Shown here: one piece after another, positions 1-26,669 of the stretch | How the letters are laid out: each line of letters starts with the position of its first letter | Position numbering within the stretch: the stretch's first letter is position 1 | Source of the DNA: Candidatus Bathyarchaeota archaeon | GTDB taxonomy: Archaea; Thermoproteota; Bathyarchaeia; Bathyarchaeales; Bathycorpusculaceae | DNA: 26,669 nt | Direction: 5' to 3' | Assembly (NCBI GenBank): GCA_963739305.1 | Contig: CAVTZU010000027.1 | Span: 1-26,669, forward strand | The notes under the pieces: generated by a model | Told to the model about the DNA's origin: nothing | Seen by the model: the letters and a program-made list of their open reading frames with translations, nothing else | Databases searched by the model: none | Made by a program: the position numbers and the translations under genes

Positions 1-2433
1 TTTCAAGTTCCCATAGGACAAAATTGGAGCATCGTCTGCCCGCTCGAGGCTAATCATGAGTATCATGCTTACCTTTACGGCAAATGGATCAGCAATGCAG
101 CGTTGAATAAGACCGACTACGACGTATACGTCTACGACCCCTATGGAACACTTGTAGGCTATCACACTCCCTCCGCCGGTTTGCCTGAACATTTGGGATC
201 CGGGTCGGACGAGCCATTCTTCATCCCTGAATACACGGGCAACTACACGTTCACTATAGCCAACGCTGCTGGCGAAAGCATGGGATCGCAGCAGGCAACG
301 TTCATGATAATTGAAGATGTCGAAAGCAACACCTGGCATCAGCAGTATATAGAAGGGACGGACGATTATGGTTTGCCAACTCTATACACAAGCTGGGCCT
401 ACGAGTTCTTCACCGATAGTCCGCATGTTGAAGTCCGAATCAGAGTTCCAGACACTCTAGACATGTACGAGGCCAGACTTTATCTGATGGCTTCTCCAAC
501 AGCCACGAACTACACACTGTTGGACGGAATTCCCTTAGCTTGGGAACCAGGACTGTACGGAAACAGAAGCAGCAACCTAGGCGGGTACAACACTGACAGC
601 CAGGGATACGAAGGCCAAGCGTATGCGAGTTGCGAGAGCTTCGGTCAAGACATGTTGATCAGCTTCAATTCGGCACCGGGAGAAAGCCTCTATCATCTAG
701 TTTTCATAGGCGAGAAAGGGTATGGAAACGTAAGTTTTCTAGTTCAGACAGCTTTTGATTCAGGCCTACAGCCTTCAGACAACCCTGACCAAATAATGCC
801 TGGGGACAACGCCACGATCGCCTACATCTCCCAGACCACAGACCTAGAAAACGCAACACTCGACTATTCAACAGACAACTGGCAAACAATCAGCACTGTC
901 AACATGAACATTTCGGGAGACAACAGAACATGCAGCCAAGTCATACCTGCCCAGCTGCCTGGCACCACCGTGCACTATCGAGTCGAAGCACTTGACTTCA
1001 TGGGAAACACCCTCCTTGCCAACGGAAGCTACATCGTCGCAAAGCTTCCCGTAACGTATCTGGATAAGCCCATGGTCCCAGTTTACGTAAACGAGTCACA
1101 AATCCAGATCGGCAAAAACTGGACAATCATGTGCCCGCTTCAGGCGAACCACAGCTATCACGTCTACTGCTACGGCGAATGGATCAACACAGGCCCAAAC
1201 CCAGTAACTGACTATGAGGTTTACGTCTACGACCCATCGGGCACGATGGTTGGCTACCATACTCCAGCAGCCGGGTTTGCTCCTCATCTAGGAAGCACAG
1301 TCGATCAAGCCTTTTTTGTCCCACAGTACACAGGGAACTACACGTTTGTAATACGCAATGACGCAAGAGAAAGCAACGGGACCCAACAAGCAACATTCAT
1401 GATAATCGAAAATGTCGACGTCAATGTCTGGCATCAAGTCTACATTGAAGGAAAAGACGATAACAGTATGCCTCTTCTGGACACAAGCTGGGCCTACGAC
1501 TTCACAACTGACAGCCAGTACATAGAGGTTCACGTTAAGGTTCCACAAACCTTGGACATGTACGAGGCCAGACTCTTCGTAATGTCAAACTCGAAATCTG
1601 GAAACCAAACGATTTTAAACGATTTCCCACTTGCTTGGGAACCGGGGCTCTACGGAAACATAAGTCAAGACAAATCCGCCATCGGTGGCTACAACCTTGA
1701 AAGCAAAGGATACCGTGGCAACGCCTATGCGAGTTGCGAGTACTACGGCCAAGACATGTACATGAACTTCACGTCTCCGTATCCGGGAACGAGTCTGTAC
1801 CACTTGGTCTTCATAGGCGAAGTTGGCTCAGGAACTATTGACTTCCTAGTCAAGACAGAATTCAACAACAGCCTCTTAACCCCTTCAACCATCCCGGATA
1901 GGGCTTTTCCAGGGGACAACGCTACTGTATCTTACACTTCAAACTCGACGGCCTTGGAGAACGCAACGTTGGAGTACTCAACGGATGGTTGGAAAACCCA
2001 AAATTCTACCAGTATGACGATCCTCCAAAACATGACCTGTAGCGCAGTAATTCCTGAACAACCAGCTGGCACGGTCATCGAATACAGAGTCACTGCCGAC
2101 GATGTACTGGATAACGTTCTGAGTGCCAACGGAAGCTACCCAGTGAAGTATCCTTCATCCTTAAACTTTACCCAAATCAACATTAGGGCGAGTCCCGGTG
2201 AGAACGTGACAATCAAAGGCTTTCTGACCCCTCAAACTGCAGATATGCCAATTATTGTCTCCATCGCTTCCGCGAATGAAAGCAAAAACATCATCTGCCA
2301 CACGCTTAGCGACGGCACCTTTTCAGCAAACTTTGAACCAGATACTGTGGGAACATGGATTGCCAGCGCAAGATTCAATGGAACGGACACTGTCTACGGA
2401 AGTGACGCTTCCACAGCCGACAATAGTGGTTGA
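1..2433 (+). CDS. Large secreted/surface protein with two tandem ~365-aa repeats and a C-terminal Ig-like domain; 5'-partial; membrane anchor lies in another frame
   Basis: Frame is open from base 1 (FQVPIGQNWSIVCPLEANHEYHAY matches QIQIGKNWTIMCPLQANHSYHVY in repeat 2). DYDVYVYDP, TLDMYEARL, PLAWEPGLYGN and SLYHLVFIGE are duplicated. Many NxT/S sequons. Confidence 0.8.
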   Translation, partial: FQVPIGQNWSIVCPLEANHEYHAYLYGKWISNAALNKTDYDVYVYDPYGTLVGYHTPSAGLPEHLGSGSDEPFFIPEYTGNYTFTIANAAGESMGSQQATFMIIEDVESNTWHQQYIEGTDDYGLPTLYTSWAYEFFTDSPHVEVRIRVPDTLDMYEARLYLMASPTATNYTLLDGIPLAWEPGLYGNRSSNLGGYNTDSQGYEGQAYASCESFGQDMLISFNSAPGESLYHLVFIGEKGYGNVSFLVQTAFDSGLQPSDNPDQIMPGDNATIAYISQTTDLENATLDYSTDNWQTISTVNMNISGDNRTCSQVIPAQLPGTTVHYRVEALDFMGNTLLANGSYIVAKLPVTYLDKPMVPVYVNESQIQIGKNWTIMCPLQANHSYHVYCYGEWINTGPNPVTDYEVYVYDPSGTMVGYHTPAAGFAPHLGSTVDQAFFVPQYTGNYTFVIRNDARESNGTQQATFMIIENVDVNVWHQVYIEGKDDNSMPLLDTSWAYDFTTDSQYIEVHVKVPQTLDMYEARLFVMSNSKSGNQTILNDFPLAWEPGLYGNISQDKSAIGGYNLESKGYRGNAYASCEYYGQDMYMNFTSPYPGTSLYHLVFIGEVGSGTIDFLVKTEFNNSLLTPSTIPDRAFPGDNATVSYTSNSTALENATLEYSTDGWKTQNSTSMTILQNMTCSAVIPEQPAGTVIEYRVTADDVLDNVLSANGSYPVKYPSSLNFTQINIRASPGENVTIKGFLTPQTADMPIIVSIASANESKNIICHTLSDGTFSANFEPDTVGTWIASARFNGTDTVYGSDASTADNSG

Positions 2434-2533
2434 GCAAGGTATGCTTGCGCAATATTCTCTTTACGTATTAGGTGGAATAGGAGCAGTAGCTATGGTCGGC
2501 GTTGTCATATACGTGAGAAAAATAAGAAGCTAA
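2414..2533 (+). CDS. Frameshifted C-terminal TM anchor of the upstream surface protein
   Basis: QPTIVVEQGMLAQYSLYVLGGIGAVAMVGVVIYVRKIRS: TM helix plus basic tail in the +1 frame, overlapping the end of 1..2433. Confidence 0.7.
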   Translation, partial: QPTIVVEQGMLAQYSLYVLGGIGAVAMVGVVIYVRKIRS

Positions 2534-2545
2534 ACAGCTTAAGAA

Positions 2546-2554
2546 CGCGCGCGC
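2546..2554. repeat. GCGCGCGC junction motif
   Basis: CGCGCGCGC 12 nt after the stop at 2533. Confidence 0.8.
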
Positions 2555-2596
2555 ATATTGGGATAGCAATCATTTTCTTGACGAATTATTTGCGTG

Positions 2597-2767
2597 CTAA
2601 CCTAACGAGCAAGTCCACTCTATCTTCCCATGGTCAACCTCGTCAACTGCGTAGCAGATGAACGACAAAGATCCGCAGGAACACAGAATATGAGATTTGC
2701 GCTATTTCCCAACTTTGTCCGAATGTTTTTTCTTCTTTTGAACATTCTTCTTTTTCAACGAAGGCAT
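2597..2767 (-). pseudogene. Small basic Cys-containing (zinc-ribbon-like) ORF with an internal TAG
   Basis: MPSLKKKNVQKKKKHSDKVGK*RKSHILCSCGSLSFICYAVDEVDHGKIEWTCSLG*; GGAG upstream; internal stop at 2702-2704. Confidence 0.45.
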
Positions 2768-2796
2768 ACACTAATCTCCACGAAACAATACTATCT

Positions 2797-2818
2797 ATTA
2801 GCAGTATAGTCTGCTAAT
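2797..2818. promoter_or_regulatory. Inverted repeat, candidate operator
   Basis: ATTAGCAG-N6-CTGCTAAT between a minus-strand TATA-like CTTAAA (~2820-2825) and the ORF starting at 2767. Confidence 0.4.
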
Positions 2819-3025
2819 GTTTAAGAAACTTTTCACTAACTAGAACTCCGAGAGCTGAAAGAAAATGGTGGAGTTGCAGGAGAAATCGTCAAGTTGGTGG
2901 TGAATAGCTGAACTCCACTACTGCGTCGGTACATCTGGACTTGATACTATCCTGTAAAATGGCTTCTCCTTGCCCTAATTTGGCGGACTTGAGCCCGTCT
3001 GAATATGAGCCCGGTCCGGCCCACC

Positions 3026-3035
3026 TAGCGCGCGC
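3026..3035. repeat. TAGCGCGCGC junction motif
   Basis: Perfect copy, intergenic. Confidence 0.8.
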
Positions 3036-3135
3036 TCAACAAAATCAGCGTTTGCAAATATTTACTCAGGTAATTTGAAAAAAGAATATAGAAACTGGGA
3101 TAAAGCTAATCTTAGAATAGAGCTATTGGCTTAAT

Positions 3136-3285
3136 CTAAAATCGACTTCTTCTTGGGGGTGCTCTCTTCGAGTAACACTCTCGGCAGTATACTGGTCTGC
3201 TACCATCGGGCTTGAATGGTACTTCACATTCCTTTCCACATTCAGCGCAAACTGCCTTGTGCATCTCTTTTCTTTCATACGTCAA
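3136..3285 (-). CDS. CxxC-x17-CxxC domain small zinc-finger protein (49 aa; below the ORF-track cutoff)
   Basis: MTYERKEMHKAVCAECGKECEVPFKPDGSRPVYCRECYSKRAPPRRSRF; family-typical CxxCG..CEVPFKP...RPVYCxxC; TTG start with GGAG upstream; TTTATAA on the minus strand at ~3359-3365. Confidence 0.9.
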   Translation of the reverse strand: MTYERKEMHKAVCAECGKECEVPFKPDGSRPVYCRECYSKRAPPRRSRF

Positions 3286-3458
3286 CTCTTTCAACTCCTT
3301 CGCAGTTGCTGTGCAAAAATCACTTCTTACACGCTTCTTTCACCGTTCACATCGCAGCTTATAAACAGCACGCTCAGAATTATGAAGTCGAGACCCATTG
3401 AAATCAGATTCGCAAGCGTTCCACTTCACCGCGATAAGAAGCGCGCAAACGAAATCGA

Positions 3459-3545
3459 CAGAATCAGTAGAACCACCTTAGGCTCGTCCATTCTGTGGAT
3501 CGATCCTGGAAACTGCTCCGGCTCTTACATGGTTTTTGCAAGTTT
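3459..3545 (-). pseudogene. tbp: Degenerate internal fragment of a TATA-binding protein gene
   Basis: KLAKTM*EPEQFPGSIHRMDEPKVVLLIL versus the archaeal TBP signature YEPEQFPGLIYRMxEPKVVLLIF; flanked by GCGCGC (3441-3446) and GCGTGCGC (3548-3555). Confidence 0.75.
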
Positions 3546-3611
3546 GGGCGTGCGCTCAGCTTGCAAGAAAAGCTTTAGTTGTAGGCACGACATTGTTTGT
3601 CTTGTGAGTAA

Positions 3612-4139
3612 ATGAGTGATGTAAATTCTCTCTTTGAAATCAACGATCTGGTGCTGAAGAAGAAGATACTCTCTGTTCGTGAGCACTATGACTTAGAGGA
3701 TAGGACTGGGATGAAATTGGGAGAGGCTGATGGCAATCTCATTCAGCTTCCAGCCAAGTTTGTCGTCATCGATACCCATGGTTCTGAGTTGATGCAAATC
3801 AAAGGAAAAGTACTGTCGCTCCGAACCCAGTTCACTTTTTACGACGATGCAGGCGCGGAACTGGGAACTATCAAGAAGAAGATAGTCAAGCTGATTGGAG
3901 AAGAGTACTGGGTAGAAAAAAACGGAGTTGAATTCATGCGTATCTACGGAGACTTCACGGAGCACAACTATCAGATGGAGATCAACGGGGTTCAGGTCGC
4001 GTCTGTACATAAGAAGTGGGTTTCGGTGCGAGATCAGCTCGGAGTATCAATAACGGGAGAAGCGGATCACCGAGTGGTAATCGGAGCAGTGATCGTGATC
4101 GAACACGTGGAAGTTACGGAGAGGCAGAGTCACCACTAG
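3612..4139 (+). CDS. LURP-one-related/scramblase-like (tubby C-terminal-like) protein
   Basis: Repeated K(K)xLSxR beta-hairpin units, IxGDFxxHNY, VAxVHKKW.SxRD and a C-terminal hydrophobic helix. Confidence 0.8.
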   Translation: MSDVNSLFEINDLVLKKKILSVREHYDLEDRTGMKLGEADGNLIQLPAKFVVIDTHGSELMQIKGKVLSLRTQFTFYDDAGAELGTIKKKIVKLIGEEYWVEKNGVEFMRIYGDFTEHNYQMEINGVQVASVHKKWVSVRDQLGVSITGEADHRVVIGAVIVIEHVEVTERQSHH

Positions 4140-4178
4140 ACTGTGACAAGACTCAACGTTGATTTGGGCAGTTTGCAT

Positions 4179-4187
4179 GCGCGCGCG
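4179..4187. repeat. GCGCGCGC junction motif
   Basis: GCGCGCGCG between the LURP-like and nuclease genes. Confidence 0.8.
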
Positions 4188-4253
4188 AAGCAATCGAAGA
4201 TTCTTCCACAAGTCATAAGAACGTTCAAGAGAGTTTGAAGTTCTTGGTGACAA

Positions 4254-4847
4254 ATGAGCAAGACAGTCATACTGGTTTTGGCATCTATGTTTTTTTTGCA
4301 GTTCATAACCATAGGTTATGGCGCTTCTTCGGGCGAGATAGATGCAACCGCAATAGCTACAAGTGTTCATGATGGAGACACCTTCTACATTGACAAAGAA
4401 TTTCACGGCTCAGATACAATCAGATTAGCCGACATTAATGCTTCAGAACTGGGGCAACCCCTATCTGTTGAAGCGAGAAACTTCCTTTCAGATCTTGTTT
4501 ATCAGAAAACTGTTTACTTGGACATAGATGATGTCTACATATTCGACTATAGTGGAACTGGTGACAGGCTTGTTTGCGTGGTCTACGTGAGCTACAATTC
4601 GACCCATTATGAGAATGTAAACAAAGCGCTCCTGGATGCAGGTCTCGCTGAAAAGAAAGACTACAACAACGAATTTGACCCAAACACCTGGACTCTATAT
4701 GTTTCAAAACAGGAGATTCCAGAGTTTCAGACAATTCTGATTCTGCCTTTATTCATGACAGTAACACTACTCGCAACGACACTCTACAAAAAAAAGTGCG
4801 AAGCTCGGCAAAGCTACTTATGTTTCATGAACAGTCACACGTCGTAG
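4254..4847 (+). CDS. Secreted thermonuclease (SNase-like) with PEF-CTERM sorting signal
   Basis: Signal peptide; DGDT, IRLADINASE, RLVCVVY and NKALLDAGLA motifs; IPEF + TM helix + KKK. Confidence 0.85.
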   Translation: MSKTVILVLASMFFLQFITIGYGASSGEIDATAIATSVHDGDTFYIDKEFHGSDTIRLADINASELGQPLSVEARNFLSDLVYQKTVYLDIDDVYIFDYSGTGDRLVCVVYVSYNSTHYENVNKALLDAGLAEKKDYNNEFDPNTWTLYVSKQEIPEFQTILILPLFMTVTLLATTLYKKKCEARQSYLCFMNSHTS

Positions 4848-4855
4848 CGCGCGCG
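4845..4855. repeat. TAGCGCGCGCG junction motif overlapping a stop codon
   Basis: The TAG of the nuclease ORF is the start of the motif; variant GCGCACGCGC follows at 4917-4926. Confidence 0.8.
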
Positions 4856-5024
4856 ATTTCAGAAAAATCAAGTCAAGGACAATATTCCGCAATAGTTGGC
4901 GCTTATGGTCTTTCTTGCGCACGCGCAAACAATGAGGCATCATCAAGAGTAGCATAGCCCATACAAAAAAGCATATCGCCCTTGGAAAAAAAGATAGAAG
5001 ATGAAAATCGCTCTGCCAGCCTGA

Positions 5025-5489
5025 TCAACCGTGCATTATCGATATCGTTCCCCAAGCACTCACTTCTGCACCTAACGGCGTTGTCATGCCCATTTCGTGC
5101 ACGTTGCATCCGACCAGGTTCGCGTATATCCCGGTTGCACCTGTCACCTGTCCGTTTGCCCTCCACTTGAAGGTCACAAAGCTCCAGACACCGTCATCAT
5201 ATCCCGCGATTGTCCCGTCAGCCGTGGTGATAACGAACGTTTCAGAGAAGTGCTCCGTCTTGCCTGGAAAACTCGGCGGCAACTCGGTGACGATTAGGGT
5301 TCCTTCTATGTCTCCGGTGACTGTTCCTTCCCAATGAGGCGGAGTGGTCCAGAACACCTTCATCGTCAATTCACATCTAAGGAGATTTTCTGGTTCTGCA
5401 ATGCGTGCGCATGCTAATGGTGCGAGTAACATGCCTCCCATGAACAGCGCCAACACTAATGTTGTAATCAATTTTGTTTTCATTCTCAT
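5025..5489 (-). CDS. Secreted beta-strand-rich hypothetical protein
   Basis: Signal peptide; GGAGGTGA RBS; Gly/Thr-rich strands (GQVTGATGIYANLVG). Confidence 0.7.
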   Translation of the reverse strand: MRMKTKLITTLVLALFMGGMLLAPLACARIAEPENLLRCELTMKVFWTTPPHWEGTVTGDIEGTLIVTELPPSFPGKTEHFSETFVITTADGTIAGYDDGVWSFVTFKWRANGQVTGATGIYANLVGCNVHEMGMTTPLGAEVSAWGTISIMHG

Positions 5490-5540
5490 TTCTCTTTCAC
5501 CTCCTTTCTCTCTTCAACTTTCTTCAATCGCATTCCTATT

Positions 5541-5549
5541 CGCGCGTGC
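5541..5549. repeat. Junction motif variant CGCGCGTGC
   Basis: Lies in the 78-nt gap between two minus-strand genes. Confidence 0.6.
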
Positions 5550-5567
5550 TGAGTGGGTCAAGTCTGC

Positions 5568-8500
5568 TTATGGATAGTGTTGGTTATAGTGGCCTGCCAG
5601 GAGTATGGCGTCAAAGATGTCGACAGTGCCGTCTGCATTAAGGTCGGCGTTCGGGTTCCATTTGGGGCTTGTTGGCGTGGAGAGGAATGCAGCTGCAAGT
5701 ATTATGGCGTCGTAGATGTCTACGACTCCGTCGCCGTTGGTGTCTCCAGTTATCTTCGAGATTGTGAGGGTCACGTTTCCGGCGAATGGTGTACCGCCAA
5801 CCAGAGTGCCTGTTATGTTGAAAGTGTTTCTTCCGTAGGTTTTGCCTGTCGCATTAAGAACGTATTGTTCTACTAATGTTCGGTTGAAGTAGACCTTAAG
5901 GTTGTTCTCAGACTCGTTATACACGGGCATGGCAAAATCATAGGGATATAATGTACCGTTCAGCAGAGTGCTGACGGTGTCGTTGAGGCATATGGACCGA
6001 ATATCAATCGCGCTTGCGTTCAGATTTGTCACGCCGTTTCCATCAGGTATTTTTATGTAAGCCGCTATGAGGGTGTCGGTAGTGCGCGGATTAATAGCTG
6101 AAGGCGACAGTTTCAGTTCTGCGCCTACTGCTTGGAGAGGTGCGGGCATTGTCACGGAAACATAATGCACGTCGCTGGTCACGTTGTTGTAGTCGTCGTC
6201 GCCTAACCACTTTGATCGAGCGAAGAATCCACTGAGCACTCCACCATTTCCTAGATCTAGTTGTGGTGTGGTGATGTTTCCTGAGAATTGTCCACTGTCA
6301 ATTATTCTTCCTGTGTATAGGATTTCGGGCACGGTCCAGTTATAGTCATAGACGCCGGTTGAGCTAACGTTCAGGATGCCTACGGTAAACCATGTAGAAC
6401 CATCTAGGCTGTACTGAAAGATAACAGGTCTATTCTGAAGTGCCGGCCCAATTGTGGCGGTCATTTTGATGTCGGTGGCTGCTTCCACGACATCTGAAGA
6501 CACAGACAGCGATAATGAGGGATCTGCTTTGTTCACAATCACTGTTTGAGTTTCACTTGTTCCGTTGCTGTATATTGGATCACCGCTCCAGTACGCTCGA
6601 ACGGAGAAGTTTCCTGCGCTGGGCGGAGTCCATTCTCTAACGAAATACGTTCGATTGGGAGTTGCGGAATCAATGTCGGTCCAAGTTACGTTGTCGATGC
6701 TGTACTGAAGGTAGATTGTGCCGGTGACTATTGAGGAAGGAACCAGCCCAGCCCCAAGCAGGATCGACTGGCCAAAATTAATGATCGGATTCGTCGGGTT
6801 AGTGCCGAACAAAATCGTTACCTGATGCTTTATCACTCTGAAGTTGTCAGTGGTCACGTATTGGACGAAACCTTTCAAGTCAATTACGTACACCTCAACC
6901 TGGAAGATCCCGCCCAAGTGCTGTTCAATCAATGACCCGTAAGTGCTTATTGAGATTGAGTCGTTCCACAATCCGTTCCAGTTGACGGGAACCACGTAGT
7001 CGTTCGTGCAGAAGGCGTTGCCGTCGGGATCCCGCCAAATATAGCGAATTGTCTTAGCGAAAGCCGCGAAACTTGGCGTGATGCTCGTATTTGTCCACAC
7101 CCTGTCGTAATTCGTGAATAGGGTAGGGTCAGGCGAATAGACGAAATTTGAACCGACTTGCCCGAATATGTGATGGGATCCAGCCATAGTCTCACCACGT
7201 ATATGAATTATCGGCAGGTACATCGAAGTGGAGTTTATGATACTGCGGATATACTCGGGATATGTAAACCATATACGGGCGTTGTACAGAGTGAAGATTG
7301 GGCTCTTAATGTCATAGACTCCCACTCTTAGTTGGTCAGTATCGCTTGAATTAGGAAAGATGCACACCCAGTAGCTTCCAGGAGCTTCAATCTGACCTAC
7401 GTTAATGTAGCTCAGGTAGTCGGGTGGTCCGGGCGGTGTAGTAGTGAAGAACTCACCGTAGCGGTGAGTTGCCCTGTACAATACGTTGATACCGCCCGAG
7501 GTAGAATTCAAATACCATATTTCGACCAAAAATTGCCTGGTTCCATCTCCCGTGTAGTAGGCTGGAAAACCTATTTGTTCAACCTTGAAACCTTGAACAG
7601 GGGGGTTATAGAACTCTGCGGCCCAGCCAATGATGGCGGCGTGAGGGTCCGTGGGTTCACGCCAATACTCATTTGGTACACCGCCCGCCGGCTCCGTACT
7701 GTCGAATTCTTGAATCCCAGGAACATCGGGTGCGACTCTCAAGTTTACAGTCCCGTTTGAGGCTTTATACTCACCGTTTCCAGAATAGGTAGCCCTGACG
7801 GTGTAGTTACCATCGCTTGCTGGCACCCACCAGTAAGAAAAGGCCGCCCCCTGCAAGTAGGGAGTACCTATCGGCTGCCACGTACCGCCTCCATCGAGAC
7901 TGTACTCCAATACGATTCTTCCTTGTATGAGGTTGAACCAAGAGCTGTAGTCTGAGTGACTGTTGAGGAAGTTGCATGTGACTGAACCCGCAAGATAAGT
8001 GCCGCTGCCCGTCATAATTGCATAGTTTGGCAGCTGGAGAGTAGTCCTTGTGTTGGCCAATCCGAATTTTCCCTTCCAGCTTTTTATCACTTCGTCTTTC
8101 AGCGTATAGCTGGTGCTTTCAATGCCCAGTAGATATTCGAGCCAGCCTGCAATGGCAAGACCGGCGTGTATTCTAAAGCCCAGATCGACGGACCAGACCG
8201 CCAAGTCAGGGTCATCGGCCGAATAATAGTTTATCAAGGCGTGCACGTACGGTTCAAACCCGACCCATGGACCGACGCTTTCGAAGAACATCAGGCTAAG
8301 GTCAAACTCGACGCCTGCATCCGCCTCCAAGTACAGTTTGATTTCGTTAGCACCCCACGTGTGGGAACTGTAAGAGCTGAATTCGGCAATGGGACTCCAC
8401 CCGTCTTTAATGTCCCACTGTATGCCGGATTTGAAGTAGTAGCCAATTATGTACTCAAAGTAGAAGTCGAGCTCACCATTCATTTCCAGATGGACGTAGG

Positions 8501-9776
8501 GCTTCATATGCAGATCAAGGCCTGCCTCAATTGGAATCGTAGCGATCTCGAAGTACAAAATGGCCAAGCGATAAGTCCAAGATGCATCCCAGTCGCATGT
8601 GAAAGCGGGGAAATGGACATAGAAGTCCAGTCTGATCTTCAATTCGGCATCTGCGCCAAACCATGCTCTGAACCACTGAAGTAGCAACCCACTGAAATCC
8701 CATCCAACATACCCTGAAAAAGTTACCGAAGGAGTAAGCGTAAGATCAACCTGTAGTCCGTTATCGTTAATAAGAGTGGTTGTGATGGAGAAACCCATTC
8801 CTATCGAGAAATCGAAGTGGGAATCACGCTGGAAATCGCCAGACTGCATTCTCTCAAGCCCCAACGACGCCGAATTCGGCAAAAGATACGTGATCCTAAG
8901 GTTCCTGTAATTGCAGAAGTTGTTGAACAAATCGGAATCAGGTGCTGTAATGTTCGAATTGGACACGGTGGTCCTGTCAGTTAGGATCACAGTTGAGTCC
9001 GAGACAGCAACGTCTGCACTCATATAAGTGCCTCCTCCGAAATCCAGCACCCAGTGTAACCCAGAAAGTTCATCGCTGTTGAGCAACGTCGCTCCGATCG
9101 GGAGCCTGATTTCCGTGGTCCAAACAATCGTGTAAGTATCTACACCTTGGATCGAGTCGAGCAGCATTTTTGCGAACATTATCTCGGTCATTTCGTAACC
9201 GATGACCGTCTTCTTCGCATCTTCATCCTTCTGACCGATAAAAAGAGTCCAGATGCCGTCGGCACCGTTAGCCGTGACGTTCAGCACCTGAGGTGTGGCC
9301 ACTGCGCTGAACGAGTATCTGAAGCCTCCGTCACTGTCTTGAGGCATCATCGACGAATTGAGTATCTGCGTCGTGAAACCAAACGAGTATTTCTGCTCCT
9401 GCCGGACCGAGCGGTAGAACTCTTCCCTCACTGGCAGGCTGTTCTGGATTAGATTTTGGCTCAGATTGCCCGTCGACTTCCTTGTTTCTGGAATCGGGAT
9501 TTCTGTTCCGACCTCAGTGTCAGATGGTGCTGCCAGGTTATCCCTGTACCTGTCAGCCAGAGGAGAGTTGGGTGCAACTGTGTTAACTATTAATTGAGCG
9601 TCTCCGTTTTCTTCTACGATCACCTGCTCCTGCGCGTACATTTTCAGAATCTTACTATCTGCATCCTCTGCCCAACTCGTCAAAAAGACGCTGCCAACAC
9701 TGCAAAAAGCAGAACCGACAATGAGGAACAACAGTGTAGAAGCAGCAAGTCGCCTAATGGCTACTGGAACTTTCAT
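5568..9776 (-). CDS. 1402-aa secreted multidomain surface protein with Ig-like repeats and C-terminal dockerin
   Basis: Signal peptide; three (L/F)(E/Q)YS.D...W ... (V/F)RA.(Y/W)SG-type Ig-like units; duplicated dockerin motif GDTNGDGVVDIYD...ADLNADGTVDIFD. Confidence 0.85.
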   Translation of the reverse strand: MKVPVAIRRLAASTLLFLIVGSAFCSVGSVFLTSWAEDADSKILKMYAQEQVIVEENGDAQLIVNTVAPNSPLADRYRDNLAAPSDTEVGTEIPIPETRKSTGNLSQNLIQNSLPVREEFYRSVRQEQKYSFGFTTQILNSSMMPQDSDGGFRYSFSAVATPQVLNVTANGADGIWTLFIGQKDEDAKKTVIGYEMTEIMFAKMLLDSIQGVDTYTIVWTTEIRLPIGATLLNSDELSGLHWVLDFGGGTYMSADVAVSDSTVILTDRTTVSNSNITAPDSDLFNNFCNYRNLRITYLLPNSASLGLERMQSGDFQRDSHFDFSIGMGFSITTTLINDNGLQVDLTLTPSVTFSGYVGWDFSGLLLQWFRAWFGADAELKIRLDFYVHFPAFTCDWDASWTYRLAILYFEIATIPIEAGLDLHMKPYVHLEMNGELDFYFEYIIGYYFKSGIQWDIKDGWSPIAEFSSYSSHTWGANEIKLYLEADAGVEFDLSLMFFESVGPWVGFEPYVHALINYYSADDPDLAVWSVDLGFRIHAGLAIAGWLEYLLGIESTSYTLKDEVIKSWKGKFGLANTRTTLQLPNYAIMTGSGTYLAGSVTCNFLNSHSDYSSWFNLIQGRIVLEYSLDGGGTWQPIGTPYLQGAAFSYWWVPASDGNYTVRATYSGNGEYKASNGTVNLRVAPDVPGIQEFDSTEPAGGVPNEYWREPTDPHAAIIGWAAEFYNPPVQGFKVEQIGFPAYYTGDGTRQFLVEIWYLNSTSGGINVLYRATHRYGEFFTTTPPGPPDYLSYINVGQIEAPGSYWVCIFPNSSDTDQLRVGVYDIKSPIFTLYNARIWFTYPEYIRSIINSTSMYLPIIHIRGETMAGSHHIFGQVGSNFVYSPDPTLFTNYDRVWTNTSITPSFAAFAKTIRYIWRDPDGNAFCTNDYVVPVNWNGLWNDSISISTYGSLIEQHLGGIFQVEVYVIDLKGFVQYVTTDNFRVIKHQVTILFGTNPTNPIINFGQSILLGAGLVPSSIVTGTIYLQYSIDNVTWTDIDSATPNRTYFVREWTPPSAGNFSVRAYWSGDPIYSNGTSETQTVIVNKADPSLSLSVSSDVVEAATDIKMTATIGPALQNRPVIFQYSLDGSTWFTVGILNVSSTGVYDYNWTVPEILYTGRIIDSGQFSGNITTPQLDLGNGGVLSGFFARSKWLGDDDYNNVTSDVHYVSVTMPAPLQAVGAELKLSPSAINPRTTDTLIAAYIKIPDGNGVTNLNASAIDIRSICLNDTVSTLLNGTLYPYDFAMPVYNESENNLKVYFNRTLVEQYVLNATGKTYGRNTFNITGTLVGGTPFAGNVTLTISKITGDTNGDGVVDIYDAIILAAAFLSTPTSPKWNPNADLNADGTVDIFDAILLAGHYNQHYP

Positions 9777-9875
9777 TTCTCATTTCTCCAATCATAAGGA
9801 CTGCTAGGAAAACTGTACTGTGGAAAAATACCTAAGCATTTTTCCCAAGGAGGGAAAAACAACCATAAGACACAG

Positions 9876-9906
9876 AAAAAGGCGGCAGTTTGACTTTCTC
9901 GCCGCC
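9876..9906 (-). terminator. Hairpin plus T-tract downstream of the TPR gene
   Basis: GGCGGC-N14-GCCGCC followed by TTTTT on the minus strand, ~35 nt after the stop. Confidence 0.5.
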
Positions 9907-9940
9907 CAGAAAAACTTTGCCGAAACAGAAAAGAACTGAG

Positions 9941-12900
9941 CTATGTCAAAAGGTCTGGCGCCTTTTCTTTAAGATACCGTCTAACCAAATCTCTTTCGTA
10001 ATGAATTCTAACCCTCAGAATGTGTCCTCCTCTGCCCCTTTCCCCAAGAAAGGTCTGCAAGTCAACCAGACCTTTCTTCTGCAACTCAGACAGTCCATAA
10101 CCCAAACGACCACCAGTTCCATATAGACTCCTCTTAGAGACCCCTGCTTCTTCAACGATCTGAGGAAAACTCCTCCACCCCGACTTCTCAGGGCTTAGTC
10201 TCCGCTTCACGCAATCCTCAACAAAAGCATTAACAAGACAGTTGAAAACAACCTGAGCCACTTTAGACTGAAACTCAACGACTGGAAGAATTTTGGTCTC
10301 TTTAATTCTAGTCGTCCTGAAATTTCCCAGTTCATCAACGTAGACCACAAGAGGGGACAAGCTGACACTAACGACGTCTGCTATCTGAACCCAAATGCTA
10401 ATCGACTCCACAGAAAGAGGATCAAGTCTCTTACCTCTCATGTTCAACGAACCACCTTCTAAAGCGCAATAGGAAGGCATCCTCAGAACTTTGCTTCTCG
10501 GAGGTATCAGACCCTCTATCCTAACCAACAAACCAGGTTCCCTGCCAACGTTAACCAAGTCAAGCTCAACTTGAAACTCCTCACCCGGGACAAATTCTTT
10601 AGGAACAGAAAGACGAGCCCTTACATTGACTGACTCAAATCCGTTCAAGCCAGCAGCCTTCTCTGTTGAATCCGGCATCGAAACCCCAGTTGTACTGGAT
10701 AGAACGGAAGGAACTGTCAGAACCTCGTTCAGAGAAAACGCCAACTCGCGTTGTTTCCTCGCTCTTTCAAGACTTTGAAGCACTTCATTCTTCTTCTCAC
10801 GATATCCCGCCTGGCCATAAAACTTTGCAGACAACTCCAAACATCTCTCAGCCATTGAATAGAACCTGACCCTTTTCTCAGGCTCGGCCTCGGCCTCAGC
10901 GTTGCCCACATAAACATAAGCATCAAAGAGTTTTTTGGCTGCCTCAACCCATAATGCAGGCTTCTCAAGCCCGGCCCTCAGGTAATAACCTGCTGCGTTC
11001 TCCATCCGCAATTTGACTCCCGAATAGAAAGCCCTGTTCGAGGTAGCCATGAACTTCATTCCTAGCTCCAAGGCCTCGCAAAAACAACTGTTTCCCTCGG
11101 CAGTCAATTCAGCTGTCTTTCTATGGCTGATTTTGCTTGCTTTCGCAAAAAGCTCTGCTGCCTTCTTATAAAGGGTTGCGTCTCCTCTTTCTTCAGCAAG
11201 CTCCATCTTCTCCCAAGCTTGGCAAGTAGTAGCAGCGAACTGTAAATCTCTGCGGGCTTCCTCCCTCTCTAAATTTGGCGCTATTTCCTTGAAAATTCTT
11301 GCAGCATAAGCGAATTTCGTGGCACTTGAAATTCTATCGCCCTTTCGGTTAGAAAGTTTAGCTTCCTCCATCAACGCTTTTCCCATGCAATATTGCTTTC
11401 GCAATCTAGCAATGTCTGCAAGCTTGAAAGCTTCTTCTTTCTCCTCGGAGTTTTCGAACTCTTCAGCTGTCCTACGCAGAATATCTGAGGAATCTCCGAA
11501 GCTTCGGCTAGCCCGTTTGAAAACCTTCATCGCATCTTGAAGTTTGTCCAACCTGCTGAGAGCTTCTCCATGTTCAAGGAGAGACCAAGCAAAGTAATAG
11601 GGGAATTGATAAGACCACTTTTCGGTTATTTCCAAAAGGCGTGAACACATACGATAATGGTCTCTAGATCTTCCGTAATCTTCGTTTTCATGTTCGTGCC
11701 TTGACCTCTCAATTTCGGCCCAAGCTCTCATGTATAAGCTATAGTCTGAGTAAAAACCGATGAGAAGAGGAATCTTCTCAGCCGCAAATCTATAGTTTTC
11801 GGATGCTAACCCAAAGTTTTCTGCAGCCTGTAAATGTTCGTCCAAAGCATCGTATGTCTGTGCCGCTTTCCAGTGGCACTCCGCAACGCGGTTCTGGAAC
11901 CTGATATGTCGATTTGATTCGGCTGCCTCTGCAAAGAATTTTGCAGCCTTTCTCAGATGTTCCTTATCATCTGTGAGCTCATAGAGGTGATTTAACCATA
12001 CCCCACTGTTGTACTGTAAGATTCCTAAATTCCGAAAATACCCTTGCACGCGTGTCTTTCCGTGATATATTTCTTTGATGGCAAGTTCCATGCTCTTTTC
12101 ACTATCTACTAAGGACTTTCGGATCATGCGTTTCTTTGTCTCAGGATCTTTTGTCAAGTCAGCGAGTTGATATTTTATGGTGGCAAGGTTGGCCAACTGC
12201 ATACCACGATTCCAATAATGGAAGCGCCCTAGTTGTTCGACGATTCTAATGGCCTTCTTTCTGTGTTCCAAAGCTTCTTCTAGAAGCCTGGTCTTCTCTA
12301 TCGGGTTCTTTTGCATGAGGGCGAGGGATACAAGTGTTTGGCTGAAAATGTGATTGACATATGCTATGACGTCTGGATATTCAGAAGACTCTGCTCTTTT
12401 GAGTCCGTCTGCTGCGACTTCTCTTGCTTTTTCAAGCAAACGGAGCTTTCTTCCTAAATCTGTCTCATTATTAGCCAACCACCAATAATACTCGATATGT
12501 ACCCACTCTGCCCAAAATGAGTCCGCACGTGGGCTCATGAACGAGATCGGAGCGTATTGCTGCATAGCATCTTCAGCGTACCGGAGAGTTGCTTTGTACA
12601 CCCTTGATCGTTTTTCTGGGTCTTCAAATTTATATCTACTCCACCCAGAATGATAAGTCAGCCAGTCGAGTGCACATCCGATGATAAACTTGTCCCTGGT
12701 TTTTCTTCCACACTCTAAGGCTTTCTTAAGGTTCTTGAAAGCCTCGTCGCTGGCATCTCCCCACAAGAGATACAGGCCTCCGAAAACAGGAGGCAACATT
12801 TCGAGTAACGCGATTTCTTCGGAAAGTTTCTTGGCTTTCCGCCAATAATCTTGAACCCTTTGACTACCCTTCACCCTCTCGCTTATTTCAAGAAAATAGT

Positions 12901-13552
12901 AGTCAAACACTCCTGAACAGAAGGCGGTTTTTGCATAGGCCCTTGCGAGTTCGAAGGGATCTTTAGAGGAGGTAAGAGACTTGATCGCTTGTTCTCCATG
13001 TTCTACTGCCTCTCTCATCAGCTTCTCGCGGGTTTGAAAATCCCATTCAAAGCAGAATCCGAGAACAGGGCTGTTTGAAAGCTGGTTGTAAGTTATCCCA
13101 TACTCCAGTTGGTCACCTATCTCCTGAAACACCCCCAGACTCTCCTTTGTGAGCTTCCAACACTCTTCGAGCAGCCTCTTCTTTTCAGACATATCAGATG
13201 CTAACCAATAACCCACGTAAGCAATCATCGCGTCACACCGAATCGTCCTTGGTTTCTGTTTCTGCCCTCCAATCTTCCCATAGAATTCTTTAGCCCCTTC
13301 ATAGTCTCCAACTACTTGACGCATTCTGTCCCTGAACTCCTCCACACTTTCAGCCTGCATGCCTGCCCGATAGAAATCATAACCGATTCTCTCTTGAATC
13401 TGCCCCATCGTCAAAAAATCCGTCTTAGACACCAAGTCCAAGACCCCCCGGCGTAACTCAATCGCTCCTAGCCAATCATAATTCTCCTCAAGTATCCTAG
13501 CTCTGCCTACGGCACCTCCCAAACCTTCATCCCCAGGCATAGCACAAACCAT
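9941..13552 (-). CDS. 1203-aa TPR-like helical-repeat protein with beta-sandwich domain and C-terminal winged helix
   Basis: Long Ala/Glu/Lys-rich helical repeats; VELDLVNVGREPG beta domain; C-terminal GWRSFPQIVEEAGVSKRSLYG...LSELQKKGLV...GERGRGG wHTH. Confidence 0.75.
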   Translation of the reverse strand: MVCAMPGDEGLGGAVGRARILEENYDWLGAIELRRGVLDLVSKTDFLTMGQIQERIGYDFYRAGMQAESVEEFRDRMRQVVGDYEGAKEFYGKIGGQKQKPRTIRCDAMIAYVGYWLASDMSEKKRLLEECWKLTKESLGVFQEIGDQLEYGITYNQLSNSPVLGFCFEWDFQTREKLMREAVEHGEQAIKSLTSSKDPFELARAYAKTAFCSGVFDYYFLEISERVKGSQRVQDYWRKAKKLSEEIALLEMLPPVFGGLYLLWGDASDEAFKNLKKALECGRKTRDKFIIGCALDWLTYHSGWSRYKFEDPEKRSRVYKATLRYAEDAMQQYAPISFMSPRADSFWAEWVHIEYYWWLANNETDLGRKLRLLEKAREVAADGLKRAESSEYPDVIAYVNHIFSQTLVSLALMQKNPIEKTRLLEEALEHRKKAIRIVEQLGRFHYWNRGMQLANLATIKYQLADLTKDPETKKRMIRKSLVDSEKSMELAIKEIYHGKTRVQGYFRNLGILQYNSGVWLNHLYELTDDKEHLRKAAKFFAEAAESNRHIRFQNRVAECHWKAAQTYDALDEHLQAAENFGLASENYRFAAEKIPLLIGFYSDYSLYMRAWAEIERSRHEHENEDYGRSRDHYRMCSRLLEITEKWSYQFPYYFAWSLLEHGEALSRLDKLQDAMKVFKRASRSFGDSSDILRRTAEEFENSEEKEEAFKLADIARLRKQYCMGKALMEEAKLSNRKGDRISSATKFAYAARIFKEIAPNLEREEARRDLQFAATTCQAWEKMELAEERGDATLYKKAAELFAKASKISHRKTAELTAEGNSCFCEALELGMKFMATSNRAFYSGVKLRMENAAGYYLRAGLEKPALWVEAAKKLFDAYVYVGNAEAEAEPEKRVRFYSMAERCLELSAKFYGQAGYREKKNEVLQSLERARKQRELAFSLNEVLTVPSVLSSTTGVSMPDSTEKAAGLNGFESVNVRARLSVPKEFVPGEEFQVELDLVNVGREPGLLVRIEGLIPPRSKVLRMPSYCALEGGSLNMRGKRLDPLSVESISIWVQIADVVSVSLSPLVVYVDELGNFRTTRIKETKILPVVEFQSKVAQVVFNCLVNAFVEDCVKRRLSPEKSGWRSFPQIVEEAGVSKRSLYGTGGRLGYGLSELQKKGLVDLQTFLGERGRGGHILRVRIHYERDLVRRYLKEKAPDLLT

Positions 13553-13665
13553 CTTATACTAACATCTTGGACTCTGAAAAACCTTTTCCAAATCAAAACT
13601 CCAAGTGTTGCACAAGAATCATATGCTAAGACAGAGATAAGTAGGAGTTGCGGGTGATATCCTCA

Positions 13666-13674
13666 CGCGCGCTA
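13666..13674. repeat. Junction motif CGCGCGCTA (TAGCGCGCG on the minus strand)
   Basis: Directly precedes the integrase remnant. Confidence 0.75.
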
Positions 13675-14090
13675 CCATCAAAGTTTCAGAAAAGACAATT
13701 GCCATGATAAATGCTCTGCCGAAAAAGTATGGAGACTACCTATTCAGCATGAACTCTCATGCTTTGGATACCACATTTACCCACACCTGAAAAGCACTGG
13801 CAAACAAGCTACAAAACCCAAACCTCTTGCAAATACACTTTCACACGCTGAGACATTGGCGAGGAAAGAAAGAGTTTCGTAAGCACAAGAACATCTACGA
13901 CGCCAAATACATCTTGGGACACAAGTCAATCCTCAGCACTCAAAGATACACCGAAGGCGAAGAATTTCAGGGAGACGAATACTATTCGGCAGAAGCCAAA
14001 ACCAAAGAAGAAGCGAGACAACTCATAGAAGCAGGATACAGCTACGTGACTGACATAGATGGTGTTAAACTGTTTAAGAAGCCAAAGTGA
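13674..14090 (+). pseudogene. Tyrosine integrase, C-terminal remnant
   Basis: TIKVSEKTIAMINALPKK...FTHT*KALANKLQNPNLLQIHFHTLRHW...LGHKSILSTQRY: HxLR, LGH and catalytic Tyr present; in-frame TGA at 13788-13790; N-terminal part absent. Confidence 0.85.
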
Positions 14091-14198
14091 ATGCCATGCG
14101 GAAAATAGGAAGGTTCTTTTCTAGAGAGGAAGGTTTTAATCAAAAACAACTTATTAATGAGGTAATCCCCAAAACATCTTGAAACAGTAGCCCGGGAA

Positions 14199-14298
14199 AG
14201 CCCGGTGGAGGGAAGAAGATCTTTCCGCCGAATGTAGTGGACAAGCATAGTGGCCTTTGGAGCCATTGACGAGAGTTCGAATCTCTCCCGGGCTACCA
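14199..14298 (+). tRNA. tRNA-Gln(UUG) with a 24-nt intron at position 10/11 (14209-14232) and encoded CCA
   Basis: Acceptor AGCCCGG/CCGGGCT; anticodon arm GTGGC-CTTTGGA-GCCAT; T arm GAGAG-TTCGAAT-CTCTC; removing 14209-14232 restores the D arm; TATA-like TTATTAA at 14151-14157. Confidence 0.92.
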
Positions 14299-14433
14299 CT
14301 CTCCAGAGTTTGATTATACTTTCTGCCGAGGGGTTTCGCTCATTTCCCCTATTTTTCTTTTTGTGAGCACCTTGGCGTTGGAATAGGCGGTTTTTTGTTG
14401 GAGACGGGCGGAAGTAAAAATTCTGGTTCTCGG

Positions 14434-15285
14434 ATGTCAAAAGTCAAATTTGACTTCAGTACTGTTCGGACTCGTGTTATTCCGATCTTGAAAAGAGTTG
14501 AGGTTGAGGATTATCCTTCGAAGATCGGGCGCATCTACGGTTGGAGCCGCCAACATGTATGTTACTATCTCGGCAAGCTTGAACAGTGTGGTCTGGTGAA
14601 GCGGAAAGTTCGGAGTCGAGCAGTTTTCTATGAGCTGACGGGCCGAGGTAAAACTTTTCTCGCATCATGTGAGGACGTCGTCTTCGGTAGTGGTGTGTAC
14701 CGGCTGGACAGGTGTCAGGTGCGTTTTGGGATTGTGGCTGAGGGTTGTTTGCCCTTGGATTTTCGTCGTGTTGAGATGGTTAATTGGACGGCTTTGTTGG
14801 GGCTCGAGCAGGGTGTTCATGTGAGGCATACGTCGCGATCTTGGATTGTGCATGTGGAGACTTTGTATGGGAAGCATCCTGGTGAGTTGTTTGTTTTGGC
14901 GAAGAATCTTGCTGATCGTGTTGCAAAGAGTCTGATGCTGAAGTACGGGTGCAGATTAGCTGAGGGTGAGGTTTGTCCTGGTTATGAGTTGAAGGTTGAT
15001 GATCCTGTGGCGAAGCTTCTTGCTCGGTATTTTTGTGTGAGTACGCCGGAGAGGAAGATTGATCACAGTCCCGGTTGGGATCAAGGTGAGCTTGAGAACC
15101 TGAGTAGGGACGCTGCTGTTGAGTATCTGTTGATGCCTGAGCGCGTCAAGAAACTCGAGGGCCAGGTTCAAGTGTTGCATGTGGATCTCGAGGAGCTCAC
15201 TGAGGCTCTGAAGAAGATTTTCAATTCGGAAGTTCCTGGAGGGCTCGGACCTGAGCAGAGGAGGCTGCCTGATTATGTCAGTTAG
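14434..15285 (+). CDS. N-terminal winged-helix protein of the mobile element (regulator or replication-associated)
   Basis: YPSKIGRIYGWSRQHVCYYLGKLEQCGLV...YELTGRGK MarR-like wHTH; C-terminal coiled coil; ATG at 14434 preferred over TTG at 14395. Confidence 0.7.
   Translation: MSKVKFDFSTVRTRVIPILKRVEVEDYPSKIGRIYGWSRQHVCYYLGKLEQCGLVKRKVRSRAVFYELTGRGKTFLASCEDVVFGSGVYRLDRCQVRFGIVAEGCLPLDFRRVEMVNWTALLGLEQGVHVRHTSRSWIVHVETLYGKHPGELFVLAKNLADRVAKSLMLKYGCRLAEGEVCPGYELKVDDPVAKLLARYFCVSTPERKIDHSPGWDQGELENLSRDAAVEYLLMPERVKKLEGQVQVLHVDLEELTEALKKIFNSEVPGGLGPEQRRLPDYVS
14441..14456. promoter_or_regulatory. Perfect 16-bp palindrome AAGTCAAATTTGACTT
   Basis: Lies just inside the start of the wHTH gene. Confidence 0.45.
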
Positions 15286-15407
15286 AACCTGTTCAAACCG
15301 CTTCTTTGAGTCTTCTGGCGAGTATGGTGAAAGTCCATGCTTTTTGCGGTCTAAGCTTTCGAGGTCTGTTCATGTAGATTGGCGGGGGGTTGTTTCGGCA
15401 TGGCTGA

Positions 15408-15878
15408 ATGTGGCGTTTGGAAGGGTGTGAACGTTTCGTGATGGAAACTGTTGATGGAGACGGTTCAAAGGGGCGTTCTCAGAGTGAAAAAATAGGGAGA
15501 ATCAAGTATAATCAGCAGCTCTTGAAACGAGCCCTAAGTGAGCTGGAGGAGGTTAAGTTGATGCAGCGGACTATTCTTGCTGGGTTGAAGGGGATGTTTC
15601 ATTTTGAGAAGCCGATGATTCAGAAGATTGCATGCGTCGACGAGGTTGACTGTGAGATTCTTGAGTTAGTCTATGAGAGTGGCGGTCAGGGCATTTTGCC
15701 GAAGGATCTGGCTTCCAGGCTTAGCCAATTCAGGCTTAAGCGGCACCAGGCAACTAGGAGGATTCTCCGTATGAATAGGCGTGTGGAGAAGGAGCTTGGT
15801 GAATCAGTTGTTGAGAGGCGTGGTTGGCATTGGGCTCTGACGAGTTTTGGGGTAGAGGCATGGGGCGAAGAGACTTAG
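15408..15878 (+). CDS. Coiled-coil plus winged-helix hypothetical protein
   Basis: DEVDCEILELVYE...GILPKDLASRL...WALTSFG wHTH-like pattern; start may be ATG at 15441. Confidence 0.65.
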   Translation: MWRLEGCERFVMETVDGDGSKGRSQSEKIGRIKYNQQLLKRALSELEEVKLMQRTILAGLKGMFHFEKPMIQKIACVDEVDCEILELVYESGGQGILPKDLASRLSQFRLKRHQATRRILRMNRRVEKELGESVVERRGWHWALTSFGVEAWGEET

Positions 15879-15901
15879 GTAACCTAGACGCTCGAAGGTT
15901 T

Positions 15902-17224
15902 TCAGGCTCTGGTCAACGGTCTTCTCTTGTAGACTATGACTGCCAGTGATGCTGCTATCATGAATAGTGGTAGAATCAGGAATGATGGAAACTCTGGAAT
16001 TGAATACTCAAATGGTATTGTATCCACATCCATGGTGTAGTTCGAGACAGGCTGATGAAAAGTGAAATAGATTATAGTGTAGGTGCCGTTTGACTGAAGA
16101 ATTGTGGCATTGAAGAAATTAACGTAATACATCCCTGAATTAGTTGGATTCTGGTATTCTGTCCAGATAGAGTAGTTAGATGAATTTAGCAGGTCATTGG
16201 GAAAAGTGATCCTATAGAAGGCAACAGCATCATTCTCACACAATATTGTGAAATGAAGCCTCCAAAGATACTGATCTCTGTCTTGTCCAGTTGGAACAAG
16301 CTGCACTTGTTCTACTGTTGAGTTGCCTATCACATCAACTTCTCCAGACACCAGCACGTTGTGTCCAAGATCCCAAGCAGACACATTGAAACTCTGGAAA
16401 GTACCCATCAGAGGATAATGGTCAATAACGGATTGGTTAATGTATGGTGTGTCTCCTATTCCATCACTGCCATTTTGGTCTTGAACAGGACCACTGTATC
16501 TATCAGTTCCTCTGTAATCACTCCAATAATTGCCGCCTATTGGGTAATCACTGTTGAAGTTTGCTCCTGCTGCATAGAGGAAAACTTGTTCGGTGTTGTT
16601 GATGAAGTTGTTTGACCAAATATTGATGCCATTTCCTGCGTAGCCAAGTGATATGCCAGTGCCAGAGTTGTAAGCAAAAGTGTTTCCAATGATTGTGATG
16701 TTGTTGCCTCCATATGATGACAAACCAACTGAATTGTTTTCTATATCATTGCCAGTGAGAACAGTTCCTCCTTGTGATAAAACTTCAAATCCCCAGGAAT
16801 TTTCAATAATGACACTTCTACGGATTTCAGTGTTGAATCCCAGACACTCAATCCCGAAATTGCCATGCTTGATGGTCACGTCATGAATCTGGACACCACT
16901 CGTTACATTCATTATTAGAATTGTTGCTTCACTAGTGAAATTACCATCGATGATTGTTGTGTTTCTATTCGTTCCAATAATTGATATAGATTTGTTGACA
17001 ATTACTTGTCCATAATAGGTCCCTTGGTCCAGCAGAATGGTGTTTCCTTGAACAGTTTCATTGGCGTTGATTGCCTCCTGAATTGTCGTGTAGTTCAAGC
17101 CTGTGTTAAGGTTATGAACAGGGTAGCCATCAGAAGCTCTCACGCCATTTTGTTGAAATCTTGGATACCCCAAGATAACAAGAAGCATCAGGAAAACAAG
17201 AATGAGAACCAACTTTCTGCTCAA
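15902..17224 (-). CDS. NosD-like parallel beta-helix surface protein with PEF-CTERM
   Basis: Signal peptide; YTTIQEAINA; beta-helix repeats; GNYWSDY...DGIGDTPY; IPEF + TM helix + KRR. Confidence 0.88.
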   Translation of the reverse strand: MSRKLVLILVFLMLLVILGYPRFQQNGVRASDGYPVHNLNTGLNYTTIQEAINANETVQGNTILLDQGTYYGQVIVNKSISIIGTNRNTTIIDGNFTSEATILIMNVTSGVQIHDVTIKHGNFGIECLGFNTEIRRSVIIENSWGFEVLSQGGTVLTGNDIENNSVGLSSYGGNNITIIGNTFAYNSGTGISLGYAGNGINIWSNNFINNTEQVFLYAAGANFNSDYPIGGNYWSDYRGTDRYSGPVQDQNGSDGIGDTPYINQSVIDHYPLMGTFQSFNVSAWDLGHNVLVSGEVDVIGNSTVEQVQLVPTGQDRDQYLWRLHFTILCENDAVAFYRITFPNDLLNSSNYSIWTEYQNPTNSGMYYVNFFNATILQSNGTYTIIYFTFHQPVSNYTMDVDTIPFEYSIPEFPSFLILPLFMIAASLAVIVYKRRPLTRA

Positions 17225-17304
17225 GGTACACCGCCACTGATCACAATGGTTACCTCAATAATTATAATTTGTGGAGAAATCTTTTACCATATTCTATGTT
17301 AGCG

Positions 17305-17315
17305 TAGCGCATGCG
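17305..17315. repeat. Junction motif variant TAGCGCATGCG
   Basis: Between the divergent NosD-like genes. Confidence 0.5.
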
Positions 17316-17379
17316 ATTTGCACCGTAACGGATAAATTGCCTAGAACGGGATAGTCTTAGTTGAATTGGGGAAGGCAGA

Positions 17380-18768
17380 ATGTTGTTTTTGAAGAGAAGA
17401 TTCGTTTCGGCAATAGCGTTTACACTACTTTTAGTAGGGATGTTTACCGTGGCATTTAACATTCAAGTAGTCAAGGCTGATGTTGGGACGATTTACATTT
17501 GGGCCGATGGAAGCATATACCCGCCGACAGCACCAATCTCAACCGTTGACAACGTCACTTACACTCTAACTGGCAACATCACTAGCAACGCTGAGGGAAT
17601 TATCGTTGGAAGAAGCAACATAATCTTGGATGGAAATGGATACATGCTTCTAGGAGGAGAAAATGGCAGTCGAGGGATAGATCTGTCTTTTACAGCCAAT
17701 GTGACGATCAGGAACATGCAAATAAGAAACTTCTTCAATGGCATCTACTCCTACAATTCTTCAGACAACACAATTTCTGGAAATGAGTTGGTGGCAAATA
17801 GTTGGGAGGGCATTTCTCTCGATACTTATTCAAACAACTTCATCATTTCAGGAAACAACATAACAGGCAACCATGGAGGCATCGGGCTTTACTATTGTCT
17901 AGATTGTAACAACAGTATTTCTAGGAACAACATAAAAGACATGGAATACGGCATCTTTATCGACTTCACGTCATACAGCAGAATTTTTGAAAATAGCATA
18001 GCAGACAATGGGAAAGGCTTGTGGCTTGCAACCTCCTCAAACAACACGATATATCATAATAACTTCATGAACAACACAGTTCAGGTGGCTATCAGTAACA
18101 AGGGTCAAAATACTTGGGACAATGGTCATGAAGGCAACTATTGGAGTGATTACAACGGAACAGACATCCGGAGCGGACCATACCAGAACGAGACTGGAAG
18201 CGACGGAATAGGCGACACGCCTTACGTCATCGATGCGTACAATAAGGACAGGTACCCACGCGGGGTTTTCAGGCTCGCAGGAGACTTGAATGGGGATGGT
18301 ATAGTAGACATTCTTGACGCTATTCAGGCTGCATCAGCATTCGGGTCTAGCCCTGGAAATCCCAATTGGAACAGTCAAGCAGACCTCAACAACGACGGCA
18401 TCATCGACATTTTTGACATCATCATATTGGCAGGCAACTTCGAAAAGACCACCGGGCAACAGGCTGACGTCATGCTCTACAAAGCGAACGTGAACTTCTA
18501 CTTCGACAACGTTAGCAGCGTCAAGAGAATCGACGTTGACATTGGCAACTCAGGAACCACAGACACAACGATAACGACGCTCTACATTGGGCTTTCAGCC
18601 TCGAATCTTGTAAACCAGACAATTACCCCGCAATCACTCGTGCACGGCGGAATAGCAAGGATAACTATTAATTATAATTGGACAACAGGAACGACATACT
18701 ACTTCAAAGTGTTTTCTCAACAAGGTCAGACAATCAATTGGCCAGAACAAGCACCGACTACGGCGTAA
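17380..18768 (+). CDS. NosD-like beta-helix protein with dockerin and an extra C-terminal pilin-like beta domain
   Basis: Signal peptide; beta-helix repeats; GNYWSDY...DGIGDTPY; GDLNGDGIVDILD...ADLNNDGIIDIFD; ~100-aa tail with IGNSGT and WTTGTTYYFKV. Confidence 0.85.
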   Translation: MLFLKRRFVSAIAFTLLLVGMFTVAFNIQVVKADVGTIYIWADGSIYPPTAPISTVDNVTYTLTGNITSNAEGIIVGRSNIILDGNGYMLLGGENGSRGIDLSFTANVTIRNMQIRNFFNGIYSYNSSDNTISGNELVANSWEGISLDTYSNNFIISGNNITGNHGGIGLYYCLDCNNSISRNNIKDMEYGIFIDFTSYSRIFENSIADNGKGLWLATSSNNTIYHNNFMNNTVQVAISNKGQNTWDNGHEGNYWSDYNGTDIRSGPYQNETGSDGIGDTPYVIDAYNKDRYPRGVFRLAGDLNGDGIVDILDAIQAASAFGSSPGNPNWNSQADLNNDGIIDIFDIIILAGNFEKTTGQQADVMLYKANVNFYFDNVSSVKRIDVDIGNSGTTDTTITTLYIGLSASNLVNQTITPQSLVHGGIARITINYNWTTGTTYYFKVFSQQGQTINWPEQAPTTA

Positions 18769-19252
18769 AGACACTGATTCTGAGTTTCGAAGACTTCGGA
18801 CGGAAGCCACCCCTCATCTTCTAAAAGAAGTCAAAAACCAAATAAACAAACAGTGACTCACGCATAGCATCTCGAAAGGTGCCCGGTTTGCTACCGTTCG
18901 ACGCTGCAAGAACTGGCCTCCGTTGGAGCCACATTATTTGCCTCGGGTACCTGAAGGGGAGGGGAGAAACTTTTTAAGTTGAATCAGGGCTTAGTTATTC
19001 TTGCAGTGCCTACTCATTATTGAGTAGGGTTCTTTTCGCCGCCTTCGAGAGTGGCGCTAGAAGGAAATAGTGAGTGTGATGTTGATTTGTGTCATAGACG
19101 AAGTGAAGCAGCGATAGCTAGGCGCAGGGCTCGTTCCATAATCTTAGCGTGCAGTTTTCGGGATATCCGTAAATCTGAGACTGTTTGCATGGTTAACCGC
19201 GTTGACATCGCTGGTCTCCTGCCTGGACCTGTCGATTACTATCTAGTCCCAG

Positions 19253-19735
19253 ATGTCACAAAAGGCGAAATCCTCGTTGACAGTCGTGGTTCAGGGAGCT
19301 TTCAGCGGTGAAAAAAGCGGGGGGTCCTCAATTTTGGGCGGTAAGACGGCTCGCAAAATTGTGGTAGCCCGTCGTATTTCCCAACTTCGGAGAAGTGTGA
19401 GGTTTGATACTGACCGGTTGAGACGGAAGACTATTGGTAGTCTTGAGCAGTTGTTTGATGTTGCCACTGATTTTGCAAAGGGAAGGATCAAGTGGCAGAC
19501 GCAGGACGGTAAGGCCTCACCGGTTACGATTAAGCAGAGGCAGATGTGGGCTCGTATCGCTGCGTACGTCGCTCAAATCATGAACACGATTGCGAACGGG
19601 ATTGATGAACGACAGATTGACAAGGATTTGGCCTTGCTGGAGAAGCTTGTGAATGAAGCAACGGCAAAAAACAACGGTTCACACTCTAGACCGGAACATG
19701 GCCAAGAAGCGAACGCTCCCAAGGCTCCCAGATGA
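19253..19735 (+). CDS. Helical hypothetical protein overlapping the terminase gene (possible small terminase subunit)
   Basis: Basic, helical; directly upstream of and overlapping terL; start uncertain; function inferred from position only. Confidence 0.55.
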   Translation: MSQKAKSSLTVVVQGAFSGEKSGGSSILGGKTARKIVVARRISQLRRSVRFDTDRLRRKTIGSLEQLFDVATDFAKGRIKWQTQDGKASPVTIKQRQMWARIAAYVAQIMNTIANGIDERQIDKDLALLEKLVNEATAKNNGSHSRPEHGQEANAPKAPR

Positions 19736-20161
19736 TAAAGTCGAGTTTTTCGAACAGGTTCTGAAGATTAAGCCCTTTCCGTACCAAGCTTCGTTTCTAC
19801 TGGATCCTGCTGCTCTCAAAGTGTTGCGGTGGCCCAGGCGTGCCGGCAAGACGATGACGATGGCCGGAGATGACCTTCATTTTGCGATGCATAACGGAAA
19901 CGCGAAAGTCATCGTTACTATGCCGAAGTATCAGCAGATCAAAGAGATCTATTTCCAAGCTTATCATGAACACCTTGCGCGGATGGACCGAGACATCTAC
20001 GAGGCTTACATTGAATCTGAGTTGCAGACGATAATTCGCTTCAATAACGGAACGATTATTCTGGCCGAGACGCCTGAGCCATTCACGATCCGTGGCCACG
20101 GACCCAAGAAGATCAGTATTGATGAGATGAATTTCATTCGGCAGGACGAGGATCTATGGCT

Positions 20162-20171
20162 TAGCGCACGC
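20162..20171. repeat. Junction motif variant TAGCGCACGC
   Basis: At the apparent terminase breakpoint. Confidence 0.7.
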
Positions 20172-20264
20172 TTCTTTTTCACAGTATGGTTTGCAGGAGT
20201 GTGCCATTGGAAGGGAAAGTGGAACATTAGATTTATTAGTGGTACTGGAAAGGCATTAAGGTTA

Positions 20265-20276
20265 AGCGCGCGCTAG
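20265..20276. repeat. AGCGCGCGCTAG junction motif
   Basis: Supplies TAG stops on both strands. Confidence 0.8.
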
Positions 20277-20398
20277 ACCTCAATGACTGAATGACATCTA
20301 GGACAATTCCTAGGATTTCCTTCTGTCTTAAACTCCAGCCCACAGTTCTTACATCTGCAGTTCTTTGCTCTACCATATTTTCTGTATCTTTCACTCAT
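20273..20398 (-). CDS. 41-aa zinc-ribbon protein (below the ORF-track cutoff)
   Basis: MSERYRKYGRAKNCRCKNCGLEFKTEGNPRNCPRCHSVIEV; CxxCG..F and CPxC; AAGGA upstream; stop inside the motif. Confidence 0.75.
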   Translation of the reverse strand: MSERYRKYGRAKNCRCKNCGLEFKTEGNPRNCPRCHSVIEV

Positions 20399-20410
20399 TC
20401 TTTTTCCTTC

Positions 20411-20476
20411 TTAGCGCGCGCGTTGAATTGGGTGGTCAATAACGAATGCAAGTTCCTTGTTTTCTTCGGTTACCAT
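20411..20476 (-). pseudogene. Probable 5' fragment of an ArsR-like HTH gene, cut at the motif
   Basis: MVTEENKELAFVIDHPIQR|AR*; resembles the HPxRxxI start of ArsR-type wHTH; minus-strand GAAAAGGTTAAAG promoter-like element ~30 nt upstream. Confidence 0.4.
20412..20422. repeat. TAGCGCGCGCG junction motif
   Basis: Perfect copy. Confidence 0.8.
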
Positions 20477-20580
20477 ATCAGAATATCAGACTGGTTGACA
20501 CAAGCTCTTTAACCTTTTCAAGGTTTGTCTGAGTAGACGTTGCCGTCGAAGGATTTGACCAGGACCAAAAAACAAGAAAA

Positions 20581-20592
20581 AGCGCGCGCTAG
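20581..20592. repeat. AGCGCGCGCTAG junction motif overlapping the GyrI-like stop
   Basis: Minus-strand TAG (20589-20591) is part of the motif. Confidence 0.8.
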
Positions 20593-20990
20593 AGAATAGG
20601 CAGCAGTAGGATAACTTCATTTTGACTCCTGTAGAACTCGATGTACCAGCGATTAGGATCGCGCCTGTACTCCTGCTCCATCGATTTGAAAGTTTCTCCG
20701 ATTATCTCGACTCTACTGGCAAAGTTCTCGATCTTCTCTCTGGCGAATTTGCCACCAGGAATCGTCCACGTCGGCAATCCAAGCGCTTTTGGTTCTTCCT
20801 CGTTAATGATGGCTACACATGCACGGTACACTTTGTCTTGATCATAATAAGCACCATACATCTTGCGTCCTTTAAGACTTGGAAGATTAGACTCCAGCTT
20901 AGACCAAGCTGTGCCAACTCCAGAAAGACCGCCTTTCGCTTCCATATACATCACTTTCACCGGTTCCAAAGTCACTTCGATCCTAGCCAT
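20589..20990 (-). CDS. GyrI-like small-molecule-binding protein
   Basis: AW.KL, YG.Y, YRACV, TIPGGKFA and IEFY motifs. Confidence 0.85.
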   Translation of the reverse strand: MARIEVTLEPVKVMYMEAKGGLSGVGTAWSKLESNLPSLKGRKMYGAYYDQDKVYRACVAIINEEEPKALGLPTWTIPGGKFAREKIENFASRVEIIGETFKSMEQEYRRDPNRWYIEFYRSQNEVILLLPIL

Positions 20991-21054
20991 TCAAACACCA
21001 CTTTGCCAATCACTTGATAATCGGATATATTTCATATATCCTCTTCGTCTTGTC

Positions 21055-21065
21055 TAGCGCGCGCT
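21055..21065. repeat. TAGCGCGCGCT junction motif
   Basis: Between divergent genes. Confidence 0.8.
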
Positions 21066-21132
21066 GTCCATCCTCTTCAGCCGCCAGTAGATGCCAAAAA
21101 AGACTTTAATGAAAATTGGTTTAGTTACAATT

Positions 21133-21744
21133 ATGAAAACAAGACTTTTGGCGATAGTGGGCTCCCACAGAAAAGACGGCAACTGTTACGCATTAGCCAA
21201 GTCTGTCCTCGAGTCTACAAGTTCCAAGTTCAGAATAATCCAGTTAGCAAGCAAGAAAATTGAGTTTTGCGTTCTCTGCGAAAAATGTGTGCACGAAGAC
21301 TGTGTCTTGACGGATGATCTAAACCAGATTCTCGCAGAGATGAAAAAAGCCGATGCGATAATGTTCATATTCCCTAAGTATCTTTTGGCTTCCTCAAAAT
21401 TCTTGGCTTTCTTGGAAAGACTGGACACCATTGTTCATATGCGAAAACACAAAGGCTACAAACACACCTTCGCAGAACCAAACTATAGGCTCTTACCGAA
21501 GCAACAACCTTTCTGCGTTTTTGCCTCGTCAGGCACGGGCAGATTCAAGAAGGAAACACTGCGTACTGTCGTAGAGTATATCGAATCTCTTGGGCTGACA
21601 TTAATCTCACACGATCGTCCTCCCTTCATAGCGGTCAACGTCAGAACAGGTGACGAAAAGGGCGAAGTCCTAAAGAACAAAGCAGCGTTGAAACAGTGTA
21701 CAGAACTGACAAACAGAGTTATCAAGTCAATCAAGAAAGAATAA
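21133..21744 (+). CDS. Flavodoxin-like NADPH-dependent FMN reductase / iron-sulfur flavoprotein family
   Basis: IVGSHRKDGN; CxxCxxCxxxxC...DD; ATG at 21133 lies ~25 nt after TTTAAT; stop TAA runs into variant GCACGCGC (21745-21752). Confidence 0.8.
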   Translation: MKTRLLAIVGSHRKDGNCYALAKSVLESTSSKFRIIQLASKKIEFCVLCEKCVHEDCVLTDDLNQILAEMKKADAIMFIFPKYLLASSKFLAFLERLDTIVHMRKHKGYKHTFAEPNYRLLPKQQPFCVFASSGTGRFKKETLRTVVEYIESLGLTLISHDRPPFIAVNVRTGDEKGEVLKNKAALKQCTELTNRVIKSIKKE

Positions 21745-21813
21745 GCACGCGCTTCCTTTGTTACACGCTGAGAATTCCACAAACATTAATAGAATAAGAC
21801 GCAGAACAAGCCC

Positions 21814-22485
21814 ATGATGAAGCGTGTACTAGTTTTCGCAGCACATCCTGACGACGATCTAATCGGGTGCGGCGGTAGCCTGGCAAAACACGTGAAACTG
21901 GGAAATCACGTCTCTGTATGTTACGTATCTTCTGGAGAAGCAGGGAGCCTTGAACACTCAAAAAAGGAACTGACACGAATAAGAGAAGATGAAGCAAAGA
22001 AAGCTGCAGAGATCATTGGTTTCACAGACATCATTTTCCTCAGAAACCGAGACGGATATCTGGAATATAACGAACCAAACCTGACGCAACTTGTGGATCT
22101 GATCAGAAAGAAGCAGCCGCATGTTGTTTATGTTCATCATCGTTTAGACGCCCATGAAGACCATAAGGTGACTTGTCGGCTTGTGAATGAAGCAATAGCA
22201 AGAGCTAGTGTACCAGTGTTCCAAGAATATAAGGGGGAGCCGTGGTCAGTGGAAACTGTCCTGGCTTACGAAGTCTGGACGCCGCTTTTCGAGTTCAATT
22301 ACGTCGAGGATATCTCTGAATTTGTGAGCCTCAAGATTGCCGCTCTGAGAAAGCATCAGTCGCAGACCAAGATCATCCGCTACGACGAAGCAGCCGAGGG
22401 TCTTGCGCGGTACAGGGGAGCGATCACTGGAAGAGGAAAATACTGCGAAGTGTTTGCAGTGAACAAGGTCACAGAGTTGTTCTAA
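21814..22485 (+). CDS. PIG-L/LmbE family deacetylase
   Basis: AHPDD, SSGEAG, R..EA, DAHEDH and K..AL..H.SQ motifs. Confidence 0.9.
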   Translation: MMKRVLVFAAHPDDDLIGCGGSLAKHVKLGNHVSVCYVSSGEAGSLEHSKKELTRIREDEAKKAAEIIGFTDIIFLRNRDGYLEYNEPNLTQLVDLIRKKQPHVVYVHHRLDAHEDHKVTCRLVNEAIARASVPVFQEYKGEPWSVETVLAYEVWTPLFEFNYVEDISEFVSLKIAALRKHQSQTKIIRYDEAAEGLARYRGAITGRGKYCEVFAVNKVTELF

Positions 22486-22511
22486 AAGCCTCTAATTGCG
22501 ATTTTTGGAAT

Positions 22512-22518
22512 CGCGCGC
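22512..22518. repeat. CGCGCGC junction motif
   Basis: In the 46-nt gap between convergent genes. Confidence 0.65.
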
Positions 22519-22531
22519 TCTTGATCCGGGA

Positions 22532-23458
22532 CTACTTGGAAAGGAGTCTCCAAGAGAGGACGATTCCAATTACAGATAGTACAATCGCAAACCCAATCAA
22601 TACCCCAAAGTCTAGCAAAAGACTGTTCGAACCTGTCGCGCCTATCAACAGCTGTCTTACTGCATCATTAGCATAACTGACTGGGTTGACCTTCACGACG
22701 TCTTGAAGCCAGGTTGGCATTATCGTTACAGGGAATATTGCGTTGCTTGCGAACAGCAGGGGCAGGTTGATAAGGTTGATGATAGCCACTTGTGTCTGCC
22801 AATCACTTGATCTCAACGCGAGCATAGTGAATAACGCTGACAGCCCCGTCGCCATGAGGAAAATGATGACGAATGTGCCCGCAATTCCGACGACGGTGAA
22901 ATGACCTGTATCCATCCCGAGTATTATTGCGATAACTAGAACTATGGCCGATTGAATCAACGACCTACCCACACTTTGGAGGACTTTGCCCATCACAATC
23001 GCTCCGCGCGCCACAGGCGTGCTTAGCGCCTTGTTCAGGAAACCGAACCTGCGGTCAAACACAACCGACATTCCGCTAAACGCGGAAGTGAACAGGACGA
23101 CAAAGGCAATCATTCCGCAAGCCAGGAATGAAAAGTAGCTGGTCGTGCCGAATAAGTTCAAAAGAATTGCGTTTTGCTCCGCTTGCGTGCCCCCGGCCTT
23201 TGCGATGAACTCTCCAAAGTTCACGGCTTTGCCGAACAACGCGAGCCAAACTACCGGTTGGATTAGCGATGTGATTAGCTGGACTGGGTTCGTGTACCAC
23301 TTTCTCAAATCTCGGTTCGTTAGCGCCCATAACCCATGCAGCGGACTCCTGCTCAGTTTTGGAGCCGCCCTGACTACCATCTGCTTCTCCGCAGAAACCT
23401 CTTCAGGCTGTTCCCCTATTGCTGTTTCCTTGCTTGTTGTCGGTTTGATTTTTTCCAT
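22532..23458 (-). CDS. ABC-2 type exporter permease (DrrB-like)
   Basis: About six TM helices; DRRFGFL...LSTPV; MPTWLQ...NPVSYA; alternative GTG start at 23464. Confidence 0.9.
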   Translation of the reverse strand: MEKIKPTTSKETAIGEQPEEVSAEKQMVVRAAPKLSRSPLHGLWALTNRDLRKWYTNPVQLITSLIQPVVWLALFGKAVNFGEFIAKAGGTQAEQNAILLNLFGTTSYFSFLACGMIAFVVLFTSAFSGMSVVFDRRFGFLNKALSTPVARGAIVMGKVLQSVGRSLIQSAIVLVIAIILGMDTGHFTVVGIAGTFVIIFLMATGLSALFTMLALRSSDWQTQVAIINLINLPLLFASNAIFPVTIMPTWLQDVVKVNPVSYANDAVRQLLIGATGSNSLLLDFGVLIGFAIVLSVIGIVLSWRLLSK

Positions 23459-23473
23459 ACTCACTCCCGCATT

Positions 23474-24502
23474 TTACGATCTTGCTCTTCTCACCGTTAC
23501 GCGTTGTCTAAACATCTGCATCCTGTCAGCTTCTTCTTCCCTCAGACTGCGGCCAGTAAATTCCAGATATGCCTCGTCCAAGGTTGGCTTCGTCAACGAG
23601 ACTTTCGTCACGTGAAGCCCTTTGGATCGAATTAGATCCGTGATTTGTGGGGAGGCTTCCTCTCCGAGCTCCACCTTTATACGATAGTTGTTATCGTTCT
23701 TCTGAACGTTCTTTACCAATTTGATGTTAGCAATATCGGATGAAATGTCCGGCTCTGTCTCCTTGAGTGTAACCACGATGACGTCTCCGCCGATGCTTTC
23801 CTTCAACTCTTCAGGTGAGCCAATTCTTATGATGTGACCGTGATCGATTATGGCTATTCTGTCGCAGAGTGAGTCGGCTTCTTCGAGATAGTGAGTTGTC
23901 AGAAAAAGAGTCATGTGGTATTCATTTTTCAACATTTTGATGTATTTCCAGACCACAGTGCGTGTTTGAACGTCGAGACCGAGCGTTGGCTCATCCAAGA
24001 ATAGCAATTTCGGATAATTGATTAAACCACATGCGAGCTCCAGTCTCCTGCGCATTCCTCCTGAGTATGTGCTCACCTTCCTCTTTGCAGCGTCTTGAAG
24101 CTCTACCAGCTTCAGCAGCTCTTGTGCGTGTGGTTTTGAATCACCTCTTGGTATTCCGTAGAGATCAGCGCAGAGGAGGACGTTGTTAATTCCAGTCATG
24201 TCCTCGTCAGCAGTGTACTCCTGCGGGACAACTCCAACATTTCTTCGCACCTCGTTCGCATCTTTGAATATGTCATAGCCGCAGACCACTGCGTTTCCTG
24301 ATGAAGGCTTGATCAGGGTCGTAAGCATGTTGATGGTAGTGGTCTTGCCTGCTCCGTTAGGGCCAACGAAACCAAAAATTTCCCCCGTTTTGACTTCAAA
24401 GCTTACGTTATCTACGGCCTTCAACTTGCCGAAGGCTTTTGAGAGATTCTCAACCTTCGCAATAATCAGAGGCATTGTAGGTCCGGCTTGCGTTGCAGAC
24501 AC
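23474..24502 (-). CDS. ABC exporter ATP-binding subunit (DrrA-like)
   Basis: GPNGAGKTT, YSGGM, LFLDEPT, TTH; GTG at 24502 with GGAG RBS and TTTATAA ~30 nt upstream. Confidence 0.92.
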   Translation of the reverse strand: MSATQAGPTMPLIIAKVENLSKAFGKLKAVDNVSFEVKTGEIFGFVGPNGAGKTTTINMLTTLIKPSSGNAVVCGYDIFKDANEVRRNVGVVPQEYTADEDMTGINNVLLCADLYGIPRGDSKPHAQELLKLVELQDAAKRKVSTYSGGMRRRLELACGLINYPKLLFLDEPTLGLDVQTRTVVWKYIKMLKNEYHMTLFLTTHYLEEADSLCDRIAIIDHGHIIRIGSPEELKESIGGDVIVVTLKETEPDISSDIANIKLVKNVQKNDNNYRIKVELGEEASPQITDLIRSKGLHVTKVSLTKPTLDEAYLEFTGRSLREEEADRMQMFRQRVTVRRARS

Positions 24503-24568
24503 GTTTGCTCGCTCCTGATTTTTGTCTATTATAAAGCATTGATTCGATTGATATGCGCTATAAAAACA

Positions 24569-24578
24569 TAGCGCGCAC
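24569..24578. repeat. Junction motif variant TAGCGCGCAC
   Basis: Just upstream of the ABC operon promoter. Confidence 0.6.
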
Positions 24579-24641
24579 GACACCAAATCAGGTCTGCAGA
24601 GAACAAGAAGCACATTCAAGAGTTGGCTTAGGTTCAGAAGT

Positions 24642-24818
24642 TCAGGGAAAACCAAAAGAGAGGATTTCTACGCACGTGTCACTTGGATTAGAGTTTGTCA
24701 CTGTCACATTTGCCGTTGCTTGTATGCTAATGTTGTGAAGTGCAATTCTGATATCTATAACCTTTGTAAGCAAAAAGGGAAAGACCACTGTTCCATTTAT
24801 GCCAACTTCTGTTAGAGT
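24642..24818 (-). pseudogene. Start-less 3' fragment of a secreted glycoprotein-like gene
   Basis: TLTEVGINGTVVFPFLLTKVIDIRIALHNISIQATANVTVTNSNPSDTCVEILSFGFP*; beta-rich with NGT/NIS/NVT sequons; begins 8 nt from the motif. Confidence 0.4.
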
Positions 24819-24826
24819 TTAGTAAT

Positions 24827-24834
24827 CGCGCGCG
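24827..24834. repeat. CGCGCGCG junction motif
   Basis: Perfect copy upstream of the acyl-CoA dehydrogenase gene. Confidence 0.8.
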
Positions 24835-24941
24835 GGCGAGCTTGTGCAAGGAGATTTTTCCTTTATGACTTGGGTCCGTCATCATTTCAGTGCACGCACA
24901 AAGGGAACTCTTTTATCAGCGTTTTCTTGATAGAATGATCG

Positions 24942-26117
24942 GTGAGATTCTTGAGCTTTGAGCTAACTCCGGAGCAGAAGATGATAGTAAGTGCGGCCTG
25001 TGATGTTGCGAAAGATTTCGATCCAGAATACTGGCGTAACAGGGACAAGAACCACGAGTTTCCTGATGATTTTTGGAAGGCTTTGATCGACGCCGGCTTC
25101 GTCGGTATTGTTGTGCCTGAAAAGTATGGAGGAGGTGGCATGGGACTATATGAAATGCTTTTGGCAATGGAGACTCTCACTTCTGAAAGCTGCGGGCTGG
25201 CAGGCACATGGTTTCTGTGCCTTACATCAGTTTTTGGCGGTTTGTCCCTTCTCAAGCATGGAAACGAAGACCAAAAAGACAAGTATTTGCCAAGAATCGT
25301 TAAAGGAAGCGAGTTTTGTTTGGGTCTCACCGAGCCGGATGCTGGCACGAACACTCTAAACATCCAGACCACTGCGGTGGAAGATGGAGACCACTTCATC
25401 GTAAATGGAAGAAAAACTCTCATCTCAGGGGCCGACAGAGCGAAAGGAATGGTCCTGATCACCCGGACGACTTCCTTGGATAAAGCGCCGAAGAAAACTA
25501 TAGGTCTCAGCCTCTTCCTTGTGGATCTTCCTAACCCGGCGGTGGAAGTTATTCCGATAGAAAAACACGGAATCAACTACTCAAAAACATGCGATGTTTA
25601 CATTAGTGACCTCAAGATACCTCGAGAAAACCTTCTCGGCGAGAAGGACAAAGGCTGGTATCTCATACTGGACACTCTTAACCCTGAACGAATGTCTTTT
25701 TCAGTCGCTGCTGGAGGACTGGGCATCTTGGCAATCAAAAAGGCCGTCGAACACGCTAAGCAACGAAAGGTTTTCGGAGCACCCATCGGCTCCTATCAAG
25801 CGCTGCAGTTCCCGCTCGCGGAGGCAAAAGCAAAGATTGAGGCTGCCAGACTGCTGACGTACAAGTCAGCATGGCTCTACGACAAAGGACAACCCTGCGG
25901 CGCGGAAGCAGCCATGGCAAAGGTTGCAGCTGAAGAAGCAGGCTATCAAGCCGTCTACCATGCGATGCAGACGTTCGGAGGCTACGGCTACACAGTTGAT
26001 TACGACGTGGAACGCTGGTGGAGAGAGGTGAACCTAATCAGGTTGGCGCCAGTGACCCATCAGATGGCCCTCGCATTCATAGGCGAACATGTCCTGGGCC
26101 TGCCAAAATCCTACTGA
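24942..26117 (+). CDS. Acyl-CoA dehydrogenase family protein
   Basis: PEKYGGGG, LTEPDAGTN, NGRKTLIS, R..FG.PI..YQ and QTFGGYGY motifs; start at 24942 or 24951. Confidence 0.93.
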   Translation: MRFLSFELTPEQKMIVSAACDVAKDFDPEYWRNRDKNHEFPDDFWKALIDAGFVGIVVPEKYGGGGMGLYEMLLAMETLTSESCGLAGTWFLCLTSVFGGLSLLKHGNEDQKDKYLPRIVKGSEFCLGLTEPDAGTNTLNIQTTAVEDGDHFIVNGRKTLISGADRAKGMVLITRTTSLDKAPKKTIGLSLFLVDLPNPAVEVIPIEKHGINYSKTCDVYISDLKIPRENLLGEKDKGWYLILDTLNPERMSFSVAAGGLGILAIKKAVEHAKQRKVFGAPIGSYQALQFPLAEAKAKIEAARLLTYKSAWLYDKGQPCGAEAAMAKVAAEEAGYQAVYHAMQTFGGYGYTVDYDVERWWREVNLIRLAPVTHQMALAFIGEHVLGLPKSY

Positions 26118-26204
26118 ACCCATGCACCTGACGGTAGAAAATTCAATTCATTCTTTCGCGTTAAGCATTAGCGTTTCCTGAACTGGGGTTTTCCGGCGCA
26201 GAAT

Positions 26205-26597
26205 CTACGGTATCTTCTCTTGCCAGTGCTCAACCACTTTTCCGTCAGGCCCAAACTTGAAGAAGAATACGGGTTCGGTGTTCACTTCTTTTTGTGTGGC
26301 GGGGCTTCCGAGAAACGGTGCTTGGTTCGTGGCGGTAAAGGTCGTGTGAGCGTCTACCGTGTCGCCTTCAGCGTGCAGTTCGTCCACGTGCAAATGAATG
26401 TCCCTGAACGCCCAACGGAAGTCGTTGACGAATCTTTTGAAAGCTTCAATTCCTTTGAGGTCGTCTGGTACTCTTGGATTGTGGACAACGATGTTTTTTG
26501 AACAGGTTTCGTCAATAACCGAAAGTGCGCCCTCGTTAAATGTCCGGTCAAGCAACTTGAACGCAACTTGCTTCTTTTCTTCCGATGACATTTCCAT
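26205..26597 (-). CDS. SnoaL-like ester cyclase (NTF2 fold) family protein
   Basis: G.EAFK.F....R.AF.D, AEGDTV, FLG.PAT.K and DGKVVEHW motifs. Confidence 0.85.
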   Translation of the reverse strand: MEMSSEEKKQVAFKLLDRTFNEGALSVIDETCSKNIVVHNPRVPDDLKGIEAFKRFVNDFRWAFRDIHLHVDELHAEGDTVDAHTTFTATNQAPFLGSPATQKEVNTEPVFFFKFGPDGKVVEHWQEKIP

Positions 26598-26669
26598 CTT
26601 TTCACCATCATGATCAGAAATTGCGGCTTAGGTAGTAGCAATGCAAATTTGACCCTTTAAGCTTATCCT

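Follow-up and report, generated by a model that had tools for sequence, protein, structure and literature searches.

Integron gene cassettes (attC, IntI) are among the closest described counterparts of the units considered here. The two share units bounded by a recombination site, promiscuous cargo amounting to about one gene for each unit, two sites at an occupied position and one at an empty position, and arrays in which sites and genes alternate; in both, the cargo includes GNAT acetyltransferases and small regulators and comes, in every archaeal cassette examined, without a recombinase. An attC site is an imperfect hairpin of 55–140 nt with GTTRRRY cores, whereas the archaeal motif is a perfect palindrome of 8–12 bp without flank pairing. 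Its sites number in the hundreds and are dispersed across the entire variable genome, the archaeal units retain their upstream spacers and point either way, and no integrase tracks the trait. The pdif modules of Acinetobacter plasmids are likewise recombinase-less gene modules, bounded by short inverted XerC/D sites and found in varied contexts and orientations. A pdif site, 28 bp long, consists of two arms plus a spacer and is served by a housekeeping Xer recombinase; the motif, in contrast, is 10 bp long, chromosomal and present in hundreds of copies. In the dRS3/NIME mosaics and minimal mobile elements of Neisseria, short inverted repeats mark off intergenic or gene-sized units that lie between conserved flanks and can be exchanged for one another, but these repeats are 20 bp long, are linked to transformation and to the integrase of a filamentous phage, and belong to another domain of life; the archaeal word is 10 bp long and has no known connection with phage or uptake.

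REP/BIME elements with their RAYT transposases also form hundreds of short, lineage-specific, intergenic palindromic repeats that sometimes lie at rearrangement points. The motif differs from them in having neither a 20–40-nt hairpin nor a conserved head sequence, and no Y1 transposase is found in 11 genomes of the genus, G000 and G001 included. In Borrelia, the telomere resolvase ResT mediates fusion of hairpin ends; similarly, cutting a palindrome centred on alternating CG and rejoining any two ends would regenerate the palindrome at each junction, in either orientation. Known ResT sites are much longer than the motif, however, and the ResT/TelK catalytic domain is absent from five motif-rich genomes. 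HIP1 (GCGATCGC) of cyanobacteria is an octameric GC-rich palindrome, the most over-represented word of its genomes and restricted to certain lineages (PMC4390886; PMC5861425), as the motif is. HIP1 is enriched, and keeps its positions, within genes as well as between them (PMC5861425), whereas the motif is 82–85% intergenic, belongs to the variable part of the genome and does not keep its positions; no cognate methylase for it was found (C5 type in G000 and G001, N4/N6 type in G090).

Word, phase and distribution of the motif

The window, a stretch of 26,669 nt of Bathyarchaeota DNA, presents 8 matches to GCGCGCGC (2547, 3028, 4179, 4847, 20266, 20414, 20582 and 21057) against 0.25 expected, and 0/100 dinucleotide shuffles reach 8; CGCGCGCG, with 5 matches against 0.17 expected, adds the site at 24827. 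A sequence-only reading of the window had listed nine perfect 8–9-mers with fewer than one expected by chance, and both statements hold: the nine are recovered as maximal alternating runs, together with the 7-mers that it placed at 13666, 22512 and 23005 and with 6-mers at 3441, 5541 and 24571. Most of its variants turn out to be single-transition derivatives (GCGTGCGC at 3548, GCGCACGC at 4917 and 20164, GCGCGCAC at 24571), and the one at 2592 is only a weak match. The GC content is 46.8% for the contig and 47.4% for the genome, not the ~45% that had been assumed. Judged against ORFs of at least 80 aa, all nine runs of at least 8 nt lie outside genes or on a stop codon, in line with the same reading; the gene ends that it set at the motif stand at 4845, 20273, 20589 and 21742, and those at 2597 and 20411 could not be linked with a credible gene.

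The motif is not peculiar to this window. It is a whole-genome feature, found in several Bathyarchaeia families, and the window is no local island. Across the 2.3-Mb Bathyarchaeia genome G000, GCGCGCGC is the top octamer, with 359 copies against ~25 expected under an order-3 Markov model, and the 12-mer form of the motif occurs 29 times against 0.03 expected. The same octamer ranks top in the closed same-genus genome G001 (464 copies) and also in a 400-kb portion of distant G090 (39% GC; 124 copies, 105 of them intergenic). The phase is fixed in G000, where exact 8-mers start with G in 178 cases and with C in 24; A stands at −1 in 112/178 and T at +1 in 129/178 of the G-first sites. The ten-letter form AGCGCGCGCT, the most common word of that size in G000, accounts for 82/178 and 114/231 sites, and the motif unit is (T)AGCGCGCGCT(A). 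Tract lengths vary (202 runs of 8 nt, 96 of 9, 48 of 10, the longest 13), and neighbours one transition away are enriched 1.9-fold genome-wide, transition variants 2.2–3.8-fold. Flank profiles reveal no wider conserved flank, hairpin or T-run, with complementarity beyond ±2 at background. Other GC-rich palindromes are mostly coding and show no enrichment, and the control pattern read backwards gives 0–3 copies per genome. The 12-mer is present in 8/10 other genomes of the genus, and 12 genomes besides G000 and G001 carry at least nine copies; with the same A/T flanks it recurs in distant families at 39% and 47% GC. Class-wide the trait is patchy, and most families are without the 12-mer.

Features of the window

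The motif copies and the genes that they adjoin are as follows.

2546–2554: motif copy CGCGCGCGC, 13 nt past the stop of ORF 2255–2533
3028–3035: motif copy TA-GCGCGCGC-T, present as a clean insertion of 8 nt when compared with two otherwise collinear same-genus genomes
3036–3446, minus strand: small cassette with a 52-aa CxxC..CxxC zinc-ribbon ORF (3136–3294, minus)
3548–3555: decayed copy GCGTGCGC; G001 and G008 homology begins 9–12 nt downstream
3612–4139, plus strand: LURP-one-related (LOR) gene
4179–4187: motif copy GCGCGCGCG, where homology breaks off; run X1, X3 and X4 contigs begin at 4193
4254–4847, plus strand: gene resembling staphylococcal nuclease, whose product has a hydrophobic tail; the TAG stop overlaps the motif at 4847–4855
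4847–4855: motif copy (TA)GCGCGCGCG on the stop codon, bridged by contigs of runs X1, X3 and X4
13666–13672: 7-mer CGCGCGC-TA in the spacer 3′ of ORF 9941–13552
17303–17314: degenerate copy GTAGCGCATGCG, with the intact form TAGCGCGCG in a contig of run X4
20164–20171: decayed copy GCGCACGC, beyond which a terminase-like frame passes into unrelated repeat DNA
20172–20265, plus strand: member of a ~100-nt repeat family that has 11 blastn hits in the genome, itself counted, and 3 in G001
20266–20273: motif copy GCGCGCGC-TAG, where G001 homology ends exactly; TAG 20274–20276 is the stop of ORF 19653–20276
20273–20398, minus strand: 41-aa zinc-ribbon ORF whose stop abuts 20266–20273; with motifs on both sides, a one-gene unit
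20414–20422: motif copy TTA-GCGCGCGCG
20582–20589: motif copy A-GCGCGCGC-TAG, overlapping the stop of minus-strand ORF 20589–20990
20589–20990, minus strand: 133-aa ORF with a weak Cass2 (effector-binding) match, a motif-bounded one-gene unit
21057–21064: motif copy CTA-GCGCGCGC-T
21091–21744, plus strand: FMN-reductase-like gene ending at variant GCACGCGC (21745)
22512–22518: 7-mer CGCGCGC in a spacer between convergent ORFs
24827–24834: motif copy CGCGCGCG in a divergent spacer, kept in the 97%-identical strain-variant contig C22

The small cassette at 3036–3446 terminates at the hexamer GCGCGC (3441–3446) and is multi-copy in 5/5 same-genus genomes searched. The LOR block (3564/3567–4175) shares 83–84% identity with G001 and G008 and halts 4 nt short of the motif at 4179. 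In the run X4 contig, TAGCGCGCG is joined straight to position 18935 onward, leaving out the ~1.6-kb gene 17380–18768. The terminase-like frame matches Terminase_6N over residues 61–175 only, and members of the ~100-nt repeat family usually start right after the motif or one of its variants. A +GC length polymorphism at 20266 is present in 4/4 runs; contigs of 4/4 runs also join the motif at 21057, through AT, to position 20172 onward, which makes an alternative junction at the motif edge. The variant at 24571 is a perfect copy in contig C22. Fragments of an integrase, a tRNA and a terminase in the window are remnants of an integrated element.

Location, junctions and cargo across genomes

G000 is a metagenome-assembled genome of 36 contigs with 7.8% contamination and strain-variant contig ends. 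Intergenic copies make up 294/359 (82%) of its motif sites, while spacers are 21% of the DNA. With synteny measured against one relative, the closed G001 at ~74% amino-acid identity, and with genes called by a crude caller of our own, motif density is 0.16 per kb in conserved-pair spacers, 0.41 at synteny breaks and 0.78–0.89 beside non-orthologous genes. Spacers bearing the motif number 7/652 for syntenic pairs, 21/195 (about one tenth) for broken synteny, 95/665 with one orthologue and 107/575 with none. This trend persists within strata of spacer length: among spacers of 50–300 nt, 6/237 of conserved pairs have a motif, against 43/309 and 51/261 of the others. Motif sites cluster (109 spacings below 1 kb versus 71±6), and arrays of gene, motif and gene occur, one in G001 holding 22 motifs in 20 kb. 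Blocks inserted within conserved synteny have the motif in their first or last spacer in only 2/51 and 5/71 cases; the clear multi-kb insertions are among the blocks without it, as are many ordinary indels.

Loss of homology is 4–7 times as frequent at the motif edge as at decoys from the same spacers: 27/223 and 40/238 flank alignments stop no more than 3 nt from that edge, compared with 4/140 and 4/171 at decoys. In the 27 exact breaks the DNA beyond the motif is unrelated, and at most of them the homologous point in the relative has no motif (27 exact ends versus 8 alignments through the motif). Among strain-variant contigs, C2 and C3 differ by a 4.2-kb indel with two flanking motif copies, the empty allele having one copy; between C13 and C17, 2.0 kb is swapped for 2.9 kb with the motif at the start in both; and contigs from public runs display motif-length polymorphism and motif-edge junctions. 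For dispersed repeats of G001, 37/168 ends fall within 12 nt of a motif, versus 0.5% of random positions. One 585-bp pair in that genome is 100% identical and has the motif on both sides in both of its unrelated contexts. Clean motif-only insertions of 8–9 nt are seen at 3028 of the window and in three more places.

Counting motif-to-motif segments of up to 5 kb, the commonest gene-bearing class holds exactly one whole gene (54/232 in G000, 98/324 in G001), and 51/54 and 90/98 of these one-gene segments retain a 5′ spacer of more than 30 nt. No co-distributed enzyme emerged among Y1 transposase, serine recombinase, C5 methylase, Ku, TnpB, DDE transposase, telomere resolvase and one integrase subfamily. 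Serine recombinase and TnpB are absent from G000, G001 and G090, and DDE_Tnp_1 from G090. Ku does not track the motif and is common in motif-poor families, tyrosine recombinases are equally numerous in motif-free relatives, and the integrase subfamily located in the largest array is not co-distributed. The sequence-only reading had proposed a crossover site or scar of accessory-gene assembly. Three of its four checks bear this out, namely the intergenic and accessory counts, the homology ends and the alternative junctions; the check for a co-distributed enzyme yielded none, and its end-joining version gets no support from Ku.

Explanations for the motif pattern

The observed pattern is confirmed as real. 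We put at about one half the probability that the motif is an orientation-free recombination joint bounding mobile gene cassettes, a mechanism that we infer. The DNA would be broken and rejoined within the (GC)n tract, and the 10-bp word would be recognized by a recombinase or nuclease dedicated to it and supplied in trans. Such a factor is favoured because the same word and A/T flanks recur in distant families of differing GC, because ordinary backbone indels are without the motif, and because no examined cassette has a recombinase of its own. Against this explanation, the described sites of tyrosine and serine recombinases are far longer than 10 bp, and motif-only insertions are unlike the products of conservative site-specific recombination. 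The varying tract length with its +GC polymorphism, the relatives mostly without a motif at exact breaks, the modest share of motif-bearing synteny breaks and the inserted blocks usually without it also count against it, as do the empty enzyme search and the near-lack of tyrosine recombinases in G090 (one full match, two fragmentary).

The variable tract would suit a passive microhomology hot spot, in which host end joining or replicative template switching uses a very stable self-complementary (GC)4–5 tract as the best microhomology on offer and no dedicated enzyme acts; each event would copy the tract, a positive feedback that raises the number of tracts and of the cassettes between them. 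The failure of every test to find a specific enzyme, the tract-bounded copy-and-paste duplicates and the single copy retained at the empty site agree with it, and short templated insertions could supply the solo 8–9-nt inserts. Annealing, however, needs neither a fixed phase nor A...T flanks, the same 12-mer appears in distant families of differing GC and is missing from most families, other GC-rich palindromes are unenriched, ordinary indels are without the motif and Ku does not follow it; we consider this account unlikely, with a small but real chance. The solo insertions, the common TA flanks, the 27 breaks where the insert seems to have carried its own ends and the identical motif-flanked units in new contexts could also reflect a minimal terminal inverted repeat of non-autonomous transposable units, the palindrome being both ends and the transposase acting in trans. 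DNA between any two copies would then be mobilised, and solo copies would be empty elements or excision footprints. That is quite improbable, as no target-site duplication is seen in 12 repeat pairs inspected or in the solo insertions, no transposase is among the multi-copy families of G001 (10 of the 14 with at least three members scanned), the transposases and serine recombinase sought are absent from the genomes given above, and one-copy empty alleles require an extra assumption.

A functional punctuation mark (a protein-binding site, a transcription insulator or terminator, or a structure-prone element) carried along by accessory genes or mobile elements would make the overlap with recombination ends secondary, as for the boundary sequences that stay conserved where modules of mosaic phages meet. 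The motif does lie outside genes, avoids the last ~40 nt before start codons (7/144 tandem-spacer sites are that near), often supplies TAG stops on both strands and is enriched after convergent genes (0.86 per kb versus 0.52–0.57), and the window has its integrated-element fragments. Even so we find this rather improbable: conserved-pair spacers of equal length nearly lack the motif, its position is kept between species at only 1/340 and 2/455 sites, tandem, convergent and divergent spacers all have it, its flanks show no hairpin or T-run, and homology ends at it within 3 nt. A HIP1-like word that plays no part in recombination and is upheld by selection or by biased repair linked to methylation would account for a palindrome that is the most abundant octamer, as HIP1 is in cyanobacteria (PMC4390886), and for the enriched one-transition variants. 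It is highly improbable: HIP1 is enriched in coding as well as non-coding DNA and keeps its positions in both (PMC5861425), which is not the case for the motif; the methylases sought are absent; and biased repair leaves 8-nt insertions and kilobase indels ending at the word unexplained. Chimeric joins at a short repeat, for which the fragmented and partly contaminated state of G000 might speak, have a negligible chance of explaining the pattern, since a repeat of 8–10 nt is shorter than any assembler word, the closed single-contig genome and the 12 further 12-mer-rich genomes show it too, contigs of three runs bridge the site at 4847, and the backwards control stays near zero.

The palindrome (T)AGCGCGCGCT(A) is highly iterated and confined to certain lineages, several of them within Bathyarchaeia, and we read it as a probable recombination joint. 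Because the core reads the same on both strands, pairing between any two sites could take place in either orientation, which would account for cargo that is unrelated and for genes that point in mixed directions. DNA pieces holding from one to a few genes, together with their upstream spacers, would be inserted, deleted, replaced and duplicated at the motif, and for these units we propose the term palindrome-bounded gene cassettes.

The word in the window and across its genome

The window (26,669 b) is the complete contig C27 of a metagenome-assembled genome (G000; 2.32 Mb, 36 contigs, 47.4% GC, 7.8% contamination). Where dinucleotide shuffles give 0.25 copies of the alternating GC palindrome GCGCGCGC, the window carries eight, a count reached in 0 of 100 shuffles. 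All nine alternating runs of 8-9 nt listed in the sequence-only reading are present at their positions, as are its 7-mers and hexamers; the site at 24827 was picked up in the window search by the pattern CGCGCGCG. Its claim that the perfect runs are intergenic or lie on a stop codon also holds: none of the nine falls inside an open reading frame (ORF) of at least 80 aa. The stop codons of three such ORFs (4254-4847, 19653-20276 and 20589-20990) overlap or abut the motif. Two small ORFs of the zinc-ribbon type are seen in the window:

20273-20398, minus strand: CxxC...CxxC zinc-ribbon ORF of 41 aa, with a motif on each side
3136-3294, minus strand: CxxC...CxxC zinc-ribbon ORF of 52 aa, its DNA multi-copy in every same-genus genome searched

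The window DNA is not collinear with five genomes of the same genus. Its cassettes are not shared with distant motif-rich families, where the comparison gave short matches only, in four of five genomes.

Motif enrichment is a property of G000 as a whole, not of the window. The genome-wide count against a Markov background that the sequence-only reading had proposed supports it: GCGCGCGC is the commonest octamer of G000, with 359 copies compared with 25 expected (order-3 Markov), while the word of the cyanobacterial palindrome HIP1 stands at expectation (25 copies, 29 expected). By the calls of our simple and crude codon-usage gene caller (2094 genes, 79% coding), 294 of the 359 copies are intergenic, 54 are coding and 11 lie on a boundary; other GC-rich palindromes of G000 are mostly coding. 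All spacer types are used (0.57 motifs per kb in tandem, 0.86 in convergent and 0.52 in divergent spacers), and the last ~40 nt upstream of start codons are avoided.

The phase of the word is fixed. Exact 8-mers start with G in 178 cases and with C in 24, and the G-first copies are preceded by A at -1 in 112/178 and followed by T at +1 in 129/178, with a weaker preference for T and A at ±2. The 12-mer TAGCGCGCGCTA occurs 29 times in G000, with 0.03 copies expected, and tract lengths range from 8 to 13 nt. The profile of the G000 sites reveals no flank conservation past ±2, and flank complementarity from ±3 to ±15 is at background (0.21-0.30; 178 and 231 sites); hence the word sits in neither a hidden hairpin nor a larger repeat element. 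One-mismatch neighbours of the word are enriched 1.9-fold and its transition variants 2.2-3.8-fold, so the imperfect variants noted earlier in the window look like decayed copies. Motifs are also clustered, with 109 spacings below 1 kb compared with 71±6 under an intergenic-aware null.

Homology breaks, strain variants and cargo

The sequence-only reading took the motif for the crossover site or scar of a process that assembles accessory genes. It proposed aligning close relatives, comparing core with accessory DNA and looking for alternative junctions, and the outcomes are in its favor. Each motif with its 300-nt flanks was compared between G000 and G001, a closed genome of the same genus, in both directions, with decoys drawn from the same spacers. 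At 27/223 sites (G000 vs G001), and at 40/238 in the reverse direction, the best alignment of a flank stops no more than 3 nt from the edge of the motif, in excess of the decoy positions (4/140 and 4/171). At the 27 exact breaks, blocks up to 97% identical halt at the motif with unrelated sequence beyond, and at five of these G001 has its own motif 14-27 nt further out. The window sites 3028, 4179 and 20266 are among the exact breaks. Duplicates within G001 behave alike: its 42 pairs of dispersed repeats of at least 250 bp have 168 ends, 37 of them within 12 nt of a motif, compared with 0.5% of 3000 random positions. Twelve of the 42 pairs were inspected, with no target-site duplication in these twelve. 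One 585-bp pair, 100% identical, has a motif on each side in two unrelated contexts; further inspected repeats include a three-copy 290-bp unit encoding an 82-aa AsnC-type domain and a 930-bp unit.

For the comparison of core and accessory DNA, the whole of G001 was gene-called like G000 (2214 and 2247 genes). Reciprocal best hits gave 1281 pairs with a median of 74% amino-acid identity.

Table. Motif in G000 spacers by synteny class; the classes rest on one relative (G001). Columns: spacer class; motif-bearing spacers; motif density per kb.
Orthologues of both genes side by side in G001; 7/652; 0.16
Orthologues of both genes in G001 but no longer neighbours; 21/195; 0.41
Orthologue for one of the two genes; 95/665; 0.78
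Orthologue for neither gene; 107/575; 0.89

The same trend appears within length classes; for spacers of 50-300 nt, adjacent pairs have the motif in 6/237 versus 43/309 and 51/261. Equal frequency in conserved core spacers, named in the sequence-only reading as a sign of a terminator or protein-binding site, is not what we see (7/652 at adjacent pairs versus 107/575 without orthologues). Depletion in conserved spacers is the opposite of the expectation for a general terminator or regulator site.

The largest array of G001 has 22 motifs in 20 kb (855-875 kb) in gene-motif-gene order. The ten genes scanned there encode a flavodoxin, GNAT acetyltransferases, a CxxCxxCC protein, a VTT-domain protein, an HTH regulator and two short tyrosine recombinases, and orthologues of the array genes are spread over eight contigs in G000. 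Genome-wide, motif sites form hundreds of singletons plus clusters, not one array. Among single-gene units running from motif to motif, 51/54 in G000 and 90/98 in G001 keep a 5' spacer of more than 30 nt.

The end of the window duplicates the end of another contig of G000 (22534-26669 equals C22:37482-41614, reverse, 97% identical; C numbers are contigs of G000). About 20 other contig pairs are 95-99% identical at contig ends, and we read such pairs as closely related strain variants mixed in the assembly. The search for alternative junctions, made in contigs, was productive. A stretch of 4.2 kb encoding a cohesin/dockerin protein and a dockerin-tagged solute-binding protein is present in C2 and absent from C3; C2 has TAGCGCGCGC(G) at its left junction and TAGCGCGCGC at its right, and C3 has a single TAGCGCGCGC. 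Between the same flanks, C13 has 2.0 kb (two NosD-like beta-helix proteins) where C17 has an unrelated 2.9 kb (a STAND NTPase), and in both contigs the left-hand homology runs up to the motif, and on the right it resumes ~20 nt past a motif. A 775-nt indel between C6 and C9 lies at GCGCGC hexamers. Other indels are free of the motif: a different repeat borders three of them (C2/C3 and C8/C30), and the ends of two (C1/C15) show no recognisable sequence. This second boundary repeat, GGGGTAAAGTTTTATCC-like and beside short GGTTT-type tracts, borders three strain-level indels of 0.6-2.7 kb and may belong to another mobile element, as its attachment site or terminus. It is found at the following positions:

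C2:12159/12751, GGGGTAAAGTTTTATCC-like repeat
C3:5701, GGGGTAAAGTTTTATCC-like repeat
C8:6376/9042, GGGGTAAAGTTTTATCC-like repeat
C30:1984-2010, GGGGTAAAGTTTTATCC-like repeat
G001:2033861, one repeat end

Assembled contigs, not reads, of four public peat-metagenome runs, all of the same study, were mapped onto the window at 90% likeness or more; window parts without bridging contigs are uninformative. A length variant with an additional GC at 20265 occurs in 4/4 runs. All four also join motif 21057-21064, through AT, to the sequence from 20172 on; the sides of this joint reach 92 nt, and it may stem from other organisms. A contig from a single run has an intact motif at 173xx and continues straight into 18935 onward, without the gene at 17380-18768, and site 4847 is bridged by contigs of three runs. 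A joint 20412>20505 was left out for its sides of 21-24 nt only. Summed run depth, which gives neither copy number nor a gene ranking, is much higher over 2400-4400, 13739-15072 and 17741-22399 than over 4401-13738, a hint that the high-depth pieces are also present in other community members.

Several results run against a simple site-specific model. At window site 3028 the motif is a clean insertion, since two relatives match the window collinearly to its left and right but are missing precisely these 8 nt; three further motif-only insertions of 8-9 nt were found. A motif position is shared between species in 1/340 and 2/455 sites, with spanning alignments for 10/340 sites only. Non-orthologous blocks within conserved synteny have a motif in the first or last spacer in 2/51 and 5/71 cases and anywhere in 5 and 7, many such blocks being gene-caller artefacts as long as the "empty" spacer; clear multi-kb insertions within conserved synteny also occur without the motif. 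Given the clean insertions, shifting positions, variable tracts and motif-free blocks, the motif marks one class of gene flux, mostly in variable regions, not every rearrangement.

Secreted and surface proteins dominate the cargo of variable regions (window 4254-4847, 5568-9776, 15902-17224 and 17380-18768; C2 and C13). Pfam assigns dockerin, cohesin and NosD-like beta-helix domains to the C2 and C13 cargo. The window ORFs show, by eye, dockerin-like repeats and C-terminal hydrophobic tails, which we take to be a PEF-type sorting signal. At the start of the window, ORF 1-2433 is a large repeat-rich surface protein followed in another frame by ORF 2255-2533 with a hydrophobic, membrane-anchor-like end (by eye), which suggests a frameshifted or split gene. 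Remnants of an integrated element are seen at 13761-14287 and 19653-20160; they include a C-terminal fragment of a tyrosine integrase (36% identity, one internal TGA), an N-terminal fragment of a terminase large subunit and a 57-nt tRNA fragment (14231-14287), the sole Rfam/tRNA find in the window, where an ARAGORN scan gave no tRNA. A repeat family of ~100 nt with the conserved core ACATTAGATTTATTAGTGGTACTG has 11 blastn hits in G000 and also occurs in G001:

window 20172-20265, cut by the motif at 20266 where other copies continue
contigs C10, C12, C13, C17, C20 and C32 of G000
G001:1162124-1162843

This repeat usually starts ~20-45 nt past a motif or variant, with a T-rich stretch between; it may represent a mobile module or encode a small RNA.

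Distribution in Bathyarchaeia and candidate enzymes

The 12-mer occurs in 8/10 other genomes of the genus, with 7-19 copies in the larger assemblies. Among the nearest relatives outside the genus, it is present in 3/30 genomes at 1-3 copies each, and a control pattern read backwards scores 0. Class-wide, in 301 sampled genomes of at least 80% completeness, the 12-mer occurs in 42, and 13 of these reach nine copies or more. Among the carriers are the five genomes that represent family f35, all of them (4-39 copies), as well as 8/10 of f26, a single f36 genome and another genus from the family of the window; f24 (3/53), f34 (3/44), f11 (0/22) and genus g33 (2/30) are nearly empty. Overall, the groups rich in the motif are g1, g40, f26, f35 and part of f36. 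The octamer is again the top word in G001 (464 copies) and in the first 400 kb of G090, a distant f35 genome of 39% GC (124 copies, 105 intergenic). The class-wide spread and the GC content of G090 indicate that the trait is unevenly spread through the class and does not depend on base composition. A motif-rich f26 genome has ~40 TnpB-type and ~25 DDE_Tnp_1 matches, where the window's genus has none and 2-3; motif abundance is thus independent of insertion-sequence load.

A recombinase, nuclease or methyltransferase co-distributed with motif-rich genomes, which the sequence-only reading had suggested seeking, did not emerge from the families profiled. The Y1/RAYT transposase (PF01797) is absent from all 11 genomes of the genus, closed G001 included, and present in 1/41 relatives. 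C5 methylase (PF00145) has 0 matches in G000 and G001; serine recombinase (PF00239) and TnpB (PF07282) have none in G000, G001 and G090; the telomere-resolvase domain of ResT/TelK (PF16684) is found in 0/5 motif-rich genomes; DDE_Tnp_1 (PF01609) has few matches in the genus and none in G090. The N4/N6 methylase (PF01555) is present in 4/5 motif-rich genomes and has no match in G090 (86% complete). Tyrosine recombinases (PF00589) do not track the motif: the larger genomes of the genus have 9-15, motif-free genera have equally many, and G090 has one full match. The integrase subfamily of the G001 array was rejected as well, as it is more than 70% identical only in G000 and G001 (with fragments in two other genomes, G005 and G009) and has 46-53% matches in motif-free genera. 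In G001, 10 of the 14 families with at least three members were scanned without finding a multi-copy transposase; these ten are GNAT, AsnC-domain, glycosyltransferase, Alba, CBS, HTH, HdrA/FlpD-like, chaperonin and mutase proteins.

Ku (PF02735), generally considered rare in archaea, is widespread in Bathyarchaeia and present in both principal genomes:

C32:50991-51527, Ku homologue (G000)
958105-958644, Ku homologue (G001)

It was rejected as the driver, since class-wide it occurs in 89/301 genomes, mostly of motif-poor families (f24 25/53, f34 26/44, genus g33 22/30), yet in 1/10 of motif-rich f26.

Known systems and interpretation

An integron is one array of co-oriented, mostly promoterless cassettes beside intI, attI and Pc, and its attC sites are imperfect inverted repeats of ~55-140 nt that fold into hairpins with conserved core sites. 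The motif resembles it in showing two recombination sites where cargo is present and one where it is absent (C2 versus C3). It differs in the background-level complementarity of its flanks, in its dispersed sites, and in units that keep their 5' spacers and use every spacer type. HIP1 is likewise an octameric palindrome and a top word, as the motif is in G000, G001 and 400 kb of G090. According to PMC5861425, HIP1 is enriched and positionally conserved in both coding and non-coding DNA; the motif, by contrast, has 54/359 copies in coding DNA and is positionally conserved in 1/340 and 2/455 sites. HIP1-like palindromes have cognate orphan DNA methyltransferases according to PMC4390886, which has no mention of archaea, GCGCGCGC or "intergenic". 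The sequence-only reading was right that neither integron attC nor HIP1 fits: attC structure, a single array and conservation in coding DNA are all absent. REP/RAYT systems differ by their Y1 (IS200-like) transposase, seen in 0/11 genomes of the genus, and MITEs of DDE transposons, which have terminal inverted repeats around a repeated internal sequence, a target-site duplication and a cognate transposase, differ from motif units, whose cargo is unrelated, with no target-site duplication in 12 pairs and no cognate transposase in 10 of the 14 largest G001 families. By analogy, the system would work like integron cassettes or Xer-site modules, but it fails the defining tests for integron, REP/RAYT and HIP1. 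Outside supplementary files, our literature searches gave no published description of GCGCGCGC in archaea or as an intergenic palindrome. For highly iterated palindromes with archaea they returned nothing beyond cyanobacterial work; they found no paper that joins integrons, attC and Bathyarchaeota, and nothing relevant on mobile elements or hypervariable regions of Bathyarchaeia.

The exact junctions, the two-versus-one copies, the identical duplicates and the rarity of the word in conserved spacers all speak for a part of the word in recombination and against mere punctuation. How it does so is a choice among several models. Ku-dependent end joining with filler gains no support from Ku, which is common in motif-poor groups and rare in f26, and a hairpin-telomere resolvase gains none from the five motif-rich genomes, which lack ResT/TelK domains. 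Two further models we keep alive. Solo insertions and variable tract length suit both minimal transposon ends and passive microhomology, and the latter, in which the word would need no factor of its own, gains from the failure to find one. Passive microhomology is harder to square with three observations: the word keeps one phase and its A/T flanks, the 12-mer recurs in distant families that differ in GC, and ordinary indels lack the word; on these grounds we lean to a dedicated trans-acting factor.

A bolder reading, with a probability of about 0.3, would be a horizontally spread and so far undescribed recombination system in several Bathyarchaeia lineages, whose sole requirement in cis would be the 10-bp palindrome AGCGCGCGCT. 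A putative trans-acting enzyme would cut and rejoin inside the alternating tract, so that DNA between any two copies would become a mobile, orientation-free gene cassette, and new sites would be seeded as 8-nt insertions. It would amount to an integron-like platform for gene shuffling across the chromosome, with a recombination site shorter than any other known.

In sediments and peat, Bathyarchaeia rank with the most abundant archaea, and to our knowledge gene exchange in them is largely uncharted. These genomes have almost no classical insertion sequences, yet surface proteins, STAND NTPases, acetyltransferases and small regulators make up an accessory genome that is large and shuffled. The function of cyanobacterial highly iterated palindromes has been debated for decades, and the motif is a case with a directly visible link to recombination. 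If a dedicated enzyme exists, it would offer a recombination tool with a very short site, and motif density is a trait usable in phylogenetic profiling for that enzyme. For the organisms themselves, the motif provides a concrete handle on gene flux and predicts where strains differ.

Follow-up and report, generated by a model that had tools for sequence, protein, structure and literature searches.

A relic of a TATA-binding protein gene between two GC-rich words related to a transposon-associated octamer in a Bathyarchaeia genome

Results

Organization of the locus

The window, i.e., the whole stretch of DNA that was analysed, comprised 26,669 nt of a Candidatus Bathyarchaeota archaeon (the host genome, G000). 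A small treble-clef zinc-finger gene, which matched PF23477 (zf_Tbcl_2, 4.1e-20), and a LURP-one-related (LOR) gene were divergently arranged, and an 84-nt relic of a gene for TATA-binding protein (tbp) was located in the spacer between them (Table 1). The relic was placed upstream of the promoter-like stretches of both genes, which are putative promoters; by analogy with archaeal promoters in general, the stretch GCAAGAAAAGCTTTAGTTGTAGG would be a putative BRE/TATA element. An Rfam scan of positions 2900–3900 gave no match at E values up to 1.

Table 1. Coordinates of the features in the window.
Feature	Position	Strand	Remarks
Small treble-clef zinc-finger gene	3136–3294	-	52 aa from TTG, or ~42 aa from ATG at 3264
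GCGCGC	3441–3446		Separated from the fragment's 3' (sense) end by 16 nt; taken for a worn or incomplete GCGCGCGC
Unassigned 16 nt between GCGCGC and the fragment	3447–3462		No significant match in the genome
tbp fragment	3463–3546	-	Remnant (84 nt) of TBP repeat 2, approximately residues 135–163 of a TBP of ~190 aa
In-frame TAA	3525–3527	-	Occupies the place of the conserved Tyr codon (TAT) in ..MYEPEQFPG..
GCGTGCGC (GCGCACGC on the tbp sense strand)	3548–3555		Separated from the fragment's 5' (sense) end by 1 nt
Promoter-like stretch GCAAGAAAAGCTTTAGTTGTAGG	3563–3585	+	Precedes the LOR gene; conservation seen in L012/L023, L027 and L024
LOR gene	3612–4139	+	PF04525, 3.6e-13
Full GCGCGCGC octamer	4179–4186		Closely follows the LOR block, which ends at 4175
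Tyrosine-recombinase pseudogene, 5'-truncated	13677–13997	+	Truncation point 4 nt after GCGCGC (13667–13672)
Second motif-bracketed copied segment, 88 nt	20183–20270		Short repeat with ~10 partial copies in the genome

The two GC-rich words beside the relic were separated by 101 nt. The word GCGTGCGC differed by one transition from the palindromic octamer GCGCGCGC and straddled the start of the LOR block at 3553; decay of the octamer via single point changes was seen between strain variants. At a solo scar, the insert would be expected to have GCGCGCGC, or a word close to it, directly at each end. Here, both words were imperfect, with gaps of 1 and 16 nt, and taken alone they would be weak evidence. 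The likeness between positions 3447–3462 and the sequence following the tbp stretch in the donors was not above that of shuffles. The nearest inverted pair to the fragment had 13-nt arms (3327–3339 and 3436–3448). Further full octamers in the window started at 2547, 3028, 4847, 20266, 20414, 20582 and 21057. Moreover, the tyrosine-recombinase pseudogene, 10 kb from the fragment, repeated the pattern of a truncated gene that abuts the motif.

The zinc-finger gene and its upstream region to 3426 formed one conserved block. This block (3036/3056/3075–3426) had 84–90% identity in same-genus genomes at loci lacking the LOR gene, and the LOR block (3553–4175) had 83–88% identity in G004, G001, G008 and G009 at loci lacking the zinc-finger gene. 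The blocks occupied separate loci in G001, G004, G005 and G008, whereas in G002 the zinc-finger block was present with no LOR gene adjoining. No tbp sequence was found at 46 related loci. The two blocks were not neighbours in any relative searched, indicating that the spacer of the fragment is a rearrangement joint. In two relatives, a motif of the same type also came after the end of the conserved zinc-finger block, namely GCGCGC in L016 and GCGCACGC in L017. A contig from another public run (X2 record 10) spanned 3308–3667 and one from a different study (X6 record 28) spanned 3305–3550, each with 1 difference, and the best holders among the bridging runs may include the source sample of the window itself. 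A strain variant related to the window lacked 37 nt, part of the tbp fragment included.

Identity and decay of the tbp fragment

In a preliminary description of the sequence, a decayed TBP fragment was reported between two motifs approximately 100 bp apart, with the minus-strand reading KLAKTM*. This account was confirmed. The exact frame (...AERTPKLAKTM*EPEQFPGSIHRMDEPKVVLLILSISFARFLSR*) was recovered with its in-frame TAA, and the Pfam TBP profile PF00352 matched 3462–3542 on the minus strand (profile positions 28–54 of 85, E 1.3e-4 genome-wide) with 23.0 bits, which only just passes the cut-off of 22.9 bits. The DNA identity to the host tbp genes was stronger proof than this marginal score. 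In blastn, identities of 76/84, 73/80 and 72/80 were obtained for the genes on contigs C14, C8 and C11, respectively, with E values down to 1e-28; over the same 84 columns, the values were 76/84 for C14 and 74/84 for each of C8 and C11. When the 19-nt and 33-nt flanks were aligned with the donor flanks, 626 to 1909 of 2000 shuffles reached the observed score. Hence, the tbp homology is detectable over 84 nt only and stops inside both motifs. Neither of the outcomes that had been named in advance as counting against the fragment, a missing TBP match or homology running past both motifs, came about.

The host genome contained five intact tbp paralogs, on C14, C8, C11, C17 and C15, each with both repeats, compared with three to four genes in more complete relatives. 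The genes on C14, C8 and C11 were 86–89% alike, and none of the tbp genes of the relatives was closer than 90% to the fragment. The comparison proposed for finding the donor thus led to the host's own tbp genes and to the C14/C8/C11 group, but a single donor could not be named, as 76/84 and 74/84 do not distinguish the three paralogs. The suggested GCGC microhomology at the donor breakpoints was found in part: the C8 gene has GCGCGC directly 5' of the position of the fragment's first base, whereas the C14 gene does not, and none occurred at the 3' breakpoint. In the intact copies, the homology of C14 to C8 begins right after GCGCACGC, and that of C11 begins right after GCGCGC.

An archaeal TBP has two repeats of ~85 residues each in one frame of ~180–200 aa. 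The fragment had 28 codons of one repeat with an internal TAA, had no start codon and lay outside any plausible gene. It covered the YEPEQFPG..PKVV core of the second repeat. The codon at the TAA position was TAT in all three near paralogs and TAC in C17, and the change of TAT to TAA fell in the YEPEQFPGLIYRMD stretch, which did not vary among four of the five intact genes. Seven changes were private to the fragment; five of them altered the protein, TAT to TAA among them. The fragment was the sole isolated TBP piece above the cut-off among 63 PF00352 matches in 11 genomes of the genus. It was absent from all 30 relatives searched, and a 39-nt word sought in genome_contigs and a 24-nt word sought in metagenome_contigs gave 0 matches. 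Judged by these comparisons, the fragment is a dead piece of one of the host's own, recently multiplied tbp genes that descends from the C14/C8/C11 group and evolves without constraint. Taken alone, it is an ordinary gene relic that presumably does nothing.

Abundance and distribution of the octamer

The octamer GCGCGCGC occurred 359 times in the host genome, a 14-fold excess over the ~26 expected. With crude ORF sets (longest ORFs of at least 90 aa), 285 of the 359 copies (~79%) fell outside ORFs, often near the 3' ends of genes. Exact 8-nt runs numbered 178 beginning with G and 24 beginning with C. The shorter word GCGCGC had 748 overlapping occurrences in the ~387 kb outside ORFs. All ten same-genus genomes contained 29–464 octamers, compared with 0–14 in the other eight genera of the family and 0–6 in other families, except G024 with 53. 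The clustering of the octamers (61 observed) was not beyond chance according to random intergenic placement, which gave a simulated mean of 47.4 and a maximum of 77.

Enzymes that could be associated with the octamer were sought. The C5 methyltransferase profile (PF00145) had no match in G000 or G001 and was matched in two of the ten other same-genus genomes. The Y1 transposase, TnpB and DDE_3 profiles had no matches in the genome. The octamer was also considered as an att site within SSV-type split integrase genes and rejected as such, with the motif in 0 of 10 integrase ORFs. A search of the literature on the octamer in archaea, Bathyarchaeia TBP paralogs, Bathyarchaeota IS/MITE elements and Sulfolobus IS footprints returned nothing on the phenomenon in the portions of the sources that were accessible, and the octamer phenomenon is regarded as moderately novel.

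Relation of the octamer to an insertion sequence and its MITEs

A 1084-nt insertion sequence (IS) with 35-nt inverted ends (TAGCGCGCATGCGTGTTCC..) was found in the genus. Its transposase of 328 aa, encoded on contig C18 of G000 (locus L182, 388–1374), matched PF01609 at 7.2e-25 and scored 139 bits against IS1182 (cut-off 270) and 102.7 bits against IS5_4 (cut-off 140) in NCBIfam. These scores are below the curated cut-offs, so the transposase is a distant member of the IS5/IS1182 type. MITEs with the same type of ends were present in approximately 25 copies of 145–290 nt in G001, and the IS/MITE end pattern was matched 7, 72, 101, 40 and 25 times in five genomes of the genus, whereas a control pattern was matched 0–1 times. 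GCGCGCGC is the outermost part, or a palindromic target duplication, of these inverted ends. The solo octamers far outnumbered the recognisable ends in G000 (359 vs 7), and we know of no comparable excess of a solo word for a prokaryotic IS.

In the whole window, the IS/MITE end pattern (GCGCGC..GC.TGTTCC..AAATTC) was not found above expectation (2 matches at 3 mismatches, 1.5 expected; 1 match, 0.9 expected). Inverted ends, as a MITE carrying the fragment would have on both sides, were not present around it. Orthologous empty sites were examined for 24 MITE copies of G001; both flanks lay on one G000 contig for 4 of them, and 1 was readable, with GCGC at the position of the MITE. In a 93-kb alignment of strain variants, no polymorphism of GCGC versus octamer was found, and 2 of the 21 indels of at least 2 nt were near GCGCGC.

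Octamers at synteny breaks and around copied DNA

The octamer was present in 23 of 176 spacers at synteny breaks and in 4 of 357 spacers of conserved adjacency. Homology ends, which are not independent owing to repeat families, adjoined the motif in 62 of 507 cases, compared with 4–20 in shifted controls. The partner copy was without the motif at 44 of these 62 ends, indicating that the DNA copied is arbitrary where the motif is concerned. Only 12–15% of the homology ends abutted the motif; thus, most rearrangement ends in the genome are not linked to it.

Repeated-segment places in the host genome were bracketed on both sides, with the motif within −12 to +20 nt, in 22 of 647 cases, and the corresponding value was 0–3 in 14 shifted controls. 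In G001, a complete genome of the same genus, the values were 48 of 918 and 0–4. Bounded copies elsewhere were found for 28/204 and 49/291 inter-motif segments, compared with 12/816 and 22/1164 in the controls, whereas 133/204 and 192/291 of the short inter-motif segments had no copy elsewhere. The bracketing of copied DNA by the motif is a recurrent, non-chance pattern. The proposal of the preliminary description that arbitrary DNA is captured or trimmed was supported in part: copied DNA is bracketed in both genomes, and in the host genome the partner copies are mostly motif-less.

Two strain-variant contigs differed by a 4.2-kb cargo-only segment, which had an octamer at each end, whereas the other contig had a single octamer; another strain-variant difference was a replaced segment between octamers. 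The motif was at the truncation point of five of nine integrase fragments, two of the five being strain-variant copies of one locus. Among 12 isolated short gene fragments in the genome, 7 were without the motif within 60 nt.

Discussion

Origin of the tbp fragment

On balance, the tbp fragment, which lies at a rearrangement joint, is probably debris without a function, left when GC sites were broken and repaired in connection with transposons; our confidence in this explanation is moderate. IS5-group elements use short palindromic targets and make duplications of 2–4 bp, and IS elements are a cause of adjacent deletions and rearrangements. The fragment could have arrived by two routes. A break may have been filled with a short tbp stretch. 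Alternatively, a whole tbp copy may have been inserted and then have lost both ends by deletions that ran inward from the motifs. The tbp copies on C14 and C11, which start right at the motif, are cited for the second route. The two routes are considered about equally likely. As to the solo octamers themselves, they may, hypothetically, be footprints, in which two 4-nt GCGC target duplications would be left side by side once the element leaves; only one orthologous empty site is in support of this, and the lack of a GCGC-versus-octamer polymorphism between strain variants counts against it. Where a copy has a full octamer adjoining it on either side, a simple model of half-site footprint plus filler does not fit.

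A broader role of the octamer is a tentative possibility. Throughout the genus, GCGCGCGC might be where a cut-and-paste system acts, with arbitrary DNA being inserted or exchanged and the octamer duplicated in the process. The inserts would range from 60-nt gene scraps, such as the tbp piece, to multi-gene cargo blocks, and the agent would be either the IS5/IS1182-like transposase, working on more than its own ends, or another enzyme.

Debris of transposon-linked breakage has to be weighed against plain decay, in which a sixth tbp paralog was whittled down by ordinary deletions and the nearby GC words are coincidental. GCGCGC is common in intergenic DNA, the motifs flanking the fragment are imperfect, and other gene scraps exist, most of which have no motif nearby. 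Moreover, the five tbp genes of G000 show that extra copies arise and can die. However, bracketing on both sides was rare by chance in the shifted controls, the motif borders two intact tbp copies on their 5' side and lies at the truncation point of five of the nine integrase fragments, and no relative has a tbp gene beside either neighbouring block. Plain decay is rated as unlikely.

The preliminary description had further read the fragment as a spacer-like insert. In a dedicated insertion process, an enzyme would make a staggered cut in the palindromic octamer, arbitrary DNA of tens of bases to kilobases would be inserted, and the octamer would be duplicated on both sides, much like a target-site duplication or the duplication of a repeat when a spacer is taken up. 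Many copied segments do abut full octamers on both sides, with 0–6 nt between and a donor without the motif; the 4.2-kb segment differs from its variant contig as such an insertion would, and bounded copies are ~9 times commoner between motifs than in controls. These observations notwithstanding, the idea was not upheld. The shared word is of 6–8 nt, array-like clustering is absent, and about two thirds of the inter-motif segments have no copy elsewhere. Neither cas genes nor an intact integrase is nearby, and the genome holds only Cas1 fragments and none of the three transposase types sought. Furthermore, a conventional IS/MITE family of IS5/IS1182-like type already accounts for the octamer, as its end or target word, and the motifs at the tbp fragment are not full octamers, one of them being 16 nt off. 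A dedicated insertion process is distinctly improbable for the fragment.

A retained function is a still poorer candidate and is very unlikely. The fragment would target tbp mRNAs in the form of an antisense or decoy RNA, given its 90% complementarity to three of them over 84 nt, or would act as a regulatory element, given its place between two putative divergent promoter regions. Its absence from the 30 relatives and from the word scans is against this, as are the neutral appearance of its changes, with a stop and altered conserved residues, the lack of an Rfam match, its position upstream of both neighbouring genes' conserved putative promoters, and the related strain variant that has lost part of it. 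The RNA runs contained just 0.05–0.06 of the sampled words. Finally, a chimeric contig join through the repeated tbp gene of a metagenome bin, for which 7.8% contamination, many near-duplicate contig ends and the multiple tbp copies might speak, is scarcely credible, since at least 8 of 84 positions differ from every tbp copy, leaving no long shared word to mis-join reads, and both junctions recur in unitig-like contigs of other runs, one of them from a separate study.

Comparison with known systems

The fragment is derived from archaeal TBP genes, with 88–91% DNA identity to three host paralogs, but it has 27 of the 85 profile positions, a stop codon and no start, and is a relic rather than a functional member of the family. 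The 1.08-kb IS of the genus resembles IS5/IS1182-type elements in its 35-nt inverted ends, its DDE transposase (DDE_Tnp_1) and its same-ended MITEs; it differs in the distance of the transposase and in the hundreds of solo GCGCGCGC beyond recognisable ends.

REP/REPIN elements are short, palindromic, lineage-specific and intergenic, and they are often near the 3' ends of genes, all of which applies to GCGCGCGC. In contrast to REP/REPIN elements with RAYT, there is no Y1 (RAYT-type) transposase in the genome, and the word is of 8 nt rather than 20–40 nt. Filler DNA and footprints are formed at transposon excision or double-strand-break repair, and Pack-MULEs and Helitrons capture gene fragments in plants; these systems are eukaryotic and involve end joining. 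The present joint is similar in that a short, unrelated piece of a host gene is flanked by transposon end or target sequence, but the host is an archaeon and no inverted ends surround the tbp piece.

HIP1 (GCGATCGC) of cyanobacteria is described as a highly iterated palindrome, a lineage-specific octamer that is over-represented many-fold (PMC4390886, PMC5861425), and is tied to orphan methyltransferases (PMC4390886). GCGCGCGC is likewise a palindromic octamer that is lineage-specific and strongly over-represented, as a HIP-type word is. It differs in that, for the C5 class, no methyltransferase was matched in G000 or G001, and in that it lies mostly outside ORFs, marks synteny breaks and is part of IS/MITE ends.

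CRISPR arrays and integron cassettes also hold foreign or arbitrary DNA between short repeated sites, and the site is seemingly duplicated on insertion. No regular direct repeats of at least ~23 nt accompanied by cas genes were seen here: the GCGCGCGC site is only 8 nt, its spacing is irregular, it is not clustered beyond chance, only a 6–8-nt word is shared, and no cas domain was found among the 21 ORFs of the window, with only two Cas1 fragments in the genome, both on another contig. Compared with integron cassettes, there were no attC-sized sites and no long inverted repeat beside the fragment, where an attC-type palindrome would be expected, and instead of an IntI-type integrase at an array head the window has an integrase piece that is a pseudogene.

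Implications

The value of the tbp scrap is that of a marker. Its source gene is unmistakable; hence, it shows arbitrary host DNA landing between copies of a GC word. More broadly, one eight-letter palindrome, with 29–464 copies per genome searched in a peat and soil genus of Bathyarchaeia, tracks changes in gene order. The octamer is tied to a mobile-element family and borders duplicated genes, among them the additional copies of a basal transcription factor. If the footprint or target reading is true, past transposon traffic in this uncultured lineage of archaea could be counted from the octamers, which would also be a handle on the swapping of surface-protein and defence gene blocks. If the octamer is the site of a cut-and-paste system, that system would be the chief driver of gene-order turnover in these Bathyarchaeia and of their capture of gene fragments, an archaeal counterpart of Pack-MULE transduplication in which each solo octamer would mark a past event.

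Identity and Decay of the tbp Fragment

Translation of the minus strand over 3441–3555 returned the reading ..KLAKTM*EPEQFPGSIHRMDEPKVVLLIL.. given in the preliminary description, and the two motifs said to bracket it, GCGCGC and GCGTGCGC, were both present. The fragment, an 84-nt piece derived from the TATA-binding protein gene (tbp), scored 23.0 bits against the Pfam TBP profile (PF00352; cut-off 22.9, E 1.3e-4 in a whole-genome search) and covered profile positions 28–54 of 85, with one TAA inside. The same search found five intact two-repeat tbp genes in the window's own genome bin (G000), on contigs C17, C11, C8, C14 and C15. At the DNA level, the fragment was the counterpart of the second repeat and was identical to the C14 copy at 76 of 84 nt, to C8 at 73 of 80, to C11 at 72 of 80 and to C17 at 62 of 77. 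The profile match, the identity to the C14 copy and the in-frame TAA upheld the description of the piece as a decayed TBP fragment. Its homology to tbp ended inside both motifs: beyond the 84 nt, the likeness of its flanks to tbp flanks was not above that of shuffles, and the rest of 2900–4200 had no match to the tbp genes or their 800-nt flanks. The near paralogs on C14, C8 and C11 were 86–89% alike pairwise and the fragment differed from each by 9–12%; no donor could be named because these distances were similar. None of the tbp genes of 30 relatives exceeded 90% identity to the fragment, which was the only isolated PF00352 piece above the cut-off among 63 hits across 11 genomes of this genus. 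The tbp genes numbered five in G000 versus three to four in more complete relatives. ORFs of 102–124 aa weakly resembled TBP profile positions 33–82 at a sub-threshold 15–18 bits (C18:45572–45682 in G000; similar in relatives G003, G004, G006 and G009); they may represent a distant TBP-fold family, or noise.

Seven positions were private to the fragment relative to all three near paralogs. Five were non-synonymous (Gly→Ala, Tyr→stop, Leu→Ser, Tyr→His, Ile→Leu) and fell within or beside the YEPEQFPGLIYRMD stretch, which all but one of the five intact tbp genes share unchanged. Judged by its sequence, the fragment reads as a dead gene piece. The arrangement is real, and both junctions were spanned by contigs of other public sequencing runs, of which the best-matching may include the window's source sample: a unitig-like contig (run X2, record 10) bridged 3308–3667 with 1 difference, record 28 of run X6, from a separate study, bridged 3305–3550 with 1 difference, and contigs of run X1 additionally covered 3323–3484 and 3498–3667. 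One X1 contig, with six other differences, joined 3436 to 3474 and missed 37 nt, among them the GCGCGC and 11 of the fragment's nucleotides. Hence, a related strain varies at the fragment's own joint.

Genomic Context

The fragment sat between a divergent pair of genes, encoding a zinc-finger protein and a LURP-one-related (LOR) protein. The window belongs to a Bathyarchaeia MAG whose genus occurs, going by the titles of related bins, in peat, fen and soil. In same-genus genomes, the zinc-finger block (3036/3056/3075–3426) and the LOR block (3553–4175) each showed 83–90% identity to the window. The two blocks were apart in the complete same-genus genome G001 (2.31 Mb versus 1.79 Mb) and on different contigs in G004, G005 and G008, and G002 had the zinc-finger block on two contigs, with no adjoining LOR gene. 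Moreover, tbp sequence was absent from all 46 related loci (within 1.5–3 kb on each side of either block). The fragment therefore lies exactly in the 126 nt between two blocks that are joined only in this lineage. Neither the promoter-like conserved LOR stretch (3563–3585) nor the conserved region upstream of the zinc-finger gene overlapped the fragment, which is presumably untranscribed. Rfam gave no match in 2900–3900. A GTG-started ORF of 118 aa (3259–3615, plus strand) ran across the entire spacer, fragment antisense included, and overlapped the start of the zinc-finger gene; it had no Pfam match, is probably spurious, and masked the fragment in an intergenic blastx screen.

Much of the window (1–2433, 5568–9776, 9941–13552 and 15902–18768) was taken up by very large proteins, secreted or surface-bound, that bear dockerin, Ig-like and NosD/beta-helix domains; for these parts, same-genus genomes offered at most weak counterparts. 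The stretch 22534–26669, the window's 3' end, matched the end of contig C22 (37482–41614), also in this bin, at 97% identity. Contig ends of G000 overlapped often, at 95–99% identity, which indicates a strain mixture in the bin.

Coordinates of the fragment, its neighbours and related features (window positions unless a contig or genome is named)
Feature	Location	Strand	Remark
tbp fragment	3463–3546	minus	84 nt
Stop in fragment	3525–3527	minus	TAT to TAA
GCGCGC beside fragment	3441–3446
GCGTGCGC beside fragment	3548–3555
Small treble-clef zinc-finger gene	3136–3294	minus	PF23477
LURP-one-related gene	3612–4139	plus	PF04525
Octamer starts	2547, 3028, 4179, 4847, 20266, 20414, 20582, 21057
Tyrosine-recombinase pseudogene	13677–13997	plus	5'-truncated 4 nt past GCGCGC at 13667–13672; internal TGA
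tbp paralog	C14:49540–50238
tbp paralog	C11:77950–78549
tbp paralog	C8:38131–38733
IS5/IS1182-like IS, G000	C18:148620 to contig end (L182)
IS5/IS1182-like IS, G001	389078–390161 (L083:9078–10161)

Abundance and Distribution of the Octamer

The motifs beside the fragment were read as worn copies of an eight-letter palindromic GC word, GCGCGCGC. This octamer occurred 359 times in the genome against about 26 expected under a first-order model, a 14-fold excess, and the window contained 22 GCGCGC where 3.8 were expected. Outside a crude ORF set (longest ORFs, minimum 90 aa, greedy choice) that took up 83% of the genome lay 285 of the 359 octamers, with a peak 0–20 nt past stop codons and the highest density between convergent genes. 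Alternating G/C runs of exactly 8 nt started with G in 178 cases versus C in 24, runs of at least 11 nt were nearly missing, and TA was favoured on both flanks. The pattern was replicated in G001 (231 versus 36 exact 8-nt runs; 381 of 464 octamers outside ORFs). Such run lengths mark a specific word, not a microsatellite. The octamer is a genus trait, with 29–464 copies in all ten same-genus genomes, 0–14 in the family's other eight genera and 0–6 in other families, except for 53 in G024.

Association of the Octamer With Moved and Copied DNA

In a synteny comparison of G000 with G001 (1232 reciprocal best hits), octamers were found in 4 of 357 conserved-adjacency spacers versus 23 of 176 synteny-break spacers (0.084 versus 0.561 per kb). 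A (GC)3-or-longer run lay within 12 nt of 62 of the 507 internal ends of repeated segments, compared with 4–20 in outward-shifted controls; these ends are not independent, owing to repeat families and strain-variant contigs, and contamination of the G000 bin stands at 7.8%. The partner copy lacked the motif at 44 of the 62. Among 2263 genes, 81 3' ends and 15 5' ends abutted such a run. Of the short segments (40–400 nt) between motifs, 28 of 204 in G000 and 49 of 291 in G001 were copied elsewhere with homology that ended at the motifs; among control intergenic segments, this held for 12 of 816 and 22 of 1164, respectively. Repeated segments bore the motif on both sides at 22 of 647 places in G000, the tbp fragment and a second window case (20183–20270) among them (0–3 in 14 shifted controls), and at 48 of 918 in G001 (0–4 in controls). 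Several points speak against a tie between the fragment and the GC motifs: both of its motifs are imperfect, one lies at a distance of 16 nt, no IS end occurs in the window, and the motif is uninvolved in most homology ends of the genome. That the fragment is unconnected with the motifs is unlikely.

Strain-variant contigs in the bin, 95–99% identical, differed at octamers. Where C3 had a single octamer, C2 carried a segment of 4.2 kb flanked by octamers on both sides, and C13 and C17 held different segments between octamers. The cargo of these variable segments consisted only of cohesin/dockerin, solute-binding/dockerin and NosD-like proteins and a STAND ATPase; no recombinase was found in them. 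Some strain-level indels ended at a promoter-like direct repeat, GGGGTAAAGTTTTATCC, and not at the octamer (C8:6374–9041 versus C30; C2:12160–12750 versus C3). In the genome, 12 recombinase hits exceeded the Pfam cut-off. Five of nine integrase fragments started at the motif, two being strain-variant copies of one locus and one the window's recombinase pseudogene, and so did two 3'-terminal scraps of another gene. In the region 19653–21064, a 207-aa ORF with an N-terminal terminase domain only (Terminase_6N) ended in an octamer and was followed by four more GC motifs within 900 nt; the first spacer past it (20172–20265) was a short repeat, of which the genome has about 10 partial copies.

Read along the tbp sense strand, the locus runs GCGCACGC, 1 nt, the fragment, 16 nt and GCGCGC. 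The likeness of the intact C14 copy to C8 started directly past GCGCACGC, where C8 has a TATA-like region, that of C11 started directly past GCGCGC, and all three diverged at a GCGC-rich spot 35 nt beyond the stop. Because the TATA-like upstream region of C8 and C17 was lost at the GC motif in C14 and C11, the latter two genes may be driven by other promoters.

Insertion Sequences and Proposed Origin of the Octamer

A MITE family of G001 (205 nt, about 25 copies), of which G000 had no copy, showed inverted ends of about 24 nt beginning GCGCGC. The matching autonomous element was a 1084-nt IS with 35-nt inverted ends, TAGCGCGCATGCGTGTTCCTAAATTC.., beginning TAGCGCGC. The G000 copy encoded an intact 328-aa transposase (PF01609 at 7.2e-25, plus DUF772), for which the nearest NCBIfam models were IS1182 and IS5, both with scores under the curated cut-offs. 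MITE families sharing the IS ends were found across the genus, and the end pattern GCGCGCNNGCNTGTTCC, with at most one mismatch, occurred 7, 72, 101, 40 and 25 times in G000, G001, G002, G004 and G008, respectively, versus 0–1 for its reversed control. Because GCGCGC is palindromic, that at the end may belong to the inverted end, with TA being duplicated, or may combine a GCGC target duplication with a terminal GC. One orthologous site had GCGC in G000 where the MITE sits in G001. Given these readings and this one supporting site, solo TA-GCGC-GCGC-TA words could be two target duplications left behind once an element departs, which would account for the exact length, G start, TA flanks, intergenic bias and genus limit of the octamer. 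No GCGC-versus-octamer polymorphism occurred in 93 kb of strain-variant alignment; 25 of 29 and 25 of 26 octamers were conserved between strain variants, and the others carried point changes such as would turn GCGCGCGC into GCGTGCGC.

Interpretation

We lean towards the fragment being the non-functional remains of one of the host's tbp copies, lying at a rearrangement joint scarred by transposons. The tbp piece may have been captured as filler, consistent with bracketed pieces of 60–130 nt in both genomes, G000 and G001, some of them gene-internal. Alternatively, and about as likely, a full inserted tbp copy would have been trimmed down, as the intact C14 and C11 copies starting at the motif and the extra tbp genes of this lineage suggest. 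The spacer-like inserts proposed in the preliminary description found no support as a dedicated acquisition process, because octamers did not cluster beyond chance, most inter-motif segments were unique and no cas genes lay nearby.

Relics of genes are familiar, as are IS5-type elements and MITEs, and the fragment is ordinary. The nearest described counterpart of the octamer is HIP1 of cyanobacteria, an over-represented palindromic octamer that differs in being tied to methyltransferases (PMC4390886, PMC5861425). A search of the open literature returned no account of the octamer in archaea, nor of Bathyarchaeota IS or MITE families. The new element is the joint occurrence of the octamer's genus-wide excess, its identity with IS ends, and its tight tie to synteny breaks and copied DNA, the components being of known kinds.

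Follow-up and report, generated by a model that had tools for sequence, protein, structure and literature searches.

Features of the locus

The window analysed here is a whole contig (C27, 26,669 nt) of a Bathyarchaeota genome assembly of 2.32 Mb in 36 contigs with a G+C content of 47%. Its completeness is 97% and its contamination 7.8%, and it contains two strains or duplications. The part of the window described below holds the stump of a provirus that ends inside its large terminase gene (TerL), followed by a dispersed repeat (repeat A) and a series of small modules delimited by copies of a GC-rich palindrome, as far as the right edge of a variable island (Table 1). The strands are mixed in this region, with the open reading frames (ORFs) of modules B and D on the minus strand and the TerL stump and an FMN reductase gene on the plus strand.

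Table 1. Positions of the provirus remnant, the junction and the neighbouring repeat, modules and motif copies within the window.
Feature	Position	Strand	Basis or remark
Provirus stump: left viral end, TerS-like gene, TerL codons 1-157	18933..20168	+	DNA homology to L024, L025
160-aa ORF, TerS-like by position alone	19253..19735	+	Directly 5' of TerL
TerL N-terminal ATPase fragment, 157 codons	19698..20168	+	Pfam, PHROG, alignment; alternative start 19653
Walker A; Walker B	~19833-19853; ~20106-20126	+	Coordinates by arithmetic from translation
Junction CTTAGCGCACGC	20160..20171	+	Crossover somewhere in AGCGCAC (20163-20169)
Dispersed intergenic repeat A (~105 nt), GCGC-type motif at both ends	20164..20275	+	nhmmer, BLASTN
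Out-of-context ORF tail, 35 codons through repeat A	20169..20276	+	Stop codon TAG within next motif
Module B: 41-aa zinc-ribbon mini-gene (20273-20398)	20272..20421	-	Between motifs 20264-20275 and 20412-20422
Module C, non-coding, ends in motif AAGCGCGCGCTAG (20580-20591)	20422..20591	.	Shared with G009 contigs C22 and C10
133-aa ORF, stop codon part of motif 20580-20591	20589..20990	-	Weak Cass2/GyrI-like match (PF14526), 20 bits against cut-off 27
Motif TAGCGCGCGCTG	21055..21066	.	Partner of the 'goes back 893' and 'opposite strands' joints in metagenome contigs
CGCGCGC, right edge of variable island	22512..22518	.	Conserved ABC-transporter backbone starts here

Identity of the terminase fragment and where its homology stops

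The ORF at 19653..20276 (207 aa) matches the Pfam family Terminase_6N (PF03237) with 37.4 bits against a cut-off of 22, over positions 5-121 of the 215 in the profile, and also matches PHROG 2, terminase large subunit (E 3.5e-12). Both Walker A (RRAGKT) and Walker B (KKISIDE) were read off the translation of the fragment. A start at 19698 agrees with most relatives, that at 19653 also being possible. Longer relatives were searched for and 167 proteins obtained, the best of which (469-484 aa) are 90% identical across the fragment; the source names of P0028, P0056, P0079 and P0087 are Candidatus Bathyarchaeota or Bathyarchaeia. These matches confirmed the ORF (19653/19698-20276) as a terminase and identify it as the 5' third, 157 codons, of the TerL gene of an integrated head-tailed Bathyarchaeia virus.

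Protein alignment was conducted with seven full-length TerLs (465-484 aa, 80-90% identical over the fragment) and a 461-aa paralogue encoded on contig C20 of the same assembly. Identity extends to ...DEDLWLSA, that is to A172 of the ORF (nt 20166-20168), after which RFFFTVWF in the window stands against LLPMTL or LYPML in all eight relatives. The window was also compared by BLASTN with 80 metagenome loci encoding TerL relatives, and among the 70 of 88 matches listed, all TerL ends fall at 20140-20175, mostly at 20167 or 20173. The first-pass annotation of this DNA, made from the sequence alone, had described a terminase that reads normally to just past Walker B and then breaks at a motif. The alignment with intact TerLs bears this out, as homology ends at nt 20168 with no listed DNA match beyond 20175; it neither ends well before 20162-20171 nor continues after it.

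The same annotation had remarked that no nuclease domain follows, and this also held. Full-length relatives possess the Terminase_6C (PF17289) nuclease domain, which is absent from the window; the only copy in the genome is that of the distant paralogue on C20, and a tblastn search of the assembly with the C-terminal 312 aa of relative P0001 likewise matched C20 and no other locus. The fragment lacks the latter half of its ATPase domain (profile positions 122-215) as well as the entire nuclease domain. Because this C-terminal RNase H-like domain is missing, the gene is taken as a fragment and not as a functional member of the family. The tail peptide that the ORF acquires beyond the break is shared with an unrelated metagenome ORF (P0144), because P0144 too reads through a copy of repeat A.

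Remains of the provirus

The provirus stump measures 1.2 kb. Homology to the metagenome relatives L024 and L025 begins at window position 18935-18940, the upstream flanks of L024, L025 and the window are mutually unrelated, and homology of the window to a host paralogue on contig C10 (a NosD/dockerin gene with its 3' flank, 87-88% identical) stops at 18919; the left end of the virus is therefore retained. The 160-aa TerS-like ORF has no Pfam or PHROG match, and similar ORFs lie immediately 5' of TerL on C20 (L001:1041-1412) and in L025 (9213-9650).

Intact relatives (L039, L034) carry portal, major head protein, head-tail adaptor and tail-completion genes 3' of TerL, whereas no portal, capsid or tail gene is present in the window after 20168. 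No integrase was found in the window with the L025 integrase as tblastn query. The DNA 3' of TerL from L024, L025, L030 and L037 was searched against the 97%-complete assembly and returned nothing else of this lineage. The suggestion that a provirus had been inactivated here is upheld, with only the stump left and the morphogenesis genes gone.

L025 was considered as an intact version of the same locus, as it too has a NosD-type gene upstream. It was rejected since its flanks are unrelated and the element is itself reduced, to TerS, TerL and a 282-aa portal fragment only. A similarity between window 14233-14306 and the right end of the L025 element was considered as an att remnant and rejected as a tRNA-to-tRNA similarity.

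The junction and the site within TerL

A truncated terminase alone is ordinary provirus decay. What makes this one unusual is a 12-nt palindrome, abundant in one uncultured archaeal genus only, that is present on each of the two partners of the break. The junction codons CTT AGC GCA CGC (20160-20171) include TAGCGCACGC. Intact relatives read TGG CTT AGC GC(G/A) CT(T/C) TTG CC and the window reads TGG CTT AGC GCA CGC TTC TTT TTC, so that the left half of the motif, CTT AGC GC, is made of the terminase's own codons, as had been suspected.

Codons for D-L-W-L-S-A-L are recognisable in 75 of the 80 metagenome relatives. Those for Leu-Ser-Ala-Leu give TTAGCGC(G/A)C, an abbreviated version of the palindrome TAGCGCGCGCTA, and the full GCGCGC is spelled by the TerL codons of 19 of the 75 (for example CTTAGCGCGCTTTTGCC, which resembles the head of repeat A even past the motif). 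Four of the 75 spell AGCGCAC, the variant of the window, and the three relatives nearest in DNA (82.5% identical) carry the A in GC(G/A). The first reading had attributed the site in TerL to a chance partial match to the motif; by these counts it is not only that.

The motif is found on each side of the junction, and 6-9 nt are common to the two partners. The alignment and a base-by-base view place the crossover inside the motif, as had been proposed, and it could lie anywhere within AGCGCAC (20163-20169) but be placed no more finely; the A may stem from either partner. All 80 related metagenome loci are intact at this site. None of 11 other short TerL homologues that were aligned breaks here, all continuing past LSA to stop elsewhere; the break is so far unique and the site not a recurrent breakpoint. 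In a viral genome there are 1-4 GCGCGC sites per ~20 kb locus. A random position in the genome falls within 3 nt of GCGCGC with a probability of 0.39%, and a random intergenic position with one of 1.55%.

Repeat A

The right-hand partner of the junction is repeat A, for which nhmmer found 21 copies in the genome, that in the window having the best E-value (6e-26). Within the genus, nine of the 10 further genomes contain the repeat, and none of 30 genomes from other genera does. Most copies start with the GC motif and then a T-rich run (GCGCGC-TTTCCTTTTTCA); copies other than that of the window read ..GCGCGCTTTCC.. or ..TTGCGCACGCC.. at their start, and the two that begin with TTGCGCACGCC show exactly the variant of the TerL junction. 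The core is well conserved (GGAACATTAGATTTATTAGTGGTACTGAAAAGGCATTAAGGTTAA) and contains a TATA-like TTTATT, and the 3' end is usually another GC motif, often decayed. Given the TTTATT and the T-run after the motif, repeat A might conceivably act as a promoter or terminator module.

An upstream gene call exists for 19 of the other copies; 10 of these begin 2-22 nt past the stop codon of a gene in the same orientation, and genes downstream point either way (14 to 7). The TerL stump is thus joined to repeat A in the way that most host genes are. The first-pass annotation had found the sequence after the break to look unrelated. This is correct in so far as TerL homology ends there, but what follows is a defined repeat headed by the motif and not random sequence, which is new with respect to that reading.

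Repeat A was also considered as a structured RNA or attC-like hairpin and rejected, as 15 copies gave no consensus fold (alifold energy 0). Folds of single copies mostly have z > -2, the window copy alone beating its shuffles (z -2.1 and -3.7). No Rfam match was obtained for 18600-21200 at E<=1, nor for repeat A, and Rfam on the whole window at the gathering threshold gave one tRNA only.

Abundance and distribution of the palindrome

Alignment of the flanks of the genome copies gave the consensus TAGCGCGCGCTA with nothing conserved outside it. With up to one mismatch allowed, the window holds 15 copies of TAGCGCGCGC on its two strands; 0.69 would be expected, and 100 shuffles gave four at most. 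In the 2.32 Mb of the assembly there are 359 copies of GCGCGCGC against ~23 expected from base composition by our own arithmetic, 82 copies of AGCGCGCGCT and 29 of the full 12-mer. A crude gene call made 85.5% of the assembly coding and 14.5% non-coding; 27% of the 8-mers lie fully within genes and 73% do not, and only one of the 29 12-mers is within a gene. Among flank distances of less than 20 nt, 69 are from 3' gene ends compared to 10 from 5' starts.

Each of 10 other genomes of the genus has 7-114 copies of AGCGCGCGCT. In other genera of the family and order, 28 of 30 genomes have 0-1 copies, the remaining two having five and nine, and a reversed-word control for AGCGCGCGCT gave 0-4 copies. 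Judged by these genomes, TAGCGCGCGCTA is a genus-specific, intergenic word, located usually just 3' of stop codons. A literature search limited to one paper library returned no account of the motif or of integron-type cassettes in Bathyarchaeia, and a term search of PMC11697101 likewise gave no occurrence.

Modules to the right of the break

The ORF of module B has rubredoxin-like zinc-ribbon matches, all under the Pfam cut-offs. The module is 99% identical in genome G002 and 96% identical in G005, and modules B and C together (20268-20591) are found three times in G009 at 93-97% identity. The flanks of module B are different in every copy. In five of six contexts its left edge lies inside the motif, with the left half-site variable and the right half GCTAGACC constant; the exception is G002, where the left edge is 3 nt past a full motif and the right edge just before the motif position. 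The right edge is at the motif in G005. Cargo found beside the copies of module B includes a GNAT protein, a DUF1801 protein, a GyrI/Cass2-like protein and a NERD nuclease.

Contigs C22 and C10 of G009 match module C up to its motif and are unrelated beyond it. In the window and two G009 copies the end of module C is at the motif; in the third G009 copy it is ~60 nt earlier. Further to the right, homology of the ABC-transporter backbone to G001 (86%) and G008 (84%) begins at window 22515, inside CGCGCGC.

The motif as a breakpoint elsewhere

The assembly contains many blocks that are 95-99% identical, which are strain variants or duplications. Where ends of blocks of at least 94% identity are internal on both partners, five of 17 lie within 4 nt of GCGCGC and 12 are away from motifs; chance alone would give 0.4-0.6% over the whole genome, or 1.6-2.3% among intergenic positions. 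In one case a 2-3 kb segment has been exchanged, two NosD-type genes for a 938-aa ATPase/TPR protein, with motifs at both edges, the right edge being the head of a repeat A copy. Another is a 4.2-kb indel with two dockerin surface-protein genes, flanked by two copies of TAGCGCGCGC where the other contig has one. Over all repeat ends, 59 of 820 lie within 3 nt of GCGCGC, a count that is inflated since motif-bearing matches tend to end at the motif.

Contigs of four public metagenome runs (X1-X4), of which X1 and X2 are peat samples, were compared with window 18600-21400. Among the 24 loose contig ends listed, to which 168 others can be added, 13 are at the five motifs. The two best-supported rearrangement joints, 21064->20172 and 20174/21054, are at motifs. 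The first, with AT between its two sides, reaches a depth of 91 in X1, where its shorter side measures 92 nt, and occurs also in X2; such a joint would arise from a circle, or from a tandem copy, of segment A-B-C-D, whose two ends are at motifs. The second joins opposite strands and has a depth of 2.

Two further observations were made on these contigs. A joint 20412->20505 has less than 30 nt on its shorter side, and the TerL stump is partly at low or zero cover in X3 and X4; nothing was inferred from either.

Modules, assembly blocks, the right edge of the island and metagenome contigs are four independent lines that point the same way. Together, the strain swaps, indels, modules shared across species and metagenome joints show that the motif behaves as a recurrent junction.

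Origin of the junction

The placement of the TerL break is good evidence that a genus-specific palindrome guides rearrangements. We think it rather probable that a single motif-to-motif recombination, between the copy of the motif in TerL and the copy that heads repeat A, deleted the rest of the provirus. The motif inside TerL would have recombined once with that of the repeat, and the nuclease half of TerL, the portal, capsid and tail genes and any intervening host DNA would have been lost by deletion. Such joining would require no more than the 6-9 nt common to the partners, and it may have been carried out by host repair or recombination rather than by a dedicated enzyme; that the event was a deletion, that it was single and that the host did the joining are all inferred, while the data themselves show where the gene is truncated, what the two partners are and that the motif behaves as a hot spot. 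The event would then be one case of a habit of the genus, in which the alternating-GC palindrome is preferred for deletions, insertions, swaps and duplications.

A different possibility, which we hold to be less likely but a serious rival, is that a dedicated motif-specific enzyme (a recombinase, transposase or nuclease) moves modules bounded by the motif, and that AGCGC(G/A)C in TerL served it as a pseudo- or secondary site. That the motif has expanded in a single genus implies some way of generating new copies. Modules B and B+C occur at 93-99% identity in different species, three times within G009 and with new flanks each time, and five of the six copies of module B place the crossover at the centre of the palindrome. 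The 4.2-kb indel, with a motif at each end, resembles a target duplication, the 21064->20172 joint fits a circle or tandem copy and the cargo beside the module B copies is typical of cassettes. Against such an enzyme, no recombinase was found in the window or, judging by translations only, in two strain-variable segments, and the 97%-complete genome has no match to the Y1 transposase family (PF01797), which was matched in six of 14 control genomes. In G009 a generic tyrosine recombinase lies 1.3 kb away from one B+C copy; its score of 69.7 bits is far under the integron-integrase cut-off of 265. In addition, repeat A is without a conserved fold, the modules are not co-oriented and the break in TerL does not recur in the 11 short homologues. 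The first-pass annotation had likened the break to secondary-site recombination. That likeness goes further than the data, as no recombinase was identified in the window or in the two variable segments, 6-9 nt are enough for joining by short homology and recurrences numbered 0 of 11.

In its boldest form, which we put forward tentatively and as a whole regard as unlikely, TAGCGCGCGCTA would be the recombination site of an undescribed, genus-restricted cassette-shuffling system of Bathyarchaeia. Its units would be 'gene plus motif' or 'gene plus repeat A', cut and rejoined in the middle of the palindrome; they might exist in circular or tandem form, pass between species and build up the variable islands. 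The TerL of the provirus would on this account have been destroyed as its Leu-Ser-Ala-Leu codons mimic the site, and any virus carrying the word would be disabled as a by-product.

As to whether the loss of the provirus is a side effect or an anti-viral outcome, both of which had been raised, inactivation does stand as a consequence of the break and an anti-viral purpose finds no support.

To return to the recombination between the two motif copies that we favour, cleavage of the restriction type at GCGCGC and subsequent rejoining came under consideration as well. Given a single later G>A change it would account for the product seen, but the site is enriched in the host, unlike a classical restriction target. 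An ordinary illegitimate deletion with random end points, meeting the motif by chance, we consider very improbable. Decay of proviruses by deletion is common, the other short TerL homologues break elsewhere and L025 is itself a reduced element; both end points are on the motif here, however, with a chance of 0.4-1.5% for one end and of ~1e-5 for the two jointly by our own estimate.

Finally, an assembly chimera, in which a TerL contig was wrongly fused to a repeat A contig, is scarcely credible: a bin with two strains and many contig-end overlaps, a multi-copy repeat A and an X1 contig that halts exactly at 20168 would be in keeping with it, but TerL and repeat A share only ~10 nt, too short for assembler k-mers, and 31-mers over the junction exist in the reads. 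The latter follows from a k-mer contig of X2 that spans 19946-20186 with no differences, passing the junction by 18 nt, and the junction is considered present in the reads because of this match; X1 and X2 may be the source sample, and therefore the X2 contig is not independent support.

Comparison with known systems

The fragment resembles T4-type and Mu gp28-like large terminases in its N-terminal ATPase with Walker A and Walker B, and is 90% identical to full-length TerLs of Bathyarchaeia. The event itself resembles microhomology-mediated deletion of proviruses, with 6-9 shared bases, the morphogenesis genes lost and a stump that keeps one viral end. It differs from this in that the shared bases are the genome's own over-represented palindrome, present on both partners, and not arbitrary ones.

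Repeat A and module B, with the palindromic motif at both ends, may be compared to MITEs. Terminal inverted repeat and target site duplication are indistinguishable here because the motif is its own inverse, and no autonomous element was found among assembly repeats of at least 150 nt at >=88% identity. The Correia elements and DNA uptake sequences of Neisseria are genus-specific and involved in genome mosaicism. They offer a likeness in the combination of genus-specific intergenic elements of ~100 nt with words of 10-12 nt, often 3' of genes, in a mosaic genome, but the sequences are unrelated and there is no sign here of uptake or of a target TA duplication.

In integrons, the attC site is an imperfect hairpin with R''/R' cores, and secondary-site recombination is known. 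The present locus is similar in its units of an ORF plus a 3' element, in its mixed small cargo, in the occurrence of the same module in different arrays, in a possible circular form and in a pseudo-site inside a gene as partner. The differences are that there is no IntI-type recombinase in the window, that the site is a 12-nt palindrome and not an attC, and that modules occur on both strands whereas cassettes are co-oriented and promoterless. The 3' element is moreover conserved in sequence and without a conserved hairpin, while attC is conserved in structure and variable in sequence.

In its working the motif seems most like the REP/BIME palindromes of enterobacteria. These extragenic palindromes of enterobacteria and pseudomonads are join-points of duplications and deletions and targets of insertion. 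The likeness lies in a short GC-rich palindrome with hundreds of copies, intergenic and mostly 3' of genes, which is lineage-specific and found at the join-points of rearrangements. The present motif differs in being 8-12 nt long, perfect and of alternating GC, where REPs are imperfect palindromes of 20-40 nt with a conserved head, and in belonging to an archaeal host whose genome is without a RAYT/Y1 transposase (PF01797). Should the motif prove to be a genuine signal for recombination, it would provide a testable handle on the variable islands of Bathyarchaeia, with their surface-protein and accessory genes, and a rule that predicts where proviruses and genes break. It would also represent a possible archaeal counterpart of the genome plasticity of the REP or integron type.

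Terminal motifs of repeat A and a joint across the A-B-C-D segment

The dispersed intergenic repeat of ~105 nt that abuts the TerL stump (repeat A) carries a GCGC-type motif at both ends, and in many copies the right-end motif was found to be GTGTGTGCGC, TGTGTATGCG or GTGCGAACGC (Table). These variants look like GCGCGCGC decayed through C>T and G>A changes, as would be expected if cytosines in the motif were methylated. Repeat A also occurs as part of a larger unit, together with a 314-aa gene, that is present as an inverted duplication on another contig of the assembly (C10:112069-115211). The two repeat A copies in this duplication have equal nhmmer E-values and read identically in the alignment; judging from its motifs, the 314-aa protein may be creatininase-like.

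Repeat A, the 41-aa zinc-ribbon mini-gene unit (module B) and the next units rightward (C and D) form an 893-nt segment of the window (20172-21064) with motifs at both ends. In metagenome contigs from run X1 (depth 91), and also from X2, 21064 is joined back to 20172 with AT between, a joint consistent with the segment existing as a circle or in tandem. An opposite-strand joint (20174/21054) was seen at low depth in one metagenome contig.

Boundaries of the provirus and of the contigs

Upstream of the provirus stump, the 3' end of the host NosD/dockerin gene and the 150 nt behind it are duplicated, with 18452-18919 of the window matching C10:56518-56978 at 87-88% identity. This homology stops 14-20 nt short of the viral left end. 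In three further short TerL homologues (P0122, P0124 and P0128), the homology breaks off no more than a few residues from the conserved F(K/R)IFSGN stretch. This may reflect another fragile spot, a run prone to frameshifts, or the ends of contigs.

The end of contig C22 (41614-37482) matches window 22534-26669 at 97% identity, and the variable island of the window starts exactly where C22 stops. Overlaps of 95-99% identity were found at many further contig ends of the assembly, and the bin therefore contains two strains or large duplications.

Features of the window and of related loci
Feature	Location	Strand	Basis or context
Repeat A right ends with altered motif	C12:19123-19140; C17:64725-64740; C20:2120-2136		Repeat A copy alignment
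tRNA gene	Window 14231-14330	+	Rfam tRNA match; not called by ARAGORN
~500-nt element	L025:12908-13442		Between portal fragment and integrase
299-aa ORF with module B as N-terminus	L108 (G002:C1) 1317-2216	-	NERD domain match

Sequences shared with related loci

The tRNA match (38 bits) spans 14231-14287 of the window and model positions 9-63 only. The gene shares ~85% identity with the tRNA-Gln in L025, a metagenome locus with a reduced relative of the provirus, and with a copy on C13. Compared with these two it contains ~24 additional nt close to the 5' end, which may be an intron in an atypical place. The overlapping ORF at 14042..14440 (-) is probably not a gene.

The ~500-nt element of L025 has two copies at 90-93% identity in the assembly containing the window (C20:93074-93595 and C28:37449-37871) and a further copy on C23 at 75%. 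A 213-aa ORF overlapping the L025 element gave no Pfam match.

In G002, a genome of another species, the 299-aa ORF matches the NERD nuclease-related domain PF08378 at 58.5 bits. Its N-terminus is the zinc-ribbon module B, and the same 41 codons therefore stand alone as a mini-gene in one species but are fused to a longer protein as its N-terminus in a second.

Follow-up and report, generated by a model that had tools for sequence, protein, structure and literature searches.

Copies of a short palindrome, TA-(GC)4-TA, probably mark the junctions of independently re-assorting DNA modules in a contig of a Candidatus Bathyarchaeota archaeon that we analysed over its 26,669 nucleotides (CAVTZU010000027.1, hereafter the window). 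In its most densely marked part, the modules are likely to be a terminase gene that is cut short, a non-coding 100-bp repeat, a zinc-ribbon gene of 41 aa, a piece with a putative promoter and a mini-ORF, and GyrI-like and FMN-reductase genes. Such modules occur in other orders, combinations and genomes at an identity far above that of core genes, and recent indels and swaps, though not all of them, break on the motif. The genus appears to shuffle genes as cassettes by an undescribed route. To our knowledge, archaeal gene gain and loss is poorly known outside a few model species, and the sole cassette system described for archaea that we know of is the bacterial-type integron. What is found here is an 8-bp palindrome that marks the borders of single-gene modules throughout the genomes of one genus.

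Palindromes and segments of the mini-array

The original prediction, made from the letters of the window, had proposed a dense mini-array of five motifs within ~900 bp. All five were found where proposed, at 20164, 20266, 20414, 20582 and 21057; four are exact copies of GCGCGCGC, and the first, at the left junction of the mini-array, is a degenerate copy with one mismatch (GCGCACGC, 20164-20171). The exact copy at 20266-20273 lies in a TTAA-core-TAG context and overlaps the stop of the zinc-ribbon gene, and the copy at 20582-20589 overlaps that of the GyrI-like gene. The copy at 20414-20421 separates segments 2 and 3, 15 nt upstream of the zinc-ribbon start codon, while that at 21057-21064 sits between the divergent GyrI-like and FMN-reductase genes. 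The four segments so delimited (20172-20265, 20274-20413, 20422-20581 and 20590-21056) measure 94, 140, 160 and 467 bp, in agreement with the predicted lengths, of which the third had been given as ~159 bp. With at most one mismatch allowed, the window holds 28 matches to GCGCGCGC, a number reached by 0 of 100 dinucleotide-preserving shuffles (5.25 ± 2.76 matches, maximum 11).

The series goes on past 21057, with degenerate copies at the end of the FMN-reductase cassette (GCACGCGC, 21745-21752) and at the edge of an ABC-transporter module (TCGCGCGCTC, 22511-22520). Beside the latter, homology to genomes G001, G008 and G010 begins at 22515/22527, and contig C22, a 97% strain variant, terminates 16 bp from it. 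A second array occupies 2547-4854, where motifs at 2547, 3028, 3548 (one mismatch), 4179 and 4847 bound segments of 473-660 bp; a LURP-one-related (LOR) gene and an SNase gene are among them. The LOR segment, 3553-4175, exactly fills the interval between two motifs, and five genomes have it at 79-88% identity with differing neighbours. Three modules of the window are on the minus strand and the FMN-reductase module is on the plus strand. At the 20414 junction, other contigs carry a core of (GC)3, (GC)4, (GC)5 or GCACGCGC.

Content of the modules

To the left of the mini-array, the N-terminal part of a terminase large-subunit gene (19653-20163, plus strand) breaks off at about residue 171, at the degenerate motif at 20164. 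Its ~170 residues comprise only the first part of the ATPase domain: residues 61-175 correspond to positions 5-121 of the 215 in Pfam Terminase_6N, residues 3-169 to positions 238-381 of the 807 in PHROG phrog_2, and the alignment with a paralogue on contig C20 ends at residue 174. The ORF is a fragment and not a working gene; the full ATPase domain and the C-terminal nuclease domain are not present.

Segment 1 (20172-20265, plus strand; profile match 20162-20278) is a copy of a genus-specific, dispersed, non-coding repeat of ~100 bp, named EL100, with a highly conserved 22-nt core. Searching with nhmmer gave 20 copies in this genome; nine of the 10 congeners have the repeat, as against 0 of 20 genomes from other genera. 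EL100 comes after the stops of diverse genes, and 11 of 19 copies are co-oriented with the preceding gene, 2-35 nt behind its stop. In 12 of 75 metagenome occurrences the zinc-ribbon gene follows EL100 in the same geometry, ten times with the full 41 aa and twice as a partial gene at a contig end. A coding EL100 was rejected, since frames and stops are inconsistent between copies. So was an RNA, as RNAalifold, applied to 29 of the 31 copies after two rows were left out for their large insertions, returned no consensus structure on either strand; the fold of one copy pairs its two GC cores, with z of -1.2 on the plus and -3.0 on the minus strand. The only Rfam match in the window at the gathering threshold is a tRNA fragment, and the EL100 core had 0 matches in viral contigs.

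Segment 2 had been predicted to hold a complete 41-aa zinc-ribbon gene ending in the motif, and it does. The gene (20273-20398, minus strand) has a TAG stop that overlaps the last C of the motif at 20266, and its ATG is separated from the motif at 20414 by a leader of only 15 nt. Pfam gave zinc-ribbon matches below threshold only for this ORF; the exact protein was found on 10 contigs.

Segment 3 (20422-20581, minus strand) consists of a non-coding stretch and an 18-codon ORF start, which had been described as the beginning of a cut gene. The ATG is at 20476, and 18 codons later the frame runs into the motif at 20414, through which it reads RAR-stop. The 18 residues recur in 11 other loci at 80-94% identity, and in all seven of the loci checked the motif follows the start side of the zinc-ribbon gene (as GCACGCGC in locus L081). 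Because both the residues and the motif position recur, the ORF may be a conserved mini-ORF, not a cut gene.

Segment 4 (20589-21056, minus strand) combines a 133-aa GyrI-like (Cass2-like) gene with its own 66-bp upstream region. As proposed, the gene is complete (20589-20990, minus strand) and ends in the motif, its TAG stop overlapping the copy at 20582. Its match to Pfam Cass2 is below cut-off (E 8.6e-4), and homologues of the protein are named GyrI in their source records. An AlphaFold2 model (mean pLDDT 92.5, pTM 0.85) gave 42 Foldseek matches in the PDB at E ≤ 0.001, headed by the albicidin-resistance protein STM3175, the Vibrio integron cassette protein VCH_CASS2 (3gk6), SAV2435, BmrR and SbmC/GyrI, so that the GyrI-like fold is confirmed at the level of the predicted structure. 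A PDB sequence search gave nothing but weak matches to a part of Cas12j-type proteins (E 6.5e-4), and these were set aside for the result of the fold search. A search of genome contigs for loci related to this protein found only a 28% relative, in a Lachnospiraceae MAG, which does not help with genomic context. The next cassette (21065-21752, plus strand) contains a flavodoxin-like FMN reductase gene at 21091-21744 (Pfam FMN_red).

Re-assortment in congeners and metagenomes

The cassette-like organisation proposed for this stretch is supported as an organisation, and membership of the integrons fails on the defining features tested. Two refuting results had been named beforehand: a ~900-bp block conserved as a whole in relatives, and segment homology that continues across the motifs. 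The block is intact in 0 of 10 congeners, and homology of the second kind was not found. Segments occur alone in congeners at 92-99% identity, against 65-78% for core genes, and this difference between species points to active, fine-grained gene exchange. Segment 2 (140 bp) is found alone in G002 at 99%, where the GC core is absent at the breakpoint on its start side; segments 2 and 3 occur in three places of G009 at 93-97%, and part of segment 1 with segment 2 in G005 at 96%. The FMN-reductase segment (21094-21738) matches G002:C21 only, at 92%, with different flanks and with GC cores near both ends. For the GyrI-like gene there is a single 68% match among congeners, in G004, and a 96% identical copy in metagenome locus L081, in another order.

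A check for order variants at the level of reads had been suggested; metagenome contigs show other segment combinations. We compared the window with 12 metagenome loci, chosen from 72 for carrying the zinc-ribbon gene. L086 has the same order and reproduces 20158-21441 at 96%, and L083 keeps the order up to its contig limit. Four loci diverge directly past the motif at 20582, as do two G009 copies, and two diverge directly past the motif at 20414; L081 is without segment 3 and has EL100 on both sides, and the remaining three stop at a contig end. Segment 3 accompanies segment 2 in the three places of G009 and in four metagenome loci, and is missing from L081, L051 and L070. In two other arrays of the genome, on contigs C26 and C9, each module has its match, at 84-97%, in another contig or genome than its neighbours; core genes at these loci are at 65-78%.

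Across four runs from four studies, many contigs diverge at 20265/20270, 20590, 21738 and 21752. Within one query, the summed contig depth of 20156-21811, which takes in contigs of all organisms and is not a copy number, is several-fold to more than 100-fold that of 19604-20155 and 21812-22547. One contig each in runs X1 and X3 joins 21064 to 20172 with 2 extra letters; the linear order of L081 yields the same joint, as an alternative to a circle. In the metagenome loci, homology stops at the GC core, though not all breakpoints use the motif.

Three arrays gave 43 distinct homology ends, of which 11 come within 12 bp of a motif, against ~2% expected (a ~12-fold excess), and the other 32 are not on a motif. 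The coincidence is partly expected, because the motif is intergenic and gene-sized homology must end intergenically anyway. Ends of intragenomic repeats fall within 12 bp of GCGCGC in 162 of 2450 cases, compared with 35.3 ± 6.4 after local shifting.

Recent rearrangements and cut genes

Contigs C2 and C3, whose flanks are 96% identical, differ by a 4.2-kb insert that holds cargo only and is bounded on each side by GCGCGCGC; the empty site carries a single copy. Between C13 and C17 (98% identical flanks), a 2.0-kb piece is swapped for one of 2.9 kb, and the four breakpoints are 0-1 bp from the motif. In five of seven intragenomic indels the breakpoints are not on the motif, and four further indels at the G001/G008/G010 loci include two without any motif. 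At a junction compared between G008 and G010, the empty site of G008 has no motif and the 170-bp G010 insert has one at each end, which is more in keeping with an element that brings its ends along than with crossover at a resident site. Filled and empty pairs were sought among all the collected loci; this gave the same four further indels, none of which involves EL100, and neither an empty site nor a target duplication of the repeat was seen. Genes are cut at cores as well: the terminase at 20164 and, at position 58695 of C9, a GNAT fragment that is fused before TrmO_N across the core. What lies between the cores of inserts is unrelated cargo genes, not one element.

The palindrome across genomes

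The palindrome, TA(GC)4TA, is intergenic and specific to the genus. The 2.3-Mb genome has ~327 sites on 36 contigs, about one per 7 kb, and 263 of them (~80%) lie outside or at the ends of ORFs of at least 90 aa, though those ORFs make up 83% of the genome. Runs of (GC)n number 5610, 415, 297 and 28 for n = 2, 3, 4 and 5, so that the 297 runs of (GC)4 compare with ~31 extrapolated from the decay between n = 2 and n = 3. Among 323 sites, 45-50% have T/A at -2/-1 and +1/+2; past these two bases, neither these sites nor 644 flanks showed any conservation, and no extended site or terminal repeat was seen. AGCGCGCGCT occurs 82 times in this genome. All 10 congeners carry it too, with 7-114 copies each, against 0-1 in the 20 genomes from other genera; a control word is counted 0-4 times. 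In G001, a complete chromosome in one 2.35-Mb contig, sites are found all along it. Sites are also clustered, with 63 gaps of at most 500 bp against 22.7 under random placement and 12 arrays of at least four sites. In the openly accessible literature searched we found no paper pairing GCGCGCGC with archaeal intergenic DNA, and papers with GCGCGCGC as a genomic palindrome are unrelated, judged by title and abstract. The archaeal SSU rRNA in this genome is full length.

A candidate exchange mechanism

We infer that the (GC)n core itself would be the crossover site. As a perfect palindrome, any copy would match any other in either orientation, and one type of site could give insertion, deletion, replacement and inversion. 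The exchange might be carried out by a dedicated enzyme, or arise by breakage and short-homology joining at a Z-DNA-prone repeat. A palindromic crossover core would explain cassettes on both strands and genes cut at the core, and also the presence of (GC)3 to (GC)5 at one junction and the spreading of the motif with acquired modules.

Candidate enzymes were sought in the whole genome, which is 97% complete. For the integron integrase IntI (TIGR02249) the cut-off is 265 bits, which none of 14 matches reached; the best scored 34.9. Ordinary PF00589 matches number 15; counts of tyrosine recombinases, 0-15 per genome, do not track the motif and are not special to the genus. For the Y1 (RAYT) transposase PF01797 there were 0 matches among six candidates scored, in a search whose control was positive in 6 of 14 known genomes. 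The genome has no C5 methyltransferase, and 2 of 10 congeners have one. Known tyrosine recombinase sites are much longer than 12 bp; the shortness of this site and the failure to find an enzyme count against the core as crossover site.

A bolder reading, which we offer tentatively, is that one genus of uncultured sediment and peat archaea possesses a new gene-capture system, in which a putative dedicated protein recognises the Z-DNA-prone TA(GC)4TA at hundreds of chromosomal positions and swaps the intervening DNA either way. Single genes might in that case circulate within the genus as cassettes, with no need of an integron integrase, of attC hairpins or of one platform, a suggestion we hold with low confidence. 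The genus-specific 100-bp repeat, and perhaps the 41-aa zinc-ribbon protein that is often its neighbour, would be accessory parts of such a system.

Alternative explanations

The palindrome could instead be mainly punctuation of expression or chromatin, either a 3' end or insulator with stops on both strands or the site of a genus-specific protein, with genes moving by other means; this we regard as unlikely, as we do the corollary that homology ends near the motif only through its position between genes. The motif does abut stops, with 22 of 233 adjacent gene 3' ends at 0-2 nt, and keeps away from starts: among 219 adjacent 5' ends, 60 are 40-79 nt distant and just 10 are nearer than 20 nt. 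Its TAG/TAA flanks provide a stop on either strand, every module of the window is readable as a 5' region, then an ORF, then the motif at the 3' end, and the 32 of 43 homology ends off the motif also accord with punctuation. However, the motif is about as frequent in divergent regions, where no gene ends (0.11 per intergenic region), as in convergent (0.13) and tandem (0.10) ones, which fits neither a pure terminator nor a pure promoter. The copy at 21057 lies between divergent genes and that at 20414 shortly before a start codon. Some genes are interrupted at the core, and the empty site of the 4.2-kb indel retains exactly one copy. A 12-nt self-complementary word cannot form a stable looped hairpin and archaeal terminators are oligo-T tracts, which likewise speaks against a terminator.

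It is quite unlikely that the palindrome and EL100 are selfish intergenic inserters of REP or MITE type that later became mere short homologies for ordinary recombination and breakage hot spots. Hundreds of extragenic, lineage-specific, GC-rich palindromes recall REPs; EL100 is found in 54 unique and unrelated metagenome contexts, with a GC core upstream in 25/54 and downstream in 33/54, and is confined to the same genus as the motif. The 170-bp G010 insert, with a core at each end where G008 has none, points the same way. Yet the genome, at 97% completeness, has no Y1 (RAYT) transposase, nothing is conserved past the TA beside the core, so that there is no REP head or extended terminal repeat, the collected loci include no empty site of the repeat, and the DNA between cores is unrelated cargo. 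An assembly or binning artefact, with chimeric joins at a repeat in a mixed-strain metagenome bin, is highly improbable: the bin has 7.8% contamination and many contig ends duplicated at 95-99%, 7 of 72 assembly contig ends lie within 100 bp of a motif against 1.0 expected, and at 100 bp the repeat has a length that can mislead short-read assembly, but the same motif-bounded modules occur in 10 other assemblies of the genus (one a single 2.35-Mb contig), in 72 metagenome loci that were each assembled independently and among contigs of the four runs cited above, L086 is an independent contig that matches 20158-21441 at 96%, a 241-nt contig, which may stem from the source sample, crosses the terminase-to-motif junction without difference, and an 8-bp core is far shorter than assembler words.

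Returning to modules that re-assort at the palindrome, a core that is the crossover site would be an orientation-free, many-site alternative to attC and a concrete target for an enzyme search. The motif forecasts assembly breaks in these archaea and shows where accessory genes are located, and outward PCR from the core or the 100-bp repeat offers a handle on the cassette pool in peat and sediment DNA.

Comparison with known systems

Integrons, with IntI, attI and attC-bounded cassettes, are known from archaea together with CALINs, as described by Ghaly et al. 2022 (PMC9668308). Like them, the present arrays consist of mostly single-gene modules with a repeated site at each 3' end, the same module is shared between different arrays, orders and species, and the cargo is small and accessory (GyrI-like/Cass2, glyoxalase, SnoaL, EthD and flavodoxin-like reductase). 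An attC site is an imperfect inverted repeat of ~55-140 bp with R''/R' cores (GTTRRRY), forming a hairpin with R and L boxes, whereas the site here is a perfect GC palindrome of 8-12 bp. Of 322 sites, 22 have GTTRRRY no more than 20 bp away, and shifted positions give 23.7 ± 4.5, so there is no enrichment. Here cassettes occur on either strand, many with an upstream region of their own, while attI cassettes are co-oriented and mostly promoterless, and ~330 sites chromosome-wide contrast with one attI platform. With no IntI, attC core or Y1 transposase found in the genome, the system is not an integron and not REP/RAYT.

PeSL (promoter-early stem-loop) cassettes of T4-type phages, described by Arbiol et al. 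2010 (PMC2839356), are similar in that short non-coding repeats flank non-essential genes in hyperplastic regions, and in that insertions, deletions and replacements between relatives end at the repeats. Nearby PeSL repeats can exchange to give small circles; the joint of 21064 to 20172 seen here is also explicable linearly, as in L081. The phage units are promoter-plus-terminator units that recombine by homology over tens of bases, whereas the present sites are of 8-12 bp and in a cellular archaeal chromosome.

With REP and BIME sequences the motif shares its hundreds of lineage-specific, GC-rich, extragenic palindromes near gene ends, often clustered and linked to rearrangement. REPs are imperfect palindromes of 20-40 nt with a conserved head, and have RAYT transposases in bacteria; the present motif is without head or extension, in a genome without a Y1 transposase. 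HIP1 (GCGATCGC) of cyanobacteria is an 8-bp palindrome that is hugely over-represented, with an unsettled function and proposed links to recombination. The present motif is likewise a short, perfect, over-represented palindrome and is restricted to a genus, but it is another word, so this is likeness and not membership; HIP1 is also common inside genes and far denser, whereas ~80% of the present sites are extragenic and they stand at module junctions. EL100, for its part, resembles MITE and Correia elements, being ~100 bp long and non-coding, with tens of copies in unrelated intergenic contexts and with inverted ends. It differs from a MITE in that nothing but the GC cores, seen in roughly half of the copies, forms inverted ends, and in its frequent co-orientation behind a gene stop, at the 2-35 nt seen for 11/19 copies.

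A (GC)n palindrome delimits four small segments in the window

The window is the entire contig C27 of its source genome, an archaeal bin of 2.317 Mb in 36 contigs (97% complete, 7.8% contamination) that contains a full-length archaeal SSU rRNA. Allowing at most one mismatch, the motif, a (GC)n palindrome (the GC core) often flanked as in TA(GC)4TA, matches the window 28 times, compared with 5.25 ± 2.76 after shuffling (100 shuffles, 0 reaching 28). The original prediction of a mini-array of five motifs and four small segments was confirmed: exact copies of GCGCGCGC are located at 20266, 20414, 20582 and 21057, a one-mismatch copy, GCGCACGC, at 20164, and the segments measure 94, 140, 160 and 467 bp. 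Two minus-strand ORFs, a 41-aa zinc-ribbon gene in segment 2 and a 133-aa gene in segment 4 (20589-20990), end in the motif as predicted, with TAG stops that overlap it. In segment 3, a minus-strand reading frame starts with the ATG at 20476 and meets a motif after 18 codons. The modeled structure of the segment 4 protein (pLDDT 92.5) matched GyrI-like proteins, including the Vibrio integron cassette protein VCH_CASS2. Its residues 20-125 also gave weak PDB sequence matches (E 6.5e-4) to positions 515-614, an internal stretch, in Cas12j-type proteins. The ORF at 19653-20276, left of 20164, represents 170 residues from the N-terminus of a terminase large subunit and is truncated at the degenerate motif.

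Segment 1 is a dispersed repeat

The stretch 20162-20278 matches ~20 places within the genome, and the reading frames of the copies are inconsistent with one another. Eleven of 19 copies begin 2-35 nt past the stop of a co-oriented gene, the preceding genes being unrelated (SDRs, a metallo-beta-lactamase-fold protein, a creatininase-like protein, a STAND-type ATPase and others). The repeat was found in 9 of the 10 congeners (the other genomes of the genus compared) and in 0 of 20 genomes from other genera. A search with its 22-nt core from the window gave 72 loci among public metagenome contigs; viral contigs gave 0. Across 54 unique contexts with unrelated flanks, conservation begins ~55 nt before and ends 43 nt after the start of this 22-nt core; no consensus RNA structure was detected for the repeat, and a GC core lies downstream in 33 and upstream in 25 of the 54. 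The zinc-ribbon gene follows the repeat with window-like geometry in 12 of 75 occurrences. At one locus (L114, G000:C10:111093-116182), two pairs of this 100-bp repeat in opposite orientation flank a 3-kb centre and belong to a bigger inverted duplication that includes creatininase-like and SDR genes.

Modules recur singly and in other orders

Conservation of the whole 900 bp in relatives would count against cassettes; the block was found in 0 of 10 congeners, and its pieces recur singly or in pairs. Segment 2 (20273-20412) is found at 99% in G002, segments 2 and 3 together (20268-20591) at 93-97% in three G009 places, and part of segment 1 with segment 2 (20233-20421) at 96% in G005. The FMN reductase gene (21094-21738) recurs at 92% in G002 only, where its flanks differ and GC cores lie close to both of its ends. 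An ABC module (22515-24522) recurs at 83-86% in three genomes, the match beginning at the degenerate core at 22511, and the LOR gene (3553-4175), between cores at 3548 and 4179, at 79-88% in five genomes with differing neighbours. Modules of two further arrays, on C26 (12.0-15.3 kb, next to an integrase gene) and C9 (54.2-59.6 kb), behave in the same way: each matches another contig or genome at 84-97%, and core genes at these loci show 65-78% identity. Of 43 distinct homology ends counted across the three arrays, 11 fall within 12 bp of a core, against ~2% expected; the remaining 32 do not.

A second array in the window (2547-4854) has cores at 2547, 3028, 3548, 4179 and 4847 delimiting four segments, and carries LURP-one-related (3612-4139) and staphylococcal-nuclease-like (4254-4847) genes. 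Short repeats at 2632-2792, 3146-3340, 3463-3546 and 5568-5747 recur often across the genus, this genome included, at 73-91%; the third terminates at core 3548, and the last is the dockerin-coding end of a 1402-aa gene.

The metagenome comparison with the window used the 12 of 72 loci carrying the zinc-ribbon gene. One (L086) has the window order from 20158 to 21441 at 96%, and another (L083) keeps it up to its contig limit. Four (L041, L071, L109, L110) match until 20589 and two (L051, L070) until 20419-20422, and all six differ afterwards. L081 has the order repeat, GyrI-like gene, zinc-ribbon gene, repeat, without segment 3; in L064, L074 and L077 contig ends are reached. Base-level sharing in the compared loci ends at the core rather than running through it, and at a single junction the core varies among (GC)3, (GC)4, (GC)5 and GCACGCGC. 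Contigs from four runs of four studies (peat, sediment and wetland samples) were mapped on 18500-24000. Summed depth, a sum over organisms and not a copy number, is far greater at 20156-21811 than at the terminase and PIG-L parts of that same query. Many mapped contigs diverge at 20265/20270, 20590, 21738 and 21752, and the joint 21064->20172 is present in two runs. Modules re-assort, with many seams at the core; their separate recurrence in congeners and the other orders in metagenome loci support the cassette-like organisation originally proposed.

The motif is enriched and clustered in the genome and genus

GCGCGCGC occurs 359 times in the genome, equivalent to 327 non-overlapping sites. 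Genome-wide (GC)n runs number 5610, 415, 297, 28 and 2 for n = 2, 3, 4, 5 and 6, which places n = 4 about ten-fold above the decay. Among 323 sites, T and A occupy the two flanking positions on either side in 45-50%, with no conservation further out. By crude ORF calls of our own (≥90 aa, covering 83% of the DNA), 215 sites are intergenic, 39 at stops, 9 at starts and 64 deep within ORFs. The motif has similar frequencies in convergent, tandem and divergent intergenic regions; it directly adjoins stop codons and keeps a distance of tens of bases to start codons. The sites cluster, with 63 gaps ≤500 bp where random placement gives 22.7, and form 12 arrays of at least four, two of them in the window. 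Of 72 contig ends, 7 are no more than 100 bp away from a motif (1.0 expected). The word AGCGCGCGCT has 82 copies here, 7-114 in each of the 10 congeners, and 0 or 1 in 20 genomes representing 19 further genera within the family and order; reversing the word as a control gave 0-4. The complete genome G001 has 104 forward and 106 reverse matches to TAGCGCGCGC (control, 9 and 13), ranging over 10 kb to 2.27 Mb.

Some recent breakpoints fall on the motif

The bin contains strain variants of 95-99% identity. Between collinear stretches at least 90% identical, we scored seven intragenomic indels or replacements, two of which have every breakpoint on the motif: a 4.2-kb insert on C2 with two surface-protein genes and GCGCGCGC at each end, for which the empty site on C3 has one copy, and a segment replaced between C13 and C17, whose breakpoints are 0-1 bp away from cores. 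Of 2450 ends of intragenomic repeats, 162 are close to GCGCGC, versus 35.3 ± 6.4 for locally shifted positions, although these ends are not mutually independent. Against this, five of the seven events are off the motif, and two of four further indels (G001, G008 and G010 loci) lack any motif. Between G008 and G010, a 170-bp insert has a core at each end, yet the empty site has none, and segment 2 in G002 lacks a core on its start side.

The right end of the window (22534-26669) is duplicated at 97% at G000:C22:37482-41614, and C22 terminates 16 bp away from the degenerate core at 22511. Elsewhere in the bin, many contig ends overlap at 95-99%, indicating that the bin mixes close strains.

The core as a probable crossover site

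From these comparisons, it appears rather probable that the core acts as a crossover site. A perfect palindrome matches any other copy in either orientation, so that one site type could give insertion, deletion, replacement and inversion. This fits cassettes on both strands, variable core length and genes cut at cores, namely the window terminase and, at C9 58695, a GNAT fragment that precedes TrmO_N. At the latter locus (L038, G000:C9:58190-58810), a 37-residue GNAT fragment is fused to the TrmO_N domain over the internal core, and only the portion up to the core recurs, in G009 (93%).

Alternating GC is a classical Z-DNA former, and breakage with short-homology joining, without a dedicated enzyme, may therefore suffice. 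We consider it rather unlikely, though not remote, that a genuinely new site-specific system is at work. Tyrosine recombinases are common across the whole order. The library searched yielded no paper on the motif. An integron array is similar in outline working and in cargo, but the tests for integrase, attC and platform all failed here. The search for an enzyme behind the exchange gave no candidate: neither IntI nor RAYT nor a C5 methylase was found in this genome. Ghaly et al. describe archaeal integrons with IntI and bacterial-type attC sites (PMC9668308). The likeness to REP elements and HIP1 is the iterated palindrome, and that to PeSL-mediated shuffling in T4-type phages, as presented in PMC2839356, is the process.

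The most integron-like layout observed is L037 (G000:C26:10877-15331), where 11 GC cores in 3.3 kb come directly after the gene of a 361-aa tyrosine recombinase; the gene has a 97% identical counterpart in G009, yet the recombinase is distant from IntI. In the window, at 13707-13955 and 14186-14362, a tyrosine-recombinase fragment with an internal TGA adjoins a tRNA fragment that covers Rfam tRNA positions 9-63, where ARAGORN finds none; many congeners carry the stretch 14186-14362 at 88-100%. Taken together with the terminase cut at 19653, these fragments resemble remnants of an integrated virus or element.
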